From Candidatus Aldehydirespirator sp. (GTDB taxonomy: Bacteria; Actinomycetota; Acidimicrobiia; Acidimicrobiales; Aldehydirespiratoraceae), in NCBI GenBank assembly GCA_965204415.1, contig CBDBEL010000001.1:514562-578561 (forward strand): a stretch of 64,000 bases of DNA, in the 5' to 3' direction. Positions 1-64,000 of the stretch are shown here, piece by piece. The number at the start of each line of letters is the position of its first letter. Position 1 is the stretch's first letter. The notes under the pieces were generated by a model, which had not been told where the DNA came from, did no database searches, and was given only the letters and a program-made list of their open reading frames with translations. Made by a program: the position numbers and the translations under genes.

Positions 1-606
1 CATGGCCTCGTCCACGTCGTGGCGCCGGGCCGAGAAGGCGTAGCCCCGGTCGGTCTCCTCCATGTCGAAGGGGGCGATGACGGTGGCCGACGGGTCGGCC
101 AGCAGGCCCGGATGGACGATCGGCAGGTGGGACGTGTCGATGGCGTTCTCCACGAAGCGGGCCGCGCTGGCGCTCCAGGTCCACTCGCCCGGCCTGATCA
201 TGTGGAACCCGTCGTCGTAGTACTCGGGGAACTCCGGCACCGGAGCGACCGGATCCTCCAGCGCCACGTAGACGAGCCCGTAGTGCTCGGCGGTCCGGTA
301 CGACGGCACCCTCGCCTGCGACGGTATCCGCTGGCGGTCGGGCGGCTGGGACGGGATGTGAACGCACCGGCCGCTCGTGTCGTAGGTCCAGCCGTGGTAG
401 GGGCACACGATGCACCCCTCGGCGTTCACCGACCCCAGCGACAGGGGCGTGCCCCGGTGGATGCACAGGTCCTGCAGGGCGTGGACCTCGCCGCCGGAGC
501 GGAACACCACCAGCTGCTCGTCCAGCAGGGTGGTCTTGATGGGGCCGCTGTCGAGTTCCTCAACGGCGGCCACCGGATGCCAGTACTGGCGCAGCGCGTT
601 ACTCAT
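1..606 (-). CDS. Rieske [2Fe-2S] non-heme-iron oxygenase catalytic subunit; C-terminal part lies outside the window
   Basis: Absent from ORF track (no stop in window). Hand translation from ATG 606-604 gives MSNALRQYWHPVAAVEELDSGP... Rieske ligands CIHRG..CPYHGW; Fe site ENAIDTSHLPIVH; paralog of 9677-10678. Confidence 0.85.
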   Translation of the reverse strand, partial: MSNALRQYWHPVAAVEELDSGPIKTTLLDEQLVVFRSGGEVHALQDLCIHRGTPLSLGSVNAEGCIVCPYHGWTYDTSGRCVHIPSQPPDRQRIPSQARVPSYRTAEHYGLVYVALEDPVAPVPEFPEYYDDGFHMIRPGEWTWSASAARFVENAIDTSHLPIVHPGLLADPSATVIAPFDMEETDRGYAFSARRHDVDEAM

Positions 607-697
607 GGCCTCTCCCCCAATCGGCTCGAATCGGGACGGTGCAACTATATGTCAGACCCTTGCAGCGGTGACCATGCCGCCACCGACCGGAGTCGCC

Positions 698-1684
698 TCA
701 GCCGGTGGTCTCTAGTCCAGCGATCTCGGCCACGGCCGCGATGGTCGGGCGAGGATCCGCGGCCATAGGCCCGAGATTGACGGTGTCGATCCCGGCCGAC
801 TCGAGCCAGGCCAGCTTGTCCTCGGCGTACTTGCGGCCGCCGGCGAAGGCCACCTGCTGCACGACCGGGCCGGGCACGGCGGCGGCGGCCCGGCGAGCCT
901 CCTGGAACTCGCGGCCGCTGTAGTTGGCGTCGATCTCCCCGATCAGATCATCGGGCATGCCCGCAGCCCGCGCCGCCGGCGGCGACGCCTTGGCCAACCA
1001 CGCCACGATGGCGCGAGCCGACTCGATGGCGGCCGGCTCGTCGTCGTCGACCGCCCCGTAGAGGCAGCAGGCGGTCTCGAAGCGGTCCACGGTGCTGTCA
1101 CCCCGCCCCCGCCGGAGGTGTTCGAGGGCTCGCCGCAGCGGCTCCGGCGAGAGCCCCACCAGCATGAGGACGCCGTCAGCGTGCCGGCCCGCGGTCTCGA
1201 GCGTGCGGGGACCCGATGCCGACACGAAGATCGGGATGGGGCCTGCGGCTGACCGCAGGTGCGATCCCACCAGCCGCTGCCGCCCGATCCGGGCGTCCAC
1301 GGTCTCGCCCCGCCACAGCCGCCGCATGGCGTCCATGTGCTCCACGAGGGTCGACAGCTTGGCCCTGGAGAAGCCCAGCTCGATCAACGGCCTCTCGCCT
1401 ACCCCTGTCCCGCAGGCCACCCGGCCGCCGCCGAGCTGGTGGAGCGAGCGGAAGACGTTGGCGGTGATGCCGGTGTGGCGGGTCAGCGGGTTCGTGACCG
1501 ACGTGCCGACCCTGAGGCGGGAAGTGGCCTTCAGGGCCAGCGTGGCGTACACGTAGGCGTCGCCGCAGTGCAGAGACGAGTCGCCGACCCAGAGGTCGTG
1601 GTAGCCGAGCCGCTCGATCCAGCGGACCAGCTCCACGAACTCCGCCGGTTCGGCGACCGCCTGCAGCGTCACCCCGTATCTCAC
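698..1684 (-). CDS. LLM-class (luciferase-like) flavin/F420-dependent oxidoreductase
   Basis: 328-aa ORF, GTG start; MRYGVTLQ..LGYHDLWVGDS.. pattern typical of the LLM TIM-barrel family. Confidence 0.8.
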   Translation of the reverse strand: MRYGVTLQAVAEPAEFVELVRWIERLGYHDLWVGDSSLHCGDAYVYATLALKATSRLRVGTSVTNPLTRHTGITANVFRSLHQLGGGRVACGTGVGERPLIELGFSRAKLSTLVEHMDAMRRLWRGETVDARIGRQRLVGSHLRSAAGPIPIFVSASGPRTLETAGRHADGVLMLVGLSPEPLRRALEHLRRGRGDSTVDRFETACCLYGAVDDDEPAAIESARAIVAWLAKASPPAARAAGMPDDLIGEIDANYSGREFQEARRAAAAVPGPVVQQVAFAGGRKYAEDKLAWLESAGIDTVNLGPMAADPRPTIAAVAEIAGLETTG

Positions 1685-1744
1685 CGCTGGATCCTGGCCG
1701 TGCCAGTGACGGTGACGGTCACGCTGCTTGCGCGGCTGCGGTGG

Positions 1745-2143
1745 CTATTCGGGAGTGGGCGAGAAGCCGTACACCAGCATGCCGGGCACGTCGCCCACGC
1801 ACTCGAGTTGGTACTGCCAGCCGGCCGGAAGGTAGACCGCGTCGTTGGGGCCGAACTCCAGGACGCCTTCGTCCCACTCGAGGCGGAAGTTGCCGTGGAG
1901 GATGAAGTAGACCTCCTCCAGGTAGCCGTAGTGGTGGTCGTTGGGCTCCAGTTCGTCGTCGGCCTGCGTTGACCAGCGGTTGGTCTTCTCGCCGGGCTGC
2001 ACCCAGGCCACGCCCAGCAGCATGTTGGACCCGCAGCGGGCGTTGGTGATCATCCTGGCGATGCGGACCTTGGTCGGAGCGTCCTCGGGTGCTCTAACCT
2101 CTACCGACGACAGAGGCACGACTTGGGGCTTGTTCTTGGCCAC
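1745..2143 (-). CDS. cupin domain protein
   Basis: 132 aa; cupin motifs HHYGYLEEVYFILHG and VYLPAGWQY; GTG start. Confidence 0.75.
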   Translation of the reverse strand: MAKNKPQVVPLSSVEVRAPEDAPTKVRIARMITNARCGSNMLLGVAWVQPGEKTNRWSTQADDELEPNDHHYGYLEEVYFILHGNFRLEWDEGVLEFGPNDAVYLPAGWQYQLECVGDVPGMLVYGFSPTPE

Positions 2144-2207
2144 GCCGGGAGTGTATGACCCTGTCGCCGCGGGCGCAGGATCCGCGCCGACCGTCGGGAG
2201 GCCGCAC

Positions 2208-3026
2208 GTGACCGGACCGAGGATCTCAGCAGAGACCGCCGGGGTGGCCTACGACGAGGCCGGGCAGGGTCCGGCGGTGGTCTTCAGCCACGGATCCATG
2301 ATGGACCGAACGATGTTCGAGCCGCAGATGGCTGCCCTCCGTGGCAGCTACCGGGTCGTGGCCTTCGACCACCGGGCCCGAGGCCCTCGCTGGGAAGGCC
2401 CCTACAGCCTCTATGACCTTGCCTACGACTGTGTCCGGCTGCTGGACAGCCTCCAGATCGAGCGCTGCGTGATCGCCGGCATGTCGATGGGCGGCTGGAT
2501 GGCGCTGCGGGTCGTGCTGGGCCATCCCGACCGCATCGACGGGCTGGTCCTCATCGCCAGCAGCGGCCTCAGCTACTCGGAGGCCGACCAGTCCCGCTGG
2601 GAGCAGCACTACCGTCCCTTGCTGAGCGCCCCGCGGGTCGGCCGCGAGTTCGCGCTCGAAGAGGCGCGGATCTGCTTCTCGGACTCGACCCGCCGCAACC
2701 AGCCCGAGATGGTCAGTCGCTGGGTGGAGCGCTGGGCCGGCTACCGCGGCGCCGCCGTGTACCACGAGGTGTGCTCCTGGCTCATGCAGGACGACATCCG
2801 CGAACGTCTGGCCACCATCGACGTGCCGGCGGTGGCCATCCACGGCCTCGCCGACGAGGCCATCGGGATCGACGACGCCCGCGCCACGGTCGCGGCGATC
2901 CCGTCGGCTTCGCTGGTCCCGATACCGGACGCGGGCCACACCGTGAATCTTGAGAGTCCCGGCGAGGTCAACCAGGCGCTGCTGGCCTTTCTGGCCGACG
3001 TCTACGGGACCCCGGCTAGAGGCTGA
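2208..3026 (+). CDS. alpha/beta-fold hydrolase
   Basis: Track ORF 1941-3026 trimmed to GTG 2208 (GGGAGG 7 nt upstream). VVFSHG, nucleophile elbow GMSMGG, C-terminal DAGH. Confidence 0.8.
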   Translation: MTGPRISAETAGVAYDEAGQGPAVVFSHGSMMDRTMFEPQMAALRGSYRVVAFDHRARGPRWEGPYSLYDLAYDCVRLLDSLQIERCVIAGMSMGGWMALRVVLGHPDRIDGLVLIASSGLSYSEADQSRWEQHYRPLLSAPRVGREFALEEARICFSDSTRRNQPEMVSRWVERWAGYRGAAVYHEVCSWLMQDDIRERLATIDVPAVAIHGLADEAIGIDDARATVAAIPSASLVPIPDAGHTVNLESPGEVNQALLAFLADVYGTPARG

Positions 3027-3092
3027 ACCTCCGACTCGCGGCCCCGCTCAACGCGCCGGCGCGGCACTACGGACCCGCTGCAGCGGTTCGGC

Positions 3093-3599
3093 TCAACGCT
3101 CCGGCGCGGTGGCCGGGCTCGCCCACGTCAGCCACCGCTCGGGATCGAGGGTGACGATGGCCCGGTCCTCGGCCCACACGATCGACTCGTCGGTGGGACG
3201 GTAGCGCCCCAGGACCGCCTCCGTCGTGGCCCGCACGAAGGCCTCGTCGTCGTCCATCGTCGTGATGGCGGCCCGCCCGAAGGCCACCGCGCCTACCGTC
3301 CCGCGGCCCGAACCGTCGCGCTCGAGGTCCTCGCCGACGCAGAAGGTCGCCCGGGCGTCGCGCCTGAGGTTGTCCAGGTGCAGCCGGCTGGCGCCCAGGG
3401 AGAACAAGAGCACCGGTTCTTGCCACAGGAACCACATCGGCGTGAGATGAGGCCAGCCGTCGTCGCGAAGAGTGGCCAGGCGGCCGTCGTGGCGCCGACC
3501 GAGGAAGGCGTCCAGCGCTTCGGCGCTCAGCGCATTGGCCTCAGTAGCCGTTGTGTAGTCCAGTTGCGACCACGTTCGAGATGTCCTTCTGTCAGACAA
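3093..3599 (-). CDS. pyridoxamine 5'-phosphate oxidase (PPOX)-family flavin/F420-binding protein
   Basis: 168 aa; ..GRLATLRDDGWPHLTPMWF.. split-barrel pattern; start is TTG, so the start is uncertain. Confidence 0.65.
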   Translation of the reverse strand: MSDRRTSRTWSQLDYTTATEANALSAEALDAFLGRRHDGRLATLRDDGWPHLTPMWFLWQEPVLLFSLGASRLHLDNLRRDARATFCVGEDLERDGSGRGTVGAVAFGRAAITTMDDDEAFVRATTEAVLGRYRPTDESIVWAEDRAIVTLDPERWLTWASPATAPER

Positions 3600-3699
3600 T
3601 TTCGCTCCGAACTAGCTAGACGCCCGATTTGGTGCAACGCTATGGGCTGACCGATGTCATCTGGGTCCACTCGACCCGGTACCTGGAAGGAGACAAACA

Positions 3700-4941
3700 G
3701 TGAAGCGCGTACTCGTGGCGCTGCTCGCGGTCGGCCTCGTGGCCGCCGCAGCTTGCAGCGGAGACGATTCAGCGGATGAGGGGCCCGTCAAGATGGGCTT
3801 CCTCAACGGGCAGTCCGGGGACTACGGCCCCTGGGGCCACTGGGCCCTGGCCGCGGCCGAAGTCGCCGTCGAGGAGCTCAACGCGGGCGGCGGTGTGCTG
3901 GGCCGCGACGTCGAGCTGGTCGTGGAGGACAACGGATCCACGCCTGAGGGCGCGGTGTCGGGCTTCGCCGAGCTGACCGAGGTCGACGGCATCCACGCGC
4001 TGGGCGGCATCGAGTCCGACGGGATGATCGCCATCTTCGACACAGTGCACGAATTGCAGATCCCGACGATCTGCAGCACCTGCGGCACCACCGAACTCGA
4101 CAACACCGGTGGCGAGATGGTGTTCCGCATCATCCCCTCCGACACCGACAACGGCATCGTCGGCGCCCAGGTGGCCCGCGACGAGGGCTACCGCAACGTG
4201 GCCATGCTGGTCGAGCTGAGCGAGGGCACCGAGAGTCCCGCCAATGTGTTCAAGGCCGTGTTCACCGAGCAGATGGGCGGCAGCATCACCGAGGACGTCC
4301 GCTTCAACGCCGGGGAGACCACCTACGCGGCCCAGGTCGCTCAGGCCTTCGAGTCGAACCCCGACGCGGTCTACATCGCGGCCGGCTTCGAGACGGGCGT
4401 GCCGCTGCTCAACGAGTGGCAGCGCCGCGGCTATGACGACATACCCCTGATCCTGACGACGGACCTTCTAAGCCCCGAGATCGCCGAGATCGTCAGCGGC
4501 GTGGAGGGCGCGTCGGCCATCGTCGGCGCCACCGCCTACGACACGGAGAACAACCCGGCCTGGGACGCCTACGTGCCCCGGTTCGAGGCGAAGATCGGCG
4601 ACCCGCCCGAGATCGCCTTCTACGACGCCTGGCAGTACGACCAGTACATCGTCCTGGGCCTGGCCATGGCGAAGGCCGGCACCACCGACGGCGCCGCGGT
4701 CGCTGCCGCGGTCCTCGAGATCGCCAACCCGCCCGGCAAGGAGGTCTTCAGCTACGCCGAAGGTCTGGCCGAGCTCGACGCCGGCAACGACATCGACTAC
4801 CACGGCACGACTTCCAACATGAACCTCAACAGCGTGGGCAACCTGCTGTCGCCGGTGATGGCAGTGATCCACGTCGAGGACGGGGACTGGGCCGTACGGG
4901 AGAACATCGAGCTCGACCCGTCTCTGGTCAAGCCGTCCTGA
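3700..4941 (+). CDS. ABC transporter substrate-binding lipoprotein, Leu/Ile/Val-binding (HAAT) family
   Basis: GTG after GGAAGGAG; lipobox LVAAAACSG; heads the livHMGF-like genes. Confidence 0.85.
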   Translation: MKRVLVALLAVGLVAAAACSGDDSADEGPVKMGFLNGQSGDYGPWGHWALAAAEVAVEELNAGGGVLGRDVELVVEDNGSTPEGAVSGFAELTEVDGIHALGGIESDGMIAIFDTVHELQIPTICSTCGTTELDNTGGEMVFRIIPSDTDNGIVGAQVARDEGYRNVAMLVELSEGTESPANVFKAVFTEQMGGSITEDVRFNAGETTYAAQVAQAFESNPDAVYIAAGFETGVPLLNEWQRRGYDDIPLILTTDLLSPEIAEIVSGVEGASAIVGATAYDTENNPAWDAYVPRFEAKIGDPPEIAFYDAWQYDQYIVLGLAMAKAGTTDGAAVAAAVLEIANPPGKEVFSYAEGLAELDAGNDIDYHGTTSNMNLNSVGNLLSPVMAVIHVEDGDWAVRENIELDPSLVKPS

Positions 4942-5018
4942 GCCTGACGCGAGCCTGACTGCGGCGACCGGCCCGGGCCCCGGGCCGGTCGCCAAGGTCA
5001 CTCCGCGGGGAGTCTGCC

Positions 5019-5888
5019 GTGCAAAACGTCGTCTTCGGGATCGTCACCGGCAGCATCCTGGCCGTGGCGACCCTCGGCTTCGCGCTGGTACGCCAGACCG
5101 AGAACTTCCTCAACGTCGCCCACGCCCAGATGATGGCGCTGGGCGCCTTCGTCGGCGTCGTGCTGGTGGACACCTACGGGATGAACATCTTCCTGGCCGG
5201 CGCCATCACCGTGGTCGGGCTGGGCGCGTTGGGCGTTGTTCTGTCCGCGGTCTTCTTCCAGCCGGTGCGCCACCAGGGCGGCACCGTCCTGCTGTTCACC
5301 TCCATCGGCCTGGCGCTGATGATGTACGCCGCGATCCTCGCGCTGTTCGGCACGCAGGCCCGGTTCTACCCCGACGTGTCGGGCAGCCTCCACCGCTTCG
5401 CCGGCATCGGCATCGCCACCAACGAGCTGGTGATCATCGGGCTGGCATTCGGCAGCATCGCCGCGCTCCAGCTCTTCCTCAACTCCACCGGGCTGGGCCG
5501 GGCCATCCGGGCGGTGGCCAGCAACGACGACCTGGCCCGGGTGAGGGGCGTGCCGGTGCGCACCGTGTCCAACACGATCTGGTTCATCAGCTCAGCGTTC
5601 GGCGCCATGGCCGGGGTCATGCTGGGCGTGCTGGGCGCGGTCAACACCGAGATCGGCTGGCACAACATCCTGATCGTGCTGGCGGCTGCGGTGCTGGGCG
5701 GGCTGCGCAGCATCACCGGGGTGATCCTGGCCGGGCTGCTGCTGGGGATCATGATGGACGTCTCCGCGCTTATCATCCCCACCGCCTACCGGCCGGTGGT
5801 GGCCTTCGGCGTGCTGGTGGCGGTGCTGATACTGCGGCCCGAGGGGATCCTGTCCATCCAGCGCCGCAAGGACGCGGTGGTCGCATGA
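5019..5888 (+). CDS. livH: branched-chain amino acid-type ABC permease (LivH family)
   Basis: 289 aa, multi-TM, LivH-like sequence; operon context. Confidence 0.85.
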   Translation: MQNVVFGIVTGSILAVATLGFALVRQTENFLNVAHAQMMALGAFVGVVLVDTYGMNIFLAGAITVVGLGALGVVLSAVFFQPVRHQGGTVLLFTSIGLALMMYAAILALFGTQARFYPDVSGSLHRFAGIGIATNELVIIGLAFGSIAALQLFLNSTGLGRAIRAVASNDDLARVRGVPVRTVSNTIWFISSAFGAMAGVMLGVLGAVNTEIGWHNILIVLAAAVLGGLRSITGVILAGLLLGIMMDVSALIIPTAYRPVVAFGVLVAVLILRPEGILSIQRRKDAVVA

Positions 5889-5923
5889 CCGCCACGATCA
5901 CCCGGGAGGCGGCGGCACCATGA
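5885..5923 (+). other. candidate relay mini-ORF (12 codons, MTATITREAAAP)
   Basis: ATG overlaps the livH stop (ATGA); its TGA overlaps the livM ATG 5920 (ATGA). Confidence 0.35.
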
Positions 5924-6927
5924 CCAATCCCATCTTCTGGGTGGGCGTGCTGACGCTGGCCATGATCTACGCCAGCCTGGCCATGGCCCTCAACGTCGAG
6001 TCGGGCTGGGGAGGGATGTGGGACCTCGGCATCGCCGGGCTGCTGGCCGCGGGCAGCTACTGCTACGTCATCCTCACCGCCGACCCGGATCTCGGCATGC
6101 GGTTCGCGCCCGGACTGTCGATGTGGGTGGCATGGCCGCTGTCGGCGCTGTTCACCGGTCTGGTGGCCTTCGCCATCGGCGCGCCCGCGCTCCGGTTGAG
6201 GCGCGAGTACTTCCTCATCACAACGCTGGCCTTCGCGGAGATCATCCGCCAACTGGTGGTCATCCAGGCCGACCTGACCCGGGGCACGTTGGGGGTGCCC
6301 AACATCAACCGCCCCTTCGACAGCTTCGTGACCGGACGCGACTACAACTACGTCCTGCTCGGCATCGCGGTGGCGGCCGCGGCCGTCATGTACGTCGTCA
6401 CCCGCCAGATCGGGATCTCCCCGTTCGGCCGGACGCTGCGGGCCGCCCGCGACAACGAGGCGGTGGCCCTCGCATTGGGCAAGCGGGTCAACCGGATGAG
6501 GATCAAGACGTTCATACTGGCCGGAGTCCTCATCGGGGCCACCGCGCCGGTGTACCTCTTCTACATCCGGGCCGTCTCGCCGCAGCTGTTCGCGCCGGGG
6601 ATCACCTTCACGGTATGGACCGCGCTGGTCATCGGCGGCCTGGGCAGCATCAGGGGCGGCCTCGCCGGCGCGCTCGTGCTTATCGTGTTCACCGAAGCCG
6701 TCGGCCTCATCGAGGTCGACCCCGCCCACATCAACATCCTGGTCGCCATCGAGCCCTTCCTGGTGGGCCTGCTGCTGGTGCTGGTGCTTCGTTTCCGTCC
6801 GGACGGGCTGTTCTCGGAACGAAGTTCCTTCGGGGCGGCCGACCGCGCCGCCGATGCCTCCGCCGCGGCCGGCGCGCGCCCGCGCGGCGCGCGCCCGGCC
6901 GGAGCGGCGCCGGCTGCGGGCAGTTAG
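5920..6927 (+). CDS. livM: branched-chain amino acid-type ABC permease (LivM family)
   Basis: 335 aa, multi-TM, LivM-like; Ala/Arg-rich C-terminal tail. Confidence 0.85.
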   Translation: MTNPIFWVGVLTLAMIYASLAMALNVESGWGGMWDLGIAGLLAAGSYCYVILTADPDLGMRFAPGLSMWVAWPLSALFTGLVAFAIGAPALRLRREYFLITTLAFAEIIRQLVVIQADLTRGTLGVPNINRPFDSFVTGRDYNYVLLGIAVAAAAVMYVVTRQIGISPFGRTLRAARDNEAVALALGKRVNRMRIKTFILAGVLIGATAPVYLFYIRAVSPQLFAPGITFTVWTALVIGGLGSIRGGLAGALVLIVFTEAVGLIEVDPAHINILVAIEPFLVGLLLVLVLRFRPDGLFSERSSFGAADRAADASAAAGARPRGARPAGAAPAAGS

Positions 6928-6936
6928 GGGCGCGGC

Positions 6937-7719
6937 ATGGAGCTGGTGCTCGACACGGTACGCAAGACCTTCGGGGGCGTGGTCGCGGTCGACGACGTGT
7001 CGGCGGTGATGCCCCGGGACAAGGTCACCGCGCTGATCGGACCCAACGGTGCGGGCAAGACCACCCTGTTCAACGCCATCACCGGCTTCGATCCCCCGGA
7101 CCGGGGGTCGATCAGCTTCGGCGACCGTCGCATCGACGGCCTGCCGCCGTGGCGGGTGGCCGAACTGGGGCTCATCAGGACCTTCCAGACCCCGGTCGGG
7201 TTCACCACCCTCACCGTGCGCGAGAGCATGCTCGCGGCGGCCACCCCCCATTTCGTCGAGACGCCGCTGGGGGCTCTCGGGCTGAGCCGCAAGGCCCGGG
7301 ACCACGAACGGGCCGCGGCGGCCCGGGCCGAGGAGATCACCGCCGAGCTGGGCATGTCGGACCTGCTCGACGTCCGCACCGACGAGCTGTCCGCCGGCGA
7401 CCGCAAGCTGCTCGAGTTCGCCCGCTCCCTGATGGCCGAGCCCAAGATGCTGCTGCTCGACGAGCCGGCCGCCGCAGTGGCGCCAGCCAACATCGGACGG
7501 CTGTCCCAGCTCGTGCGCAGGCTCTGCGACGAGCGAGGCCTCGGCAGCCTGATAATCGACCACAACCTCTCGTTCCTCATGCAGATCGCCGACGAGGTGC
7601 ACGTCCTCGACCGGGGCGCGCTGCTGGCCTCCGGGCCGCCCGCCGAGATCGCCGCCGACCCCGAGGTGATGCGGGTCTACCTCGGCGAGGACAAGGACGG
7701 CGACGGGAGCACCCGATGA
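6937..7719 (+). CDS. livG: ABC transporter ATP-binding protein (LivG family)
   Basis: Walker A GPNGAGKTT, signature LSAGDRK, Walker B LLLLDEP. Confidence 0.9.
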   Translation: MELVLDTVRKTFGGVVAVDDVSAVMPRDKVTALIGPNGAGKTTLFNAITGFDPPDRGSISFGDRRIDGLPPWRVAELGLIRTFQTPVGFTTLTVRESMLAAATPHFVETPLGALGLSRKARDHERAAAARAEEITAELGMSDLLDVRTDELSAGDRKLLEFARSLMAEPKMLLLDEPAAAVAPANIGRLSQLVRRLCDERGLGSLIIDHNLSFLMQIADEVHVLDRGALLASGPPAEIAADPEVMRVYLGEDKDGDGSTR

Positions 7720-8450
7720 GCGAGACCGTCCTGCGAGTCGAGGCCCTCGAGGCCGGCTACGGGGGCTTCCCGGTGCTGCACGGCGTCGACCTCGAGGTGA
7801 CCGCGGGCGAGATCGTCGCCGTGGTCGGGCCCAACGGTGCGGGCAAGTCGACGCTGCTGAAGACGATCTTCCGGCTGCTGCCGGCCCAGGGCGGGTCCGT
7901 GAGCTTCGAGGGGGCCGATCTGCAGCGCCACCCCACCCACAGCCTGGCCGAGCTCGGAATGGGCTACGTGCCCCAGGAGAACAACACCTTCCCCGACCTC
8001 AGCGTGCGCGACAACCTGTCGATCTCCCTGCGGGGATCCAGCCCCGTGGAGATCCGCCGGCGGGTTGCCGAGGTGGCCGAGTCGTACCCGGCTCTCAGCG
8101 ACCGCATGGCTCAGAACGCCAGCACGCTGTCGGGCGGCGAGCGCCAGATGCTGGCGCTGGCCAGCGCCATGATCACCGGGCCCCGCTTCCTGGCCCTCGA
8201 CGAGCCCACCACGGGCCTGGCGCCGTCCATCGTGCGGGAGCGCATCGACGACATCCTGCGCATCCGCGACTCGGGCACCACCCTCATGTGGGTGATCGAG
8301 GAGAGCCCGCTCATCTGCCTGCCCCACTGCGACCGGGTGTACGTGATGCAGGCCGGGGTTCTGGGCGATCCCGTGTCGAGCCGCGAGGTACTGGAGGACG
8401 CAGCCCTGCAGTCGCTCTTCTTCGGAGTCGACCACGCCGGCGGCGGCTAG
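7716..8450 (+). CDS. livF: ABC transporter ATP-binding protein (LivF family)
   Basis: ATG 7716 overlaps livG stop (ATGA). Walker A GPNGAGKST, LSGGERQ, LALDEP. Confidence 0.9.
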   Translation: MSETVLRVEALEAGYGGFPVLHGVDLEVTAGEIVAVVGPNGAGKSTLLKTIFRLLPAQGGSVSFEGADLQRHPTHSLAELGMGYVPQENNTFPDLSVRDNLSISLRGSSPVEIRRRVAEVAESYPALSDRMAQNASTLSGGERQMLALASAMITGPRFLALDEPTTGLAPSIVRERIDDILRIRDSGTTLMWVIEESPLICLPHCDRVYVMQAGVLGDPVSSREVLEDAALQSLFFGVDHAGGG

Positions 8451-8472
8451 AAGGCAACGGCTAGAAGGCGAC
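8445..8472 (+). repeat. 14-bp tandem duplication spanning the livF stop codon
   Basis: ggctagaaggcaac / ggctagaaggcgac. Confidence 0.8.
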
Positions 8473-8532
8473 GGCCGTCTGCATGCCGACTCGAACCTCT
8501 CGAACGTAGACCCACACCACAGGAGTGAGCCG

Positions 8533-9639
8533 ATGCCAATCGTCGTGCGCAAGATCCCCTTCGAGTTCGTCACCGACACCAGCGGACTGGTGGCCGAGAT
8601 AGAGAGCGGCTCGTTCACCGCCGACCAGATCATCGGCGTCATCGGCAAGACCGAGGGAAACGGCGGCGTCAACGACTTCTCTCGGATCCTGGCCGACCGG
8701 GTGCTGCGCGAGTTCCTCAACACCTACGGCACCCGCCCGCCGTCGGAGATCGACCAGATGCCGATCGTGTGGTCGGGAGGAACCGACGGCGTGATCGCTC
8801 CCCACATGAACGTCTTCGCCCGGGTCCCCGGCGACGGCGGCGCCAGCGACGAGAAGCGGCTGGCGGTGGGCGTGGCCATGTCCGAACCGATCCTGCCCGA
8901 GGAGATCGGCCGGCTGCCGATGGTGGAGAAGGTGGCCGAGGGAGTGAGGGCCGCGATGGCCGGCGCCGGCATCACCGACCCGGCCGACGTCCATTTCGTG
9001 CAGTCCAAGACCCCGCTGCTGACCCGCGAGCGCATCGAGGACGCCCGCAGCCGGGGCAAGACGGTGGCGCTGACCGACACCATGGAGTCGATGGCGGTGT
9101 CCAACGCCACCGCCGCGCTCGGCATCGGGTACGCGGTCGGCGAGTTCGACCTGCCCCGGCCCGAGCAGATCGCCAACGACCTCGACCTCTACTCGTCGGT
9201 CGCCTCGTGCTCGTCGGGCGTGGAGCAGGACGCCGGCCAGATCGTGGTGGTCGGCAACCGGGCCGGCGCGGGCGGGGACTTCCGCATCGGCCACTCCGTC
9301 ATGCGCGACGCCCTCGACTTCGACGGCATCTACGACGCCATCCGCTCGGCCGGCCTGGACCTTCCCGACCGGCCCCATCCCAGCGACCTGGGCGATGCCG
9401 TCGTGAACTGCTTCATCAAGTGCGAGACCGACCCGTCGGGACGGCTGCGGGGCCGCCGGCTGGTGTCGATCAACGACTCCGACATCCACCACACCCACCA
9501 CACCAAGGGCGCCGTGGGTGCGGTGGCGGCCGCCGCCATCGGGGATCCGGCCGTGTACTGCTCGGTCGCGGCCCTCCAGCAGGGCCCCGCCGGCGGCGGC
9601 ATGGTGGCCGCCATCGTGGACATGTCGAAGGCGCCTTGA
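8533..9639 (+). CDS. ring-opening amidohydrolase, cyanuric acid hydrolase/barbiturase (AtzD/TrzD) family
   Basis: 368 aa. Matches my recollection of AtzD along its length: GKTEGNGGVNDF, VWSGGTDG, HFVQSKTPLL, SCSSGVE, FIKCETDPSG, NDSDIHHTHH, QQGPAGGG. Confidence 0.85.
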   Translation: MPIVVRKIPFEFVTDTSGLVAEIESGSFTADQIIGVIGKTEGNGGVNDFSRILADRVLREFLNTYGTRPPSEIDQMPIVWSGGTDGVIAPHMNVFARVPGDGGASDEKRLAVGVAMSEPILPEEIGRLPMVEKVAEGVRAAMAGAGITDPADVHFVQSKTPLLTRERIEDARSRGKTVALTDTMESMAVSNATAALGIGYAVGEFDLPRPEQIANDLDLYSSVASCSSGVEQDAGQIVVVGNRAGAGGDFRIGHSVMRDALDFDGIYDAIRSAGLDLPDRPHPSDLGDAVVNCFIKCETDPSGRLRGRRLVSINDSDIHHTHHTKGAVGAVAAAAIGDPAVYCSVAALQQGPAGGGMVAAIVDMSKAP

Positions 9640-9676
9640 TCTTGAGGTAGATCTCTACTACAGCGGGGGAACTCCG

Positions 9677-10678
9677 ATGCTCGACCAGGCACAGCAGCTC
9701 GACCAGGCACTGAGGAACTACTGGCACCCGGTCGCGGTCTCCGAGGAGGTCACCACCGAGCCCATGCAGGTGAGGCTGCTGGGCGAGGCCATCGTGCTGT
9801 ACCGCGACGCCGAGGGACTGGTGGCGCTGCGCGACAAGTGCGTTCACCGCGGGGTGGCCCTGTCGGGCGGGTGCATCCGCGACGGGCGGCTGATGTGCCC
9901 CTACCACGGCTGGCAGTACGACCGCAGCGGCAGGGTGGCGTTCATCCCCGCGCTGGGTGCCGGGGGCTCCATACCGAGCCAGGCCAGAGTCGACCGCTAC
10001 CACGTGCGCGAGGATCACGGCGCGGTGTGGGTCGCACCCGCCGAGCCGGTGGCCGGCCTGCCTCCGTGGCCCGACGACGACTGGCGCAGCGACGACTGGC
10101 ACGTGTTCCTGGTGGGCACGTGGCGCTGGCAGTCGTCCGCGGGCCGGATGCTGGAGAACGCCATCGACTTCGCCCACTTCAACTTCGTGCACGAGGGCTT
10201 CACCGAGCTGGCCGACGGAGCGTTCATCAAGCCCTTCGAGATCGAGGTCACCGGCGACGGCATGCGGTACGCCTACGACGACAGCGTGCTGCTGCGCGAC
10301 TACACGCTTCACCTGCCGTTCACCCTTCACGACCGCAAGTCGGTGGTGGCCGTCAGCGGCGGCGTCACCTGGTCCGAGCAGGGCAAGTCGAAGGCCGGCG
10401 ACATCACCACCATCACCTTCATCGCCTCGCCCACCGACCGGGCCGAGACCCGCATCTTCTCGTGGCTGTCGCGCAACCACTCCTTCGACACCTCCGACGC
10501 CGACTTCGGGGCCGGGTTCCACGACGTGATGGAGCAGGACCGCATCGTGGTCGAGGCCCAGGATCCGGCCGAGCTGCCCCTCGACCCCCGCGAGGAGCTC
10601 CACCTCAAGCTGGCCGACTCCGGGTCGATCGTCTACCGGAAGCTATTACGCGAACTGGCCCCTGCCGCCTCCTCGTGA
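9677..10678 (+). CDS. Rieske [2Fe-2S] non-heme-iron oxygenase (single catalytic subunit type)
   Basis: ATG 9677 after GGGGGA. CVHRG..CPYHGW; Fe site ENAIDFAHFNFVH; paralog of 1-606. Confidence 0.9.
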   Translation: MLDQAQQLDQALRNYWHPVAVSEEVTTEPMQVRLLGEAIVLYRDAEGLVALRDKCVHRGVALSGGCIRDGRLMCPYHGWQYDRSGRVAFIPALGAGGSIPSQARVDRYHVREDHGAVWVAPAEPVAGLPPWPDDDWRSDDWHVFLVGTWRWQSSAGRMLENAIDFAHFNFVHEGFTELADGAFIKPFEIEVTGDGMRYAYDDSVLLRDYTLHLPFTLHDRKSVVAVSGGVTWSEQGKSKAGDITTITFIASPTDRAETRIFSWLSRNHSFDTSDADFGAGFHDVMEQDRIVVEAQDPAELPLDPREELHLKLADSGSIVYRKLLRELAPAASS

Positions 10679-10749
10679 CCGCTTCGATGCCTACCACCAA
10701 GTCTGTAGAGAAAACCGTCGTATAGAGCCGAGACCATGCAGATTCCGTC

Positions 10750-11259
10750 GTGCAGCCGATGAGCGGCCCATGGCTCGAACCCGATGAGTCTGCTGCCGTA
10801 AGCCTGAGGGTCAACGGGACCGAGCTGGAGGTTCGCGTCCCGCCGAGGCGGACCCTGGCCGACGTCATGCGCGACGCGGGCTTCACGAGCGTGCGCCTCG
10901 GCTGCGAGCACGGCGTGTGCGGAACCTGCACGATCCTGCTCGACGGCGCGGCCGTCCGCTCGTGCCTGATGCTGGCCGTCCAGGGGCGGGGCCACGACAT
11001 CGAGACGGTCGAGAGCCTCGCGGACGGCGACGAACTCAGCACCCTGCAGCAGGCCTTCGACGACAACGACGCCCTGCAGTGCGGGTTCTGCACCCCCGGC
11101 TTCCTGATGCTGATCGAGGGCCTCATGCGCTCGGAGCCGGAGGCGGACGGGGACAGGGTCCTCGAGGTGGTGTCATCGAATCTGTGCCGCTGCACCGGTG
11201 CCGTGCCCGTGGTCCGGGCTGCTCTGGACGCTCTCGCCGCAAGCCGGGACGGCCGGTGA
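10750..11259 (+). CDS. (2Fe-2S)-binding small subunit of molybdenum hydroxylase (CoxS-like)
   Basis: CEHGVCGTCT, CGFCTPGF, NLCRCTG; alternative start ATG 10759. Confidence 0.9.
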   Translation: MQPMSGPWLEPDESAAVSLRVNGTELEVRVPPRRTLADVMRDAGFTSVRLGCEHGVCGTCTILLDGAAVRSCLMLAVQGRGHDIETVESLADGDELSTLQQAFDDNDALQCGFCTPGFLMLIEGLMRSEPEADGDRVLEVVSSNLCRCTGAVPVVRAALDALAASRDGR

Positions 11260-12122
11260 AACCCGCCCCCTTCGCCTATGCGGCCGCGAGCACGCTCGAC
11301 GAGGCGGCCGAGCTGCTCGGCGAGGCCGGGGAGGACGCCAAGCTGCTGGCCGGCGGCCAGAGCCTGCTGCCTCTGCTGGCCTTCCGGCTGGCCCGTCCCA
11401 GCCACATCATCGACATCGGCGCCGTCGAGGACCTGGACTCGATCGACGAGCACGACGACGGGCACCTGAGCGTCGGCGCGCTGGTGCGGCACGCGACCCT
11501 CGAGCGGGCCGATCTGCGCGGCCCCTGGAAGGCGCTCGCAGAGGCGGCCTCGCTCATCGGCCATCTTCCCATAAGGGTCAGGGGGACCTTCGGCGGGAGC
11601 CTGGCCCATGCCGACCCGGCCGGCGAGCTGGGCGTGGTCGCCGCAGCGCTCGACGCCGAGATCGTCCTCAAGAGCGTCAGGGGCCTGCGCACCGTGCCGG
11701 TCGGCGGGTTCTTCCTGGCCCCGCTGACGACCGCGGCCGATGCCGACGAGATCGTCGTCGAGGCCCGGTTCCCGGCGCCGGGCCGCGGGTTCCGGTCGGT
11801 GTTCGAGGAGTTCAGCCCCCGGGCGGGCGATTTCGCCTACGCCTCGGTGGCGGCCGGGTGCAGGATGGCCGGCGACGGATCGGCCCATGACGTGAGGCTC
11901 GCTCTCGGCAGCGTCGGCCCCACGCCGTTGCGGGCCCGCGAGGCCGAGGAGGCGCTGTCGGGCTCGATGCTCGACGACACCGCCGTCGCCGAGGGCGCCC
12001 GCTTGGCCGCGGCTGCCTGCGACCCCTCGGCCGGCGACTGGCACGCGGGCGGCGACTACCGCCGGGCGCTCGTGGCGCACCTGGTGGAGCGGGCGCTGCG
12101 ACGGCTGAGGGAACCGGCATGA
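11256..12122 (+). CDS. FAD-binding medium subunit of molybdenum hydroxylase (CoxM-like)
   Basis: GTG 11256 overlaps the small-subunit stop (GTGA). KLLAGGQSLLPLL motif. Confidence 0.85.
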   Translation: MKPAPFAYAAASTLDEAAELLGEAGEDAKLLAGGQSLLPLLAFRLARPSHIIDIGAVEDLDSIDEHDDGHLSVGALVRHATLERADLRGPWKALAEAASLIGHLPIRVRGTFGGSLAHADPAGELGVVAAALDAEIVLKSVRGLRTVPVGGFFLAPLTTAADADEIVVEARFPAPGRGFRSVFEEFSPRAGDFAYASVAAGCRMAGDGSAHDVRLALGSVGPTPLRAREAEEALSGSMLDDTAVAEGARLAAAACDPSAGDWHAGGDYRRALVAHLVERALRRLREPA

Positions 12123-14413
12123 GCAAGCCCCGCAGCCGGCTCATCGGCAGCCCGGAGCCCCGACGCAAGAACCGCGGGCTGCTGAGGGGCGAGGGCGCCT
12201 ACGTGGCCGACATCCGCCTCGACGGCCAGCTGCACGCGAAGGTGGTGCGCAGCCCGGCGGCCCGCGGCCGGCTGCTGGGCGTCGACACCTCCGAGGCTCT
12301 GGAGACCCCCGGGGTCGTGGCCGCCCTCACCGCCGACGACATCGACGACTTCAAGATCCCGATCCGGCTCCCGTTCGCGGAGTCGCCCGAGGCGAACAGG
12401 GTGCTGCAGGCGCCGCTGGCCGCAGACGTGGTCCGCTACGTCGGTGAACCGGTCGCGGTGGTGGTGGCCGACGATCCCTATGTGGCCGAGGACGCGGCCG
12501 AGCATGTGGTGGTGGACATCGACGAGCTGGAGCCGGTCCTCGATCCCGCGACCGCGTCGGAGTCGTCGCGGCCCCTGGTGCACGAGCACTTCGGGAGCAA
12601 CACCGTCAACCGGCTCGCCTACCGGTACGGGGACGTCGACGGGGCGTTCGCGCGGGCCGACGTGGTGGTGCGCCGGCGGCTTCGGGTCCATCGCCTCGCG
12701 GCGGCGCCGATGGAGACCCGCGGGCTGGTCGCCGACTTCGACCCCGCATCGGGCGTGCTCACCGTGTGGGGCGGCGCCAAGGTCAAGCACTTCACCCGGG
12801 GCCTGCTCAGCAAGGCGCTGGGACTGGAGCCCGCCGACGTCCGTGTGATCGAGGTGGAGGTCGGGGGCGGGTTCGGGACTCGGGGCGAGCCCTACCCCGA
12901 GGATGTCCTCGTCGCGCTGCTGGCCCGGCGCCTGGAGAGGCCCGTGGCCTGGATCGAGGACCGCTGGGAGCACATGGTCGCCACCAACCACGCCCGGGAG
13001 CAGGAGCACGACTTCGAGCTCGCCGCCGACGCCCGCGGCCGGCTGCTGGGCTTCCGGGCGCGGGGCTGGTGCGATCAGGGCGCCTACGTGAGGACCCAGG
13101 GCCTGCTGCCGGCCGTGCTGCCCATGGTCCACTTCCCCGGCCCCTACCGGTGGCAGGCGTTCAGCATGGATCTCGACGCGGTGCTGACCAACCGGACCCC
13201 GGTGGGCACCTACCGCGGCCCGGGCATGACCGAGGCGACGTTCGTGCGCGAGCGCATGGTCGACATCGCGGCCGCGGAGCTGGGCATGGACCCGGCCGAC
13301 CTGCGGCGCCGGAACCTGATACCGGCCGAGTCGATGCCGTGCGGCTTCGCGCCGGGGCCCGGTTCGGGGGCGGTGATGCCGATCATGTACCAGGGCGGCG
13401 ACTTCGTCCGGACCTTCGATGAACTGCTGGCCACCGCCGGCTACGACCGGCTGCGCGCCGAGAGGCAGCAGGCCCGAGCCGGCGGACGCCACGCCGGCGT
13501 CGGCATCGCGGCCTACATCGAGTTCGCCGGAGCCGGGCCGTTCGAGGAGGTCGACGTGATCGGGGGGCCCGCCGGCGTCGTCGTCCGTGCCGGGGTCGCG
13601 TCGCTGGGCCAGGGCGTCGAGACCGCGCTGGCCCAGATCGCGGCGGAGCTCCTCGATGTGGCGCTTGACGACGTGACCGTCGAGTTCCACGACACCGACG
13701 AGATCCCGCAGGGCTTCGGAGCGTTCGCCAGCCGCTCGACCGCGCTGGCCGGCAACGCGATCGCGGCCGCGGTCGACGAGATGCGGGCCAGGGCCGCCCC
13801 GCTCTTGGGATGCGGCCCGGACGAAGTGGAGTTCCGCGGCGGGGCAGCCACCGCCCCCGGCGGCCGATCAGTGGGGCTCGACGAGATCGGCCCCGCCCGC
13901 GGCCGCTTCGAGACGGACGCTCTCACCGCCTCCTTCGGCGGGGCGGTCTGCTCGGTGTCGGTCGACCCCGGCGACGGCCGGGCCCGGGTGGACCGGTTCG
14001 TGCTGGCCCACGACGTCGGGCGGGCCGTCAACCCGAGACTGCTGAGGGGCCAGCTGGCGGGCGCCGCCGCGCAGGGAATCGGCGGAGCGCTCTTCGAGGA
14101 GGTCGCCTACGACGACAACGGGCAGCCGCAGTCGGTGACGCTCGCCGACTACATGATGCCCACCGCAGCCGAGCTGCCCGAAGTGGAGGTCGCCATCATC
14201 GAGCAGGGCAGCGGATCCAACCCGCTGGGCATCAAGGGCGGGGGGGAGGCCGGGATGGTCGCCTCGCTGGGCGCGGTCACCAACGGCGTGGCCGACGCGA
14301 TGGGCGAGGGGGCCGAGGTGCTAAGCAGTTCGGTCAGCCCGGCACGGGTCTGGCGGGCCCTGAGTCGGCGCGCCGCGCCGGCAGGGGCGCCCCGGGCAAC
14401 GGAGGAGGCATAG
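12119..14413 (+). CDS. molybdopterin-binding large subunit, xanthine dehydrogenase/CoxL family
   Basis: 764 aa; ATGA overlap with the medium subunit; VGTYRGPG, GGGFG, GIKGGGEAG motifs. Confidence 0.9.
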   Translation: MSKPRSRLIGSPEPRRKNRGLLRGEGAYVADIRLDGQLHAKVVRSPAARGRLLGVDTSEALETPGVVAALTADDIDDFKIPIRLPFAESPEANRVLQAPLAADVVRYVGEPVAVVVADDPYVAEDAAEHVVVDIDELEPVLDPATASESSRPLVHEHFGSNTVNRLAYRYGDVDGAFARADVVVRRRLRVHRLAAAPMETRGLVADFDPASGVLTVWGGAKVKHFTRGLLSKALGLEPADVRVIEVEVGGGFGTRGEPYPEDVLVALLARRLERPVAWIEDRWEHMVATNHAREQEHDFELAADARGRLLGFRARGWCDQGAYVRTQGLLPAVLPMVHFPGPYRWQAFSMDLDAVLTNRTPVGTYRGPGMTEATFVRERMVDIAAAELGMDPADLRRRNLIPAESMPCGFAPGPGSGAVMPIMYQGGDFVRTFDELLATAGYDRLRAERQQARAGGRHAGVGIAAYIEFAGAGPFEEVDVIGGPAGVVVRAGVASLGQGVETALAQIAAELLDVALDDVTVEFHDTDEIPQGFGAFASRSTALAGNAIAAAVDEMRARAAPLLGCGPDEVEFRGGAATAPGGRSVGLDEIGPARGRFETDALTASFGGAVCSVSVDPGDGRARVDRFVLAHDVGRAVNPRLLRGQLAGAAAQGIGGALFEEVAYDDNGQPQSVTLADYMMPTAAELPEVEVAIIEQGSGSNPLGIKGGGEAGMVASLGAVTNGVADAMGEGAEVLSSSVSPARVWRALSRRAAPAGAPRATEEA

Positions 14414-14415
14414 CC

Positions 14416-15366
14416 ATGATCGTCGACAGCCACGTCCACCTCTTCCCCCGGCAATGGCAGCCGGAGGGCCACATGCCGCCGGACCTCTTCGACGTGGCCC
14501 GCCAGCTCGAACGCATGGAGCAGGGCGGGATCACCACCTCGGTCGTCTCCGATCCCCACATCTGGTACGGGGACCTCGACACCTCCCACATCGAGCAGGT
14601 CCGTACCTACAACGACTTCGTCGCCGACCTTCAGCGCGACCACCCCGGAACCCTGGCCGGTCTGGCCACCGCGGTCCCATGGCGGGGCCGCGAGCACCTC
14701 GACGAGGCCCGGCGGGCCGCGGAGGAGCTCGGGCTGGCCGGCTTCGCGGTGCCGACGAGCGACCAGAACCGGTACCTCGACAGCGTCCCCGCCGAGTTCT
14801 GGGAGTACGCGTCGAGCATCGGGGCGCCGATCTTCATGCACCCCGGCGGCCAGACCGTCGGCCAGGACCTCATGGGCATCTACCGCATGGGCGAGGTGTG
14901 CGGGCGCCCGCTGGACATGACGGTCACGCTGTCCCGGTTCATCCTCACCGGCACCTACGAGCGGTTCCCGCAACTGGAGCTGCTGTGCGCGCACGCCGGC
15001 GGCGCCATCACCGCCATCGCCGACCGGCTCGACTTCGGGCACGAGCTGCGCGACTACGCCCCTCTCGGGCCGTGGGGCGAAGTCGAGCTGGTCGAGCCGC
15101 CGTCGAGCCACGTCGGGAAGCTCTTCCTCGACACGGTCACGTTCGGGCCCCGGACGCTGAGGATGGCTCTGGAGACCGTCGGCTCCGAGCACGTCTGCTT
15201 CGGCACCGACTGCCCGCCGGTGCCGTGGACCGTCGAGAGGCACCTCGCGGTCGTGGACGGACTGGACCTGAGCGAAGACCAGCGCGCCGACGTCCTCGGA
15301 CGCAACGCTGAGCGGCTCTTCCTCACCCAGGCAGCCGAGCAGGCAGGGGGCGGGCAGGATGCCTGA
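14416..15366 (+). CDS. amidohydrolase_2 (ACMSD/LigW-type metal-dependent hydrolase or decarboxylase) family protein
   Basis: MIVDSHVHLFP (HxH metal site); ~316 aa; FGTDCP near the C-terminus. Confidence 0.8.
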   Translation: MIVDSHVHLFPRQWQPEGHMPPDLFDVARQLERMEQGGITTSVVSDPHIWYGDLDTSHIEQVRTYNDFVADLQRDHPGTLAGLATAVPWRGREHLDEARRAAEELGLAGFAVPTSDQNRYLDSVPAEFWEYASSIGAPIFMHPGGQTVGQDLMGIYRMGEVCGRPLDMTVTLSRFILTGTYERFPQLELLCAHAGGAITAIADRLDFGHELRDYAPLGPWGEVELVEPPSSHVGKLFLDTVTFGPRTLRMALETVGSEHVCFGTDCPPVPWTVERHLAVVDGLDLSEDQRADVLGRNAERLFLTQAAEQAGGGQDA

Positions 15367-16378
15367 GTACACCCCGACCGACGCCCGGGCGTGGGCGCTG
15401 GAGAACCTCGTGGGGTGCTGCGGCTGTGTCCTGCCCACGTTCACCGGCGACCTGTCGACGCTGAACGAGGCCGCCATCCGCCACGACGTCGACATGGAGC
15501 GCGGGCTCGGGATGCGAGCCGTCCTCGTCGTGAGCGAGGGCGGCACCACCCTTGAGGAGTACCGGCGGCTGCTGGAGATCGTCGCGGACGCGGCCGGCGA
15601 CCTCATGGTGGTGGTGCAGGCGTCGCAGCCGACCTGGGACCTCCAGCAGCTCACCATCGAGTGGGGCGCCGAGCTGGGCGCCGACCTGGTGCTGCCGTCC
15701 TACCCGATGACGTTCTACCCGCGGACCCTCGACGAGCTCTACGAGGCCAGCAAGGCGATGATCGACCGCTCGCCGCTGGGCGTGCTGCTGTTCGCCATCG
15801 ACCAGTGGAACTTCGCCCGGCTGCACCCGGCCGCGTTCCCGGTAGAGCTGCTGGAGAGGCTCGCCGCCGACTGCGGAATGCTGGTCGGGGTCAAGAACGA
15901 GATCGGACTGCCCTACACGGGCGGCATGGACGACGTCTTCCGGCTCCTCGGCGACCAGATCGTGGTGACCGACCCGATGGAGTCGAACGCGCCGATCTGG
16001 ATCCGCCACTACGGCATGAAGTACATGGGGACCTCCAACTACGAGGCCTTCGGGCCCCGCATCCCCCGGATGCTCGAAATGCTCGGCGACCCCGCCACCT
16101 GGGACGAGGGGATGGAGCTGTACTGGCAGAACACGCCGGTCCGCAAGGCCAACAGCGCCACCGTGAGCCCGGTGGTGGCCACCACCGGGATGGTGCCCCG
16201 GAGCATCTGGAAGTACCAGGGCTGGCTCAACGGCTTCAACGGCGGGCCGCTGCGGGGTCCGCTGGCCCGCATCAACGCGGCCCAGATGGGCATGATCCGC
16301 AAGGCCGCGGTCGATGCCGGCCTAGACGTCACCGAGGATCCAGACGAGGCGTTCTGGGTCGGAAGGAACCCCGCGTGA
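15359..16378 (+). CDS. dihydrodipicolinate synthase/NAL-family class I aldolase-like protein
   Basis: 339 aa; Schiff-base Lys context VGVKNEIG; 8-nt overlap with the upstream gene. Confidence 0.7.
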   Translation: MPEYTPTDARAWALENLVGCCGCVLPTFTGDLSTLNEAAIRHDVDMERGLGMRAVLVVSEGGTTLEEYRRLLEIVADAAGDLMVVVQASQPTWDLQQLTIEWGAELGADLVLPSYPMTFYPRTLDELYEASKAMIDRSPLGVLLFAIDQWNFARLHPAAFPVELLERLAADCGMLVGVKNEIGLPYTGGMDDVFRLLGDQIVVTDPMESNAPIWIRHYGMKYMGTSNYEAFGPRIPRMLEMLGDPATWDEGMELYWQNTPVRKANSATVSPVVATTGMVPRSIWKYQGWLNGFNGGPLRGPLARINAAQMGMIRKAAVDAGLDVTEDPDEAFWVGRNPA

Positions 16379-16427
16379 CCATCGACGGTTACGAGGCGTT
16401 CTGGGCGGACAGGAACCCCGCGTGACC
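16344..16427 (+). repeat. junction duplication, two 37-nt copies with period 47
   Basis: acgaggcgttctgggtcggaaggaaccccgcgtgacc at 16344-16380 versus acgaggcgttctgggcggacaggaaccccgcgtgacc at 16391-16427. Confidence 0.85.
16375..16425 (+). other. candidate relay mini-ORF (16 codons, VTIDGYEAFWADRNPA)
   Basis: GTG overlaps the stop of 15359-16378 (GTGA); its TGA overlaps GTG 16422 (GTGA). Confidence 0.4.
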
Positions 16428-17429
16428 GCGCTGGGAGGCCCCCCGCTGTTCCTCGACGGCGAGCTCGTCGATGCGCTCGCCTCGGTGGAGGTCGGGCTGG
16501 AAGCGGCCCGGGTGTCGGCGGGCGCCGAAGCCGTGACCGGACGGGTGCAGATCGCGGACGACCGGACCTGGATGCGGGTGCTGGCCGGCATCCTGCCCGA
16601 GCTCGGCATAGTCGGCTACAAGGAGTTCCACCGGGTCGGGCAGCGGGTGCGGTACCACGTGAGCATCTTCGAGCGCGACACCGCCGACATGATCGGCGTC
16701 GTCGACGGTCGGCGCATCACCAGCCTGCGCACCGCCTCCACCGCTGCGCTGGCGTTCGAGCACGTCGACGACGGCCGGCCCAAGAAGCTGGCGGTGATCG
16801 GCAGCGGCGAGGAGGCCAAGGAGGGACTGCGGGCGGTGGCCGCAGTGTCGACCCTGGCCGAGGTGGCCGTGTTCAGTCCCACACCGGCCAACCGCCAGGC
16901 GTTCTGCGAGGTGCACGGCCCGGTCGCGGGGGTGCCCGTCTACCCGGTGGAGTCGGTCGACGCCGCGCTGGCCGGCGCCCAGCAGGCGTACGTGGCGACC
17001 TCCTCGGCCGGCCCGGCGTTCCTGGAAGCACGCCAGGTCGCGCATCTCGACATGCTGGCCGGGATCGGATCGACCCGGCCCGACCAGCGGGAGCTAATCG
17101 GCGACGTCTTCACCGGGGCATCCCAGGTGGTCTTCGACTGCGCCGACGCCCGCCACGAGCCGGGAGACGTGATCGACGCGGTCGATCGGTTCGGGTTCGA
17201 CCCCGACGGCGCCCTGTTGTTGAAGGACTGGCTGGAGTCGCCCTACGAGGCGACCGGCGAGGGTCCGCTGGTGTTCAAGTCGATCGGCACCGTCGAGCAG
17301 GACCTCGCCCTCGCCCACCGCCTGCTGGTCGCCGCCCGCGAGCAGGGACTGGGGATCCCGGCCCCCGAGATCGGGTCGCTGCGCATCATGCGGGACCCAG
17401 AGGCCGAGCGAGGAGGACAACAGGCATGA
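16422..17429 (+). CDS. ornithine cyclodeaminase/mu-crystallin family protein
   Basis: GRRITSLRTASTAALA motif, Rossmann LAVIGSGEEAK; GTG start. Confidence 0.8.
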   Translation: MTALGGPPLFLDGELVDALASVEVGLEAARVSAGAEAVTGRVQIADDRTWMRVLAGILPELGIVGYKEFHRVGQRVRYHVSIFERDTADMIGVVDGRRITSLRTASTAALAFEHVDDGRPKKLAVIGSGEEAKEGLRAVAAVSTLAEVAVFSPTPANRQAFCEVHGPVAGVPVYPVESVDAALAGAQQAYVATSSAGPAFLEARQVAHLDMLAGIGSTRPDQRELIGDVFTGASQVVFDCADARHEPGDVIDAVDRFGFDPDGALLLKDWLESPYEATGEGPLVFKSIGTVEQDLALAHRLLVAAREQGLGIPAPEIGSLRIMRDPEAERGGQQA

Positions 17430-17560
17430 TGCGGCGAAACGCACTGAGCGAGGCCGTGGCCCGAGCGGCCCGTGAGCGCAGCGAACAAGAGCGGGAAAGC
17501 CCCCTCTGCACCGCGAAGCGACGGCATCGGCGCACCGGGCGGGACCCAGAGGCCGAGCGG
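17398..17560 (+). repeat. interspersed intergenic repeat, copy A (core 17446-17496)
   Basis: Core gagcgaggccgtggcccgagcggcccgtgagcgcagcgaacaagagcggga, preceded and followed by a gaggccgagcg box; boundaries approximate. Confidence 0.8.
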
Positions 17561-17578
17561 GCGGGACGACCGCGATGA
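17426..17578 (+). other. candidate relay mini-ORF (50 codons) reading through interspersed repeat copy A
   Basis: ATG overlaps the OCD-like stop (ATGA); its TGA 17576-17578 overlaps the next ATG 17575. Confidence 0.3.
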
Positions 17579-17616
17579 TGCGGCCATCTGCGCACCGTGC
17601 GGGACTAGGTTCCTGA
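17575..17616 (+). other. candidate relay mini-ORF (13 codons, MMRPSAHRAGLGS)
   Basis: Starts in ATGA overlap with the previous mini-ORF; stops 17 nt before ATG 17634. Confidence 0.3.
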
Positions 17617-17633
17617 GACGAGGGGGTCGCGTC

Positions 17634-18971
17634 ATGGCACTGATCGACACCGACGGCGGGTTCCGGGTCAGCCGCCGCATCTACCACGACCCCGAGATCC
17701 ACCGCCGCGAGCTCGACTCGATCTTTAAGAAGTCGTGGTTCTTCGTGGGGCACGCCTCGGAGATCCCCGAGCCCGGCGACTACGTGACCAGACCCCTCGG
17801 CGTCGACCCGGTGATCGTGAACCGGGACCGCGACGGCCGCGTCCACGTGATGCTGAACTCGTGCTCGCACCGGGGCGTGAAGATCTGCCGGTCGGGGCGA
17901 GGCAACACCAAGGCCCACCGGTGCTCCTACCACGGCTGGGCCTACGGACTCGACGGGGCGTGCCGGGCGGTGACCTACGAGAAGGAGGTGTACGGCCCGG
18001 ACTTCGACAAGTCGCGCTTCAACCTGCGCTCGGCCCGGGTCGAGACGCTGCACGGGCTGATCTTCGCCACCTGGGACCACCGGGGACCGTCGCTGGCCGA
18101 GGCCCTGGGCCCCATGACCTACTACTTCGACGCGCTGTTCGGGAAGTTCGACCGCGGTTTCGAGGTGATGGGCTCGCCGGTGCGGACCCGCATCGCCGCC
18201 AACTGGAAGGCCGAGACCGAGAACCTCTCCGGCGACGGCTACCACACCATGATCACCCACGAGACCGCGCTGCGGTTCGGGCTCTTCCCGAGCCCCGAGG
18301 ACGTGGCCCCCTACGGCGATCCGGTCGGCCCGAAGTTCCCCGGTCGCACGGTGCAGTGCGGCAACGGCCACACCATCCGGATCCAGCATCTGCCCATCGA
18401 GACCCGCCCGCCCGGCTTCCTCGGCTACCCCGAGGAGCTCTGGGGTGAGATCGAGCAGAACCTCAAGCCGGGCCAGGTCGACATCATGGCCCGCACTTCG
18501 GTCACCCACGGCAGCGTGTTCCCCAACCTGTCGTTCCTGGAGAACTTCAAGACCGCCACCGACGGGCCCGGCTCGATGTGCCGCTACACCCGGCTCACGC
18601 TGAAGGTCCCGATCGACGAGGGCTCGACCGAGATCTGGTGGTGGCATCTCGTGCCGGCCGACGCCTCGGAGGCATGGAAGGAGCGTTCCCAGCGGGCCTA
18701 CCTGAGGACCAACGGCCCCGGAGGGATGTTCGAGCTCGACGACAACGAGAACTTCCTCGGAATGGCCGAGGCCAACAGCGGACCGGTCGGGCTCGACCAG
18801 CACTACGACTATGTGGCCGGCACCCACCATCCCGACGCCCACGGCCTGGAGTGGCCCGGCCATGTGCAGGACGCCGACCGCAGCGAGCACACGCTGCGCG
18901 GCTTCCTCACCGAGTGGCGCCGCCGCATGGAGTTGACCGCAGTCTCCGAGCCGGCCGGGTCCGGCCCATGA
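17634..18971 (+). CDS. aromatic ring-hydroxylating dioxygenase alpha subunit
   Basis: ATG 17634 after GAGGGGG. Rieske CSHRG..CSYHGW; Fe site GDGYHTMITH. Confidence 0.9.
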   Translation: MALIDTDGGFRVSRRIYHDPEIHRRELDSIFKKSWFFVGHASEIPEPGDYVTRPLGVDPVIVNRDRDGRVHVMLNSCSHRGVKICRSGRGNTKAHRCSYHGWAYGLDGACRAVTYEKEVYGPDFDKSRFNLRSARVETLHGLIFATWDHRGPSLAEALGPMTYYFDALFGKFDRGFEVMGSPVRTRIAANWKAETENLSGDGYHTMITHETALRFGLFPSPEDVAPYGDPVGPKFPGRTVQCGNGHTIRIQHLPIETRPPGFLGYPEELWGEIEQNLKPGQVDIMARTSVTHGSVFPNLSFLENFKTATDGPGSMCRYTRLTLKVPIDEGSTEIWWWHLVPADASEAWKERSQRAYLRTNGPGGMFELDDNENFLGMAEANSGPVGLDQHYDYVAGTHHPDAHGLEWPGHVQDADRSEHTLRGFLTEWRRRMELTAVSEPAGSGP

Positions 18972-19522
18972 CGAGGCTGCGCTGGGTCCATCCGACGACC
19001 ACCGGAGACCCGGCGCCGCTGCAGGTCCATCACGAGCTGGGCCTGTGCTACGCCTACGAGGCCGAGCTGCTCGACGAGTGGCGCCTCGACGAATGGCTCG
19101 ACCTGGTCGACGAGGGCTTCACGTACCTGGTGCCGGTGCCGCTGGTGACCGACCAGCACCCGCAGCTCGGCTACGACCCGTCCGCTCTGTTCATGGACGA
19201 GACCCGTGACTCGATCGCAGAGAACTGGGCGGCCCGGCTGACCGGCGAGAACATCGCGGTGTCGTGGGCTGACCGGCCTGCGGTGCGCACCCGCCGGTTC
19301 CTGTCGGCGCTGCGGGTCCGGTCCACGGACAAGCCTGAGGAATATCTGGCCCGAATGAATGTCCAGGTGGCAATGGTGCGCCAAGGCAGTCAGCCCGGCG
19401 AGATGATCGGCGAGCGATTCGACATCGTCCGCCGGGCGGGAGACTCGTTCCGCATCATGTCGCGGTTCGTGGTCCTGCTGAGCGCGATAGTGGACGCGCC
19501 CCGCCCCCGGACCATCCTCTGA
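18968..19522 (+). CDS. aromatic ring-hydroxylating dioxygenase beta subunit
   Basis: 184 aa; ATGA overlap with the alpha subunit; SnoaL/NTF2-like size and position. Confidence 0.8.
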   Translation: MTRLRWVHPTTTGDPAPLQVHHELGLCYAYEAELLDEWRLDEWLDLVDEGFTYLVPVPLVTDQHPQLGYDPSALFMDETRDSIAENWAARLTGENIAVSWADRPAVRTRRFLSALRVRSTDKPEEYLARMNVQVAMVRQGSQPGEMIGERFDIVRRAGDSFRIMSRFVVLLSAIVDAPRPRTIL

Positions 19523-19532
19523 GCGGTGAAGA

Positions 19533-19630
19533 CGAGAGCCATGAGACTGCGCAGGATCGACGCTCGGGTGCGCTGCGACGGCGCAGCCAGCCCGAGGCAG
19601 AGGCGAGAGCCATGAGGCTACGCAGGATCG
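19533..19630 (+). repeat. junction duplication, period 71
   Basis: cgagagccatgagactgcgcaggatcg at 19533 versus cgagagccatgaggctacgcaggatcg at 19604; weaker similarity continues about 20 nt further. Confidence 0.8.
19541..19615 (+). other. candidate relay mini-ORF (24 codons, MRLRRIDARVRCDGAASPRQRREP)
   Basis: Duplicate of the extradiol dioxygenase start; its TGA overlaps the true ATG 19612 (ATGA). Confidence 0.4.
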
Positions 19631-20529
19631 GCTTCGGAGTGCGCGACGTCGAGGCTCAGGCCCGTTTCCTGCGGGAGGCGTTCGCCCTCGTGCCCGAGAA
19701 CGCCGGAGCCGGCGGTGCCCGGTTCTCTGCTCCGGGATCGGTCGAGCATGCCGTCACGTCGCTGCGGCCGGCCCCCGTCGACCGGGTCGATGAGGTGGCA
19801 TTCGCGGTCGAGAGCACCGATCAGGTCGACCATATGCACGCTCACCTCGTCGAGCTGCATGCCGACGTGGTCGACCGTCCCGGCCCGACCTCCGAAGGCG
19901 GCTACGGCTTCGAGGTGTTCGATCCCGAGGGCCACCTGCTGTCCATAGCGGCCAGCAGCGATGCGCGGACCCCGCCCGGCCATGAGACAGGGCACGGCGT
20001 GCCGCTCGACCTGAGCCACGTCGTGTTCGACAGTCCCGACATCGGCGCCCTCTCGGGCTGGTACTGCGCCGCGCTCGGCTTCCGGGTCACCGACTGGCTA
20101 GAGGACAAGCTCGTCTTCATGACCACCAGCCGCCACCACCACCAGATCGCGCTGGCCACCTCCGCCAACTCGGGCCTGAACCATGTCGCCTACGAGTGCG
20201 CCGACATCGACGACTTCATGCGAGCCACCGGCCGCACCATGCGGCTGGGACATGCGCTGCTGTGGGGACCAGGGCGGCACGGGCCCGGCGACAACACGTT
20301 CGCCTACTTCCGCTCGCCGGCCGGCTTCATCTGCGAGTTCACCACCGGACTCGAGCTCACCGACAGCCCGGACTGGGTCGTGCGCACCTGGGAGTCAGTG
20401 CCCGAGCAGGCGGACCTGTGGGGCACGTCCAATCCCCGCCCCAACGACGCCTTCGGCACCACCGCAGACCCCGGCCTAGGAATCCTCCCCAACAGCCCCG
20501 AGGAACTCGAACTCCTATCAGCCCGCTGA
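19612..20529 (+). CDS. extradiol ring-cleavage dioxygenase (two-domain VOC, catechol 2,3-dioxygenase-like)
   Basis: 305 aa; HHHQIAL, LNHVAYE, GPGRHGPGDNTFAYF, EF motifs. Confidence 0.85.
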   Translation: MRLRRIGFGVRDVEAQARFLREAFALVPENAGAGGARFSAPGSVEHAVTSLRPAPVDRVDEVAFAVESTDQVDHMHAHLVELHADVVDRPGPTSEGGYGFEVFDPEGHLLSIAASSDARTPPGHETGHGVPLDLSHVVFDSPDIGALSGWYCAALGFRVTDWLEDKLVFMTTSRHHHQIALATSANSGLNHVAYECADIDDFMRATGRTMRLGHALLWGPGRHGPGDNTFAYFRSPAGFICEFTTGLELTDSPDWVVRTWESVPEQADLWGTSNPRPNDAFGTTADPGLGILPNSPEELELLSAR

Positions 20530-20530
20530 C

Positions 20531-22822
20531 TCAGGCCGTCACCCGGATCGACCGGCAGAGGGTGTGTAGGTGTTCGGGGGTTAGGGGTAGGGAAGTGACT
20601 GCGCCGGGGCGGTTGAGGGCGTCGTCTATGGCGGACGCGATGACGGCGCCGCAGGCGTTGGTGCCGCCCTCGCCGGCGCCTTTGACGCCGAGCGGGTTGA
20701 GCGGGCTGGGGGCGTCCTCGGACAGCAGGATCTCCAGGTCGGGCATCTCGGCCGCGGTGGGCATCAGGTAGTCCATGAACGTGGTCGCCTGGGGCTGGCC
20801 GATCTCGTCGTAGCTGAAGTCCTCGAACAGCGCCCCGCCGAAGCCCTGGGCCGCGCCGCCGACGATCTGGCCCTCCACCAGCATCGGGTTGATGGCCCGC
20901 CCGATGTCGTAGGCGATCACGTAGCGCTCGATCCCGACGCTGCCGGTGCCGGGATCGAGCACCACCACCCCGGCGTGCAGCCCGTACGGGTAGTTCATGT
21001 GGCTGGTCAGGTACCACTCCTCGGTCACCAGCCCCGGCCGGCCGTCCGCGTAGGGCGACGCCGGGCCGAGAGCCGACGCGACCTCGCCCAGCGACACCGC
21101 CTGCGCGGGCGAGCCGACCACGCTGACGGCACCGTCGACCAGCTCCAGGTCGTCGGGGCTGGCCTCGAGCATCTCGGCCGCGACCTCGATGGCCCGCTGT
21201 CGCAGCGCGACGCTGGCTTCGTGGGTGGCGGTGCCCGCCATCACGGTCGCCCGGCTGGCGAAGGCGCCCATCCCGTGGGACATCTGATCGGTCTGGCCGT
21301 GCACCACCGAGATCCGGTCCAGGCCCACGCCGAGGGCCTCGGCGCAGATCTGGGCCATGACCGTCTCGAATCCCTGGCCCACCGACGCCTCTCCGGTGGT
21401 GACGGTCACGCAGCCCGACGGGTCCACCTCGACCCGGCTCCCCGCGAAGGGACCCAGGCCCGACTTCTCGACGAAGAAGCCGAGCCCCAGCCCGACCAGC
21501 TCGCCGGCCGCCCGCCGCTCGGCCAGCGACCGGGTCAGGGCCGGATAGTCGATGTGGCCCAGGACGCGGTCGAGCATCGTCTCGTACTGGCCGGAGTCGT
21601 AGACGACCGGCGTGCCGAGCGCGTCGATGCCGCGCTCGAACGGCATCTCGGTGGATGCGATCAGGTTGCGGCGCCGTATCTCGGCCCGGTCGACTCCCAG
21701 CTCGGCCGCGACCGCGTCGAGGGCCCGCTCCCGCACGAAGGTGCTCTCGTAGCGCCCCGGCGCCCGGTAGGTGCCGGCCGGGGTCTTGTTCGACAGGCGC
21801 ACCCGGCCGGTCACCCGGTAGTTCGGGATCCGGTACGGGCCCGGCAGCATGGCCGCGGCCAGGGTCGCCACCGTCGCTCCGTGGGTGCGCACGTAGGCGC
21901 CCTGATCGCTTACGAACTCCGCCTCCAGGCCCTCGATCACCCCCGAGGCGTCGGTGGCCACCCGCAGGCGGTGGCGCTGGTCGCGGGAGTGGTTGGCCGC
22001 CACCAGATGCTCCTGGCGGTCCTCGATCCACTTCACCGGCCGGCCCAGCCGCAGTGCCGCCAACGCCACCAGCACGTCCTCGGGGTACAGCTCGCCCCGC
22101 ACGCCGAACCCGCCCCCCACATGGGCCTCGCGCAGCACCACCCGCGAGGGCGGCAGGCCCAGCATCCTGGCCAGGGCGTCGCGGTTCTGGAACGGCACCT
22201 TGGCCGCGCCCAGGAACTCGAGCGTCTGCGTGGTCCGGTGGTGCACGGCCAGCGCACCCCGGCACTCCAGAGGCACGCCGGTGTGCCGTCCCACGCTGAA
22301 CTCGGCCGCGAGCACGTGCTCGGCCCGGGCGAAGGCCGCGTCGACGTCTCCGGTCTGCTCGGTGAACACGTAGGCCTCGGTGTCGAGCCGCCCGTCGAAG
22401 TCGCCGAGCTCACCGGCGGCGTCGAGCACCGGGGCCAGCTCCGACACCTCCACGACCACAGCCTCCGCGCCGTCCTCGGCGGTGTAGGGATCGGCTGCGA
22501 ACACCGCCGCGACGGGCTCGCCCACGTAGCGCACCCGCTCCTGGGCCAGGATCGGCTGGCGGTACGGCACCATCTGGTCGGCGCCCACCTGCCGGAAGTC
22601 GATGGGACCGACATCGGAGACGTCGGCGCCTGTCCAGACCGCGGCCACACCGGGCACGGCCAGCGCCCCGGCGGCGTCTATGGACTCGATCGTGCCGTGG
22701 GCCGCGTGCGATCTGACGATCCGCATGTGGAGCTGGTGCGGAAGGTCGATGTCGGCGACGAAGCGGCCCTCGCCCCGCAGCAGGGGCCGGTCCTCGAGAC
22801 GGAGAACCGACTCGCCGATCAC
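20531..22822 (-). CDS. molybdopterin-binding large subunit, xanthine dehydrogenase/CoxL family (second L of the operon)
   Basis: 763 aa; GTG start; AGTYRAPG, GGGFG, GVKGAGEGG. Confidence 0.9.
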   Translation of the reverse strand: MIGESVLRLEDRPLLRGEGRFVADIDLPHQLHMRIVRSHAAHGTIESIDAAGALAVPGVAAVWTGADVSDVGPIDFRQVGADQMVPYRQPILAQERVRYVGEPVAAVFAADPYTAEDGAEAVVVEVSELAPVLDAAGELGDFDGRLDTEAYVFTEQTGDVDAAFARAEHVLAAEFSVGRHTGVPLECRGALAVHHRTTQTLEFLGAAKVPFQNRDALARMLGLPPSRVVLREAHVGGGFGVRGELYPEDVLVALAALRLGRPVKWIEDRQEHLVAANHSRDQRHRLRVATDASGVIEGLEAEFVSDQGAYVRTHGATVATLAAAMLPGPYRIPNYRVTGRVRLSNKTPAGTYRAPGRYESTFVRERALDAVAAELGVDRAEIRRRNLIASTEMPFERGIDALGTPVVYDSGQYETMLDRVLGHIDYPALTRSLAERRAAGELVGLGLGFFVEKSGLGPFAGSRVEVDPSGCVTVTTGEASVGQGFETVMAQICAEALGVGLDRISVVHGQTDQMSHGMGAFASRATVMAGTATHEASVALRQRAIEVAAEMLEASPDDLELVDGAVSVVGSPAQAVSLGEVASALGPASPYADGRPGLVTEEWYLTSHMNYPYGLHAGVVVLDPGTGSVGIERYVIAYDIGRAINPMLVEGQIVGGAAQGFGGALFEDFSYDEIGQPQATTFMDYLMPTAAEMPDLEILLSEDAPSPLNPLGVKGAGEGGTNACGAVIASAIDDALNRPGAVTSLPLTPEHLHTLCRSIRVTA

Positions 22823-22890
22823 GGCACCCCCGCGGGCCGATCCGCAGACGGGACCGACTCGCCGATCACGGCGCCCCCGCGGGCCGATCC
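22807..22890 (-). repeat. junction duplication, two 37-nt copies with period 47
   Basis: ccgactcgccgatcacggc(a/g)cccccgcgggccgatcc at 22807-22843 and 22854-22890, one mismatch. Confidence 0.9.
22819..22869 (-). other. candidate relay mini-ORF (16 codons, VIGESVPSADRPAGVP)
   Basis: Duplicate of the large-subunit start; its TGA overlaps the true GTG 22822 (GTGA). Confidence 0.4.
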
Positions 22891-22940
22891 AGGGACAGAC
22901 CAGAGGCCGCGGCCCGGAAGCCGAACGTGTCTGCGGTCAC
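22866..22940 (-). other. candidate relay mini-ORF (24 codons)
   Basis: GTG 22940 overlaps the CoxS-like stop (GTGA); its TGA overlaps GTG 22869. Confidence 0.4.
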
Positions 22941-23416
22941 GACCGCATCTGGTCGCGGGCCGCGTGCACCGACGTGATGATGTTCTGGTAGCCGGTGCAG
23001 CGGCACAGGTTCGACGCCAGCACCTCGCGCAGCTCCTCGTCGCCGATGTCGGGGCGGGACTCGAGAACCGACGTGGCCAGCATCAGGAAGCCCGGCGTGC
23101 AGAAGCCGCACTGCAGCCCGTGGTGCTCCCAGAACGCCTGCTGGATGGGATGGAGGCGCTCGCCGTCGGCGAGTCCCTCGACGGTTCGTATCGCCTGGTC
23201 GCCGCACTGCACCGCGAACATGAGACAGGACCGGACCGGCTCGTCGTCGACCAGCACGGTGCAGGCGCCGCACACGCCGTGCTCGCAGCCGAGGTGGGTT
23301 CCGGTCAGCCCGCAGTCCTCGCGCAGCGTGTCGGCCAGGGTCTTGCGGGGCTCGACGGCCACGTCGTAGGGCCGGCCGTTCACGGTCAGGGTCAGCTCGG
23401 CACGGGGCGCGGTCAT
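22937..23416 (-). CDS. (2Fe-2S)-binding small subunit (CoxS-like)
   Basis: CEHGVCGACT, CGFCTPGF, NLCRCTGY; ATGA overlap with the upstream L subunit. Confidence 0.9.
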   Translation of the reverse strand: MTAPRAELTLTVNGRPYDVAVEPRKTLADTLREDCGLTGTHLGCEHGVCGACTVLVDDEPVRSCLMFAVQCGDQAIRTVEGLADGERLHPIQQAFWEHHGLQCGFCTPGFLMLATSVLESRPDIGDEELREVLASNLCRCTGYQNIITSVHAARDQMRS

Positions 23417-25761
23417 TCTCGGCCTCCTGTGGTGGCGGGTTGTGCCCGGCGGATCAGCTCCCGCACCCGGGCGGGGGTGGCCGGCATCTCGTTGACCTCG
23501 ATCCCCAGCGGCGCCAGCGCGTCCGAGACGGCGTTCAGCACCGCAGCCGGGGCACCGATGGCGCCGCCCTCCCCCACCCCTTTGGCCCCGGTGATCGAAG
23601 CGTCGGTGATGGTCTGGACATGGGTCACCTCGATGATGGGGATCTCGGCCGCGGTCGGGGGCAGGAAGTCCATGAGCGACGCCGTCAGCAGGTTGCCGTC
23701 GTCGTCGGTCACCAGCTCCTCGTAGAGGGCGTTGGCGATCCCCTGGGTCACCCCGCCGTGGATCTGCCCCTCGACGATCATCGGGTTGACCTCCACGCCG
23801 GCGTCGGCGATCACCACGAACCGCTCGAGGCGGACATGGCCGGTGTCGGGGTCGACCTCCACCACGGCCGCATGGCAGGCGTTGGAGAACGTCCCGGCCG
23901 GGTCGTAGGTGGCGGTCACCGCCAGGCCGGGCTCCAACCCGTCGGGCAGGAGGTGGCTGCTGTGATGGGCGATGCGGGCGATCTCCGGCAGCGTGACGCC
24001 GACGCTGGTCCCGGCCACGACCGCGGAGCCCTGCTCCAGGCGGATGTCCTCGGGGCTGGCCTCCAGATGGTGGGCCGCGATCTCCTTGAGCCGGGCCGCG
24101 AGGCGCTCGGCTGCCAGCTTGGTCGCCCCTCCGGCGATGACCATGGACCGGCTGGCGAAGGTGCCCCAGCCGTAGGGGGTGTTGTCGGTGTCGCCGTGGA
24201 CCACGGCCACCTGCTGGGGCTCGACGCCGAGCTCGTCGGCCAGCAGCTGCGACAGGGCGGTGGCCAGCCCCTGGCCGTGGGGCGACGCACCGATGCGGGC
24301 CGTGACGTCGCCGGACGGGTTCATCTCCAGTTGCACGGTCTCGTAGCCGGGGGTGATCTCCATGGCCCGGGCCGCGAACGCGGGCGTGCCGTAGCCGGTG
24401 CGCTCACCGAACACCGAGAACCCGACCCCCAGGTAGCGGCCCTCGGTCGCAGCCCGCCGCTGTTGGCGGCGGAAGCCCTCGAGGTCCAGTGCCTCGACGG
24501 CCGCGTCGAGGGTCTCGACGTAGGAGCCCGGATCGACGGGCAGCCCGGTGGGCATGGAGTACGGGAACTCCTTGACCAGGTTGGCGCGCCGGATCTCGAC
24601 CGGGTCGAGGCCCAGCCGGCGGGCGGCGGTGTCCATCAGCCGCTCCATGGCCAGGGTCAGCACCGGGCGGGAGACGCCGCGGTAGGGGGCGATCGGGCAC
24701 ATGTTGGTGGTGACACCCCTGGAGCGCACCCGGTACTGCGACAGCCGGTACGGTCCGGGAAGCTCGGCCATGGCCATGAGGGGCTCGACACCGAAGGTGA
24801 CCGGATAGTTGCTGTAGGCGCCGATGTTGCACACGATGTCGGCGTCGAGGCCCACCAGGAGCCCGTCCGCGGTGAAGGCGCCCCTCAGCCGGTAGCTGTG
24901 GTCGCGGCTGTGCCAGGAGGCCAGCAGGTTCTCGGAGCGGTCCTCGATCCAGGCGATGGTGGCCCCGAGCAGGCGGGCCGCCGCCACCAGCGCCACGTAC
25001 TCGCGGGGCACGCACATCTTCTGCCCGAACGCGCCTCCCACCTCGGGGGTCACCACCCGCAGCTGGGCCTCCGGAATGTCGAGGATGTCGGCCAGCGCGG
25101 TGCGCAGCATGTGGGGCATCTGGTTGGCGGCGGTGAGCGTGGTGCGGCCGGTGCCGGGGTCGTGGGACGCCAGCGCCCCCCGGGCCTCGATGGGCAGCGC
25201 GTTCTGCCGGTGGGCCCGGATGTCGAGGGTGACGATCTCGTCGGCCGAGTCGAACGCCTCGTCCACCCCTCCGGTCGCCATGCGGGCGTCGAGAACCACG
25301 TTGTTCCCCATCGGCATGTCGAGACCGGCATGCACCGTCGGCGCGGCCGGGTCGATAGCCGCAGCCGCGTCCAGCACCGGAGGAGTCGCCTCGATGTCGA
25401 CGATCACCTGCTCGGCCAGGTCCTCGGCCTCGGCCCGCGAGCCGGCCACCACGAGGGCCACCGGCTCTCCCGGATGGCGCACCGCGTCCGACGCCAGCAC
25501 CGGCGTCTCCAAGGCCACGAAATCGGGCCGGTCGAGCCGGGCGCAGATCGTCCGCATCCCCGGGAAGCTCGCCGCGGTGAGCACCGGCGCGCCCGGGGGC
25601 GCCTCGATCGAGCGGACCTCACCCGCCGGGACGGAGCTGCGCACGAAGGCGGCGTGCATCGTGCCTGGGTGATGGTCGGCGACATCGGCGACGAACCGGC
25701 CCAGACCACGGACGAGGGCCGGGTCCTCGAACCGGCGCAGCGACCGACCGGTCCACCTCAT
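23413..25761 (-). CDS. molybdopterin-binding large subunit, xanthine dehydrogenase/CoxL family (first L of the operon)
   Basis: 782 aa; APYRGVSRP, GGAFG, GAKGVGEGG. Confidence 0.9.
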   Translation of the reverse strand: MRWTGRSLRRFEDPALVRGLGRFVADVADHHPGTMHAAFVRSSVPAGEVRSIEAPPGAPVLTAASFPGMRTICARLDRPDFVALETPVLASDAVRHPGEPVALVVAGSRAEAEDLAEQVIVDIEATPPVLDAAAAIDPAAPTVHAGLDMPMGNNVVLDARMATGGVDEAFDSADEIVTLDIRAHRQNALPIEARGALASHDPGTGRTTLTAANQMPHMLRTALADILDIPEAQLRVVTPEVGGAFGQKMCVPREYVALVAAARLLGATIAWIEDRSENLLASWHSRDHSYRLRGAFTADGLLVGLDADIVCNIGAYSNYPVTFGVEPLMAMAELPGPYRLSQYRVRSRGVTTNMCPIAPYRGVSRPVLTLAMERLMDTAARRLGLDPVEIRRANLVKEFPYSMPTGLPVDPGSYVETLDAAVEALDLEGFRRQQRRAATEGRYLGVGFSVFGERTGYGTPAFAARAMEITPGYETVQLEMNPSGDVTARIGASPHGQGLATALSQLLADELGVEPQQVAVVHGDTDNTPYGWGTFASRSMVIAGGATKLAAERLAARLKEIAAHHLEASPEDIRLEQGSAVVAGTSVGVTLPEIARIAHHSSHLLPDGLEPGLAVTATYDPAGTFSNACHAAVVEVDPDTGHVRLERFVVIADAGVEVNPMIVEGQIHGGVTQGIANALYEELVTDDDGNLLTASLMDFLPPTAAEIPIIEVTHVQTITDASITGAKGVGEGGAIGAPAAVLNAVSDALAPLGIEVNEMPATPARVRELIRRAQPATTGGRE

Positions 25762-25820
25762 GCCAGCCTGCCCGACACGGCGATGCGCCGCGAAGCGGGG
25801 TTCCTCGCGCCGGCCGTCAT
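25758..25820 (-). other. candidate relay mini-ORF (20 codons, MTAGARNPASRRIAVSGRLA)
   Basis: Its TGA overlaps the large-subunit ATG 25761 (ATGA). Confidence 0.35.
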
Positions 25821-25837
25821 GGCTCGAGGATCCTCAC
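25817..25837 (-). other. candidate relay mini-ORF (6 codons, VRILEP)
   Basis: GTG overlaps the CoxM-like stop (GTGA); its TGA overlaps ATG 25820. Confidence 0.35.
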
Positions 25838-26694
25838 GCCAGAGCCTGGTCCAACGCCCGGGTGACCATGGTCCGAACAAGGTCCCTGCGGTAGTCGGCC
25901 GAGCCGTGGATGTCGCCGGTGGGGTCCACCTCCTCGGCGGCCACCGCGGCCGCGGCCGCGACCGTCTCGGCCGTCGCGGGACGACCGGCCATGGCGGCCT
26001 CCGCGTTGGCGGCCCGCACCGGCCCGCCGGCCACGCCCCCCAGCGCGATGCGGGCACTGGCGATCGAGTCGCCGTCGCGCTCGACGGCCGTGACCGCCAA
26101 CACGATGGCGAAGTCGCCCCAGCGGCGGGCGAACTCGGCCATGCCGACTCCCCAGGAGTCGCCCAGCCGCGGGAGCCGCACGCCGACCAGCAGCTCGTCG
26201 GGCTCCAGGCAGGTGGTGAAGGCCATCTGCTCGAAGAAGTCGCCGGCCGCGACGGTCCGCGAGCCGCTCGCGCTGCGGCAGTGGATCTCGGCGTCGAGGG
26301 CGCAGGCCAGCGCGCACCATTCGGCGGCCGGGTCGGCGTGGGCGAGGCTGCCGCCGAAGGTGCCCCGGACCCGTATCGGGTAGTGGCCCACCCACCGTCC
26401 TGTCGAGGCGATCAGCGAGCCCAGCGGCCCTGCGATCGTGTTGTGCTCCAGGTCCAGGTGGCGCACTCGGGCGCCGATGGTGACGCTTCCGGGGTCGGCC
26501 TCGTCGATGCGGTCGAGATCGGGAACACCGGCGATGTCGACCAGCACCTCCGGCCGGGCCAGCCGGAAGTTCATGGCGGGCACGAGGCTCTGGCCGCCGG
26601 CGAGAACCTTGGCCTCGTCCTGGTGCTCGTGCAGCAGGCCCAGGGCCTCCTCCAGCGTCCGGGGCGCGTGGTATTCGAAGGCGGCGGGCTTCAC
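25834..26694 (-). CDS. FAD-binding medium subunit (CoxM-like)
   Basis: 286 aa; MKPAAFEYHAP.., KVLAGGQSLVPAM. Confidence 0.85.
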   Translation of the reverse strand: MKPAAFEYHAPRTLEEALGLLHEHQDEAKVLAGGQSLVPAMNFRLARPEVLVDIAGVPDLDRIDEADPGSVTIGARVRHLDLEHNTIAGPLGSLIASTGRWVGHYPIRVRGTFGGSLAHADPAAEWCALACALDAEIHCRSASGSRTVAAGDFFEQMAFTTCLEPDELLVGVRLPRLGDSWGVGMAEFARRWGDFAIVLAVTAVERDGDSIASARIALGGVAGGPVRAANAEAAMAGRPATAETVAAAAAVAAEEVDPTGDIHGSADYRRDLVRTMVTRALDQALA

Positions 26695-26857
26695 GGCGTC
26701 ACCGTATCCGCACCGGAATCTGAGAGGAGGATGCGGTGCTCACCGAACGACAACCCTATGCTCGCCCCGGCTACGCGGGCGCATCGAGCGTGATCGGAGA
26801 TCGGCTCGGGCCGGGGCGGAGCCACCAACCCGAAACAGACCCCTGACAGGAGATGCC

Positions 26858-27250
26858 GTGCCCCGCAAAGAGGAGATCCGAGTCGACCACCTCAACCCGC
26901 CCATCAGCCACTACACCGACGCGACCCGCTTCGGCGACCTGCTCTTCATCTCGGGGTGCGGTCCGCTCGACTCCGAAGGCAAGCTCGTGGGCGGTGACGA
27001 CGTGGCGGCCCAGGCCCGGGCCACGTTGGAGAACATCGGGGCGATCCTCGAGGCAGCCGGCGCCACCTTCGCCGACGTGCTCAAGGTCATCGTCTACCTC
27101 ACCGACATCAACGACCGGGCCGCCATCAATCCGGTGCGCCAGGAGTTCTTCGGCGACGAGCGGCCGTGCAGCACCCTGATCGGCATCAACGAACTGGTCG
27201 TTGAGGGGATGAAGGTCGAGATCGAGGCCATAGCCGGCATCCCGAGCTGA
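26858..27250 (+). CDS. ridA: RidA/YjgF-family reactive-intermediate deaminase
   Basis: GTG 26858 after CAGGAG. ..FISGCGPLD.., VKVIVYLTD, EIEAIA C-terminus. Confidence 0.8.
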   Translation: MPRKEEIRVDHLNPPISHYTDATRFGDLLFISGCGPLDSEGKLVGGDDVAAQARATLENIGAILEAAGATFADVLKVIVYLTDINDRAAINPVRQEFFGDERPCSTLIGINELVVEGMKVEIEAIAGIPS

Positions 27251-27285
27251 CCGGCCCTCCGGCAGGCGTCGCCGAGTCGCCGCTT

Positions 27286-27404
27286 CAGTCGAACCCGAGG
27301 GCCGGTCGAACCCGCCGGCCAGCCGAACCCGCCGGCCAGCCGAACCCGCCGGCCAGCCGAACCCGCCGGCCAGCCGAACCCGCCGGTCAGTCGAATCCGA
27401 GCAG
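27286..27404. repeat. 17-bp tandem repeat, about 7 units
   Basis: cagccgaacccgccggc x4 near-perfect, plus degenerate flanking units. The last unit contains the stop and last codons of cupin 27387-27767. Confidence 0.9.
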
Positions 27405-27767
27405 GCGCAGCAGGTTCCGGTCCGGTGGGCAGGGCCCGCCGATGCTCACGATCCGCTCGCCCCGGTCGGCCATGACCGCGTGCTCCACCCCTGCGGGCAC
27501 GTGGATGACCTGGCCGGCCTCGAACTCGAGCCGGGCGTCGTTGGTGAGGTCGCTCACCGTGCCCCGGCCCTCGAGGCAGAAGATCGTGTCCTCGGAGTCG
27601 TCGTGGGTGTGGGGGACGTTCTCCTCGCCCGGCTCTAGCACGACGTAGTTCATGTTGGCCACCTCGGCGCCGACGCCCGGCCAGACCACGAACCGGGCGT
27701 CGCTGGAGATCATGGGCGCCTTCAGGCTGGGCGTGTCGCGGTGAAACACTCGGATGGCCATGGTCAT
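27387..27767 (-). CDS. cupin domain protein
   Basis: HTHDDSEDTIFCLEGRG.. and HVPAGVEHA. ATG 27767 overlaps the upstream stop (ATGA); alternative ATG at 27761. Confidence 0.75.
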   Translation of the reverse strand: MTMAIRVFHRDTPSLKAPMISSDARFVVWPGVGAEVANMNYVVLEPGEENVPHTHDDSEDTIFCLEGRGTVSDLTNDARLEFEAGQVIHVPAGVEHAVMADRGERIVSIGGPCPPDRNLLRLLGFD

Positions 27768-28138
27768 TCCTCCAGGTGCTCGTACAGGGCCGGGTCGGGA
27801 GGGCAGGGCCCGCCGATCAGCATGGCGCCGGCCCCGCCGGCCTCGATCCGGTATGTCGTGCCCGCGTCTATGTGGAGCATCGCGCCGACCCCGATCTCGA
27901 AGCTCTCGCCGCTGACGGGGTCGACGGCGGTGGCCGATCCCTCGCACAGGTGGTAGACGGCGTCGGAGGGGTGGCTGAGCGGCTTGGTCCTCCCGTCGCC
28001 GTCCAGCCTGACCAGGTGCATGGACCGGTGCAGGGCCCCGACGCCCGGCCAGACGACGGCCAGGGCCCGTCCCCCGTCCTCGACGATGGGCAGCTCGGGG
28101 CAGGCCTCGCCGCTGTCCAGGACTCGGACTTCGTCCAC
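27764..28138 (-). CDS. cupin domain protein
   Basis: 124 aa; SHPSDAVYHLCEGSA.. and LHIDAGTTY. Confidence 0.7.
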   Translation of the reverse strand: MDEVRVLDSGEACPELPIVEDGGRALAVVWPGVGALHRSMHLVRLDGDGRTKPLSHPSDAVYHLCEGSATAVDPVSGESFEIGVGAMLHIDAGTTYRIEAGGAGAMLIGGPCPPDPALYEHLEE

Positions 28139-28149
28139 GGCTCACACGT

Positions 28150-28302
28150 TAGAGCAAGCGCGGGCGGACGGGAAACCGCCGCGTCGCAGCAACGTCACTC
28201 CCGCTCTTGTTCGCCACGCTCACGGGCCGCCCAAACCACAGCAACACTGCCCACGGCCTCGCCCGTATGAGCCGGAATCGCTCACCGGCCCGCTCGGCCT
28301 CC
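28150..28302 (-). repeat. interspersed intergenic repeat, copy B (core 28198-28263, with internal insertion)
   Basis: Reverse complement of the copy A core with extra gcagtgttgctgtggttt; box cgctcggcctcc at 28291-28302. Confidence 0.75.
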
Positions 28303-28312
28303 GAGCCGCGGG

Positions 28313-28501
28313 CTACTCGATCCTCAGAGCCCGGGTGGGGCACGCCTCGACCGCCAGCTCGGCGTCCTCCTCGAGGTCCGGGCCGGGCTCCTCGACGAGG
28401 ATGTGGCACACCATGTCGTCTCGCACCTCGAAGACGTCCGGAGCGATCATCTCGCAGTTCGCGCTGCCGATGCACTTGTCCACCTCGAGCACGATCCGCA
28501 T
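28313..28501 (-). CDS. small single-cluster ferredoxin (CxxSxxC...CP, 3Fe-4S type)
   Basis: 62 aa; VDKCIGSANCEMIAP...EACPTRAL. Confidence 0.8.
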   Translation of the reverse strand: MRIVLEVDKCIGSANCEMIAPDVFEVRDDMVCHILVEEPGPDLEEDAELAVEACPTRALRIE

Positions 28502-28551
28502 CTGTAGCTACCTCCGCACCGGCATCCGGCTCAGCCTCGACGATAGCTCCG

Positions 28552-29859
28552 TCAAGTGCCCCCGCTGGCATCGGTCCCGGCGGTGTCGGGGCGCACCTCC
28601 GCGAAGTGGTCGATGCCCCGCAACTCGGGGAACAGCACCCACCAGGCCGCTACCACCGCCAGCGTGCCGATCCCGCCGAACACGACCGAGCCGGCCACCC
28701 CCAGCAGCGCGCCCGCGATCCCGGACTCGAACGCACCGAGCTCGTTGGAGGCTCCGACGAAGGTGTACTCGACGGCCATCACCCGACCCCGCATGTTCTC
28801 GGGGGTGGCCAGCGGCACGAGCGTGCTGCGCACGAAGACGCTCACCGAGTCGGCGCCGCTCAACGCCAGCAGCGCAATGAACGCCACCGCGTAGGAACGG
28901 GTGATCCCGAGCACGATCGTGCCCAGCCCGAACGCCCCCACAGCCACCATGAGGGTCGGACCGACCCGGCGCGTCAGCGGCCTCACAGCCAGGACGGCCA
29001 TCGTCAGCAACGCCCCTATGCCCACTGAGGCTCGCAGCCACCCGAGGCCCACCGCCCCGACTCCGAGCCGCTCCTCGGCGATCGCGGGCAGCAGCGCCAC
29101 CGCCCCGCCGAACAGGACCGCGAACAGGTCGAGGGAGATGATGCTGAGCACCACCCGGTTGGATCGGATGAACCGGAGGCCCTGCAGCGCGTGGACGATC
29201 ACCGCTCGCACGCCGGCGCCCGCGACGGCAGCCGAACGGGCCACCCCGCTGGCCGGGACGACGGCGAGCAGGGCTGCCGCCACCAGCGCCATGGCCGCGG
29301 CCAGCAGGTAGGGCGCGGCGATGTCGGCGACGAAGACGAAGCCGAACACGACCGGTCCGGCCGCGAAGCCGCCCTGCCAGCCGGACATGCACACCGCCAC
29401 CATCCGCTCGACCGCTCCGGGGGGCGCCAGGTCGACGGCCATGACGCGGCTGGCCGCGCTCAGCACCGACCGGGCACAACCGAAGGCGAAGACGAGGGCG
29501 AAGATCGGCATGACCGACGTCGGGTCCGACGCCACGTAGAGGTACAGCCCGAACGATGCGGCCGCCTCGCCCACCAGCCCGCAGGCGTACATGACGCGCC
29601 GGTCGTAACGGTCCGACAGCACGCCGCTGACGGGCGCGAGGAGCAGGGTGGGCACGAACTCGGCCAGACCGAGCAGACCGAGGTCGAGCGGCTTGCCGGT
29701 CATGTCGAAGACCTGCTTGCCCAGAACCGTGATCTGGCCCACGGTCATGGCCGCGGTCAGGAAGATGGTGACCGGAAGGGCCCAGAGCCGCGGGCCGATG
29801 CGGGTGGCCTCCGTAGCCGACGACCCGGCGCCGGCCGCCGGTAAGTTGTCGTTCGGCAT
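28552..29859 (-). CDS. MFS transporter (EntS/MFS_3-like)
   Basis: ~435 aa, 12 predicted TM; track start is TTG 29862, the adjacent ATG 29859 is preferred. Confidence 0.85.
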   Translation of the reverse strand: MPNDNLPAAGAGSSATEATRIGPRLWALPVTIFLTAAMTVGQITVLGKQVFDMTGKPLDLGLLGLAEFVPTLLLAPVSGVLSDRYDRRVMYACGLVGEAAASFGLYLYVASDPTSVMPIFALVFAFGCARSVLSAASRVMAVDLAPPGAVERMVAVCMSGWQGGFAAGPVVFGFVFVADIAAPYLLAAAMALVAAALLAVVPASGVARSAAVAGAGVRAVIVHALQGLRFIRSNRVVLSIISLDLFAVLFGGAVALLPAIAEERLGVGAVGLGWLRASVGIGALLTMAVLAVRPLTRRVGPTLMVAVGAFGLGTIVLGITRSYAVAFIALLALSGADSVSVFVRSTLVPLATPENMRGRVMAVEYTFVGASNELGAFESGIAGALLGVAGSVVFGGIGTLAVVAAWWVLFPELRGIDHFAEVRPDTAGTDASGGT

Positions 29860-29903
29860 CAACCCAACGCTAACCCCGACCCATCACCTGGCCGGAACCG
29901 TGC

Positions 29904-31184
29904 CTAGCCGTCGGGGCGTACTTCCGCGAACCGGTCGATGCCTCGCAGCTCGGGAAACACCACCCAGCAGATCGCTACCACTGCCACGGCCCCCACACCG
30001 CCGAACACCACCGCTCCGGCCACGCCGAGCACGGCGCCGGCGACGCCGGACTTGAACGCGCCCAGCTCGCTGGAGCCGCCGATGAACACGTACTCCACCG
30101 CCATGACCCGGCCCCGCATGTCCTCCGGCGTGGCCAGCGGCACCAGGGTGCTGCGGATGAAGACGCTGACGGCGTCGGCCGCGCCCATCACCAGCAGCGC
30201 CGCGAAGGCCACGAGGTATGCACGGGTCAGCCCGAGCACGACCGCGCCCACGCCGAAGGCGGCCACCACGACCAGCAGCGACGGGCCCACCCTCCGCCGC
30301 AGCGGTCGCACCGTCAGGGCGACCATCACCACCGAGGCCCCGATGCCGAACGCCGCCGCCAGCCAGCCGAGGCCCACCGCGCCCACGCCGAGGCGCTCCT
30401 CAGCGATGGCGGGAAGGAGCGCATGGGCGCCGCCCATGAAGACCGCGAAGAGGTCGAGGGAGATCGCTCCGAGCACCACCCGGTTGCGCCGGACGTAGCG
30501 CAGGCCCTCGAGGGCGCGCCCGACCGCGGCCCGCATCCCGGCCCCTGCCGCGGACGCCGCCCGTTGCACCCGGCTCGGCGGCAGGAGCATCAGCAAGCCG
30601 ACGGCGGCGACCGAGAACCAGGCGGCCAGGAGGTACGGGACGGCCGGACCCGCCTCGAAGGCGAAGCCGAACGTCACCGGGCCGACGATGAAGCCGGCCT
30701 GCCACGCCGCGACGTTCAGCGCCACCGTCCGCTCCCGGGCCGCCTCCGGGGCCAGGTCCACCGGCAGGGCCCTGCTCACCGCCATGACGAAGGCCCGAGC
30801 GGTGCCGAACGCGACGACCAGGCCGAATATGGGAAGGACCGACGCCGGGTCCGTCGCCACATAGAGGAACAGGCCGACGGAGACGACGGCCTCGCCGCCC
30901 AGGCCCCACGCGTACACGAAGCGGCGCTCGAAGCGGTCCGCCACCATGCCGGTGATCGGCACCAGCAGGAAGGCGGGCACGAACTCCGCCAGTCCAAGCA
31001 GCCCCAGGTGCAGCGGGCGGCCGGTCATGTCGAACACCTGCTTGCCCAGGATCGTCAGCTGCCCCATGGTCATCGCCATCGACAGGAACGTCACTCCGAA
31101 CAGCGCCCACAGCCTCGGGCCGATCCGGGGGGTCTCGGCGGCCGACGACCCGGCGCGCGCCGCCGCAGAATCTCCGTTCGACAT
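29904..31184 (-). CDS. MFS transporter (EntS/MFS_3-like), tandem paralog of 28552-29859
   Basis: 426 aa, collinear with the neighbour (RIGPRLWAL.., LGLLGLAEFVP.., FPELRGID.FAEVRPD). Confidence 0.85.
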   Translation of the reverse strand: MSNGDSAAARAGSSAAETPRIGPRLWALFGVTFLSMAMTMGQLTILGKQVFDMTGRPLHLGLLGLAEFVPAFLLVPITGMVADRFERRFVYAWGLGGEAVVSVGLFLYVATDPASVLPIFGLVVAFGTARAFVMAVSRALPVDLAPEAARERTVALNVAAWQAGFIVGPVTFGFAFEAGPAVPYLLAAWFSVAAVGLLMLLPPSRVQRAASAAGAGMRAAVGRALEGLRYVRRNRVVLGAISLDLFAVFMGGAHALLPAIAEERLGVGAVGLGWLAAAFGIGASVVMVALTVRPLRRRVGPSLLVVVAAFGVGAVVLGLTRAYLVAFAALLVMGAADAVSVFIRSTLVPLATPEDMRGRVMAVEYVFIGGSSELGAFKSGVAGAVLGVAGAVVFGGVGAVAVVAICWVVFPELRGIDRFAEVRPDG

Positions 31185-31221
31185 CAGGACAAAGCTAACC
31201 CCGACCTAACCTGCGGTCGGA

Positions 31222-33323
31222 ATGGCACTGCCCGCTCTAGGCGACTTCCTGCCCGACAGTCCCGGCGCCGACGACCTGCTGGACTCGTTCATCGAATGGT
31301 CGGCGGCTGCCGGCCTCGAGCTGTACCCGCACCAGGAGGAGGCGGTGCTGCACCTGCTGGCCGGCGAGAACGTGGTGCTGTCCACGCCCACCGGCTCGGG
31401 AAAGTCGCTGGTGGCCCTCGCGGGCGCCTTCGCCATGCTGGCCCAGGGTCGCCGGGCCGTCTACACCGCCCCTATCAAGGCCCTCGTGAGCGAGAAGTTC
31501 TTCGAGCTGACCGCGGCGTTCGGCCCCTCTGCGGTGGGCATGGTCACCGGCGACGCCTCGGTCAACGGCGGCGCTCCGGTCATCGCCTGCACCGCGGAGA
31601 TCCTGGCCCAGCGAGCCCTGCGATCCGGCGCCGACACCCCTGCGGACCTGGTGGTGATGGACGAGTTCCACTACTACGGCGACCGCGACCGGGGCTGGGC
31701 GTGGCAGGTGCCGCTGCTGCAGCTTCCGAGACCCCGGTTCCTGCTGATGTCGGCCACCCTCGGCGACACCGGCGCCCTCCGGCGGGACCTGACCGCCCGC
31801 ACCGGGCGCGACACCGCCCTGGTGGCCTCGGCGGAGCGTCCGGTCCCGCTCGACGTCGAGTACCGGGAGACCCCGCTGCACGTCTCCATCGAGCAGCTGC
31901 TGGAAGCCGGCCGCGCCCCCGTCTACATCGTGCACTTCACCCAGCGGGAGGCCACCGCCCGGGCCCAGAGCCTCACCAGCCTCAAGGTTCTCGGACCCGA
32001 CGAGAAGGCGGCGGTGAAGGAGGCCGTGGGCGGGTTCCGCTTCGACACGCCGATCGGCAAGGACCTGCGCCGGTTCGTGCTGGCCGGCATCGGGGTGCAC
32101 CACGCCGGGATGCTGCCCAAGTACCGGCTGCTGGTGGAGAAGCTGGCCCAGCAGGGCCATCTCAAGCTGATCTGCGGCACCGACACCCTCGGCGTGGGCG
32201 TCAACGTCCCGATCCGGACCGTGCTGTTCACCCAGCTCTACAAGTACGACGGGCGGCGCACCCGGGTGCTGTCGGTGCGGGACTTCCAGCAGATCGCGGG
32301 CCGGGCCGGCCGGCGGGGCTTCGACACCGTCGGCAGCGTCTGGGTCCAGGCCCCCGAGCACGCCGTGGAGAACAAGCGGGCCGAGATGCGGGCCGCCGGC
32401 GACCCGAAGAAGCTGCGCAAGCTGGTCCGCAAGAAGCCCCCGAGCGGGGCTACGCCCACTACGACGACAAGACCCTCGCCCGCCTGTGGGATGGCACCCC
32501 CGAGACGCTGGAGTCGAGCTTCGACGTGACCCACTCCATGATGCTCAACGTCCTGGACCGCCCCGGCGACGGCTGCAAGGCCATGAAGCGGCTGCTGGTC
32601 GACAACCACGAGCCCCGTCCCCGCCAGCGTGCCCACATCCGCAAGGCCGTCGGCGTGTTCCGGTCGCTGATCGACGCCGAGATCGTGGAGGTGCTCGACG
32701 AGCCCGACGATCTGGGCCGCCCGGTGCGGGTGAACCTCGACCTCCAGGACGAGTTCCGGCTCAACCAGCCGCTGGGACTGTTCGCGGTGGAGGCCGTCGC
32801 GGTCCTCGACCCGGAGGCGGCCGACTACCACCTGCAGGTCCTCAGCGTGGCCGAGTCGGTGCTGGAGGATCCGACGGCGGTGCTGCTGGCCCAGCGGGAC
32901 AAGGCCCGCGACGAGCTCATGACCAAGATGAAGGACGAGGGCGTCGAGTACACCGAGCGCATGGCCCGGCTGGCCGAGGTGACCTGGCCGAGGCCCGAGG
33001 CCGAGTTCATCGAGCCCGCCTTCGAGGTGTTCGCCCGCCACCATCCCTGGGTAGGGCATCTGCGGCCCAGCCCCAAGTCGGTGGTGCGCGACATGGTGGA
33101 GCACACCGACACCTTCAACCAGTACGTGAGCCGCTACGGGCTCAAACGCTCCGAGGGCCTCGTGCTGCGCTACCTGACCGACTGCTACAAGGCGCTGGCC
33201 CAGACGGTGCCGGCCGCGGCGGTCAACGACCGCCTGGCCGAGGTGATCGAGTGGCTGGGCGCGCTGGTGCGGGAGGTGGACTCCAGCCTGCTGGACGAAT
33301 GGGAGCGCCTGCGCGCCGTGTGA
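31222..33323 (+). pseudogene. DEAD/DEAH-box (Ski2-like) helicase with long C-terminal domain, interrupted by a -1 frame change at a C5 run (32437-32441)
   Basis: Frame 1 (31222-32529) carries [25 protein letters not shown]. Continuation [17 protein letters not shown]... runs to 33323 in the frame of track ORF 30423-33323. Confidence 0.7.
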
Positions 33324-33334
33324 TCCAGCGGGCC

Positions 33335-34144
33335 TCACGGACCCTCGGCCGGCGCGCGGCCGGTGGCCCGGCCCACGAGGTCCACGAGGCTCGGGCAGCC
33401 GTCGATCCTGGAGAACCGGCGATCGACGTACAGCAGGGTGGCGAAGATCAGCAGGAAGGCCACGAAGAAGTTCACGACCTGGCGGGTGACCAGGAACAGG
33501 TTGACCCCGGCGTTGTTGTAGAGCCAGAAGTCCCACACGGCCGAGCCGACCTCGTAGAGGGTGATCACCCAGGTGACGTTGCGCATCGTCGACGCGAAGC
33601 GGCGGTCGAGCTGCACCTCCTCGGCCACGGGTAGGAAGCGGCGGGCCACCCACACCATGAACGGCTTGCCGATGATGATCGTGACCGCAGCAGCCACGCC
33701 GACCAGCATCTTGGTGCCGATGCCGATGCCGAAGTACACCGCTTCGGTGCTCACCCCGAAGTCGACCAGGTCCCGTTCGACGGCGATGCTCACCGCGGCC
33801 CGCACGAGCAGGTACCCGGTGATGACGGGAAGCCATGCGCCTATCGGCAGACCCCGGCGCCGGCGGCTGTAAGCGGCCTTCACCGACCATCCGGTGGCCG
33901 CGATGATGGCCACCTCGATGTTGTTCAGCCAGGCGATCTGGACCCAGTCGAGGTTGAAGAAGGCCAGGAACAGCAGCACCGGCATGAACTGGTCGAGGTT
34001 GCTGCGCCAGCCCCATACCGCCTGGCGGGACGTCTTGGCCAGCGACCGGGGATCAGTGGTCGACCCTTCTGTCCCCGCCGTGCCGGAGAGCGCTCCCGGA
34101 GCTGTGCCGGGCTCGCCTCGTGAAGGGTCGGCGCCCTCGTTCAC
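33335..34144 (-). CDS. integral membrane protein, family not recognised
   Basis: Track ORF trimmed to GTG 34144, which overlaps the upstream stop (GTGA); about 6 hydrophobic segments. Confidence 0.6.
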   Translation of the reverse strand: MNEGADPSRGEPGTAPGALSGTAGTEGSTTDPRSLAKTSRQAVWGWRSNLDQFMPVLLFLAFFNLDWVQIAWLNNIEVAIIAATGWSVKAAYSRRRRGLPIGAWLPVITGYLLVRAAVSIAVERDLVDFGVSTEAVYFGIGIGTKMLVGVAAAVTIIIGKPFMVWVARRFLPVAEEVQLDRRFASTMRNVTWVITLYEVGSAVWDFWLYNNAGVNLFLVTRQVVNFFVAFLLIFATLLYVDRRFSRIDGCPSLVDLVGRATGRAPAEGP

Positions 34145-34878
34145 GGAGCCAGAGCCGCCCAGGCGGCCGCGGTGGCCTCGTCGCCCACCGCTGACAGCGA
34201 GTCGTCGTCGAGCGGCAGCCGGTTCCACATGGCCAGGAACAGGGCGCCGCCCGGTCCCCGGACTGCCGCGTCGCCCTTGACATGGGCCCGTTCGAACACC
34301 ACCTCGTCGCCCTCGGCGTGCACGATCCACTCGCCCTCGCCGTCGGTGCGATGCAAATGCAGGCTCCCCGGTGGCAGGTCGCGCCGCTTACGTTTCTGGG
34401 CGTTGGGCAGCACGAACTCGAAGAACTCGTCCACGCCGTCGCGGCCCTGGTCGCCGTCGACTGGTCCGGTCTCCCCCACCGCGTTCTCGGCGTCCCAGCG
34501 GTGCACGCTGGTCTCGTGCAGCATCCGGCGGAAGTAGAAGCCGGCGTCGGGCCGGGGCGACCAGTTCCACACCGGGGTCTCAGGCTCGATCCCGGCCAGC
34601 GAGTCGACGAGCCGGTTCAGCGCGTCGGCCGCGAAGTCGACGGCGGAGTCGTCGTCGGGCACCCGGGGCATCTGCTCCCGCGACAGGGGCTCGGTCGCTC
34701 GACCGGCCACATAGCTGCCGACGAGGCTGTGCACCCATCCCATGTGCCCGGCCAGGTCGCGCAGCGTCCAGTCGCCGCAAGTAGGCACCGCGGCCCCCAG
34801 GTCGGATCTGGCGACCTCGATGAGTCGCCGCCCGTCGAGCTCTATCTGGTTGACGATCGTTTCGGAGTCCATGCTCAC
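34141..34878 (-). CDS. mycothiol-dependent maleylpyruvate isomerase-like (DinB/TIGR03083-type) protein
   Basis: GDWTLRDLAGHMGWVH N-terminal metal-binding domain pattern; alternative ATG 34872. Confidence 0.7.
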   Translation of the reverse strand: MSMDSETIVNQIELDGRRLIEVARSDLGAAVPTCGDWTLRDLAGHMGWVHSLVGSYVAGRATEPLSREQMPRVPDDDSAVDFAADALNRLVDSLAGIEPETPVWNWSPRPDAGFYFRRMLHETSVHRWDAENAVGETGPVDGDQGRDGVDEFFEFVLPNAQKRKRRDLPPGSLHLHRTDGEGEWIVHAEGDEVVFERAHVKGDAAVRGPGGALFLAMWNRLPLDDDSLSAVGDEATAAAWAALAP

Positions 34879-34990
34879 AGTCTGGCCCCGACCCGCCCCG
34901 ACGACACCGGCCCGATTTGACTGGCCCAGCCCGCCAGGTGATGCACGCCCTGCGAGGGCTCAGTCATGTGAACACTAGATTGTGCATGAC

Positions 34991-35788
34991 ATGGGCACGT
35001 ACGCGATCAGCGGGTCGGCTTCGGGTATGGGGGCGGCTACCCGGCGCCGGCTGGAGGCTGCAGGACACCGGGTAGTCGGCATCGACCTTCGGGACGCCGA
35101 GGTGGTCGCCGATCTCGGGACGGCCGAGGGCCGGACCGGGGCCGTGTCGGCCACCATCAGCGCCGCCGGTGGGGTTCTGGACGGGGCGGTCTCCGCTGCG
35201 GGCGTGGGCCCGCCAACGGCCGGTGAGCTCGTCGCCCGGGTCAACTACTTCGGCTCGCAGGCCCTGCTGGAGGGGCTGCGGCCCGCTCTGGCCGCCTCGG
35301 GCGCGGCCCAGGTTGTGCAGTTCGGCTCGAACTCGTCGACCACCACGCCGAACCTGCCCGACGAGTTGATCGCCGCCTACCTCGACGGCCGGGAGGACGA
35401 CGCAGTGGCGATCATCGAAACCGTCGATGAGGTGTTCGCTCCCGCCGTGGCCTACGCCGGCGCCAAGCTGGCCATCACCCGCTGGTGCCGGCGCGCCGCG
35501 GTGACCGAGCCCTGGGTGGGCGAGGGCATCAGGCTCAACGTGATCGCCCCGGGACCGGTCGACACGCCGCTGCTGCGGGCGGGCCAGGCCGACGACGTGT
35601 ACGGCCCGCTCATGGAGGCGTTCCCCGTGCCGGTGACCGAGACGCCCGACGCCGACGCCCTGGCCGCCTGGGTGGAGTTCCTGCTGTCGCCGTTGGCCAG
35701 GTTCGCCTGCGGATCGGTGTTCTACGTGGACGGCGGCACCGACGCCCTGATGCGCGCCGACGACTGGCCCCGCACGTTCACGACGTGA
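34991..35788 (+). CDS. SDR-family oxidoreductase
   Basis: ISGSASGMGAA, YAGAKLA, IAPGPVDTPL; track start GTG 34982 is also possible. Confidence 0.8.
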   Translation: MGTYAISGSASGMGAATRRRLEAAGHRVVGIDLRDAEVVADLGTAEGRTGAVSATISAAGGVLDGAVSAAGVGPPTAGELVARVNYFGSQALLEGLRPALAASGAAQVVQFGSNSSTTTPNLPDELIAAYLDGREDDAVAIIETVDEVFAPAVAYAGAKLAITRWCRRAAVTEPWVGEGIRLNVIAPGPVDTPLLRAGQADDVYGPLMEAFPVPVTETPDADALAAWVEFLLSPLARFACGSVFYVDGGTDALMRADDWPRTFTT

Positions 35789-35791
35789 CTC

Positions 35792-36091
35792 TCACACGAC
35801 CAGGCGCAGGCCCGCGGTGACGGCCATGGCCACCAGCACGACGACCACCATGGACGCCTTGCGCCATGCTGCCACGGCTCCGGCCGCCACGCCGGCGAGA
35901 CGTCCGTCCAGCACCAGTTCTCCGGCCCGCTCGAAGGTCATCACCACGACCAGCGCCGAGAACAGCGTGACCGGCAGCAGCGACACTACCGATCCCAGAC
36001 GCCGCTCGACGATCGCTCCGAGGGCGGTGACTCCGAGCACCCTCAGCCCGTAGACCCCGGCGGCGAACACACCGATCACCGTCCAACTCAT
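35792..36091 (-). CDS. azlD: AzlD-family branched-chain amino acid transport protein
   Basis: 99 aa hydrophobic; ATGA overlap with azlC. Confidence 0.75.
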   Translation of the reverse strand: MSWTVIGVFAAGVYGLRVLGVTALGAIVERRLGSVVSLLPVTLFSALVVVMTFERAGELVLDGRLAGVAAGAVAAWRKASMVVVVLVAMAVTAGLRLVV

Positions 36092-36810
36092 GGCGCCGGC
36101 CCCGATCCGACGCCTGACGCGGTCCCGTCATGGGGATGCCGCCGCTGGCGGACCTGCACGACCGCAGCAGGCGCCAGGGCCACCACCGACAACAGGATAG
36201 GAACGCCGGCTGCGGTGAACGGGACCGCGGCAACCACCACGACCGCCGCCGCAACCGCCGCCACCCGGCCCGGTGCGCTCCGCAGATGAGGGGCGACGAG
36301 AGCGACGAATATGGCGGGGAGGGCCGCGTCGAGCCCCCATTTCTCGGCGTCGCCCATGACCCCGCCGAGCGCGGTTCCGGCCGCCGACCCCGCGATCCAG
36401 CACAGCCAGAGGGTGACACCGGTTAACCAGAACGCCCCCGAGCCGTCCCGGCGGTTGGTCTGGGCCGCAGCCATGGCGGTGCTCTGGTCGATCACGAAAT
36501 GGGCCGCGACCAGGCGTCCCGGAATCGACGGGGGCAGGAATCGCCGCACCACCGGCCCGTACAGCGCGTAGCGGGCGGCCAGCAGCAGGGCCGAGCCGAC
36601 GGCCGCGGCCTCGGTTCCGCCGCTGGCGACCACGCCCACCGCCACGAACTGCGCCGCCCCGGCGCAGGCCACAGCCGACATCGCGACGATCTGGGCCAGG
36701 TCCAGCCCGGCCGAGTCGGCGAACACGCCGAAGGTCATGCCGATCACACCGACAGCGAGGCTCATGAACAGACCGTCGCGCCAATAGTGCAGCGGCGGGC
36801 GCGGCGTCAT
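36088..36810 (-). CDS. azlC: AzlC-family branched-chain amino acid permease
   Basis: ATG 36810 overlaps the upstream stop (ATGA); FVIDQSTAMA and GAAQFVAVG motifs. Confidence 0.8.
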   Translation of the reverse strand: MTPRPPLHYWRDGLFMSLAVGVIGMTFGVFADSAGLDLAQIVAMSAVACAGAAQFVAVGVVASGGTEAAAVGSALLLAARYALYGPVVRRFLPPSIPGRLVAAHFVIDQSTAMAAAQTNRRDGSGAFWLTGVTLWLCWIAGSAAGTALGGVMGDAEKWGLDAALPAIFVALVAPHLRSAPGRVAAVAAAVVVVAAVPFTAAGVPILLSVVALAPAAVVQVRQRRHPHDGTASGVGSGPAP

Positions 36811-37349
36811 AGCAGGCGTCGGTGCAGCTCGGCCACCAGCAGGCGCAGCTCGTCGGAGCAGCGGTCGAAGTCGTCCTGGTCGCCCGCACCGGGATCGACG
36901 ACCTCCTCCCACGCCGCCGGCGCGAGCGCGCCGAGTCCCAGCGCCTTCACCCGCTGCTGGAGACCGTGGCCGTCAGAGTCGCCCTGCGGGGGCGCCAGGT
37001 CCCTCGCCAGGCGCCGCAGCGATCCGGTGATGGGCGTGGCCGAAGGGAGATTGCGGCGCATCCAGTGAAGGTGGAGCGGCTCCATCACCACCACGAGGTC
37101 GGCTTCGGCCGCGTCGGCGGCGCGGAACTGGCGGGACCGGTGGGCGTGGTCGGTGAGACCGTGCCGGGCCAGAGCCGACCGGGTGCGGGTCCCCATCGGG
37201 TGCCCCTCCAAGGTGAGGGTGCCTGCGCTGCGAACGTCGATCCGCTCACCGGCGTCGAGGGCGCGCAGCATGGCCGCGGCCATCGGCGACCGGGCCGCGT
37301 TGCCGGTGCACACCATGTACACCACAGGCCGCTCGTGCATCTCCGTCAC
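36807..37349 (-). CDS. low-molecular-weight protein-tyrosine/arsenate phosphatase family protein
   Basis: P-loop VCTGNAARS (C-X5-R-S), DP loop VVDPG. Confidence 0.75.
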   Translation of the reverse strand: MTEMHERPVVYMVCTGNAARSPMAAAMLRALDAGERIDVRSAGTLTLEGHPMGTRTRSALARHGLTDHAHRSRQFRAADAAEADLVVVMEPLHLHWMRRNLPSATPITGSLRRLARDLAPPQGDSDGHGLQQRVKALGLGALAPAAWEEVVDPGAGDQDDFDRCSDELRLLVAELHRRLL

Positions 37350-37554
37350 CAGTCTCGATCAATCGGGGACCGACCGACCCTACGGCTGCCGGAGCCAACC
37401 GGCTCCAGCACGCTCCCCGCACTGCGACCTGCTCTCACCTATCCGCGTGGCCCCTTGCGTGTCCGGCCACCGGCTGTGGACGGTGGCTAGACGGCACCAC
37501 AGTCCAGCGGCTATCCTTGGAAGCAGGTCCAACCTCTCTGGGGTGGAACTAGGT

Positions 37555-37606
37555 GCCGGAGCACCCTCTGCGCTTCCCTGCTACGAACGTGAGAGGATGC
37601 TCCGGC
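37555..37606. other. long hairpin (15-bp stem, one mismatch, 22-nt loop) in a 395-bp non-coding gap
   Basis: GCCGGAGCACCCTCT ... AGAGGATGCTCCGGC. Confidence 0.5.
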
Positions 37607-37743
37607 TCCGTCATTGTGGGCCGACCGCCGGCGGGTCCGCCAAGGCCGGATTACGGCGTAGCGCTCTGGGCGCGTCGATGGCGGTGGCTGCCACCTAGAG
37701 CCGGCTTCCACATGCCAAGGCAACTGCTGAGGGTTGGAGCGAG

Positions 37744-38517
37744 CTAGCGGAACTCGGCCTTGCGGATGCCTTTGGGGTCGATCACGTCGCGGATGAGGTG
37801 GAGTTCCTCGGCGGTGGGCAGGCGGCTGGCTGGGACTTCTTCGGGCACGGCCAGCTCGAAGGGTGTGGCCGCGATCACGTCGTCGACGCTGATGCCGGGG
37901 TGGACGGTCCGCAGGCGCATCCTGCGGTCGGGCGTCTCGAAGTCGTAGGCGGCCAGCTCGGTGACGACCCTGCGGATCTCGTGGAAGCGGCCGCTGGGCT
38001 CGGCCAGCGCGGCCACCCGGTCGTATCCCGGTCCCGACACCACGTCCACGCTCTCGACGAAGGCCCGGGCCTGGTTGGGGACCCAGTAGCTGGTGGTGTG
38101 GTTGATTACGTTGCCGGGCGCGCCCCGCAGGCCGAGGAGCTGGGCCTTGGGCTGCCGGTAGTCCCCGATGGCGGCGAAGTTCTGGTTGCCGTGGCCGTCG
38201 ATCTGGCTGGCGCCCATGACCACATGACGGCGCCCTGCCCAGATCTGGTCGAACACCGTCCGGAACGGGAAGTAGCCCTCGACGACGATGTCGTCGGCGT
38301 TGGCGGGATCGTCCACGATCGTGCCCAGCGGCAGCGTGCCGGCCACCGCGTAGGCGATGGTGTCGGTGAGCATCAGGTCGGGCTCGAAGCTGGCCCGGGC
38401 CAGCCGTCCGGCCGCCACCGGGAACGGGCCCATGGGATGGCACAGCAGCTCGCCGTCCCCCCTGAAGGCCTCGGCCAGCGCCACCAGGCAGATCTCATCG
38501 ATGGTGGCGCCGCTCAT
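37744..38517 (-). CDS. CoA-transferase subunit B (glutaconate/3-oxoacid CoA-transferase family)
   Basis: MSGATIDEICLVALAEAF..; follows subunit A; track ORF trimmed to ATG 38517. Confidence 0.8.
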   Translation of the reverse strand: MSGATIDEICLVALAEAFRGDGELLCHPMGPFPVAAGRLARASFEPDLMLTDTIAYAVAGTLPLGTIVDDPANADDIVVEGYFPFRTVFDQIWAGRRHVVMGASQIDGHGNQNFAAIGDYRQPKAQLLGLRGAPGNVINHTTSYWVPNQARAFVESVDVVSGPGYDRVAALAEPSGRFHEIRRVVTELAAYDFETPDRRMRLRTVHPGISVDDVIAATPFELAVPEEVPASRLPTAEELHLIRDVIDPKGIRKAEFR

Positions 38518-38564
38518 CGCCCCACCCTCGACAGGGGCCTCCTGCCCAACACCCGGCCGCTCAT
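38514..38564 (-). other. candidate relay mini-ORF (16 codons, MSGRVLGRRPLSRVGR)
   Basis: ATG overlaps the CoA-transferase A stop; its TGA overlaps subunit B ATG 38517. Both junctions read GCGATGAGCGGC. Confidence 0.4.
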
Positions 38565-39433
38565 CGCGGCTCTCCCGGGTCGGTGCGCTCGGCCAGGCGA
38601 GCCCGGTAGTCCTCGTGGGAGGGCAGGTCCAGCCAGTCGGCCTTGAACCGGTCCCAGGCCTCGGGGTCACGGGCCGTGGCCGCGTACTCCCGCTGGAAGG
38701 CCTCGTCGCGGCCGTAGTCGGGCAGGCACTCAGTGAAGTGGGCGCCGCCGGGCGCCTCCACCACGCCGTCGGTGTGCAGGCGCGGGATCTTCAGCGTGTG
38801 GACCGATCCCTCCCGAAGGAGCTCCTCAGTGGCCACGATCCGCTCGCACGACATGAACGTGCGCTTGGCCGCCATCGCGAACAGGTCGTCGAAGTACAGG
38901 TCCGGACCGAGGAACTGCCCGTTGCCGGCAGCGTCGGCCCGGTTCATGTGCACCAGCGACACGTCTATGTCGAAGGCGGGAACCGCAACCAACTCGGTCC
39001 CGTCGGCGTAGGGGCTTGTCACGGTCTTGAGCTCGGGGTTGTAGGTGAGCATGTCGGAACCCAGCCCGGCCCGGGTCGGGTAGAAGGGCACCCGGTGGAC
39101 GGCGGCCAGCAGGCCAAGGTAGAAGGCACCCTCGTCGAACTCCCGGGCCTCCACCGAGCCGGTCTGGCGGGCGATCCGGAAGTGCGGCTCGAGCGGGATG
39201 GAGTCGAGCGACACGAACCCGTAGGCGAGCTTGCGGACCCGGCCCGCCGCGCACAGCAGCCCCACGTCAGGCCCGCCGTAGCTGACGACGTGCAGGTCGT
39301 CCAGCCCGCTGCGAAGGATGGCCCGAAGCAGCGACATCGGCTTGCGGCGCGACCCCCACCCGCCGATGCCGATGGTCATGCCGCTGCTGAGCTCCGCGAC
39401 GACCTCGTCCTCCGTCATCCGCTTGTCGGCCAC
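38561..39433 (-). CDS. CoA-transferase subunit A
   Basis: ..GMTIGIGGWGSRRKP..; start is GTG 39433 or ATG 39418; the rest of track ORF (to 40156) shadows the SDR on the + strand. Confidence 0.8.
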   Translation of the reverse strand: MADKRMTEDEVVAELSSGMTIGIGGWGSRRKPMSLLRAILRSGLDDLHVVSYGGPDVGLLCAAGRVRKLAYGFVSLDSIPLEPHFRIARQTGSVEAREFDEGAFYLGLLAAVHRVPFYPTRAGLGSDMLTYNPELKTVTSPYADGTELVAVPAFDIDVSLVHMNRADAAGNGQFLGPDLYFDDLFAMAAKRTFMSCERIVATEELLREGSVHTLKIPRLHTDGVVEAPGGAHFTECLPDYGRDEAFQREYAATARDPEAWDRFKADWLDLPSHEDYRARLAERTDPGEPR

Positions 39434-39577
39434 CGCCCGACCGTAGAGCGCCAGCGGTCCTACCGCTACTCCCGCCGGGCACGAACTTGCAGCACAATGC
39501 CCGCATACCGTGCACAACACTGCCAATCCTCCGGCGGCGATAGCTTCGAGGCACGCCTGCCCACCTGGGAGAGTTGC

Positions 39578-40384
39578 GTGGCCGACAATCCGCTCGACAT
39601 GACCGGCCGGACCGTGATCGTGACCGGGGCCACCATGGGCCTCGGCCGGGTGATCGCCACCAGGTTCCTGGACCAGGGCAGCGATGTGGTCGTCTGCGCC
39701 CGCCGCGAGCCCGATGAGCCGGTGGCTGCGGCCGGGCGGGAGGCGGTCTTCGTGGCCGCCGATGTGCGCGACCCCGAGCAGGTGGCCGCGGTGGTGGAAC
39801 ACGCCGTGGACCGCACCGGCCGGATCGACGTTCTGGTCAACAACGCCGGAGGTGCCCCACCCGCCGAGTCCGCAACCGTCTCGCCCCGGTTCAACGAGAA
39901 GATCGTCGCCCTCAACCTGCTGGCCCCGCTGACCTTCGCGCAGGCAGTCCACCCCGTGATGAGCGCCCAGGACGGTGGCGGCGCGATCATCAACATCTCG
40001 TCGGTGTCGAGCATCCGCCCTTCGCCGGCCAGCGCGGCCTACGGCGCGGCCAAGGCGGGACTGGACAGCCTCACCCGGACGCTGGCCCACGAGTGGGGCC
40101 CGTCCATCCGGGTCTTGAGCGTCCTGGTCGGGCTGCTGCGCACCGAGCAGGCCCACCTCTACTACGGCGACGAGGCCGGGATCGAGGCCGTAGGCCGCAC
40201 CCTGGCGCTGGGCCGGCTCGGCACCCCCGACGAGATCGCCGACGTGGTGCTGTTCTGCGCCTCGCCCCTCGCCTCATACATGTCGGGGGCCTCGGTTCCG
40301 GTGCACGGCGGCGGCGAGGTGCCCTCCTACCTGCTAGCCACCACCGGCGACGTGGCTGCCTACCGCCCCGGCTCGAAGCCGTGA
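39578..40384 (+). CDS. SDR-family oxidoreductase
   Basis: VTGATMGLGRV, NNAG, YGAAKAG; GTG 39578 after GGGAGAG. Confidence 0.85.
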   Translation: MADNPLDMTGRTVIVTGATMGLGRVIATRFLDQGSDVVVCARREPDEPVAAAGREAVFVAADVRDPEQVAAVVEHAVDRTGRIDVLVNNAGGAPPAESATVSPRFNEKIVALNLLAPLTFAQAVHPVMSAQDGGGAIINISSVSSIRPSPASAAYGAAKAGLDSLTRTLAHEWGPSIRVLSVLVGLLRTEQAHLYYGDEAGIEAVGRTLALGRLGTPDEIADVVLFCASPLASYMSGASVPVHGGGEVPSYLLATTGDVAAYRPGSKP

Positions 40385-40488
40385 GAATCCTGGGCCGCAG
40401 GCTGGCGGGCCGCGGCAACCCGACGAAACCAGTGAGCGAACAGAACGCTCGCGTGAGAATCCTGGGCCGCAGGCTGGCGGGCCGCGGC
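40380..40488 (+). repeat. junction duplication, two identical 37-nt copies with period 72
   Basis: cgtgagaatcctgggccgcaggctggcgggccgcggc at 40380-40416 and 40452-40488. Confidence 0.95.
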
Positions 40489-40806
40489 GCAGTGCTCCTG
40501 GTCGGGGTGGCTGCCCTGCTGGTCGGCGTCCAGGCCGGTACCGCTGCCCACGAGGGCGAGGATGAGCCACTCCCGGTCGACACCGGAGACGACCTGAGGC
40601 CCGTCTACGAGATCCCCGCCGGCGCCGACCGGATCATCGGCTCCCCCGACCCCGGACCCGACCCCCAGCACTCCGGCGACCGGGGCGGCAGCCTGCAGTT
40701 CGTGACCCTGGGCGGGGTGGCCGTCGCGGTCGCCTTCATCATGTGGCGCATCGCCCGCGCCGCGCGGCGGTCGCCTCATCACGCCTCGACCGAGGCCGGC
40801 AACTGA
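40381..40806 (+). CDS. small exported protein with C-terminal membrane anchor, function unknown
   Basis: Signal-like RILGRRLAGRGAVLLVGVAALLVGVQAGTAA, C-terminal TM LGGVAVAVAFIMW. Start is GTG 40381 (GTGA overlap) or its in-frame duplicate GTG 40453. Confidence 0.5.
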   Translation: MRILGRRLAGRGNPTKPVSEQNARVRILGRRLAGRGAVLLVGVAALLVGVQAGTAAHEGEDEPLPVDTGDDLRPVYEIPAGADRIIGSPDPGPDPQHSGDRGGSLQFVTLGGVAVAVAFIMWRIARAARRSPHHASTEAGN

Positions 40807-40836
40807 CTCCCCCACCTGCCACGATTTAAAAACCCG

Positions 40837-40856
40837 ATAAATCTGATCAGATTTAT
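40837..40856. promoter_or_regulatory. perfect 20-bp AT-rich palindrome ATAAATCTGATCAGATTTAT, candidate operator upstream of the siroheme/sulfite reductase operon
   Basis: Sits in a 120-bp AT-rich intergenic island within GC-rich DNA, 71 nt upstream of ATG 40927. Confidence 0.55.
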
Positions 40857-40906
40857 GTTGTATTGGCCCTGAGGGCGGGCTACCCTCCCCATTCCCGACC
40901 ATTCTT

Positions 40907-40928
40907 ATCAGGTTTATCGGATTCTGAT
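40907..40928. promoter_or_regulatory. second related site ATCAGGTTTATCGGATTCTGAT (ATCAG..CTGAT ends), overlapping the start codon
   Basis: Shares CCGATAAA(T/C)CTGAT with the first site in inverted orientation. Confidence 0.4.
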
Positions 40929-41697
40929 GGCCACGACTCCAACCCCATACCCCGCCAACCTCCTACTCGCCGGCCAGCCCGTGCTGGTTGTCGGCGGCGG
41001 CCCCGTCGCGGCCCGCAAAGTGGGCGCGCTGCTCGCGGCCGGCGCCCGTGTGACCGTGGTCGCCCCGGCCGCGGCCGCCTCCGTTGCGGAGCAGCCCGGC
41101 GTGACCTGGCTTCGGCGGAGCTACCAGCCACCGGAGGCGGGCTCCTACCGGCTGGTGGTCACGGCCACGAACGACGCTGCGGTCAACGCCCGGGTGGCCC
41201 GGGACTGCGAGGCCGCCAACGTGTTCGTCAACTCCGCCGACGATCCGGCCAACTGCACCTTCACCCTGCCGTCGGTGGCCCGGCGCGAGCACCTGCAGGT
41301 GACCGTCTCCACCGGTGGGCGCAGCCCCGCGCTGGCCCGCTGGCTCCGCCGCCGCATCGAGCGGGAGATCGACTCCGGCTACGCCAAGCTGCTGGAACTG
41401 CTGGCCGAGACCAGGGCTGAGGCCAGGACTGCTTTCGGCACATCGGAGCTACCGGGCTGGGAGGCCGCCCTCGACGGCGGGCTGCTCGAGCTCGTGAGAG
41501 TCGGGCGCGTCGGCGAGGCCAGATCGCTCCTGCGTCGCCATCTCGGACTCGACACGCCTGGACTCGACACGCGCGGACTCGACACGCCTGGACTCGACAC
41601 GCGCGGACTCGACACGCGCGGACTCGACACGCCTGGACTCGACACGCGCGGACTCGACACACTTGAGGCCGCCTCCCCGGAGGCGCTGGCGTCGTGA
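40927..41697 (+). CDS. precorrin-2 dehydrogenase/sirohydrochlorin ferrochelatase (SirC/CysG N-domain type) with C-terminal GLDT(R/P) repeat tail
   Basis: Rossmann VVGGGPVAARK, NVFVNSADDP; 8 pentapeptide repeats at the C-terminus. Confidence 0.8.
   Translation: MATTPTPYPANLLLAGQPVLVVGGGPVAARKVGALLAAGARVTVVAPAAAASVAEQPGVTWLRRSYQPPEAGSYRLVVTATNDAAVNARVARDCEAANVFVNSADDPANCTFTLPSVARREHLQVTVSTGGRSPALARWLRRRIEREIDSGYAKLLELLAETRAEARTAFGTSELPGWEAALDGGLLELVRVGRVGEARSLLRRHLGLDTPGLDTRGLDTPGLDTRGLDTRGLDTPGLDTRGLDTLEAASPEALAS
41545..41664 (+). repeat. 15-bp coding tandem repeat x8 (GGACTCGACACGCSY)
   Basis: Encodes GLDTP/GLDTR x8 at the C-terminus of 40927-41697. Confidence 0.95.
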
Positions 41698-42455
41698 CCG
41701 TTCATCTTGTGGGCGCGGGTCCCGGCGACCCCGACCTGCTCACCGTCCGGGCCGTCAACCTGCTTCGCAAGGCCGACACGGTGGTCTACGACCGGCTCGT
41801 CGATCCGGCCGCGCTCGATCTGGCGCCACCGTGGGCCGAGCTCATCGGCGTAGGCAAGACGCCCGGTGCGCCCAGCCCTTCCCAGGACGAGATAAGCGCC
41901 ATCCTCATCGACCGGGGCCGCCGGTTCTCCTGCGTCGTGCGGCTCAAGGGCGGCGACCCGTTCGTGTTCGGACGGGGCGGCGAGGAGGCGGCCGCCCTGC
42001 GAGCCGCCGGTCTCGAAGTCGAGGTGGTCCCCGGTGTCACCTCGGCGGTGGCCGCACCGGCTGCGGCCGGCATACCGGTCACCCTGCGAGGCGTCGCCAG
42101 CGGCTTCACCGTCGTCACCGCCCACCAGGACCCGTCGTCGGACCGGTGGCTCGACTGGGACGCCCTGGCCCGGGCCGGCACCACGCTGGTGATCCTGATG
42201 GGCGCGGCCCGGGCCGAGCAGATCGCCGACCGGCTGCGGGCCGGCGGCATGGCCGGCGACACCCCGGTCGCGGTCATCAGCGCGGCCACGACCCGCGACC
42301 AGACCATTGACCGCACCGACCTCTCGGGCCTGCGCCGCCTCCGGGTGGCCAGCCCGGCCACGATCGTGGTCGGCGCGGTCGCGGCCACCGACGTGCTGGC
42401 CGGATCAGAACTCGCGTCCATCGGCGCCCCGACACCCCAAGGAGCCGTGCCATGA
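41694..42455 (+). CDS. cobA: uroporphyrinogen-III C-methyltransferase
   Basis: VGAGPGDPDLLT, KGGDPFVFGRGGEE, VPGVTS; GTGA overlap with the upstream gene. Confidence 0.9.
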   Translation: MTVHLVGAGPGDPDLLTVRAVNLLRKADTVVYDRLVDPAALDLAPPWAELIGVGKTPGAPSPSQDEISAILIDRGRRFSCVVRLKGGDPFVFGRGGEEAAALRAAGLEVEVVPGVTSAVAAPAAAGIPVTLRGVASGFTVVTAHQDPSSDRWLDWDALARAGTTLVILMGAARAEQIADRLRAGGMAGDTPVAVISAATTRDQTIDRTDLSGLRRLRVASPATIVVGAVAATDVLAGSELASIGAPTPQGAVP

Positions 42456-42567
42456 CCCTGCTTGAGCCACGCACCGCCGCCTCGACGCAAACCGAGCGGC
42501 CAGACCCCCCGACACCCAAGGAGCTGTGCCATGACCCTGCTTGAGCCACGCACCGCCGCTTCGACGC
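42427..42567 (+). repeat. junction duplication, two ~61-nt copies with period ~79
   Basis: ccccgacacc(c)caaggagc(c/t)gtgccatgaccctgcttgagccacgcaccgccgc(c/t)tcgacgc. Confidence 0.9.
42452..42544 (+). other. candidate leader mini-ORF (30 codons) from the duplicated sulfite reductase start
   Basis: ATG overlaps the cobA stop (ATGA); stops 14 nt inside the 42531 CDS. Confidence 0.3.
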
Positions 42568-44363
42568 CGGCCGCGCCGACTGGGCCGCCGACCGCCCGAG
42601 GCGTGGTCGACCCCGAGATACGAGCCGACGTCGACAAGTACAAGCAGCAATATGAGCGGTTCTTGAGCGGCGAGTTGAGCGACGACGTGTTCCGGGTGTT
42701 CCGGCTCACCAACGGCATCTACGGGCAGCGCCAGGGCGGCACCAACCAGATGGTGCGGGTCAAGGTGCCCTACGGGTCGATCCAGCCCGACCAGCTCGAG
42801 ATGCTGGGCTGGCTGGTCGACGCCTACAGCCGGGGATGGGGCCACATCACCACCCGCCAGAACATCCAGTTCCACTTCGTGCAGCTCGACCGGATCCCCG
42901 AGGTTCTCGAGCATCTGGCGTCGGTGGGCCTCACCACCCGGGAGGCCTGCGGCGACACGGTCCGCAACGTCCAGGGCTGCCACCTCGCCGGCGCCTGCCC
43001 CCACGAGATCCTCGACATCACGCCGTGGGCTGAGGCCACCTACCGGCACTTCGTGCGCAACCCGATCAGCCAGCGGTTGCCCCGCAAGTTCAAGATCAAC
43101 TTCTCGGGCTGCGAGTCCGACTGCGGCCAGGCGATGTTCAACGACGTCGGCGTGATCGGCGTAGTCCGCCATACCGAGACCGGTGAGGTGGAGCGGGGCT
43201 TCAAGGTATTCATCGCGGGCGGTCTCGGCACCACGCCCCACCCTGCCCTGGCCCTCGAGGACTTCACTCCCCGCGAGGAGCTGCTTCCCACCATCGAGGC
43301 CTGCCTGCGGGTCTTCGATCAGGCCGGCAACCGCGACAACAAGCTGCGGGCCCGCATGAAGTGGCTGGTCGACACCCTCGGCTTCGAGGAGGTCCAGCGG
43401 CGGGTGCTGACCCAGCGCAAGTTCCTGGTGGCCTCCACCTCCTGGCCGGGCGGGATCCCCGCCGAGGTGCAGGCCGGCGGGGACGACCCGGCCGGCACAG
43501 GCGACGACCAGGACCAGGTCACCGCCATCGGCCACGGCACCCCGGTGACCATAGGCACCGGCAGCGCCTACGAGCGCTGGGAACGGGCCAACGTTGTGCG
43601 CGGCGTGCGCGACGGCACCGTCTCGGTGTACGCCCAGGCCCATCTCGGTGACATCACCGGGGACCAGTTCCGCGCCCTGGCCGCCCTGCAGCGGGACCTC
43701 GGCACGGACGTGCGCCTGACCAACCGCCAGAACGTGGTGTTCAGGGGCATCCACGCCGAGGACCTCCCCCTGGTCTTCGAACGGCTGAGCAGCATGGACA
43801 TGGCCCAGCCCGGCGCCGAGCTGTCCCGCGACGTGGTGGCCTGCCCCGGATCGGATACCTGCAACCTGGCCGTCACCCAGAGCCGCGGACTGGGCCACGC
43901 CATCGGCGAGCGCCTGGAGTCCGAGGGCTTGGCCGACGTGGGCGGCATCCGCATCAACATCTCGGGATGCCCCAACTCCTGCGGCCAGCACCACGCGTCG
44001 GACATCGGGTTCTTCGGAGCGGAGCGCCGGGTTCACGGACGCAGCGCGCCCGGCTACCAGATGCTGCTCGGCGGCCACATCGGCTCACAGCAGATGCACT
44101 TCGGCGAGAAGGCCCTGCGCCTGCCCGCCCGAAACGCTCCCGAGGCCACCGCCCGGGTGATCCGGCGCTTCACCGAGGAGCGCCAGGCCGGCGAGAAGTT
44201 CAGGGACTGGATGCAGCGGGCCGGCGGGGCCCGCGCCGTGGCCGCGGGCCTCAAAGACCTCGACGAGTTCCCCGCCTACGACGACGACCCGTCCTTCTAC
44301 GTCGACTTCGACGAGACCGGCCCCTACACGGTGGAGACCGGCGCCTCGGAGTGCGCTACCTGA
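42531..44363 (+). CDS. sulfite/nitrite reductase hemoprotein (ferredoxin-dependent, siroheme-[4Fe-4S])
   Basis: ATG 42531 after AAGGAG. Cluster Cys motifs CPGSDTCNLA and GCPNSCGQH. Confidence 0.9.
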   Translation: MTLLEPRTAASTPAAPTGPPTARGVVDPEIRADVDKYKQQYERFLSGELSDDVFRVFRLTNGIYGQRQGGTNQMVRVKVPYGSIQPDQLEMLGWLVDAYSRGWGHITTRQNIQFHFVQLDRIPEVLEHLASVGLTTREACGDTVRNVQGCHLAGACPHEILDITPWAEATYRHFVRNPISQRLPRKFKINFSGCESDCGQAMFNDVGVIGVVRHTETGEVERGFKVFIAGGLGTTPHPALALEDFTPREELLPTIEACLRVFDQAGNRDNKLRARMKWLVDTLGFEEVQRRVLTQRKFLVASTSWPGGIPAEVQAGGDDPAGTGDDQDQVTAIGHGTPVTIGTGSAYERWERANVVRGVRDGTVSVYAQAHLGDITGDQFRALAALQRDLGTDVRLTNRQNVVFRGIHAEDLPLVFERLSSMDMAQPGAELSRDVVACPGSDTCNLAVTQSRGLGHAIGERLESEGLADVGGIRINISGCPNSCGQHHASDIGFFGAERRVHGRSAPGYQMLLGGHIGSQQMHFGEKALRLPARNAPEATARVIRRFTEERQAGEKFRDWMQRAGGARAVAAGLKDLDEFPAYDDDPSFYVDFDETGPYTVETGASECAT

Positions 44364-44390
44364 ACCAACCCACGGCAAATCCCTGGGCTG

Positions 44391-44409
44391 GAGGACCTCC
44401 ACGGTCCTC
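44391..44409. terminator. hairpin between convergent genes (sulfite reductase and oppF-like)
   Basis: GAGGACC tccac GGTCCTC, 7-bp stem; no U-tract. Confidence 0.35.
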
Positions 44410-44426
44410 AGCTACAGGAATTTCGG

Positions 44427-45434
44427 TCATCGGGCGCTGATCTCGACGGCCACGGGGTGGTGGCAGGCGACGTAGTGGTCGGCGTCGCCGACCTGCTCGG
44501 TGGCCGGCTCGACCTCACGGCACACCTCGGTGGCCCGCGGACACCGGGTGTGGAACCGGCAGCCGCTAGGCGGCGCGGTTGCCGAGGGGAGCTCGCCCTC
44601 GATGTCGCCCTCGCTCACGTCCACGGTGGGGGCCGGCTCGGGAATCGAGGCCAGCAGGGCCCGGGTGTAGGGATGGGCCGGGCGGGCGTAGATCTCGTCG
44701 GTGCTGCCGATCTCGCACACCTTGCCCAGGTACATGACCACGATCCGGTCGCTGACGTTCTTCACCACCGACAGGTCGTGGGAGATGAACAGCACCGTCA
44801 GGCCGTAGCGGCCCTTCATGTCCCGGATCAGGTTGAGGATCTGGGCCTGTATGGACACGTCGAGAGCCGAGACCGGCTCGTCGCAGATCAGCACCTTGGG
44901 GTCGAGAGCCAGAGCCCGGGCGATGCCGATGCGCTGGCATTGGCCGCCGGAGAACTCGTGCGGGCGCCGGGCGCCGAACCTCGCCTCCACCCCGACGGCC
45001 TCCATCAGCTCGTCGACGCGGTCACGGCTCCAGGATCCGACCTCGTCGCCCCACACCACCAGCCCCTCGGCGATCACGTCGCGCACCCGGCGGCGGGGGT
45101 TGAGCGACGAGATGGGGTCCTGGAAGATCATCTGCAGGCTGGGCCGCACTTTGCGCAGGTCCTCTCCCTCGAGGCCGGCGAGGTCCTGGCCCTGGAAGCT
45201 CACCTCGCCGTTGGCGATGTCCACCAGGCGGATGATGGCCCGGGCCACCGTCGACTTCCCGCACCCCGACTCGCCCACGATTCCGAGGGTCTCGCCCTCG
45301 GCGACGTCGAAGGTCACCTCCGAGACGGCATGCACGACACGCTTGCGTCCCGCCGGGAACTGCACCACCAGGTCCTTGACCCGCAGGAGCACGTCGTCGC
45401 GGTCGCGCAATTGGGCGTGGCCCGTCCCGGCCAT
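44427..45434 (-). CDS. oligopeptide/dipeptide-type ABC transporter ATP-binding protein (OppF/DppF-like)
   Basis: GESGCGKST, FSGGQCQR, ICDEP; C-terminal Cys-rich oligopeptide extension. Confidence 0.9.
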   Translation of the reverse strand: MAGTGHAQLRDRDDVLLRVKDLVVQFPAGRKRVVHAVSEVTFDVAEGETLGIVGESGCGKSTVARAIIRLVDIANGEVSFQGQDLAGLEGEDLRKVRPSLQMIFQDPISSLNPRRRVRDVIAEGLVVWGDEVGSWSRDRVDELMEAVGVEARFGARRPHEFSGGQCQRIGIARALALDPKVLICDEPVSALDVSIQAQILNLIRDMKGRYGLTVLFISHDLSVVKNVSDRIVVMYLGKVCEIGSTDEIYARPAHPYTRALLASIPEPAPTVDVSEGDIEGELPSATAPPSGCRFHTRCPRATEVCREVEPATEQVGDADHYVACHHPVAVEISAR

Positions 45435-46516
45435 CAGCGGGCCCCCTCCGGATTCCCGGTAAGCGGCAGCCCCGCCGCAGTCACTCCCGCGGCCCGGTTG
45501 GACGCGACCGCGGCCTCGCCCCGCTCGGTGCCGGTCGGGTGCAGGCAGGCGAAGCGGTGCAGGCCGACCAGGCCGCTCAACTCGGGAACACCGTCGAGGC
45601 AGTCGGTCCGGGCGTAGATGCAGCGGGGCGCGAATGCGCAGGCGTCGGGCGGGTCGACCAGCTCGGGCGGCCGGCCCGGGATGGGATCGAGGCGATGGTG
45701 GACGGGGTCGTCGATCCGGGGAATGGAGCGCAGCAGCGCCTCGGTGTAGGGATGGCGCATGTCGAAGAACAGAGTCCGGGCGTCGGCCGTCTCCACCAGG
45801 CGGCCCGCGTACATGACGGCCACGTCGTCGGCCCGGCCGTGGGCCACTCCGAGGTCGTGGGTGATGAGGATCATCGACATCCCCCGGTCGCGGCGCAGCC
45901 GGTCCAGCAGGTCCAGCAGGTGCTTCTGCACGGTGACGTCCACCGCGGTGGTGGGCTCGTCCGCGATCAGCAGCCGGGGCTGGCAGGCCAGCGCCATGGC
46001 GATCACCACCCGCTGGCGCAGCCCACCCGACAGCTCGTGCGGGTACTGCGACACCCTCCTGCCCGGCTCGGGGATCCCCACCTGATCCAGCAGGTCCTCG
46101 GCCTCCTGCAGGGCATCGGCGCGGGAGCGGCCGAGGTGGTAGCGGAGGGTCTCGGCGATCTGCTCCCCCACCCTCTTGACCGGGTTGAGCGATGTCATCG
46201 GATCCTGGAACACCATCGTCATCTGCACGCCGAAGAAGTGCTTCGTGCCCGCCGCGGCCAGGGCCCGGACGTCCTGGCCGTCGTAGATCACGTCGCCGCT
46301 GACGAGGGCGCTGCGGGGCAACAGGTTCATCAGCGTCTTGGCGGTCACCGACTTGCCCGAACCCGACTCGCCCACGATGGCCAGGGTGTGACCCTCGTAC
46401 AGGTCGAAGCTGACGCCGTTGACCGCGTTGACCGTCCCCCGCTCGGTGGGGAACCGGACGTGAAGGTCCCGGACCGACAGCAGCGGGGCGGGAGCGGGGG
46501 CGGCTTCGGGGGCCAT
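45434..46516 (-). CDS. oligopeptide/dipeptide-type ABC transporter ATP-binding protein (OppD/DppD-like)
   Basis: GESGSGKS, LSGGLRQR, LIADEP; TGATG 1-nt overlaps at both ends. Confidence 0.9.
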   Translation of the reverse strand: MAPEAAPAPAPLLSVRDLHVRFPTERGTVNAVNGVSFDLYEGHTLAIVGESGSGKSVTAKTLMNLLPRSALVSGDVIYDGQDVRALAAAGTKHFFGVQMTMVFQDPMTSLNPVKRVGEQIAETLRYHLGRSRADALQEAEDLLDQVGIPEPGRRVSQYPHELSGGLRQRVVIAMALACQPRLLIADEPTTAVDVTVQKHLLDLLDRLRRDRGMSMILITHDLGVAHGRADDVAVMYAGRLVETADARTLFFDMRHPYTEALLRSIPRIDDPVHHRLDPIPGRPPELVDPPDACAFAPRCIYARTDCLDGVPELSGLVGLHRFACLHPTGTERGEAAVASNRAAGVTAAGLPLTGNPEGAR

Positions 46517-47475
46517 CAGAAGGGCAGCTCCTTGACGTCGAAGTACTGGCGGATCCGGTCCCCGGCGAAGTTGAGGGCCAGGACGGTGACGAACATCACC
46601 GCCACCGGGAACATGGCCACGTGGGTGGAGTTCTGCAGGTCGCGCAGGCCGGCGCCGTCGACGATCATCTTGCCCCACGAGATGGCGTCGTCACCGGCCA
46701 CCGACAGACCCAGGAACGCGAGCGAGCCTTCGGCCACGACCGCCACCGCCATGCCCAGCAGGGTGAGCGCCCCCATGGGAATCACGACGTTGGGGAGCAG
46801 CTCGCGGACGATGATGCGCCCGTGCTTGGCCCCCAGAACCCGCGCCGCCGCCACGAACTCCCGCTCTGCGTACACCAGCGTGGACGCCCGCGCCAGCAGG
46901 CCGACGGGCGCGACCGCCAGGATGCCGATCGTCAGGCTCACCACCAGCAGGCTGCGTTCGAGGGTTGCGGTGATCAGGATGGCCAGCACCAGCGCCGGGA
47001 ACGACAGCAGCACGAAGAAGACGAAGCCCACAGCCTGGTCGAGCCGGCCCCGGAAGTAGCCGGCCAGAATCCCCAGCCCGCCCCCGACGACCATGCCGAA
47101 CACGATGGCGAACCCGCCCACGGCGAGACTGATGCGGGCGCCGTGCACGGTACGGGAGAACACGTCCCGGCCGAGGGCGTCGGTGCCGAACCAGGCGTCG
47201 AGCGACGGCGACTCGCGGGGTCCCCCGAAGGCCACCTCGGTGGGATCGGCGAGGGGCAGCAGCGGCGCGAACACCGACACGAACGCCATGACCACGAGCC
47301 AGACCAGCGCCAGCCAGAAGCCGAAGCCCAGACGGCGGCGCACGGCGTCGCTCCCCTCCGGGCCGTCCGGCTCGGGACCCTTCCTGGACCGCATGAGCCG
47401 AACGATCCGGAACCTCTGGAGCAGCCGCTGACGCGACGCCCTGCCCTTGCGCGACGGCCGGCCCGGGGCGCTCAC
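46516..47475 (-). CDS. ABC transporter permease (OppC/DppC-like)
   Basis: GTG 47475 overlaps the upstream stop (GTGA); EAA-loop region YAEREFVAAARVLGAK. Confidence 0.85.
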   Translation of the reverse strand: MSAPGRPSRKGRASRQRLLQRFRIVRLMRSRKGPEPDGPEGSDAVRRRLGFGFWLALVWLVVMAFVSVFAPLLPLADPTEVAFGGPRESPSLDAWFGTDALGRDVFSRTVHGARISLAVGGFAIVFGMVVGGGLGILAGYFRGRLDQAVGFVFFVLLSFPALVLAILITATLERSLLVVSLTIGILAVAPVGLLARASTLVYAEREFVAAARVLGAKHGRIIVRELLPNVVIPMGALTLLGMAVAVVAEGSLAFLGLSVAGDDAISWGKMIVDGAGLRDLQNSTHVAMFPVAVMFVTVLALNFAGDRIRQYFDVKELPF

Positions 47476-48470
47476 TGGGCCCTCACCCTCGGATCGAGCC
47501 AGCTGTAGAACAGGTCCACCAGGAAGTTGATGATCACGAACGTGCACGCGACCAGCATCACGATCGCCAGCACCACCGGGAAGTCGTCGCGGACGACGGC
47601 GGTCACGATCTCCCGGCCGATCCCCGGTATGCCGAAGATCTGCTCCACCACCAGCGACCCCCCGATGAGCGCTCCGGTGCTGACCCCGAAGACGGTCACC
47701 ACCGAGAACATCGACGGCCGGAGGGCGTGGCGGAACATGATCCTCATCGGCGGGAGGCCCTTGGCCCGCGCCATGTGCACGAAGTCCTCCTGCAGCGTGG
47801 TGATCAAGTCGGTGCGCAGCAGCCGCTGATAGCTGGCCGCCAGCGGCAGGCCGAGCGTGACCGCGGGCAGGATCATGGAGAACACCAGACCGAAGACGCT
47901 CTCGCTCTCGTAGGCCGACGGCAGGAGCTGCCATCGCAACGCGAGCAGGTAGAGCAGCACCACCCCCAGCGCGAAGTTGGGTATCGACAGCAGGCCGAAC
48001 GACACCACCGTGGAGCCGCGGTCGAAGGCCCGGTTGGCCCGGTACGCCGCGATCACCCCCCACGGGATGGCGACCCCGAGCGAGACGATCTGGGCCATCA
48101 CCAGCAGGATCAACGTCTCGGGCAGTTTCTCGCGGATGATCTGCGACACCGGCTGGTCGTTCTGGAACGAGGTGCCGAAGTCGCCGGTGGCCATGTCGCC
48201 GACCCACAGCACGTAGCGCACCGGCACGGGACGGTCGAGGTGGTACTCGGCCCTGGCCTCGGCCACCGTTTCGCAGTCACTCCTGGCTCGATCCATGGAG
48301 GTGTCCTCGACCGTTCCGGCCTCGATGCCCTCGCAATCGAGTTCGGCCATCACGCCGACAACGTTGAACAGCGGATCTCCAAGGAAGTTCATGGCCGAGA
48401 ACCCGAGGAACGTGACCGCGAACAGCACAGCCACTAGCAGCACGAGCCGCCGGATAAGGAACCGTGCCAC
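47472..48470 (-). CDS. ABC transporter permease (OppB/DppB-like)
   Basis: 332 aa; MARFLIRRL.., EDFVHMARAKGL. Confidence 0.9.
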   Translation of the reverse strand: MARFLIRRLVLLVAVLFAVTFLGFSAMNFLGDPLFNVVGVMAELDCEGIEAGTVEDTSMDRARSDCETVAEARAEYHLDRPVPVRYVLWVGDMATGDFGTSFQNDQPVSQIIREKLPETLILLVMAQIVSLGVAIPWGVIAAYRANRAFDRGSTVVSFGLLSIPNFALGVVLLYLLALRWQLLPSAYESESVFGLVFSMILPAVTLGLPLAASYQRLLRTDLITTLQEDFVHMARAKGLPPMRIMFRHALRPSMFSVVTVFGVSTGALIGGSLVVEQIFGIPGIGREIVTAVVRDDFPVVLAIVMLVACTFVIINFLVDLFYSWLDPRVRAQ

Positions 48471-48585
48471 GGGCCGTTACCGTCCTGGCCGCCGCGACAT
48501 GATCATCGAGGCGCTACCCAATCAGGTCCGGCAGTCACTCCGCACAGAGATTACTACTGCCGTTGGGGATGTGCCCGCAGGGGCC

Positions 48586-48735
48586 AAGAGGCCGAGCGAG
48601 TAGGCGAGCGGATGCAGCCCATACGGGCGAGGCCGTGGCCCGAGCGGCCCGTGAGCGCAGCGAACAAGAGCGGGAGACACCCCGCCGCAACGTGGTCAGG
48701 TTGCGCCTACCCGCGCACGTTCTAAGGCCCCGCTT
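48586..48735 (+). repeat. interspersed intergenic repeat, copy C (core 48627-48676)
   Basis: gcgaggccgtggcccgagcggcccgtgagcgcagcgaacaagagcgggag; box caagaggccgagcg at 48586-48598; antisense to the surrounding operon. Confidence 0.8.
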
Positions 48736-48747
48736 GTGCGTCGGGGC
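48726..48747 (-). terminator. GC hairpin just downstream of SBP paralog 1, possible intra-operon attenuator
   Basis: GCCCCG cttgtgcgt CGGGGC, 9 nt after the stop at 48756. Confidence 0.3.
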
Positions 48748-48755
48748 GCCGGCGG

Positions 48756-50660
48756 CTAGCCCAGCCAGATTCCGTTCAGCAGCACCCGGCCCGAGTTGTT
48801 GCACCAGAGTTCGATGCCGTCGGGAGACGCCTGACCGCAGATGCTGTGAACCCCGTCGCGGGCGCCTACCGCCCAGTTCGTGTGGTAGTAGAAGATGTAG
48901 GTGTAGCTGTCGCGGATCATCTCCTGGATCCGGTGCCAGATCTCCACCCTGCGATCGAGGTCGTCGATGGCCCGGGACTCGGCCATGAGCTCGTCTCGTT
49001 CGGGATCGCAGTAGCGGGGGAAGTTGAGCGAGATGAACCCGATCGAGTCGCACTCGAGCCACAGCGCGACGTTGTCGGGGTCGATGGTGCCGAACTGCCG
49101 CCAGTTGACCACGTCGTAGTTGCCCAGCACGACCTCGTTGATCAGCTTGTCCTGAAGGACCTCGACCGGCGTGACGTTGAAGAAGTCCTCCCAGGCGTCG
49201 GTCTGCAGGTCGGCGATGCGCAGGTTCTCCACCGAGGGCCCGCCGAAGTGCAGCTCCATGTTGATCCTTCCCCCGGAGCAGTTCTCGGGGTGGTCGGCGC
49301 AGTAGGCCTCGACCAGCGGCCCGGCCAGCTCCGGCATGTTCGTCTCCTGCTCGACCTCGGGGTTGTGCCAGATCAGGTCGGGATGGAACATCGTGTCGGC
49401 CGGCGGCGAGGTGCCCTGACGGATCAACTCCAGGTACCCGTCCCGGTCGGCGGCGAAGGTCAGAGCCTGGCGGGCCCTGATGTCGTCGAAGGGGGGTCGC
49501 CCCGAGTTGATCACCGCGAAGCCCTCGTCGGACCGCACATTCTCGATGGTGGTCACGCTGCCGGCCTCGCGCATGATGAGCGTCGCCTCGGCGTTGGTTG
49601 TGATCACCAGGTCGAGGGCTCCGGTGGTCAGGCGCTCCGCGGCGATGACCATGTCGGTGATGGGGTAGACCTCGATCCGGTCGACGTGGACGGGGACGCG
49701 GTCGGCGGCCCAGTAGTCGGGGTTGCGCACCAGCACCGTGGCCACATCCTGGGTCCGGCTGGAGACCATGAACGGCCCCTGCCCCACCGGATTCTGGTTC
49801 AGGGTCGGATCCTGGCGCGCCAGCTCCAGCCACTCCGACGGCAGCACCATCCCCAGCTGGCCGGTCAGTGCTAGCGGGAATCGGGCCGACGGCCTGGCCA
49901 CCCTCATCTCGACGGTGAGGTCGTCGATCTTGGTGATGAAGTCACCGGCCTGGATCGTGTTGCGGTACACCAGCGAGATGACGGGATCCGCGAGCTGGGC
50001 GCTGATGGTCGCTACGACATCGTCCGCGGTGAGCTCCGTGCCGTCGTGGAAGCGGACCCCGTCTCGCAGCCTCATCCGCCACACCGTGCCGTCGTCGTTG
50101 CTGGTGAACGACTCGGCCAGGTACGGGATCCAGTTGCCCTCCGTGTCGACGTAGGCCAGCGGATCGAACATCGGGTAGGCCATCACGTAGGCGGCCACCG
50201 CGAAGTTGTTGGCCGCCGGATTCAAACCGTCGGCCTCGGCATCGACCGCCACCCTGAGTGTCCCGCCCGGAACGGGCCGCGGTCCGGCCGCCACCCCGGT
50301 GCCGGCGCCGTCTTCTGGTGCGGCGACGGTCGTGGTGGTGTCGAGCGGGGCGACCAGCGACCCTTGTTCCGCCCGATGCCCCTCCTCGCCCGCGTCGGGC
50401 GACACCGCGCCGGGATCGGCCACATCGGCGCGGTCGCCGTCCTCGCCGGCCGCGGCGTCGGAGTCGGAGGGTTCGGACGACGCAGAAGGCTCCGACCGGG
50501 CTGACGGCTCGGCCGTCCCGGCGCTCCGCGAGGGTTCGTCGCCGGCTCCGCCGCACGCGGCCAGAGCAGCGGCGCCGGCAAGCAGCGCCGCCAGCAGCTG
50601 GAATCGGAGCCCGCGGGTCAGTGGTCCTCTGGTGGTGTGTCGCGGGCTTGGTCGGGGCAC
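48756..50660 (-). CDS. ABC transporter substrate-binding lipoprotein, family 5 (peptide/nickel type), paralog 1
   Basis: Lipobox LAACGG, acidic/Thr-rich linker, then SBP_bac_5-like body. Confidence 0.85.
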   Translation of the reverse strand: MPRPSPRHTTRGPLTRGLRFQLLAALLAGAAALAACGGAGDEPSRSAGTAEPSARSEPSASSEPSDSDAAAGEDGDRADVADPGAVSPDAGEEGHRAEQGSLVAPLDTTTTVAAPEDGAGTGVAAGPRPVPGGTLRVAVDAEADGLNPAANNFAVAAYVMAYPMFDPLAYVDTEGNWIPYLAESFTSNDDGTVWRMRLRDGVRFHDGTELTADDVVATISAQLADPVISLVYRNTIQAGDFITKIDDLTVEMRVARPSARFPLALTGQLGMVLPSEWLELARQDPTLNQNPVGQGPFMVSSRTQDVATVLVRNPDYWAADRVPVHVDRIEVYPITDMVIAAERLTTGALDLVITTNAEATLIMREAGSVTTIENVRSDEGFAVINSGRPPFDDIRARQALTFAADRDGYLELIRQGTSPPADTMFHPDLIWHNPEVEQETNMPELAGPLVEAYCADHPENCSGGRINMELHFGGPSVENLRIADLQTDAWEDFFNVTPVEVLQDKLINEVVLGNYDVVNWRQFGTIDPDNVALWLECDSIGFISLNFPRYCDPERDELMAESRAIDDLDRRVEIWHRIQEMIRDSYTYIFYYHTNWAVGARDGVHSICGQASPDGIELWCNNSGRVLLNGIWLG

Positions 50661-50725
50661 CTGGATCAGCCGCAGAGGCGGGCTTCGACCTGCGACGCCT
50701 CCCTAGTCATTTCGTAGACGCAGCA

Positions 50726-52630
50726 CTAGCTCAACCAGAGCTGGTTCAACCAGATCCGGCCCTGGTTGTTGCAGAACAGCTGGTCGCCTGTGGGCCCGAT
50801 CTGGCCGCATAGGTTCTGCACGTTGTCCCGGACGCCGACGGTCCAGTTGTCGTGGGCGAGATAGATGTAGGTGTAGGTGTCCCGGTTTATCTCCTGGATC
50901 CGGTGCCAGATCTCCACCCGCCGGTCGAGGTCGTCGATCCTGCGCTGCTCATAGAGCAGCCCGTCGCGTTCTTCGTCGCAGTAGCGGGCGAAGTTCAGGG
51001 CGATGAAGCCGATCGACCCGCACTCCATGAAGATCGTGTCGTTGTCGGGATCGACCGCCCCGAAAGTGAACGCCAGGGTCACGTCGAAGTTGCCCAGCAC
51101 GATGTCGACGATCAACTCGTCCACATGGGCCACTTTGGGATCGAGGTTGAAGAACTCACCCCAGGTGTCGACCAGCAGATCGACAGTGCGGTCGGCCTCC
51201 ACCGACGGGCCAGGAATGCCGACACGCATGTTGATCTTGCCGTCGGTGCAGTTCGCGCCGAAGTCGGCGCAGTGGGCGGCCACAAGCGGGCCCGCCTTCT
51301 CGGGCATGTTGGTCTCCTGCACCACATCCGGGTTGCGCCAGACCAGGTCGGGATGGAACATCGTGTGGGCCGCCTGCGCGGTGCCCTGGCGGATCAGCTC
51401 CACGTACAGGTCCTGGTCCGTCGCGAACGTCAGGGCCTGGCGGGCACGGATGTCGGAGAAGACCTGGCTCCTCGAGTTCATGATCATCAGCGTCTCTTCG
51501 GAGCGCTGGTTCTCGACGGTGCGCACTCCCTGATCGGCCGCGTCTCGCAGCGCCAGGATCGCGTCCGCACCCGACACGGCCACCAGGTCCAGCTCTCCTG
51601 CTATCAGCCGCTGTGCGGCGATGGTGTTGTCGGTTATGGGCTCTATCTCTATGCGATCGAGGTATATGTCGATCATGTCCGCGGCCCAGTAGTCGGGGTT
51701 GCGCACCAGCACCGTCTTCTCGTCCGGGACGCGGCTCTCGATCATGAAGGGGCCGGTGCCGACCGGCATCTGGTTGAGCGTCGGATCCGACGCGGCCTGC
51801 TCCAGCCACTCCGACGGCATGATCATCCCGAATTGGCTCGTGAACGCGATCGGCAACCGGCCGGCCGGCCTTACGCCCTTGTACTGGACCGTGTACTCGT
51901 CGATCTTGACGATGGGCTCTTCGAGGTCGAATCCGGGCTTGAACGCCACCGAGAGGGCCGGGTCGGATAGTTGCGCGTTGAACGTCGCGACCACATCGTC
52001 GGCGTCGAGCTCGGTCCCGTCATGGAAGCGGATGCCTTCCCGCAACTTCATCTGCCACTGGGTGCCGTCGCCGATCTTGGTCCACGACTCGGCCAGGACG
52101 GGGACCCAGTTGCCTTGCGTGTCGTAGTAGGTGAGCGGGTCGAACAGCGAGTATGCCGTGACGTAGACGGGCCCCGAGAAGTTGTTGGCCGCGGGGTTGA
52201 GGCCGTCGCCCTCGGCGAGGACCGCCACCCTCAGCGTGCCGCCGCGTCGCGGGCCCGGTTCGGCCGGCTCGTCGGCGACGACTTCCTCCCCGTCCTCCTC
52301 GTCATCAGTCTCGGCTGCCGGTGATTCCTCCTCGTCGCCAAGTGGAGTCGTGGTGGTGGTCGTGGTGTCGACCGGCGCGACCAGCAGTTCCTGCTCCTCT
52401 TGGTCCCCGGCGCCATCCTCCTCGGTGTCGGCGGCCGCGGGCGCCTCGCCGTTCGCGGTGCCGGAGTCGGCCGGATCGCCGGGAGCAGACCCGTCGGCAG
52501 GCGCGGAGGTCTCGGCAGCCAGCGGGGGCTGCTCGTCGCCGCCGCCCCCACATGCGGCCGCGATCAACGAGAAGGCGAACGCGACTGCGAACCACCATCT
52601 CCAATGCCGGTTGATCCGTCGAGCAGCCAT
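50726..52630 (-). CDS. ABC transporter substrate-binding lipoprotein, family 5, paralog 2
   Basis: Start trimmed to MAARRINRHWRWW (ATG 52630); lipobox IAAACGGGG. Confidence 0.85.
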   Translation of the reverse strand: MAARRINRHWRWWFAVAFAFSLIAAACGGGGDEQPPLAAETSAPADGSAPGDPADSGTANGEAPAAADTEEDGAGDQEEQELLVAPVDTTTTTTTPLGDEEESPAAETDDEEDGEEVVADEPAEPGPRRGGTLRVAVLAEGDGLNPAANNFSGPVYVTAYSLFDPLTYYDTQGNWVPVLAESWTKIGDGTQWQMKLREGIRFHDGTELDADDVVATFNAQLSDPALSVAFKPGFDLEEPIVKIDEYTVQYKGVRPAGRLPIAFTSQFGMIMPSEWLEQAASDPTLNQMPVGTGPFMIESRVPDEKTVLVRNPDYWAADMIDIYLDRIEIEPITDNTIAAQRLIAGELDLVAVSGADAILALRDAADQGVRTVENQRSEETLMIMNSRSQVFSDIRARQALTFATDQDLYVELIRQGTAQAAHTMFHPDLVWRNPDVVQETNMPEKAGPLVAAHCADFGANCTDGKINMRVGIPGPSVEADRTVDLLVDTWGEFFNLDPKVAHVDELIVDIVLGNFDVTLAFTFGAVDPDNDTIFMECGSIGFIALNFARYCDEERDGLLYEQRRIDDLDRRVEIWHRIQEINRDTYTYIYLAHDNWTVGVRDNVQNLCGQIGPTGDQLFCNNQGRIWLNQLWLS

Positions 52631-52765
52631 CCCCGATTGCCCTTCCAGTCGAGGCCGATGAGCCGGCATCCAGCCGCGTAACCCTGCCAGAGCGCGCTGC
52701 TGGTCCGATAATACTATTGACTACTGGTTCATCCGATAGGAGGGGACGATCCGGCCGGTCAGCGG

Positions 52766-54712
52766 TCAGCTCAGCCAGACCTGGTGCAACTGCACCCGGC
52801 CCTGGTTGTTGCAGAACAGCTCCACCCCGTCGGGAGAGGTCTGCCCGCAGATGTTGTGGACGTTGTCGCGGGCACCGATGGTCCAGTTGGCGTGGTTGAA
52901 GAAGATGTACGTGTAGGAGTCCCGGAGGTCCTCCGAGATCTGGTGCCAGATCTCCACCCGCCGGTCCAGGTCGTCGATCCTGCGCTGCTCGAACAGGAGG
53001 GCGTCGCGTTCGGGATCGCAGTCCCGTGGCCAGTTGAGCGAGATGATGTCGATCGAGGCGCACTGGATCCACAGCACGTCGTTGTCAGGATCGACGGCGC
53101 CGAACTGGCGCCAGGTGACCACGTTGTAGAAACCGATGGCCACCTCCGTGATGTGCTCGTCCTGGAGCAGTTCCTGCTGGGTGACGTTGAAATAGTCCTC
53201 CCAGCTGTCGATCAGCAGGTCGGCGATGCGGGTCTGGGCGACCGACGGGCCCGAGTACTGGAACTCGACGTTGATCTTGCCGTCCGTGCAGTGGGAGCGC
53301 CGCTGCCCGGTGAAGACCGGCCATTCGTAGTCACCGGGATTGTCGGCGCAGTAGGCGGCCACCAGCGGTCCGGCCTTCTCGGCCATGTTGGTCTCCTGCT
53401 TCACGTCCGGGTTGTGCCAGATCAGGTCCGGATGGAACATCGAGTCGGCCGCCGGTGCGGTGCCCTGGCGGATCAGCGCCACGTAGGCGTCGCGGTCGGT
53501 GGCGAACGTGAGCGCCTGGCGGGCCCTGATGTCGTTGAACGGGGGCTGCTGGATGTTCATCATGGCGAAGTCCTCGCTGGACCTCACGTTCTCGATGGTC
53601 CTCACGCCCGCGTCTGCAGACTCGCGCAGGGTGAGGATGGCGTCGGAGTTGCTGGTCACCATCAGGTCGATCTCGCCGGCAGCCAGCCGCTCCGCGGCGA
53701 TCACGGTGTCGGTGATGATGTTGACCTCGATGCGGTCGAGGTATATGTCGGTGATGTCCGCGGCCCAGTAGTCGGGGTTGCGCACGAGCACCGTCTTCTC
53801 GTCCTGGACGCGGCCTCCGTCCGGGATCATGAAGGGACCGGTGCCGACCGGGTACTGGTTGAGCGTCGGATCCTCGAGGGCCCGGGCCAGCCACTCCGAC
53901 GGGGCGATCATGCCGAGCTGGCTGGTGACGTACTGGGGGAAGTTGGCCATGGGCGCCAGCGGGTTGAACTGCACGGTGAGGTCGTCCACCTTCACGACCG
54001 CGCCGGTCTCGGGATAGAAGGGACGGACCGCGAGCGACACCTCCAGGTCGAGGAGCTGGGCCTCGTAGGTGGCGATGACGTCGTCGGCGTCGAGCTCGGT
54101 GCCGTCGTGGAAGCGGACCCCCTCCCGCAGCTTCATCTGCCACGACTCGCCGCCGTTGATGGGGGTGAACGACTCGGCGAGGTACGGGATCCAGTTGCCT
54201 TGGGTGTCCCAGTAGGCGACGGGATCGAACACCGGGTAGGTCATCACGTAGGCCGACACCGCGAAGCTGCCGGAGGTGGGGTTCAGGCTGTCGCCCTCGG
54301 CCTCGACGCCGACGCGCAGCGTGCCCCCGAACCGGGGCTCGGGCTCGGCCGGCGCCTCCACGACGGCCTCCTCGCCGTCCTCACCGTCCTCGGCGGGCGG
54401 CGGTGCGGTGGTCGTGGTGGTGGTGTCCACCGGGGCGGTCAGCGGCTCCTGCTCCTGGGTGTCCTCCGGCTCGGTGTCGGCCGGAGCCGGCGCCGCCTCG
54501 CCCGCGCCGTCGCCGTCGGCATCGACGGCAGCGTCGCCGTCGCCGGACTCAGCGGGCTCGGAGGGAGCGGCCGTTTCCGTGGTTTCGACCGCCTGGGAGG
54601 GCTGCGACTCGCCGTCGTCTCCCCCGCCGCCGCATGCTGCCGCGATCAGGGCGAAGGCGAGCACGGCTCCGAGCCACCATCTCCAAGGCTTGTTGATCCG
54701 TCGAACAGTCAT
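52766..54712 (-). CDS. ABC transporter substrate-binding lipoprotein, family 5, paralog 3
   Basis: Track ORF (to 55447) trimmed to MTVRRINKPWRWW (ATG 54712); lipobox IAAACGGGG. Confidence 0.85.
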   Translation of the reverse strand: MTVRRINKPWRWWLGAVLAFALIAAACGGGGDDGESQPSQAVETTETAAPSEPAESGDGDAAVDADGDGAGEAAPAPADTEPEDTQEQEPLTAPVDTTTTTTAPPPAEDGEDGEEAVVEAPAEPEPRFGGTLRVGVEAEGDSLNPTSGSFAVSAYVMTYPVFDPVAYWDTQGNWIPYLAESFTPINGGESWQMKLREGVRFHDGTELDADDVIATYEAQLLDLEVSLAVRPFYPETGAVVKVDDLTVQFNPLAPMANFPQYVTSQLGMIAPSEWLARALEDPTLNQYPVGTGPFMIPDGGRVQDEKTVLVRNPDYWAADITDIYLDRIEVNIITDTVIAAERLAAGEIDLMVTSNSDAILTLRESADAGVRTIENVRSSEDFAMMNIQQPPFNDIRARQALTFATDRDAYVALIRQGTAPAADSMFHPDLIWHNPDVKQETNMAEKAGPLVAAYCADNPGDYEWPVFTGQRRSHCTDGKINVEFQYSGPSVAQTRIADLLIDSWEDYFNVTQQELLQDEHITEVAIGFYNVVTWRQFGAVDPDNDVLWIQCASIDIISLNWPRDCDPERDALLFEQRRIDDLDRRVEIWHQISEDLRDSYTYIFFNHANWTIGARDNVHNICGQTSPDGVELFCNNQGRVQLHQVWLS

Positions 54713-54882
54713 CCCTGAGTGCCCTCCCGTGTGAGACCGGTGAACCGGCGCCGAGCCGGCGCCCAGCCGCCTAACTCTGCCAGATGAAGACCGTCGCGGC
54801 CAGCGAATGCCCCGAAGTTCTTGCCCCGGCGTGCGGCGCCGTCGAGATGTCGGTCCCCTTCCGGCCGCGTCCCCGCGCCCGG

Positions 54883-55692
54883 TCAGGGATGCTGACTGCT
54901 GACCGAGACGACCTCTCCGGTCATGTAGCCGGCCAGGTCGCTGGCCAGGAACACCATCACGTTGGCCACCTCCCAGGGCTCGGCCGGCCGGCCGAAAGCC
55001 TCCTCTTGGGCGAGGTCGGCCAGCAGCGCCTCGTCGGTGGTCTTGGCCAGGAACGGGTGCCAGGCCAGGCTGGGCGCAACGCAGTTCACCCTGATCCCGT
55101 GCTCGGCCGCCTCCAGGGCGGCGCAGCGGGTCAGGGCCATCACCCCGGCCTTGGCCGCGGCGTAGTGGGCCTGCTCGGTCTGGGCCCTCCAGCCGGAGAC
55201 GGAGGCGTTGTTGACGATGGCGCCGCCGGCGCCCTGGTCGATCATCCGGCGCAGCGCGGCCCGGGTGCAGCGCATGGTCCCGTCGAGCGTCACCGAGAGC
55301 ACAGCCGACCACTGCTCGTCGGTCATGTCCACCAGACGCACCGATCCGCCCAGCCCCGCGTTGTTCATCATCACGTCGATGCCGCCCAGCAGGGTCGCGG
55401 CGGCGTCCATCAGGGCCTGGACATCGTCTTCGGAGGTCACGTCGCACCGTGTCGCCGCGGGCCGTGACCCGGTGTCGGCCTCCAACCAGTCGCAGGCGGA
55501 CGACAGGCGACGCTCGTGGATGTCGGAGATGAGGACCGACGCGCCCTCGATCAGGGCCCGGCGGGCTACAGCGGAGCCGATCCCTGCGCCGGCCGCAGCG
55601 GTGACCACAACCCGCCGGCCCTCGAGCAGGCCTCGACCCGGCGGCTCCGTAGGAGGCTCAGGCCATGGCCACCCGACCCGCTCGGAAGTCAT
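54883..55692 (-). CDS. SDR-family oxidoreductase
   Basis: TAAAGAGIGSAV, NNAG, YAAAKAG. Confidence 0.85.
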   Translation of the reverse strand: MTSERVGWPWPEPPTEPPGRGLLEGRRVVVTAAAGAGIGSAVARRALIEGASVLISDIHERRLSSACDWLEADTGSRPAATRCDVTSEDDVQALMDAAATLLGGIDVMMNNAGLGGSVRLVDMTDEQWSAVLSVTLDGTMRCTRAALRRMIDQGAGGAIVNNASVSGWRAQTEQAHYAAAKAGVMALTRCAALEAAEHGIRVNCVAPSLAWHPFLAKTTDEALLADLAQEEAFGRPAEPWEVANVMVFLASDLAGYMTGEVVSVSSQHP

Positions 55693-55762
55693 GGGCCGTC
55701 CACTTCGACCGGCTCGGCGGGAGGCTCAGGCCATGGCCGCTCTCCGTGCTCGGAAGCCATGG
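55652..55762 (-). repeat. junction duplication, two 43-nt copies with period 68
   Basis: ggaggctcaggccatggcc..gctcggaag(t/c)catgg at 55652-55694 and 55720-55762; centres diverged. Confidence 0.8.
55689..55760 (-). other. candidate relay mini-ORF (23 codons, MASEHGERPWPEPPAEPVEVDGP)
   Basis: Starts 3 nt after the stop of 55764-56675; its TGA overlaps ATG 55692 (ATGA). Confidence 0.4.
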
Positions 55763-55763
55763 C

Positions 55764-56675
55764 TCACCCGCCGGCCGTCTCGGCCATTCGCCGCTCGAGG
55801 TCGGCGATCATCGGGTTGGGCTCCTGACCGACGGTGCCGGGCAGCCTCTCGGCGATCTCGGCGGGTGTCCACCGCTCACCGGCTGACCACATCGAGCGGA
55901 CCTCTGCGGGCTGGTTCCAGACCGAGATCCGGCTTCCCACGACGGTGTAGATCTGCGCGTTGACGTCCCGGCCGGCGTCGCTGAGGAGGTAGACCGCCAT
56001 GGGCGCCACCGCCTCGGGCTCGCCCGTCTCGATCTCGAAGGGGACGTTCTCGCTCATCCGGGTGCGGGCCACCGGGGCGATGCAGTTGGCGTTGATCGCC
56101 GGGCCGCCCCGCAGCCGGATCGAGGCGGCGGTCATGGCCGCCGAACGGGTGAGGCTCACGATGCCGCCCTTGGCCGCGGAGTAGTTGGCCTGGGCGGTGG
56201 ACGCCGAGAACGCCCCGGAGGTGAACCCGACCAGCGAACCGCCGCCCGGCTGCTTGCGCATCCTCGCCAGAGCGGCGCGGTACACGTTGAAATGGCCTTT
56301 GAGGTGGACGGCCACCACGTGGTCCCACTCGTCCTCGCTCATGTTGAACAGCATCCGCTCCCGCAGCACCCCCGCCGGGCACACCACGCCGTCGATGCTC
56401 CCCCACTGATCGCAGGCCGCCTCGACTATGGCGGCGCCCACATCGAATCGGGAGACGTCGCCGGCCACCGCGATCGCCTCGCCGCCGGCGGCCCGGACCT
56501 CTTCCACGGCCGCATCGGCCACCTCGCTCGAAGGGTCGGAGCCGTCGAGGGCGACGCCGTAGTCCGCCACCACGACGTTGGCGCCCTCGGCCGCGCAGGC
56601 CAGCGACACCGCCCGCCCGATGCCGCCGCCGCCACCGGTGACCGCGACGGTCTTGCCCTCGAGGTGCTCGCTCAT
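55764..56675 (-). CDS. SDR-family oxidoreductase (long C-terminal extension)
   Basis: VTGGGGGIGRA, YSAAKGG. Confidence 0.85.
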   Translation of the reverse strand: MSEHLEGKTVAVTGGGGGIGRAVSLACAAEGANVVVADYGVALDGSDPSSEVADAAVEEVRAAGGEAIAVAGDVSRFDVGAAIVEAACDQWGSIDGVVCPAGVLRERMLFNMSEDEWDHVVAVHLKGHFNVYRAALARMRKQPGGGSLVGFTSGAFSASTAQANYSAAKGGIVSLTRSAAMTAASIRLRGGPAINANCIAPVARTRMSENVPFEIETGEPEAVAPMAVYLLSDAGRDVNAQIYTVVGSRISVWNQPAEVRSMWSAGERWTPAEIAERLPGTVGQEPNPMIADLERRMAETAGG

Positions 56676-56709
56676 GCTGGGTGGCCGGAGTCGGCTCAGG
56701 GATGCAGCG

Positions 56710-58020
56710 TCAGCGCTCGTCGCCCTGCTCGCGGTCGCGGCGGCGCAGCGACGCCAGGATGTCCACGCCGGTGGCGGCTTCGATCTGCTCGGTCATGGCC
56801 ACCAGCGATGCCGGGAGCTGGCTCATGAGCCCGGGTATGCCTCCCCGGGCGCCTCCGTCGCCGTTGCCGTCGCCGTTTCCGCCCGCACCGGCGCCGGTGT
56901 CGACGACCGCGACCCGGTCGATTGACACGTTCTGCACGGTGGCGACGATCTTGTCGATCAGGTCGGGCAGCATGTTGAGGACCAGCACGTCGTGGCCGTC
57001 GGCTCCGGCCGCCTGGTACTGGTCGGTGAGCCGCTTGAACACCTCGACCTGGGCCTTGCCGTCCTCGACGATCGTCGCCGCCTCGGCCTGGGCCTGGAGC
57101 TGGCGGGCCTCCAGGTCGGCCCGGGCCGGCACCACCACGTCGGCCTCCACCCGCCGCTTCTCCAGCTCGATGCGCTCAGTCTCCAGCTCCTGGCTGGCCA
57201 CTGCCTTGGCGGTCTCGCCGGCCACCAGGGCCTCCTCCTCGCGGGCCCTGGAGATGGCCTCGAGCTCGGCGGTACGCACCCGCAGCGCGTTCTGCTCCTC
57301 GACGATCTTCTTGTCGGCCTCGATCTGGGCCACCTGGGCGGTGCGGCGGGCGGCCGCCTCGGCCTGCTCGGACTCGGCGGTGCGTTCGGCCTCGGCCACC
57401 CTGGCGTCGCGGATGACCTCGGCGGTGAGGCGCCGACCCACCGACTCGAGGTAGTTCACGTCGTCGGTGACGTTCTGGATCTTGAGCACGTCGAGCTCCA
57501 GGCCGAGGGTCTTGATGTCGTCGTCGGCCTCGTCGATGAGCTGGTGGCTGAACTTGAGCCGGTCCTCGTTGACCTCCTCGGGCGACATCGTGGCCAGCAC
57601 ACCGCGCAGGTTGGCCTCTAGGGTCTCCTTGGCGATCTTGCCGATCTGGGAGTGGTCGACGTGCAGGAACCGCTCGGCGGCGTTCTCCAGCAGGCCCTCG
57701 CCGCTCGACACCTTCACGTTGGCGATGCCCATCACGTTGAGGGGGATGGCGCCCTTCGAGTAGGCGTTGGTGACCGCCACCTCCAGCGGGATGGTGTTCA
57801 GGTCCATCCAGGCCACCCGCTCGATCAGCGGTATCCGCAGGGTGCGCCCGCCCTTGAGGATCCGGTAGCCGACCGTTCGACCGTCCGAGAGCGTCCGCTT
57901 GCGGCCCGAGATGACCGCCACCCGGTTGGGCGGGCAGATCACGATCAGGGACTTGACGATCAGGATGACAAAGAACACGGCCAGCGCCAGAGCGATGCCG
58001 GCCACGACTGCTGAGGACAT
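56710..58020 (-). CDS. flotillin-like SPFH/band-7 domain protein
   Basis: ATG 58020 after GGGAGGG. N-terminal TM, SPFH domain, Ala/Glu-rich coiled coil (EAERTAESEQAEAAARR..). Confidence 0.85.
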   Translation of the reverse strand: MSSAVVAGIALALAVFFVILIVKSLIVICPPNRVAVISGRKRTLSDGRTVGYRILKGGRTLRIPLIERVAWMDLNTIPLEVAVTNAYSKGAIPLNVMGIANVKVSSGEGLLENAAERFLHVDHSQIGKIAKETLEANLRGVLATMSPEEVNEDRLKFSHQLIDEADDDIKTLGLELDVLKIQNVTDDVNYLESVGRRLTAEVIRDARVAEAERTAESEQAEAAARRTAQVAQIEADKKIVEEQNALRVRTAELEAISRAREEEALVAGETAKAVASQELETERIELEKRRVEADVVVPARADLEARQLQAQAEAATIVEDGKAQVEVFKRLTDQYQAAGADGHDVLVLNMLPDLIDKIVATVQNVSIDRVAVVDTGAGAGGNGDGNGDGGARGGIPGLMSQLPASLVAMTEQIEAATGVDILASLRRRDREQGDER

Positions 58021-58165
58021 TGCGCCCTCCCTTCTACGCGCCGTCACGCGTCATGGAAGCCCACTGCCCGGCCGAGCGTACCAGCCTCGCCGAGCCGGTG
58101 GCCAACGTCGTTGTGCGGGTCCCGGCCACGCCGAAACACACCGGCAATGGCCGAACGGGCCGGGC

Positions 58166-58705
58166 CTACTCCAGTTCGGGGTCCAAGCGGGTGACGAGGG
58201 CGACGCCGCCCTCGATCCGTACGATTATCACCCGGGCACCGGCCTCGATGTCTCGGCCTTGTTCGAGGGGGTCGATGGGAGCAGCCGTCATCTGGGTCCG
58301 GGCTCCGGCCACGGTCAGCACGATCCGGCCGCGCCGCTCGTTCGACATCGGCAACGAGACCCGGGCGATGCTGCCCTCGATCTCGCGGTCGGACACGTCG
58401 CTGGACGCCTCGCTGCGACGCAGGAACGCGAAGGCGGCGCTGTTGAGCGCTCCGGCCAGCACCCCGACCACGACCGCCATGAGCAGCGTGAAGATCGCAC
58501 CGGTTCCGAGCCACTGCGAGACCAGCCCGGTGGCGCCGAAGAACGTGGCCACGAAGGCCAGGCTGCTCAGCGGGATGATCGTGAAGACCTCCGACAGCCC
58601 GTCAGCCTCGGCGCCCATCTCCACTTCGCTGTCGCCCCCGGTGAACACGAACCACAGCAGCAGCGGAGCCCCGGCGGCCAGCATGAAGGCGTACAGCCAG
58701 GTCAT
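58166..58705 (-). CDS. NfeD-family membrane protein (flotillin partner)
   Basis: MTWLYAFMLAAGAPLLLW.. TM segments plus C-terminal OB-like domain; upstream in-frame extension rejected. Confidence 0.7.
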   Translation of the reverse strand: MTWLYAFMLAAGAPLLLWFVFTGGDSEVEMGAEADGLSEVFTIIPLSSLAFVATFFGATGLVSQWLGTGAIFTLLMAVVVGVLAGALNSAAFAFLRRSEASSDVSDREIEGSIARVSLPMSNERRGRIVLTVAGARTQMTAAPIDPLEQGRDIEAGARVIIVRIEGGVALVTRLDPELE

Positions 58706-58714
58706 GCCGACGCT

Positions 58715-58870
58715 CCCACTAGAGCTAGCGCGGATTGCTCGCAAGCGCCTAGCGGTGCGGCGGTGTGATTCCCGCTCTTGTTCGCTTCGCTCACGGGCCG
58801 CTCGGGCCACGGCCTCGCTCGGCACCTCGCGAGGATGACGAACGGGTCGGGTCTATCCGCTCGGCCTCTT
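58715..58870 (-). repeat. interspersed intergenic repeat, copy D (core 58770-58818)
   Basis: Reverse complement gagcgaggccgtggcccgagcggcccgtgagcgaagcgaacaagagcgggaa; box cgctcggcctct at 58859-58870. Confidence 0.8.
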
Positions 58871-59032
58871 AGGGCGGGCCCCATCCCTCGCGGCGATCGG
58901 CGCACCGGCGCTGACATCGGGCTGGACATGGTCCAAAGCTAGTATCCCGGCCGTGCAGCCCGCACCGATGTCAGCCGCACCGCTCGGCCCCCGGATCGGC
59001 ACTCCGGCCGGTCGCGGGCGCCGGGCGGGTCC

Positions 59033-59995
59033 ATGAGCTTCACCGACGCCTTCTTCGCGCTGCGCGACGAGGTCCGCAACTGGGGCCGCTGGGGCGACGA
59101 CGACCGCCTCGGAACCCTCAACCTGATCAGCGACGGCGCGGTGGCCCACGCCGCTTCGCTGGTGCGCACCGGCCGGAGGGTGTCGTGCGCCCTCGACCTG
59201 CACCACACCAACGGTGTGCAGATCGGCCAGATGCACGGCCGGATCAACCCGTTGCACGCCATGGTGAAGATCCACAGCCCCGACCTCGGCGACGCCGACG
59301 GCCAGGGCCTGGTACCGCACTTCTCCGACGACATCGTGACCATGGCCCTGCAGGCCGCCACCCACTGGGACGGCCTGTCCCACGTGAGCTACGACAACAC
59401 CCTCTACAACGGCGTGCCGGTCTCGTCGATCAATCCCATGGGCGGCGCCACCGTGCTCGGCATCGAGAACGTCCGCCACCTCACCGGCCGGGGCGTGCTG
59501 CTCGACGTCTGCGCGGCCAAGGGGCTCGGGCGGCTCGCCAGCGACCACGAGGTGACCGCCGACGACCTCGACGAGGCGGCCGAGCACGGGCGGTTGGCCA
59601 TGCGCCCCGGCGACATCGTGCTGATCCGCACTGGGCGGATGCAGGTGTTCCGCGAGATGGGGGCTCTGCCCTACGTCACCGGACCCGACTCCGACGGCAC
59701 CAGCCCCGGCCCCGGCTTCGATGCGGTGCGCTGGTTCCATCGCCACGATGTGGCCGCGGTCGCCAATGACACCTACATCTTCGAGGTCTTCCCCGGGCCG
59801 GACTGGGACGACGCGCTGGGCGTCCACTGCGCGCACGTGGTGGACATGGGCATGACCCAGGGCCAGAACTGGGATCTCGAAGCGCTGGCCGCGGCCTGCG
59901 CGGAGGAGGGCCGCTACGAGTTCCTGCTGCAGGCCAACCCGGAGCCGTTCGTGGGCGCCTGCGGCTCGCCCGTCAACCCGGTGGCCGTGCTGTAG
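59033..59995 (+). CDS. cyclase-family protein (kynurenine formamidase-like fold)
   Basis: 320 aa; ATHWDGLSH metal motif. Confidence 0.75.
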   Translation: MSFTDAFFALRDEVRNWGRWGDDDRLGTLNLISDGAVAHAASLVRTGRRVSCALDLHHTNGVQIGQMHGRINPLHAMVKIHSPDLGDADGQGLVPHFSDDIVTMALQAATHWDGLSHVSYDNTLYNGVPVSSINPMGGATVLGIENVRHLTGRGVLLDVCAAKGLGRLASDHEVTADDLDEAAEHGRLAMRPGDIVLIRTGRMQVFREMGALPYVTGPDSDGTSPGPGFDAVRWFHRHDVAAVANDTYIFEVFPGPDWDDALGVHCAHVVDMGMTQGQNWDLEALAAACAEEGRYEFLLQANPEPFVGACGSPVNPVAVL

Positions 59996-60072
59996 CCGCC
60001 GGCGTGACAGCCCTCGAACCAAGCCGGCCGGTGGGCCGGACCCGGCCCGGCGAGCCGCTCTAGAATGAGACC

Positions 60073-61014
60073 ATGGCCGGCGACCCTCCGGAGAGGCCAC
60101 AGGTTGCGGTCGTAGGCAGCGCCAACATTGACCTGGTGGTGGAGGTGGCCACCATCCCGGTTCCCGGCGAGACGGTGCTGGGAGGCGACCTTCGACGCAT
60201 TCCCGGCGGCAAGGGCGCCAACCAGGCTGTGGCCGCGGCCCGTCTCGGCCGCCGGGTCGCCATGATCGGACGCGTCGGCGACGACGACGCCGGCACGACG
60301 CTGAGGGAGGCGCTGGCCTCGGCCGGCGTCGACACGGCCGGCCTCCGGACGACGCCGGGGACTCCGAGCGGCACTGCGCTGATCGCGGTGGGCGCCGACG
60401 GCGACAACGCGATCGTGGTGAGCCCGGGCGCCAACGGCCGGGTCAGCTCGGACGACGTGGCGAGCGCGGCCCCAGTCCTCGGCGCGGCCGCGGCGGTGCT
60501 GCTGCAGTTGGAGGTGCCGCTCGAGGCGGTCGCGGCTGCGGTGCGGCACGCCCGCGGCACGGTGGTGCTCAACCCGGCCCCCGCTCCGACCGCCATGCTG
60601 CCCGCCGAGCTGCTCGACGGCGTGGACGTGCTCGTGCCCAACCAGACCGAGCTGGCGGTGCTGGCCGGTCACGCCGGGCTGTCCGCCATCGGCGAGGTCG
60701 ACCCGGACACGGCCGTCGCCCTGGCCCGCGGCTTGCCGGTCGCGGCCGCGGTGGTGACCCTGGGGGCGGCCGGCGCGATGGTTGTCACTCCCACCGACGC
60801 CACCCATGTGCCCGCGCCCGCGGTCGAGCCGGTGGACACCACCGCGGCCGGAGACGCCTTCTGCGGGGCGCTCGCCGACGCCCTGGTCGACGGCGCCGAC
60901 CTGGTCCGGGCCACCGCCTGGGCCGTCCGGGTGGGTGCCGCCTCAACACTCCGGCCAGGTGCCCAGCCCTCGCTGCCGACCAGCACCGAAGTCGATCAAT
61001 TGCTGAGCCGCTAG
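60073..61014 (+). CDS. rbsK: ribokinase
   Basis: VVGSANIDL, GGKGANQAVAAARLG, DTTAAGDAF. Confidence 0.85.
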   Translation: MAGDPPERPQVAVVGSANIDLVVEVATIPVPGETVLGGDLRRIPGGKGANQAVAAARLGRRVAMIGRVGDDDAGTTLREALASAGVDTAGLRTTPGTPSGTALIAVGADGDNAIVVSPGANGRVSSDDVASAAPVLGAAAAVLLQLEVPLEAVAAAVRHARGTVVLNPAPAPTAMLPAELLDGVDVLVPNQTELAVLAGHAGLSAIGEVDPDTAVALARGLPVAAAVVTLGAAGAMVVTPTDATHVPAPAVEPVDTTAAGDAFCGALADALVDGADLVRATAWAVRVGAASTLRPGAQPSLPTSTEVDQLLSR

Positions 61015-61032
61015 TCCCTCTAGGCTCCGTTC

Positions 61033-61980
61033 ATGACCGCTGGCACTGCGACCCGGCCGAGGATCGTGCTGGACTGCGACCCGGGGCTCGACGACGCCAT
61101 CGCCATCCTCACCGCGGCCCACTTCGGCGAGCTGGTGGGGATCACCGCCGTCAACGGCAACGTCGGCATCGAGCACACCACCCACAACGCGCTGGTGACC
61201 GCCCAGATCGCCGGCCTGGACGTGCCCGTTCACCGGGGCGCGGCCCGCCCGCTGATCGCGCCAACCATGGACGCGGCCCGCATTCACGGGGCGACCGGCC
61301 TCGGCGACGTGACCCTGCCCGAGTTGACCCGCTCGGTCGCCTCCGACGACGCCGTGGCCTTCCTGTGCGACACGGCCCGCTCCGTCGACGACCTGCACCT
61401 GGTGGCGGTGGGCCCGTTGACGAACGTGGCCCTCGCCCTGCGGCGCGACCCGGACCTGCGCAGCCGCCTGGCCGGCCTCACGATCATGGGCGGCGGCGCC
61501 CACGCCGGCAACGTCACCCCGGTGGCCGAGTTCAACGTCTGGGCCGATCCCGAGGCGGCCGCCATCGTGTTCAGCGAAGCGGCCCCGTTGACCATGGTCG
61601 GCCTCGACGTCACCCACAAGGTGCTGCTGGGCGGCGACGAGGCCGCCCGGATGCGCTCTGCCGGCACCCCCGCGGCCGACTTCGCGGCGGAGTTGCTGGA
61701 GTACGCCTACGACCGGTGCCGCGAGTTCGGCCTGGAGGCGGCCCCGGTGCACGACGCCACCGCTGTCATCGCGGTCACCCACCCCCACCTGTTCCGCCGG
61801 TCGGCCCACCCGGTGGCGGTGGAGCTGCACGGCGAGCACACCCGAGGCATGACCGTGACCGACGTGCGCCCGCCCGCCGCCCTCGCCGCGGGTCCGGCCC
61901 CGCAGTTCCACGATGTCGTCTGGGACGCCGACGCCCGAGCCGTGATCGACCTCATAGTGGAGGCCGTAGTCAGCTGCTAG
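61033..61980 (+). CDS. nucleoside hydrolase (inosine/uridine-preferring family)
   Basis: N-terminal DCDPGLDDAIA aspartate cluster. Confidence 0.85.
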   Translation: MTAGTATRPRIVLDCDPGLDDAIAILTAAHFGELVGITAVNGNVGIEHTTHNALVTAQIAGLDVPVHRGAARPLIAPTMDAARIHGATGLGDVTLPELTRSVASDDAVAFLCDTARSVDDLHLVAVGPLTNVALALRRDPDLRSRLAGLTIMGGGAHAGNVTPVAEFNVWADPEAAAIVFSEAAPLTMVGLDVTHKVLLGGDEAARMRSAGTPAADFAAELLEYAYDRCREFGLEAAPVHDATAVIAVTHPHLFRRSAHPVAVELHGEHTRGMTVTDVRPPAALAAGPAPQFHDVVWDADARAVIDLIVEAVVSC

Positions 61981-62467
61981 CCGGGCGGTAGACCTCGGCC
62001 AGCCATTGATCCTCGATCTCGATGGGGCACAGAGCCCAGCACGCGGACAGGAGCCATTCCAGCACCTCGTTGTGGGCCGCATCCCGCGACGGATGCGCGA
62101 CGATTCCGTGCTTGGCGTGGTCCTGAACCTTGCGCCAGCCCGGCGGCAGCGGGGCTCCGGCGTCGCGGAGCCGGTCCAGCGCCTTGGGTCCGGCGCCGTG
62201 CTCCACGCCGACAGTGGAGTGCGCCCCCTCTCCGGCCTCCGGCGGCGGGGTCCAGGTCGCCATGGGAACCGCCGGGCCCCGGCCCGAGAACCAGCTGGCC
62301 AGCGCGGACGGCGACGGCAGCCTCTCGATCTGGTCGTCTCGCAGGCCGGGACCGATGTTGATCCAGCCCAGGCCGTCACCCCGGGCCTCCAGGGTCTGCA
62401 TGGCCCGCACCACCGCTGACGTGTCAGACGACTCGAAAGCCACCGTCTCGCTACTGAACAAGCCCAC
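61970..62467 (-). CDS. hypothetical protein
   Basis: 165-aa ORF, composition normal for coding, no motif recognised; 11-nt convergent overlap with 61033-61980. Confidence 0.45.
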   Translation of the reverse strand: MGLFSSETVAFESSDTSAVVRAMQTLEARGDGLGWINIGPGLRDDQIERLPSPSALASWFSGRGPAVPMATWTPPPEAGEGAHSTVGVEHGAGPKALDRLRDAGAPLPPGWRKVQDHAKHGIVAHPSRDAAHNEVLEWLLSACWALCPIEIEDQWLAEVYRPASS

Positions 62468-62551
62468 GACTCCGAACCGTACCGCGGCGCATCCCGTCCC
62501 CTAGGCCACGAGTGTGCGCGGTGCGCCAGGCCGGGGGGTGGCGACGAGTCA

Positions 62552-62623
62552 GATGACCGACGAATAGGGCGAAGCCCGTGTCGGTCATCTCGGCTCGGCG
62601 ACAGGACCCGCGGGCCGGGATGA
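62552..62623 (+). promoter_or_regulatory. metY 5' leader with two mutually exclusive hairpins
   Basis: Hairpin 1: GATGACCGAC (62552-62561) pairs with GTCGGTCATC (62580-62589). Hairpin 2: TCATCTCGGC (62585-62594) pairs with GCCGGGATGA (62614-62623) next to the start region. Confidence 0.35.
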
Positions 62624-62636
62624 GTATCGTCATGGC

Positions 62637-63935
62637 ATGGAAGACCGGAATTGGGGGTTCCGCACCCGGGCCCTGCACGCGGGCAGCCAGCCCGACCCCA
62701 CCACGGGAGCCAGGGCGGTGCCCATCTACCAGTCGACGAGCTTCGTGTTCGAGGACACCGCCGATGCCGCCGACCTCTTCGCCCTCCAGAAGTACGGCAC
62801 CATCTACACCCGCATCTCCAATCCCACGAACGCGGCCTTCGAGGAGCGCATGGCCAGCCTCGAGGGGGGCATCGGGGCGGTGGCCGCCGCCAGCGGCCAG
62901 GCCGCCGAGTTCCTCACCGTCACTGCGCTGGCCTCCGCCGGCGACCATGTCGTCGCCGCGGCCGGACTCTACGGCGGCACCTACACGCTCCTCGACGTGA
63001 CGCTTCGGCGGCTCGGCATCGACACCACGTTCGTCGACGGAACCGACCCCGACGCCTTCGCGGCGGCCGTGCGTCCCAACACGAAGCTGCTCTACACCGA
63101 GATCATCGCCAACCCGTCGGGCGCGGTCGCGGACCTGGTCGCCCTGGCCGGCGTCGCCCAAGCCCACCGCCTGCCTCTGGCGGTCGACTCGACCTTCGCC
63201 ACGCCGTACCTGTGCCGCCCCCTGGACCACGGCGCCGACATCGCACTGCACTCGGCCACCAAGTTCCTGGGCGGCCACGGCACCTCCATCGGCGGCGTGA
63301 TCGTGGAGGCGGGACGCTTCGACTGGGACTCGGGCCGGTTCCCGCACATGGTCGATCGGATCCCGAGCTACAACGAGCTGCGCTGGTGGGACAACTTCGG
63401 CGAGTACGCCTTCTGCACGAAGGTCCGGGCCGAGCAGCTGCGCGACACCGGCGCCTGCCTGTCGCCGTTCAACGCCTTCCTGCTGCTGCAGGGGATCGAG
63501 ACGCTGCCGCTGCGCATGGACGCCCACATCGCCAACGCCCGGGCCGTGGCCGAGTGGCTCGACGCCGACGACCGGGTGGCGTGGGTGCTGTGGGCGGGTC
63601 TGCCCGACCATCCGCAGCACGACCTGGCCCGCCGCTACCTGCCCAAGGGACCGGGCGCCATCTTCACTTTCGGCGTGGTGGGCGGGCGCGCCGCCGGCGC
63701 CCGTTTCATCGAGTCGCTGCAGATGGTGTCGCATCTCGCCAATGTGGGCGACGCCAAGACGCTCGTCATCCATCCGGCCTCCACCACCCATCAGCAGCTC
63801 TCCGACGCCGAGCTGGAGGCGGGGGGCGTGTCGCCGGACATGGTGCGCATATCGGTCGGGCTGGAAGACGCCGACGACATCATCTGGGACCTCGACCAGG
63901 CCCTGACCGCGGCCACGAAGGACCCCGATGGCTGA
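62637..63935 (+). CDS. metY: O-acetylhomoserine/O-acetylserine sulfhydrylase (PLP-dependent)
   Basis: 432 aa; [13 protein letters not shown] (PLP Lys), canonical MetY N-terminus ..[14 protein letters not shown]. Confidence 0.9.
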
Positions 63936-64000
63936 GCATCCGCCGGTGGAGGGGTGGACGCCGCCGACCGCTCGCGAGCGCCAGCGCATCCTGAACCGGT
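63928..64000 (+). CDS. 5' end of a downstream ORF (function not assignable from 24 codons)
   Basis: ATG 63928 overlaps the metY end by 8 nt; open to the window edge ([24 protein letters not shown]). Confidence 0.3.
   Translation, partial: MAEHPPVEGWTPPTARERQRILNR

Follow-up and report, generated by a model that had tools for sequence, protein, structure and literature searches.

The closest described counterparts of the arrangement analyzed here are the MIRUs of Mycobacterium tuberculosis, which, as summarized from Supply et al. (1997) in PMC12548453 and PMC3184786, lie between operon genes and carry ORFs coupled to the flanking genes by 4-nt overlaps. The unit sizes in these summaries and in PMC4213456 are 77 and 53 bp (both 2 mod 3), and the units are described as a dispersed family of related sequences that occupies about 40 loci and is thought to be mobile. 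Coupled overlaps of neighboring genes are enriched at pairs encoding subunits of heteromeric complexes, and termination-reinitiation no longer works across gaps of ~20 nt (Huber et al., 2023, PMC10666635). Leader mini-cistrons are exemplified by mycobacterial NUGA-overlap uORFs (PMC11260477; Shell et al., 2015, as cited in PMC12548453) and by synthetic bicistronic designs (PMC13255528).

The window, meaning the whole 64,000-nt stretch of Candidatus Aldehydirespirator DNA under analysis, which derives from an uncultivated marine actinobacterium, had earlier been interpreted from its letters and open reading frames, and this sequence-only reading proposed that gaps between same-strand genes are spanned by chains of mini-ORFs linked by stop-start overlaps. 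The mini-ORFs it listed are present: a string check confirmed coordinates, start and stop tetramers, and lengths for 14/14. With gene boundaries set independently by a codon-usage model, Pfam, ortholog alignment and third-party gene calls on relatives, ten direct RTGA (ATGA or GTGA) overlaps were verified, against the eleven it had counted, as were both TGATG overlaps (Table 1). Of its eight gap-spanning chains, five are strict, in that RTGA forms every link between the stop of the upstream gene and the downstream start as fixed by homology (g7/g8, g17/g18, g23/g22, g25/g24 and g41/g40); the ORFs at 19541 and 55760 are linked at their far end alone, to the following start, and the chain at 17426 is no relay. 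A consensus scan of positions 8300-20000 found no promoter- or terminator-like sites, which is weak evidence for one transcript.

Table 1. Overlaps, relay ORFs and junction duplications in the window, with hop lengths (start-to-start spacing) found at the same junctions across genomes.
Feature	Coordinates	Strand	Tandem duplication (position; period; identity)	Hop lengths across genomes (nt)	Remark
g7/g8, relay mini-ORF, 12 codons	5885..5923	+		26, 35, 29+35, 32+35	spacing 35 nt
g9/g10, direct ATGA overlap	7716..7719	+			verified
Other direct RTGA overlaps	11256, 12119, 18968, 40381, 41694	+			verified
g14/g15				0, 21 (in frame), 71	
g17/g18, tandem duplication of last 15 codons of g17 and GTGA junction	16328..16425	+	16344; 47 nt; 89%	0, 32, 47, 74, 74	
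g18 tail and stop, duplicated 149 nt downstream (17381-17435, 17530-17584)	17381..17616	+	17381; 149 nt; 82%		no relay
g21 start, tandem duplication of ribosome-binding site, ATG and ~10 first codons	19530..19651	+	19530; 71 nt; 76%		
g23/g22, two relay ORFs: 22940-22866 (24 codons), 22869-22819 (16 codons)	22819..22940	-	22806; 47 nt; 97%	0, 38, 83, 71+47	
g24/g23				0, 74+71	
g25/g24, two relay ORFs: 25837-25817 (6 codons), 25820-25758 (20 codons)	25758..25837	-		29, 77, 92, 17+59	
g41/g40 (CoA-transferase subunit genes), relay ORF, 16 codons	38514..38564	-		47, 74+74	spacing 47 nt
g41p/g42, 72-nt in-frame duplication	40380..40488	+			37 nt identical
g44/g45, 79-nt (1 mod 3) duplication of ATGA junction	42436..42592	+	42436; 79 nt; 85%		frame-breaking exception
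g53 (SDR) start region, tandem duplication	55642..55762	-	55642; 68 nt; 81%		
Direct RTGA overlaps	23416, 27767, 36091, 47475	-			verified
TGATG overlaps	45434, 46517	-			verified

Every chain link is a canonical overlap of -4 (RTGA) or -1 (TGATG) on the same strand, and the relay junctions connect subunits of heteromeric complexes: LivH/LivM-type ABC-transporter permeases, Mo-hydroxylase S/M/L, and CoA-transferase A/B. At g7/g8, whose genes encode a branched-chain amino acid permease (g7, 5019-5888) and a second permease (g8, 5920-6927), the mini-ORF begins with an ATG that overlaps the g7 TGA and ends with a TGA that overlaps the g8 ATG. The 16-codon relay ORF at g17/g18 (16375-16425) is the second copy of the duplication there and connects the stop of g17 with the g18 GTG at 16422. 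The g23/g22 junction links the gene for a 2Fe-2S subunit (g23) to that for a molybdopterin subunit (g22), which starts with the GTG at 22822; the second of its two relay ORFs is a 47-nt duplication, 97% identical, that takes in the ribosome-binding site, the GTGA and codons 1-7 of g22. At g25/g24, where an FAD-subunit gene (g25) precedes one for a molybdopterin subunit (g24) with its ATG at 25761, the second hop was made by a 47-nt insertion behind codon 4 of the ancestral g24 start, and at the CoA-transferase junction a single relay leads from g41 (38561-39454) to the g40 ATG at 38517.

Two unbiased repeat finders place most chains within imperfect tandem duplications of their own junction (periods 47, 71, 47, 68 and 149 nt). 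Junction duplications that the sequence-only reading had proposed at 16344, 19533, 22807 and 55652 are thereby borne out, while at 38514, also proposed, just 12 nt are held in common. The units, 21-149 nt in length, align with the flanking gene ends (upstream tail and/or downstream head), and tandem duplications that carry RTGA reach 7-15 times the density seen in distant Acidimicrobiia loci. Non-junction tandem repeats show no mod-3 bias (periods 17, 71, 71, 61/60, 166 and 16 nt). Of the hop starts, 58% have an SD-like motif ahead of them, compared with 20% of all RTG codons.

Comparison with 19 syntenic loci from related Acidimicrobiales MAGs (80-92% nucleotide identity; individual loci carry L numbers) shows that the expansions are derived and lineage-specific: a junction that overlaps directly in some genomes is expanded, and in differing ways, in others, and one and the same junction holds 0, 1 or 2 hops depending on the relative. 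The g17/g18 junction is a direct GTGA overlap in L001, L002, L004, L006, L009 and L167, and independent expansions of 74 nt (L005, L008) and 32 nt (L169) form chains as well. At g23/g22 a direct overlap is found in L002, L168 and L170, an open 38-nt hop in six relatives, and an 83-nt hop in L008; g25/g24 has one-hop forms of 17/29 nt, 77 nt (L006) and 92 nt (L008); and g41/g40 in L081 consists of three tandem 74-nt units that form two 25-codon relay ORFs. The g7/g8 chain is retained in relatives with spacings of 35, 26, 32+35 and 29+35 nt, so that spacer lengths of 26, 29, 32 and 35 nt differ in steps of 3, and the encoded peptide varies freely. Altogether 12 different hop lengths occur, each of them 2 mod 3. 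Length and sequence thus vary among the 19 loci and frame and overlap are kept, in agreement with the sequence-only proposal, for which just such an ortholog comparison had been suggested, that stop-start geometry is preserved over inserted or duplicated junction DNA.

Chance expectation was calculated with a null model in which the spacer interior is shuffled and the frame randomized, for junctions or states with overlap-capable ends only. In the window alone 5 of 9 eligible junctions are strict chains, with 2.3 expected (P=0.05), a borderline result; the decisive evidence comes from the relatives' loci. Window and relatives together provide 24 distinct expanded length states, not fully independent because states at one junction may descend from each other, and these comprise 19 strict chains (6.2 expected, P=5e-8), 2 in-frame extensions and 3 broken cases, so that open 3n+2 spacers are in clear excess. 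In the relatives only, 14/15 length states are strict chains, with 3.9 expected (P=6e-8). Shuffling alone, the check originally suggested, was run and has little power for one-hop chains (60-88% of shuffles retain them), since length mod 3 and the end motifs already fix the chain. The 11-mod-12 pattern that had been noticed in the window's spacings is chance; it is not replicated in the relatives (5/18 hops, P=0.48).

Several junctions are partial, in-frame or broken. At g20/g21 the first copy of the duplication (19541-19615, 24 codons) ends on the ATGA of g21 (19612) and begins 19 nt past the g20 stop; relatives have an ordinary 24-nt gap there, with a TTG start in L004 and L007. At g54/g53 the first copy (55760-55689, 23 codons) ends on the ATGA of g53 (55692) and begins 3 nt past the g54 stop; five relatives, one of them at 98% protein identity, carry one copy only (TGAGCCATG), and the single copy of L161 resembles a recombinant collapse of the window's two copies. 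The 72-nt and 79-nt duplications, neither of which had been listed as such by the sequence-only reading, are in-frame and frame-breaking, respectively. In the 72-nt duplication GTG 40381, which overlaps the stop of g41p, is open in frame as far as a second GTG at 40453; this preserves the direct overlap and lengthens g42 by 24 residues at its N terminus; L081 has one direct GTGA at this junction. Some repeats, such as 40380/40452, switch abruptly from a 100% identical part to unrelated filler, a boundary that simple tandem duplication plus drift does not explain. In the 79-nt duplication ORF 42452-42544 runs 14 nt beyond the g45 ATG at 42531, and L081 has a direct ATGA overlap. Also persisting despite a broken chain are the g12/g13 insert of 70 nt and the gaps of g10/g11 and g18/g19.

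The pair 17426-17578 plus 17575-17616 was rejected as a relay, since it halts 17 nt before the g19 ATG at 17634, as had been recognized from the start, and no pair of this type that reaches the g19 start occurs in any of the relatives, where g18/g19 has gaps of 12-35 nt or arrays of 104-nt period (3.5 copies in L008; also L003). A dispersed intergenic repeat (core about 17446-17515) sits between the two copies of the g18 tail, and neither it nor its copies form a relay. Three weaker candidates did not hold up as relays either: 1722-1681, whose start is unconserved in L167 and L168; 10675-10725, which falls in an insert that is richer in AT and has stop codons in every frame; and 42452-42544, the ORF of the frame-breaking duplication.

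The reading we favor, at a probability of about 70% judged from sequence comparison, is that these are junction minisatellites generated by slippage or unequal recombination, among which selection retains 3n+2 hops and so preserves termination-reinitiation coupling. The operon stop-start overlaps of this clade would behave as minisatellites: a stretch of ~20-150 nt with a ribosome-binding site and the RTGA overlap would be copied in tandem, probably by slipped-strand mispairing or unequal recombination at microhomology, and copy number would later rise and fall. If the added length d is 2 mod 3, the spare start would open a mini-ORF that closes exactly on the next RTGA; if d is 0 mod 3, an in-frame N-terminal extension would be added to the downstream protein; and if d is 1 mod 3, an out-of-frame ORF would cross the downstream start. 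Variants of 2 mod 3, together with some of 0 mod 3, would be those that persist. A ribosome ending the upstream gene would reinitiate on the overlap, read the spacer, stop at the next start and reinitiate again, and the downstream subunit gene would thereby remain translationally coupled; the mini-ORF peptides would have no function of their own. By inference, the mini-ORFs would be translated, reinitiation would couple the genes, and purifying selection would do the filtering.

Selection might also act against interference and not for reinitiation, which we regard as unlikely. A spare start with its own ribosome-binding site would then be used, and the ORF it opens would be tolerated only if it stops at or before the real start, which an out-of-frame ORF would otherwise occlude, or else make junk protein; the downstream gene would be translated from its own ribosome-binding site. 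An SD-like site in each duplicated unit would indeed let downstream genes initiate de novo with no relay, and most units have one; moreover, the ORFs at 19541 and 55760 begin a few nt past the upstream stop yet finish exactly on the start, and in-frame extensions are tolerated too. However, any earlier stop would suffice under interference, yet the end falls exactly on the start in 19/24 states, most first hops begin exactly on the upstream stop, and the g7/g8 hop and the first g25/g24 hop do so with no duplicated initiation region. The g44/g45 duplication, moreover, persists despite an ORF that overruns the start. That the chains are neutral by-products, duplications of all lengths yielding chance chains because stops are rare and RTGA common in 70% G+C DNA, is very improbable: it would accord with the shuffling result, with the borderline P of the window alone, and with three non-junction arrays that are also 2 mod 3 (17, 71 and 71 nt), but the frame-randomized expectation falls far short of the chains seen, spacer indels are multiples of 3 and all 12 hop lengths 2 mod 3, and the other non-junction repeats are 0 or 1 mod 3.

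Least credible of all are functional micropeptides or artefacts of MAG assembly. Open frames are retained across relatives, as micropeptides would predict, but the peptides are recycled termini of neighboring proteins, their sequence and length vary freely, and direct-overlap orthologs have nothing that corresponds to them. The window, like most relatives, is a MAG contig; against assembly error, the expansions recur across numerous independent assemblies, complete or megabase-scale contigs among them, and respect gene frames, which assembly error would not.

A more speculative and rather doubtful extension of the minisatellite reading is that the junctions act as evolvable rheostats that tune subunit stoichiometry or pathway flux, the mechanism generating the duplications being perhaps active or unusually frequent. 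Every extra hop would cut the share of ribosomes passed to the downstream cistron, and gain or loss of hops by unequal recombination would tune catabolic operons in the manner of contingency loci.

If selection for coupling is the correct reading, dozens of independent insertions at operon junctions have survived almost only with an unbroken overlap chain, and this natural variation would be a direct evolutionary gauge of the strength of selection on stop-start coupling; it suggests a general rule for the tolerance of operons to intercistronic insertions. For annotation, gene callers will misplace starts or overlook mini-cistrons at relay junctions, and for design, native one- and two-hop junctions would be ready test pieces for the efficiency of serial reinitiation by bacterial ribosomes.

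Among known systems, bacterial VNTRs attributed to slipped-strand mispairing likewise consist of imperfect head-to-tail copies whose number differs among close relatives, but their unit length is unconstrained mod 3, except for 0 mod 3 inside genes, whereas here it is 2 mod 3. Leader mini-cistrons and uORFs share the short non-functional ORF that ends on the start of the gene it serves; theirs lie 5' on the transcript and use ordinary initiation, whereas those here lie between cistrons and start on the preceding stop. Termination-reinitiation at ATGA and TGATG (Huber et al., 2019, PMC6728339; 2023, PMC10666635) involves the same overlaps, mostly between subunits of heteromeric complexes; in the known cases, however, two real genes overlap directly, whereas here one or two apparently non-functional mini-cistrons intervene, so that coupling would need two or three successive reinitiations.

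The resemblance extends furthest for MIRUs, which, as portrayed in the summaries cited above, measure ~40-100 bp per unit, frequently stand in tandem with varying copy number, and are intergenic within operons along the direction of translation, with a small ORF per unit that overlaps the flanking stop and start by 4 nt at both ends, with unit sizes that are 2 mod 3 like the hops here, and with insertion at minimal effect on downstream gene expression as the proposed consequence. The sequence-only reading knew of no description of such chains as a systematic operon feature; the MIRU accounts in PMC12548453 and PMC3184786 supply one. The differences are that each unit here copies its own junction (upstream tail and/or downstream head), the hops and fillers of the window matching their own locus only in BLAST against the window and 171 loci; that the host belongs to Acidimicrobiales and not Mycobacterium, the closest genomes being Acidimicrobiia/Acidimicrobiaceae MAGs and Candidatus Aldehydirespirator; and that two-hop chains and independent expansions of the same junction across lineages are documented. 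A principle described since 1997 for one repeat family in one genus would thus extend to a distant actinobacterial class and to repeats of different origin. The arrangement is not unprecedented, as MIRUs do likewise; the units here are local copies of junctions and not members of a dispersed family.

Comparison with relatives shows the operon junctions of the window to be hot spots of length change throughout the clade, at which a chain of stop-to-start overlaps is maintained through the changes. The overlaps are either 4 nt long (ATGA or GTGA, written RTGA) or a 1-nt TGATG; a hop is a mini-ORF bridging a spacer, and a strict chain leads from upstream stop to downstream start with every link an RTGA or TGATG. 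The comparison set comprised 19 syntenic loci (handles beginning with L) with nucleotide identities of 80-92%, spanning window ~1-29 kb, 35-54 kb and 45-64 kb. A one-genome-per-species scan places the window, with a G+C content of 70% across its 64 kb, in an uncultivated Acidimicrobiales clade made up of Acidimicrobiia/Acidimicrobiaceae MAGs and Candidatus Aldehydirespirator. By Pfam its genes (numbered g) form catabolic and transport operons, with a branched-chain amino acid ABC transporter, an AtzD-type ring-opening amidohydrolase, Rieske oxygenases, three sets of CoxSML-type molybdenum hydroxylase subunits, CoA-transferase subunits, a sirohaem/sulfite reductase operon and a peptide ABC transporter; the number of tandem family-5 solute-binding protein genes upstream of the last varies among relatives (L161, L162, L164). 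The DEAD-box helicase and DUF3516 ORFs, which overlap in different frames, look like one helicase gene (31222-33323) split by a frameshift near 32436-32529, and since the DUF3516 ORF matches only positions 30-321 of the 464-position profile this gene may also be truncated.

Gene ends were set by codon model, Pfam and orthologue alignments, and third-party gene calls in the relatives concur at the junctions covered. All mini-ORF strings listed by the sequence-only reading, which held that relay mini-ORFs preserve termination-reinitiation coupling across inserted or duplicated junction DNA, are present in the window as described, and ten RTGA and two TGATG direct overlaps were verified where eleven and two had been counted. 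A chain finder that accepted only RTGA or TGATG links and required the last link to fall on a homology-defined start returned strict chains at the g7/g8, g17/g18 and g41/g40 junctions and, with two hops each, at g23/g22 and g25/g24. As proposed, both the 19541 and the 55760 ORF terminate precisely on the following ATGA, but they start 19 and 3 nt, respectively, past the upstream stop. Three listed loci are no relays: the 17426/17575 pair exists but never reaches the g19 start (it had already been described as stopping 17 nt short), the 1722-1681 mini-ORF is not conserved, and the third is 10675-10725.

Two annotation-blind repeat searches bear out the proposed origin by duplication, as most mini-ORFs sit within imperfect tandem duplications of their own junction; the duplicated pair with a 72-nt period had been missed earlier. 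The 16-codon ORF at 16375 repeats the final 15 codons of g17 in that gene's frame, and those at 22869, 19541 and 55760 each repeat the ribosome-binding site and first codons of the downstream gene. When an RTGA junction is duplicated by d nt, a relay ORF would arise only for d = 2 mod 3; d = 0 mod 3 would produce an in-frame N-terminal extension, and d = 1 mod 3 an ORF crossing frames. The window holds five duplications of the d = 2 class, one of d = 0 (72 nt) and one of d = 1 (79 nt).

Repeats, inserts and side features (window positions unless a locus from a relative is named)
Feature	Position (strand)	Detail
Tandem duplication	16344	period 47 nt
Tandem duplication	17381	period 149 nt
Tandem duplication	19530	period 71 nt
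Tandem duplication	22806	period 47 nt
Tandem duplication	55642	period 68 nt
Tandem duplication	42436	period 79 nt
Duplicated pair	40380/40452	period 72 nt
AT-richer inserts, g11/g12 and g12/g13	9640-9676, 10679-10758; L005 3225-3304	stops in all frames
Dispersed intergenic repeat	17446-17515 (+), 48627-48690 (+), 58826-58760 (-), 28230-28199 (-, partial)	
Array between convergent g26 and g27	27286-27399	17-nt unit CAGCCGAACCCGCCGGC, 6.7 copies
Array near C-terminus of sirohaem synthase-like g43	41544-41660 (+)	15-nt unit CGGACTCGACACGCG, 7.8 copies in frame
Inverted repeat, divergent CoA-transferase/SDR promoter gap	39482-39535; L081 6705-6915	TGGCAGC...GCTGCCA, conserved
Array in short ORF just upstream of branched-chain amino acid binding-protein gene	L170 7618-7800, L171 7636-7800	21-nt unit, ~8 copies in frame
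Family-5 solute-binding protein genes	48756-54712 (-)	3-4 tandem paralogues
DEAD-box helicase gene	31222-32529 (+)	
DUF3516 ORF	32436-33323	

At g17/g18 the two genes overlap directly by GTGA in six genomes, and the expansions found there, of 47 nt in the window, 74 nt in L005, 74 nt of unrelated sequence in L008 and 32 nt in L169 (start assigned by eye), all chain. The g23/g22 junction is direct in three genomes; a 38-nt hop is open in six, L008 has one of 83 nt, and the window has 71+47 nt. At g24/g23 the overlap is direct in nine genomes, the window among them, with a 5-nt gap in L168 and two hops in L170. Spacings at g25/g24 are 17/29, 77, 92 or 17+59 nt, and at g7/g8 26, 35, 29+35 or 32+35 nt; at the latter the first hop shifts in length by steps of 3 with no conservation of its peptide, and the second is a duplicated g8 start. 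A 47-nt spacing at g41/g40 in the window corresponds to three 74-nt units in L081, and at g14/g15 L005 carries a 21-nt duplication in frame and L008 a relay of 71 nt. Among the relatives fetched for the respective junctions, the 68-nt duplication is absent from L161, L162 and L164-L166, and the 72- and 79-nt duplications from L081. L161 shares 98% protein identity with the window yet lacks the 68-nt duplication; in its single copy the 5' part equals that of the window's first copy and the 3' part that of the second, as collapse by unequal recombination would give.

For statistical evaluation the data were reduced to distinct length states at junctions with overlap-capable ends, 24 in all: 19 are strict chains, 2 in-frame extensions and 3 broken. 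Shuffling of the gaps alone, the test proposed with the sequence-only reading, was run but is uninformative for one-hop chains, because length and end motifs alone decide whether such a chain exists; it was replaced by shuffling of the interior combined with a random frame. Against this null the 19 of 24 strict chains compare with 6.2 expected (P=5e-8); the count is 5/9 for the window taken by itself (P=0.05) and 14/15 for the states without the window, against 3.9 expected (P=6e-8). These P values are indicative, as the length states are incompletely independent. No mod-3 preference is seen in tandem repeats outside operon junctions, and an SD-like motif lies upstream of 58% of hop starts compared with 20% of all RTG codons. 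The supposed 11-mod-12 regularity of the spacings recurs in only 5/18 hops in relatives (P=0.48) and is taken as chance. At g44/g45, 37 more distant loci have ordinary direct overlaps or gaps and no relays. An annotation-free scan shows junction duplication to be concentrated in this clade, with RTGA-carrying tandem duplications at densities per Mb of 62 in the window, 31 in the clade and 4.6 in distant Acidimicrobiia loci, where all are multiples of 3. Of 18 hits among 71 unrelated genomes, 13 came from L012, a Dehalococcoidia MAG locus with unusually many short direct repeats (periods 21-176 nt) throughout.

Other junctions do not chain. The g10/g11, g11/g12 and g12/g13 gaps contain AT-richer inserts, probably regulatory, that carry TAG stops and GTAGA..TCTAC palindromes. 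Those at g11/g12 and g12/g13 are possibly operator or promoter sites within the gene cluster, and the g12/g13 insert of 70 nt is common to the window and L005 only. In relatives g20 and g21 are separated by an ordinary gap that contains a ribosome-binding site. Known RNA or regulatory elements were also considered for the gaps and rejected: nothing in the window reaches an Rfam gathering score, 48480-48760 has no Rfam match at E<=1, and 8300-20000 contains no consensus promoter or terminator. The g18/g19 junction, never an overlap, holds a dispersed repeat of ~55-70 nt (consensus GAGCGAGGCCGTGGCCCGAGCGGCCCGTGAGCGCAGCGAACAAGAGCGGGAA.CACCCCGCCGCAACGCG), with no Rfam match and no significant fold, that recurs in L003, L006, L008, L081, L161, L167 and L169-L171 with 96-100% identity across unrelated loci and genomes, and in L008 belongs to a 104-nt unit present in 3.5 copies. 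A dispersed mobile family as the source of the hops was rejected for all of them. In L081 the inverted repeat of the CoA-transferase/SDR gap is triplicated with a 71-nt period, as tandem copies of a likely operator, unrelated to reading frames. The 21-nt repeat of L170 and L171 is absent from the window.

Termination-reinitiation coupling works only when the two genes overlap or lie very close together, and a gap of ~20 nt abolishes it (PMC10666635; PMC6728339). Overlaps are enriched between subunits of heteromeric complexes; the relay junctions here link the two permease subunits, molybdenum hydroxylase subunits and CoA-transferase subunits. Such a pair would therefore lose its coupling through an insertion of 30-150 nt unless the insert were itself a cistron running from the upstream stop to the downstream start. 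We conclude that junction duplications are frequent in this clade and that those breaking the chain are removed by selection; from the conserved frame we infer reinitiating ribosomes. A closely related rival is that selection only keeps an extra start codon from launching out-of-frame translation through the real one.

The closest precedent is the MIRU of the M. tuberculosis complex, with units of 77 and 53 bp, both 2 mod 3 (PMC4213456), which according to later accounts of Supply et al. (1997) are intercistronic and contain ORFs that overlap the flanking genes, which couples the element at a -4 spacing (PMC12548453, PMC3184786). The observation of the sequence-only reading is confirmed and its interpretation is supported in part: the frame-preserving pattern has strong support, and a precedent for it has been described. 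The junction chains work like MIRUs; however, the hops do not form a dispersed homologous family, the defining trait of MIRUs, and the host belongs to another class of Actinomycetota. For these two reasons they are not filed as MIRUs but as a variant of the MIRU principle.

Follow-up and report, generated by a model that had tools for sequence, protein, structure and literature searches.

The DNA that we analyzed (the window, 64,000 nucleotides) comes from an uncultured Acidimicrobiales bacterium whose genus includes sponge symbionts. Between positions 3700 and 20529 (~17 kb) it carries 16 genes, all on the + strand, in the order LivKHMGF, ring-opening hydrolase, NdmA-like Rieske oxygenase, CoxSML, Amidohydro_2, DHDPS-like, OCD-like, RHD alpha/beta and extradiol dioxygenase. 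Gene calls were based on Pfam and NCBIfam profile matches (for the DHDPS-like gene on other comparisons, given below), and every gene type that an earlier sequence-only reading had listed was recovered, on the + strand and at the same or close coordinates. Intergenic spacing is tight, between -8 and +89 nt (in order, starting at LivK and ending at the extradiol gene: 77, 31, 9, -4, 82, 37, 71, -4, -4, 2, -8, 43, 42, -4 and 89 nt). Terminator-like sites were found in none of these gaps, four of which are spanned by small ORFs predicted from the sequence. This packing makes co-transcription of the 3700-20529 genes plausible.

The first five genes (3700-8450, +, Pfam) encode a LivK-H-M-G-F type ABC importer of the HAAT family, comprised of the LivK binding protein (3700-4941, Peripla_BP_6), the LivH and LivM permeases (5019-5888 and 5920-6927) and the LivG and LivF ATPases (6937-7719 and 7716-8450). 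The best PDB and NCBIfam matches of LivK are weak and uninformative. The hydrolase gene (8533-9639, +) follows, and then the alpha subunit only of a Rieske non-haem-iron oxygenase of the NdmA/SxtT type (9677-10678, +, Pfam Rieske and VanA_C), with best PDB matches to NdmA (126 bits), SxtT (126) and NdmB (91), making it a candidate heterocycle N-demethylase or hydroxylase. A second, divergently oriented NdmA-like Rieske oxygenase (1-651, -, Pfam) is cut by the window start and shares ~40% identity with the first; RHD alpha/beta-like genes come next in the genome, beyond the window start (Rieske and Ring_hydroxyl_B genes in the upstream DNA, L095). Both have the Rieske plus VanA_C-type architecture of NdmA/NdmB (PDB 6ICK, 6ICL) and SxtT/GxtA, their best solved relatives at 126 bits, and they are paralogues of each other, as NdmA and NdmB are. 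The similarity is only moderate, however, and unlike NdmA/NdmB the pair has no NdmD-like reductase gene nearby, nor was any other reductase for Rieske oxygenases seen in the island.

Upstream of LivK lies a variable block (698-3599) encoding an F420-type luciferase-like oxidoreductase (698-1684, -), a cupin (1745-2143, -), a PcaD-like alpha/beta hydrolase (1941-3026, +) and an F420-type PPOX-class protein (3093-3599, -). This block is complete only in related loci L015 and L016 and partial in L012 and L018. RutA was considered as an identity for the luciferase-like protein and rejected, as the protein matches F420-type models instead.

Downstream of the Rieske gene, an accessory block (10750-20529, all +) begins with Pfam-assigned genes for CoxS (FeS, 10750-11259), CoxM (FAD, 11256-12122) and the Mo subunit CoxL, here L1 (12119-14413). 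L1 best matches the 6-hydroxypseudooxynicotine dehydrogenase large subunit KdhL (512 bits) and then quinoline 2-oxidoreductase, Qor (373), which puts it closer to these ring hydroxylases than to aldehyde oxidoreductases; it has the GGGFG and GGGE motifs and lacks the CO-dehydrogenase Cys loop. The next gene (14416-15366, PF04909 97.7 bits), whose reading frame is that of ORF 13810-15366 and not ORF 14454-15311, encodes an Amidohydro_2 member of the same type as the non-oxidative decarboxylases ACMSD, LigW and IDCase. Its top PDB matches, from ACMSD downwards to IDCase, are nearly all decarboxylases of the group that comprises the ACMSD, LigW, gamma-resorcylate and iso-orotate enzymes, although scores are low (at most 70 bits, for ACMSD) and no equivalog model is matched.

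The remainder of the block begins with a divergent DHDPS/DapA-like protein (15359-16378), which the sequence-only reading had called a DapA-like aldolase. A weak PDB match to DHDPS (E=0.006) and ESM Atlas language-model features (0.96 to DHDPS-family clusters) agree with that call, while no Pfam or NCBIfam match was obtained; we take it as a probable class I aldolase or hydratase-aldolase. It is followed by an NAD(P)-dependent enzyme of the ornithine cyclodeaminase/mu-crystallin family (16422-17429, PF02423 60 bits, all NCBIfam matches under cut-off) and by a two-subunit Rieske ring-hydroxylating dioxygenase (alpha 17472-18971, beta 18968-19522, Pfam) nearest HcaE/HcaF (NCBIfam HcaE 227 bits, HcaF family 92 bits, both under cut-off). 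The last gene encodes a two-domain glyoxalase-type type I extradiol dioxygenase (19612-20529, Pfam Glyoxalase), for which the HpaD and catechol 2,3-dioxygenase models stay under cut-off.

The stop codon of the extradiol gene lies 1 nt from that of CoxL2 in a convergent operon (20531-26694, -, Pfam). Comprised of CoxM2 (25834-26694), CoxL3 (23413-25761), CoxS2 (22937-23416) and CoxL2 (20531-22822), this operon combines two distinct large subunits with a single FeS and a single FAD subunit. In PDB searches L2 matches KdhL (652 bits) and L3 matches a mycobacterial CoxL (490) and Qor (471). The Mo enzymes of the window share the three-subunit Mo/FeS/FAD architecture of KdhLMS (PDB 7DQX) and Qor (PDB 1T3Q), the catalytic Glu motif is kept in all three L subunits, and the CO-dehydrogenase loop is present in none. 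Unlike KdhLMS and Qor, the convergent operon has two large subunits, and the window's Mo enzymes score under every NCBIfam equivalog cut-off. The island ends (26840-31184) with a RidA-family protein (~26840-27250, +, NCBIfam Rid family 91 bits, under cut-off), a cupin (27387-27767, -, Pfam) and two MFS transporters (28552-29862 and 29904-31184, -, Pfam), past which lies a DEAD-box helicase gene, beginning at 31222.

Family and active site of the ring-opening hydrolase

The hydrolase is a Toblerone-fold ring-opening amidohydrolase (PF09663 440 bits, NCBIfam TIGR02714 459 bits). As the sequence-only reading had noted, all three AtzD-type Ser/Lys contexts are there (K39/S81, K159/S227 and K296/S344), and the conserved R51 and E231 are also kept. 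Its signature columns read N191, T321, K325, V345, A346 and Q349, so that four of five barbiturase signature residues (N, K, V, A) are found. In a PDB search barbiturase 5HWE scored 453.5 bits versus 226-300 bits for cyanuric acid hydrolases. These comparisons place the enzyme on the barbiturase side of the AtzD/barbiturase family, not on the cyanuric acid side. The sequence-only reading had named tight grouping with cyanuric acid hydrolases, together with flanking genes that are not co-transcribed or co-induced, as evidence against itself; by PDB scores, signature residues and tree, no such grouping is observed.

The closest characterized enzyme is the Rhodococcus erythropolis barbiturase Bar (EC 3.5.2.1, PDB 5HWE), which belongs to 'Group VI' in the classification of the AtzD/Bar family by Peat et al. 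(2013, PMC3758960). The two share fold and family over a full-length alignment, all Ser-Lys pairs, and Asn, Lys, Val and Ala/Ser at 195, 325, 345 and 346. In contrast to Bar, the hydrolase has Thr for the active-site His at 321 and Gln for His in the xHQGP metal-loop segment, and it has a Liv importer and NdmA-like oxygenases as neighbors. T321/Q349 occurs in all 53 homologues of at least 65% identity, while all 31 at 60-64% have H321/H349. In our tree the 53 TQ rows form a separate, monophyletic clade (SH-aLRT 97). The Rhodococcus sequence itself is not in the tree and was placed by bit scores and signature residues, with H/H-type sequences scoring 490 and 590 bits against 5HWE, above the hydrolase's 453.5. 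By these sequence measures the hydrolase is a member of a sister subclade and not a canonical barbiturase. The T321/Q349 changes are perhaps neutral, and so the enzyme might still be an ordinary barbiturase.

That possibility bears on the classical oxidative pyrimidine pathway, one of the routes considered by the sequence-only reading, in which imported uracil or thymine is converted to (5-methyl)barbiturate by a CoxSML-type dehydrogenase and opened by an ordinary barbiturase. The placement on the barbiturase branch with four of five signature residues fits such a route, as do the three-subunit Mo/FeS/FAD enzymes adjoining the hydrolase, the CoxL-family genes at most 10 kb away at 41 of 83 barbiturase-branch loci, and our finding no paper, in the literature searchable here, that assigns genes to uracil/thymine dehydrogenase. 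We nevertheless consider the pathway unlikely. The hydrolase falls in the T321/Q349 sister clade, not in the H321/H349 clade to which the characterized enzyme is nearest, and three genomes of the same genus (G003, G006 and G019) hold both types, with the H/H copy in a separate context beside PucR, FdrA-like and AllG-like neighbors; the TQ subclade and these coexisting canonical copies both argue against the classical route. Furthermore, Mo large subunits beside H/H-type genes belong to other clades (~26-34% identity to those of the window), the pathway has no step for the NdmA-like oxygenases, the decarboxylase or the dioxygenases, and a ureidomalonase candidate is absent from the island.

Conservation and modularity of the island

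Liv genes (74-99% identity) lie upstream of the hydrolase in 14 of the 14 closest loci, where the Liv-Bar-Rieske unit is syntenic; the Rieske gene is directly 3' of the hydrolase in 13, and the divergent Rieske gene is kept in 12, the contigs of the other two ending before reaching it. The 10-kb CoxSML-to-extradiol block, by contrast, is found in 6 of 11 Bar-positive genomes of the genus, with fragments in two more (CoxL1 remnants in G004 and G006). The five genomes without an intact block still have Liv-Bar-Rieske and the two-L operon, and therefore the core works without the block. The block is accessory, lost or decayed in relatives, and the 17-kb super-operon proposed by the sequence-only reading is not conserved as a unit.

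The Mo enzyme constantly paired with the hydrolase in the genus is instead the convergent one, which lies beyond the region covered by that reading. Within the genus, orthologues of L2 and L3 are found in the 11 genomes with the hydrolase and in no others, and L2/L3-type genes adjoin TQ-type hydrolases also in Burkholderiales, Verrucomicrobiales and other Acidimicrobiia. This perfect co-occurrence within the genus may simply reflect inheritance of one island. Among metagenome loci picked by CoxL3 similarity, a barbiturase homologue was within reach in just 1 of 80 (~1 in 11 with long flanks), and therefore the two-L operon mostly works without the hydrolase. Conversely, at ~12 loci of the TQ clade no gene for a Mo hydroxylase lies within 10 kb.

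These distributions also bear on a linear route in which all 16 genes form a single pathway acting on an N-heterocycle, either benzo-fused or substituted, with dioxygenases and aldolase stripping the carbocycle, decarboxylase and Mo enzyme trimming the product, and the hydrolase opening a trione-like ring. Naphthalene and quinoline routes, which are bicyclic upper pathways, use an RHD, an extradiol dioxygenase and a DHDPS-type hydratase-aldolase, and the enzyme classes of the block match them. The dense same-strand packing without terminators agrees with one pathway, and the block is always directly 3' of the hydrolase region (between the Rieske gene and CoxL2 wherever the assembly allows checking), ends with the extradiol gene in the window and in 5 of 5 other block-bearing genomes, and was not found in genomes without the hydrolase. 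Furthermore, a diverged RHD alpha/beta, OCD and CoxL set adjoins a TQ-type hydrolase in a separate lineage (L025), and Burkholderiales TQ hydrolases are again adjoined by Amidohydro_2 and CoxSML genes. Against this, the block is missing or fragmentary in five hydrolase-positive genomes that keep the other modules, neither a cis-dihydrodiol dehydrogenase nor an isomerase was recognized, and L1 is nearer to KdhL and Qor than to aldehyde oxidoreductases. We therefore judge one pathway through all 16 genes improbable. The benzo-fused heterocycle that the sequence-only reading had envisaged fits the enzyme classes but lacks direct support.

Proposed function of the island

Automatic annotation would label the hydrolase a cyanuric acid hydrolase of an s-triazine/cyanurate nitrogen-scavenging locus, since it passes the NCBIfam cyanuric acid amidohydrolase equivalog NF052395 (419.9 bits, cut-off 360) and several close homologues bear that name at JGI, but this is very improbable: the two defining Arg residues (R194 and R324 in the known enzymes) are replaced by N191 and K325, the SGGxExQGPxGGGP motif (criteria from PMC9118981 and PMC3758960) reads SVAALQQGPAGGGM, solved cyanuric acid hydrolases score ~150 bits below barbiturase, AtzD and one plasmid cyanuric acid hydrolase form a long-branched outgroup in the tree, and neither a biuret hydrolase nor AtzEG, AtzH or an allophanate hydrolase turned up in the island. 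With AtzD/TrzD and the Moorella, Azorhizobium and Bradyrhizobium enzymes (PDB 4BVQ, 5T13, 6BUM, 4NQ3, 6DHJ) the hydrolase does share the Toblerone fold and three Ser-Lys pairs, and Thr321 is as in AtzD.

Observed directly in this analysis are the genes present, their placement in families and subclades, the signature of the active site, the modular layout and the patterns of co-occurrence. The sequence-only reading is supported in part: the ring opener lies on the barbiturase side, and no characterized cluster with this gene combination was found in the literature searchable here, but the classical route and the super-operon as a conserved unit are disfavored. We favor, by a modest degree, a mosaic island that degrades at least one imported N-heterocycle and is built from modules that are also found apart. 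The order of reactions, any passage of intermediates from one module to another and the kind of substrate are inferred, as follows.

In this mosaic, module 1 (3700-10678 and the divergent Rieske gene at 1-651) is the conserved core of Liv importer, hydrolase and NdmA-like Rieske oxygenases. Module 2 (10750-20529), the accessory block, lies 3' of the core in the same orientation, without a predicted terminator in between, and holds enzymes that would hydroxylate, dioxygenate and meta-cleave (hetero)aromatic rings, together with decarboxylating and aldol-type enzymes. Module 3 (20531-26694, -), the two-large-subunit Mo hydroxylase, could make the oxo groups needed by the hydrolase. No ureidomalonase-like amidase for the ring-opened product was seen in the island. 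Using the Ser-Lys chemistry of Toblerone-fold cyclic amide hydrolases, the hydrolase would most likely open a cyclic ureide or imide that resembles barbiturate and lacks threefold symmetry, and would not act on cyanuric acid. Its substrate would probably be other than the plain barbiturate formed in uracil/thymine breakdown, and the compound for which the island as a whole serves is probably other than uracil or thymine.

Gene content and enzyme classes of the island

The window (G000:C1:514562-578561, where G000 is the window's own genome) lies in a 4.9 Mb assembly of four contigs with roughly 70% G+C. Its closest relatives are metagenome-assembled genomes (MAGs) titled Candidatus Aldehydirespirator or Acidimicrobiales, several of which, judged by bin names, apparently derive from sponge metagenomes. 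The genus, formerly UBA11606, includes one sponge-symbiotic and one free-living lineage (PMC11706023). Searches with Pfam and NCBIfam identified, all on the + strand, a LivKHMGF importer (3700-8450), an AtzD/barbiturase-family ring-opening amidohydrolase matching PF09663 (8533-9639, hereafter the hydrolase), a Rieske+VanA_C oxygenase (9677-10678) and CoxS/M/L (10750-14413). On the same strand, Pfam further assigned 14416-15366, which uses the frame of ORF 13810-15366, to Amidohydro_2 and 16422-17429 to the OCD/mu-crystallin family; RHD alpha and beta genes follow at 17472-19522, and a two-domain extradiol dioxygenase gene at 19612-20529. For the 'DapA-like' gene (15359-16378, +) Pfam gave no match, and its tentative assignment comes from solved DHDPS structures (E=0.006) and ESM Atlas DHDPS clusters (0.96). 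With these matches every gene type listed in the sequence-only reading was recovered. An ORF at 14454-15311 was rejected as a gene, as it has no family match and the Amidohydro_2 gene lies in a different frame.

Among the 16 genes from LivK to the extradiol dioxygenase, intergenic gaps range from -8 to +89 nt, no terminator-like site was found in any gap, and short bridging ORFs appear to arise mechanically at four junctions. The genes from CoxS to the extradiol dioxygenase (10750-20529, +), which we term the accessory block, converge on a CoxM2-CoxL3-CoxS2-CoxL2 operon with two large subunits (20531-26694, -), which we term the two-L Mo operon. A single nucleotide separates the stop codons of the extradiol dioxygenase gene and CoxL2 (20527-20533), leaving no space for terminators between them; in relatives without the block, the Rieske gene and CoxL2 abut likewise. 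The island ends near 31.2 kb, at the start of a DEAD-box helicase gene.

The best solved relatives of the Rieske protein are the methylxanthine N-demethylases NdmA and NdmB and saxitoxin hydroxylases. L1 (the CoxL of the block, 12119-14413) and L2 (CoxL2, 20531-22822) both have the 6-hydroxypseudooxynicotine dehydrogenase large subunit as nearest solved relative, L3 (CoxL3, 23413-25761) is nearest to a mycobacterial CoxL and quinoline 2-oxidoreductase, and GGGFG-type and catalytic-Glu motifs are kept in all three. Form I CoxL of aerobic CO dehydrogenase carries the active-site loop VAYRCSFR with a Cu-binding Cys. The corresponding positions read PVGTYRGPGMTE in L1, PAGTYRAPGRYE in L2 and PIAPYRGVSRPV in L3; none of them has the Cys of aerobic CO dehydrogenase there, and the NCBIfam CODH models score below their cut-offs. 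The top solved relatives of the Amidohydro_2 protein are nearly all non-oxidative decarboxylases. None of the Rieske, L1-L3 and Amidohydro_2 proteins reached an NCBIfam equivalog cut-off, and matches of the LivK-type binding protein were too weak to infer a ligand. We rejected assigning the luciferase-like, alpha/beta-hydrolase, split-barrel and RidA genes upstream to a Rut pathway: the luciferase-like and split-barrel proteins belong to F420-type classes, not RutA/RutF, and the RutC and RutD models scored far below cut-off.

Family membership and active-site residues of the hydrolase

The hydrolase is a full member of the Toblerone-fold cyclic amide hydrolases, scoring 440.3 bits against PF09663 (cut-off 25; residues 5-363) and 458.9 bits against TIGR02714 (cut-off 153.1). 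The residues used to define the family were three Ser-Lys pairs, an invariant domain A Arg and a Glu beside the central Lys. The hydrolase has K39/S81, K159/S227 and K296/S344 together with R51 and E231, and these are invariant across all 84 aligned homologues. Cyanurate and barbiturate are, to our knowledge, the only known substrates of this fold.

Cyanuric acid hydrolases (CAHs) are recognized by two conserved arginines, R194 and R324 of AtzD, and by the motif S-G-G-x-E-x-Q-G-P-x-G-G-G-P (PMC9118981); the same arginine pair is numbered R195/R325 by Peat et al. (PMC3758960). In the window's hydrolase the arginine columns contain N191 and K325, and the motif segment reads S-V-A-A-L-Q-Q-G-P-A-G-G-G-M (SVAALQQGPAGGGM). 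With these residues at the CAH-diagnostic sites the enzyme is predicted not to be a CAH, a role on cyanurate being excluded on residue criteria. This conflicts with the NCBIfam equivalog NF052395, 'cyanuric acid amidohydrolase', which the hydrolase passes with 419.9 bits (cut-off 360); the model apparently extends too far, into the barbiturase branch. The sequence-only reading had named a tight grouping with CAHs, together with flanking genes not co-transcribed or co-induced, as the result that would count against it. No such grouping was observed in a tree with AtzD and a plasmid CAH as its root, in the residues, or among solved structures, where the Rhodococcus erythropolis barbiturase (5HWE) scores 453.5 bits and CAHs at most 300. 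JGI names for close homologues are divided between CAH and barbiturase. As the hydrolase passes NF052395 and fails all published residue criteria, systematic misannotation of its subclade as CAH is a risk, and under such names surveys would overestimate the potential for s-triazine degradation.

The barbiturase 'Group VI' signature comprises Asn195, His321, Lys325, Val345 and Ser/Ala346 in AtzD numbering (Peat et al. 2013, PMC3758960); biochemically, the group is defined by turnover of barbiturate to ureidomalonate and by inhibition with cyanurate. Four of these five positions agree in the window's hydrolase (N191 at position 195, K325, V345 and A346), but position 321 is Thr and not the barbiturase His, and the His of the xHQGP segment is replaced by Gln. 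The alignment comprised 84 homologues, taken from the window and from 82 loci that were fetched through 8-residue patterns of the query, so the sample is biased towards relatives. T321/Q349 (T/Q type) is present in 53 of 53 sequences at least 65% identical to the window's hydrolase, and H321/H349 (H/H type, the canonical barbiturases) in 31 of 31 sequences at 60-64% identity; His321 is also found in 5HWE. The T/Q sequences form one clade (SH-aLRT 97) in the rooted tree, which, like our other trees, was made by quick or FastTree methods and does not contain the characterized Rhodococcus barbiturase sequence. Since H/H-type sequences score 490 and 590 bits against 5HWE, above the window's hydrolase, the characterized barbiturase would group with the H/H type.

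The T/Q type, which extends over Actinomycetota, Pseudomonadota and Verrucomicrobiota, looks like a large and coherent sister clade whose two co-varying changes at or near the active site suggest a further specificity. No paper describing this subclade was found in the searchable literature. Three genomes of the genus (G003, G006 and G019) each have one T/Q copy and one H/H copy, and this coexistence argues for different roles of the two types. Another family member, 44% identical to the window's hydrolase, is the third in one same-genus genome (G010:C1:3543331-3544431); it may be a genuine CAH-type protein or one of another group.

Conserved and variable parts of the locus

We compared 14 loci whose hydrolases are 87-96% identical to that of the window, bearing in mind that related genomes are not independent observations. 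LivKHMGF lies directly upstream of the hydrolase in all 14 and the NdmA-like Rieske gene directly after it in 13, while a divergent second Rieske gene is found upstream in 12, the other two contigs being too short to reach it. The CoxS-to-extradiol block occurs only in the window, L014-L017 and L019; in L011, L013, L021, L022 and L024 the convergent CoxL2-CoxS2-CoxL3-CoxM2 operon comes next. A hydrolase of at least 92% identity is encoded in 11 of 25 genus genomes, and CoxL2 and CoxL3 orthologues (at least 88%) are found in exactly the same 11. The DHDPS-like gene of the block is present in six of these 11 genomes and in none of the others; in each of the other five genomes with the block, its last gene is the extradiol one. 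The sequence-only reading had offered, as one possibility, a single route for a benzo-fused heterocycle through these enzymes. Their classes fit such a route, but retention of the core without the block in relatives weakens it.

In G004 and G006 only CoxL1 fragments remain by the Rieske gene (two pieces, 68-75% identity; G004:C1:1859300-1891000 and G006:C13:65000-89000, L097-L100), without the rest of the block. These remnants indicate that the accessory block is probably older and was lost or decayed more than once. After the fragments come 13-23 kb of DNA that matches neither the window's island genes nor the neighbour families most common at other loci. What lies between the Rieske gene and CoxL2 appears to have been replaced repeatedly; junction alignment gave no direct repeats as insertion scars at the block borders. 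The upstream genes at 698-3599 (F420-type, cupin, alpha/beta-hydrolase) are also variable. This upstream block flanking the importer includes an F420-type luciferase-like oxidoreductase (698-1684, -) and an F420-type PPOX-class split-barrel protein (3093-3599, -), a hint that F420-dependent reductions take part in some island versions.

Beyond the genus, neighbour genes were taken as stop-to-stop ORFs clustered by BLAST with shadow ORFs removed. Across 83 barbiturase-branch loci the commonest were ABC ATPases (45), CoxL-family (41), CoxS (30) and CoxM (30), with Amidohydro_2 and VanA-type Rieske genes at 18 each. Orthologues of the CoxL2 and CoxL3 types (56-61% identity) adjoin T/Q hydrolases in other Acidimicrobiia, in Burkholderiales and in one Verrucomicrobiales MAG; the large subunits adjoining H/H-type hydrolases belong to other clades. 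In the reverse direction, 80 metagenome loci were picked by CoxL3 similarity. Most keep the order M-L3-S-L2, often with Liv-type transporter genes near and sometimes Amidohydro_2, and only one (L120) has a barbiturase homologue within reach, so obligate coupling of hydrolase and two-L Mo operon was rejected. Moreover, roughly a dozen T/Q loci lack any Mo enzyme within 10 kb, and we regard the coupling as facultative. Operons with the gene order and subunit set of the two-L Mo operon (one FAD, one FeS and two distinct Mo subunits) are widespread in soil metagenomes, at 53-64% identity and often beside Liv-type ABC genes (L101-L175); one variant has an Amidohydro_2 gene between CoxS and CoxL3 and no detected CoxM.

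Two further neighbours of T/Q hydrolases were observed. An ORF of roughly 400-460 aa with three tandem RidA/L-PSP-like repeats lies divergently and directly adjoining the hydrolase at L026:8510-10240 (-) and in L028, L030, L033, L035, L036, L038, L040, L045, L057 and L064, the repeats of the L064 ORF covering about residues 18-129, 191-263 and 302-374. The Toblerone fold is thought to derive from three concatenated RidA/YjgF units. Directly after the hydrolase, at the position of the window's Rieske gene, many T/Q loci outside the genus encode a protein of ~185 aa (L028, L030, L031, L035, L036, L040, L042, L045-L048, L051, L052, L055, L056 and L064). Visual inspection of its alignment suggests a likeness to the carboxymuconolactone-decarboxylase/AhpD family; the stop-to-stop ORF had no Pfam match.

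Pathway and substrate class

The best-supported reading of the region is a mosaic island, whose reaction order and substrate we infer. Its core (LivKHMGF, the hydrolase and the NdmA-like Rieske genes) would import a compound via the Liv importer, modify it with the NdmA-like oxygenases and open a barbiturate-like ring with the hydrolase. The two-large-subunit Mo hydroxylase beside the core may generate oxo groups, and the optional downstream block would provide (hetero)aromatic ring hydroxylation, meta-cleavage and decarboxylation.

A classical uracil/thymine route, in which uracil/thymine dehydrogenase, an ordinary barbiturase and ureidomalonase act, is less likely, because the hydrolase subclade is distinct, canonical copies coexist with T/Q copies, and the Mo enzymes adjoining the canonical copies are of other clades. 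The window encodes three Mo/FeS/FAD hydroxylase sets, and their large subunits are unlike those beside canonical barbiturase genes. In the searchable literature we came across neither a gene assignment nor a reference sequence for uracil/thymine dehydrogenase. From the window start to 31 kb and in the 20 kb upstream we saw no amidase-signature, FdrA/AllG-like or comparable gene, and no ureidomalonase reference sequence was available for comparison. The window's locus is a poor place to seek the long-missing uracil/thymine dehydrogenase genes, for which H/H-type loci are better candidates. H/H barbiturase genes (L074:3368-4456, the second copy of G003, and those of L065-L067, L073, L084 and L085) lie between a PucR-type regulator and genes for FdrA-like (CoA-ligase-fold) and AllG-like (oxamate carbamoyltransferase subunit) proteins. 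These neighbours suggest that the ring-opened ureido acid is processed there by carbamoyl transfer and not by simple hydrolysis.

Returning to the mosaic island, it is possible, if on balance doubtful, that the T/Q subclade constitutes a third substrate class of Toblerone-fold hydrolases, acting on a barbiturate-like ring that is substituted or N-methylated, or on some other cyclic imide or ureide formed by successive Mo-dependent hydroxylations. On this tentative proposal the NdmA-like oxygenases would remove N-methyl groups, the block would extend the substrate range, and the system would degrade N-heterocycles of environmental or host origin. A methylated pyrimidine, pteridine or pyridine could be such a compound, the lineage including sponge symbionts. 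With the T/Q clade, N-heterocycle catabolism possibly includes a hydrolytic ring opening not yet described.
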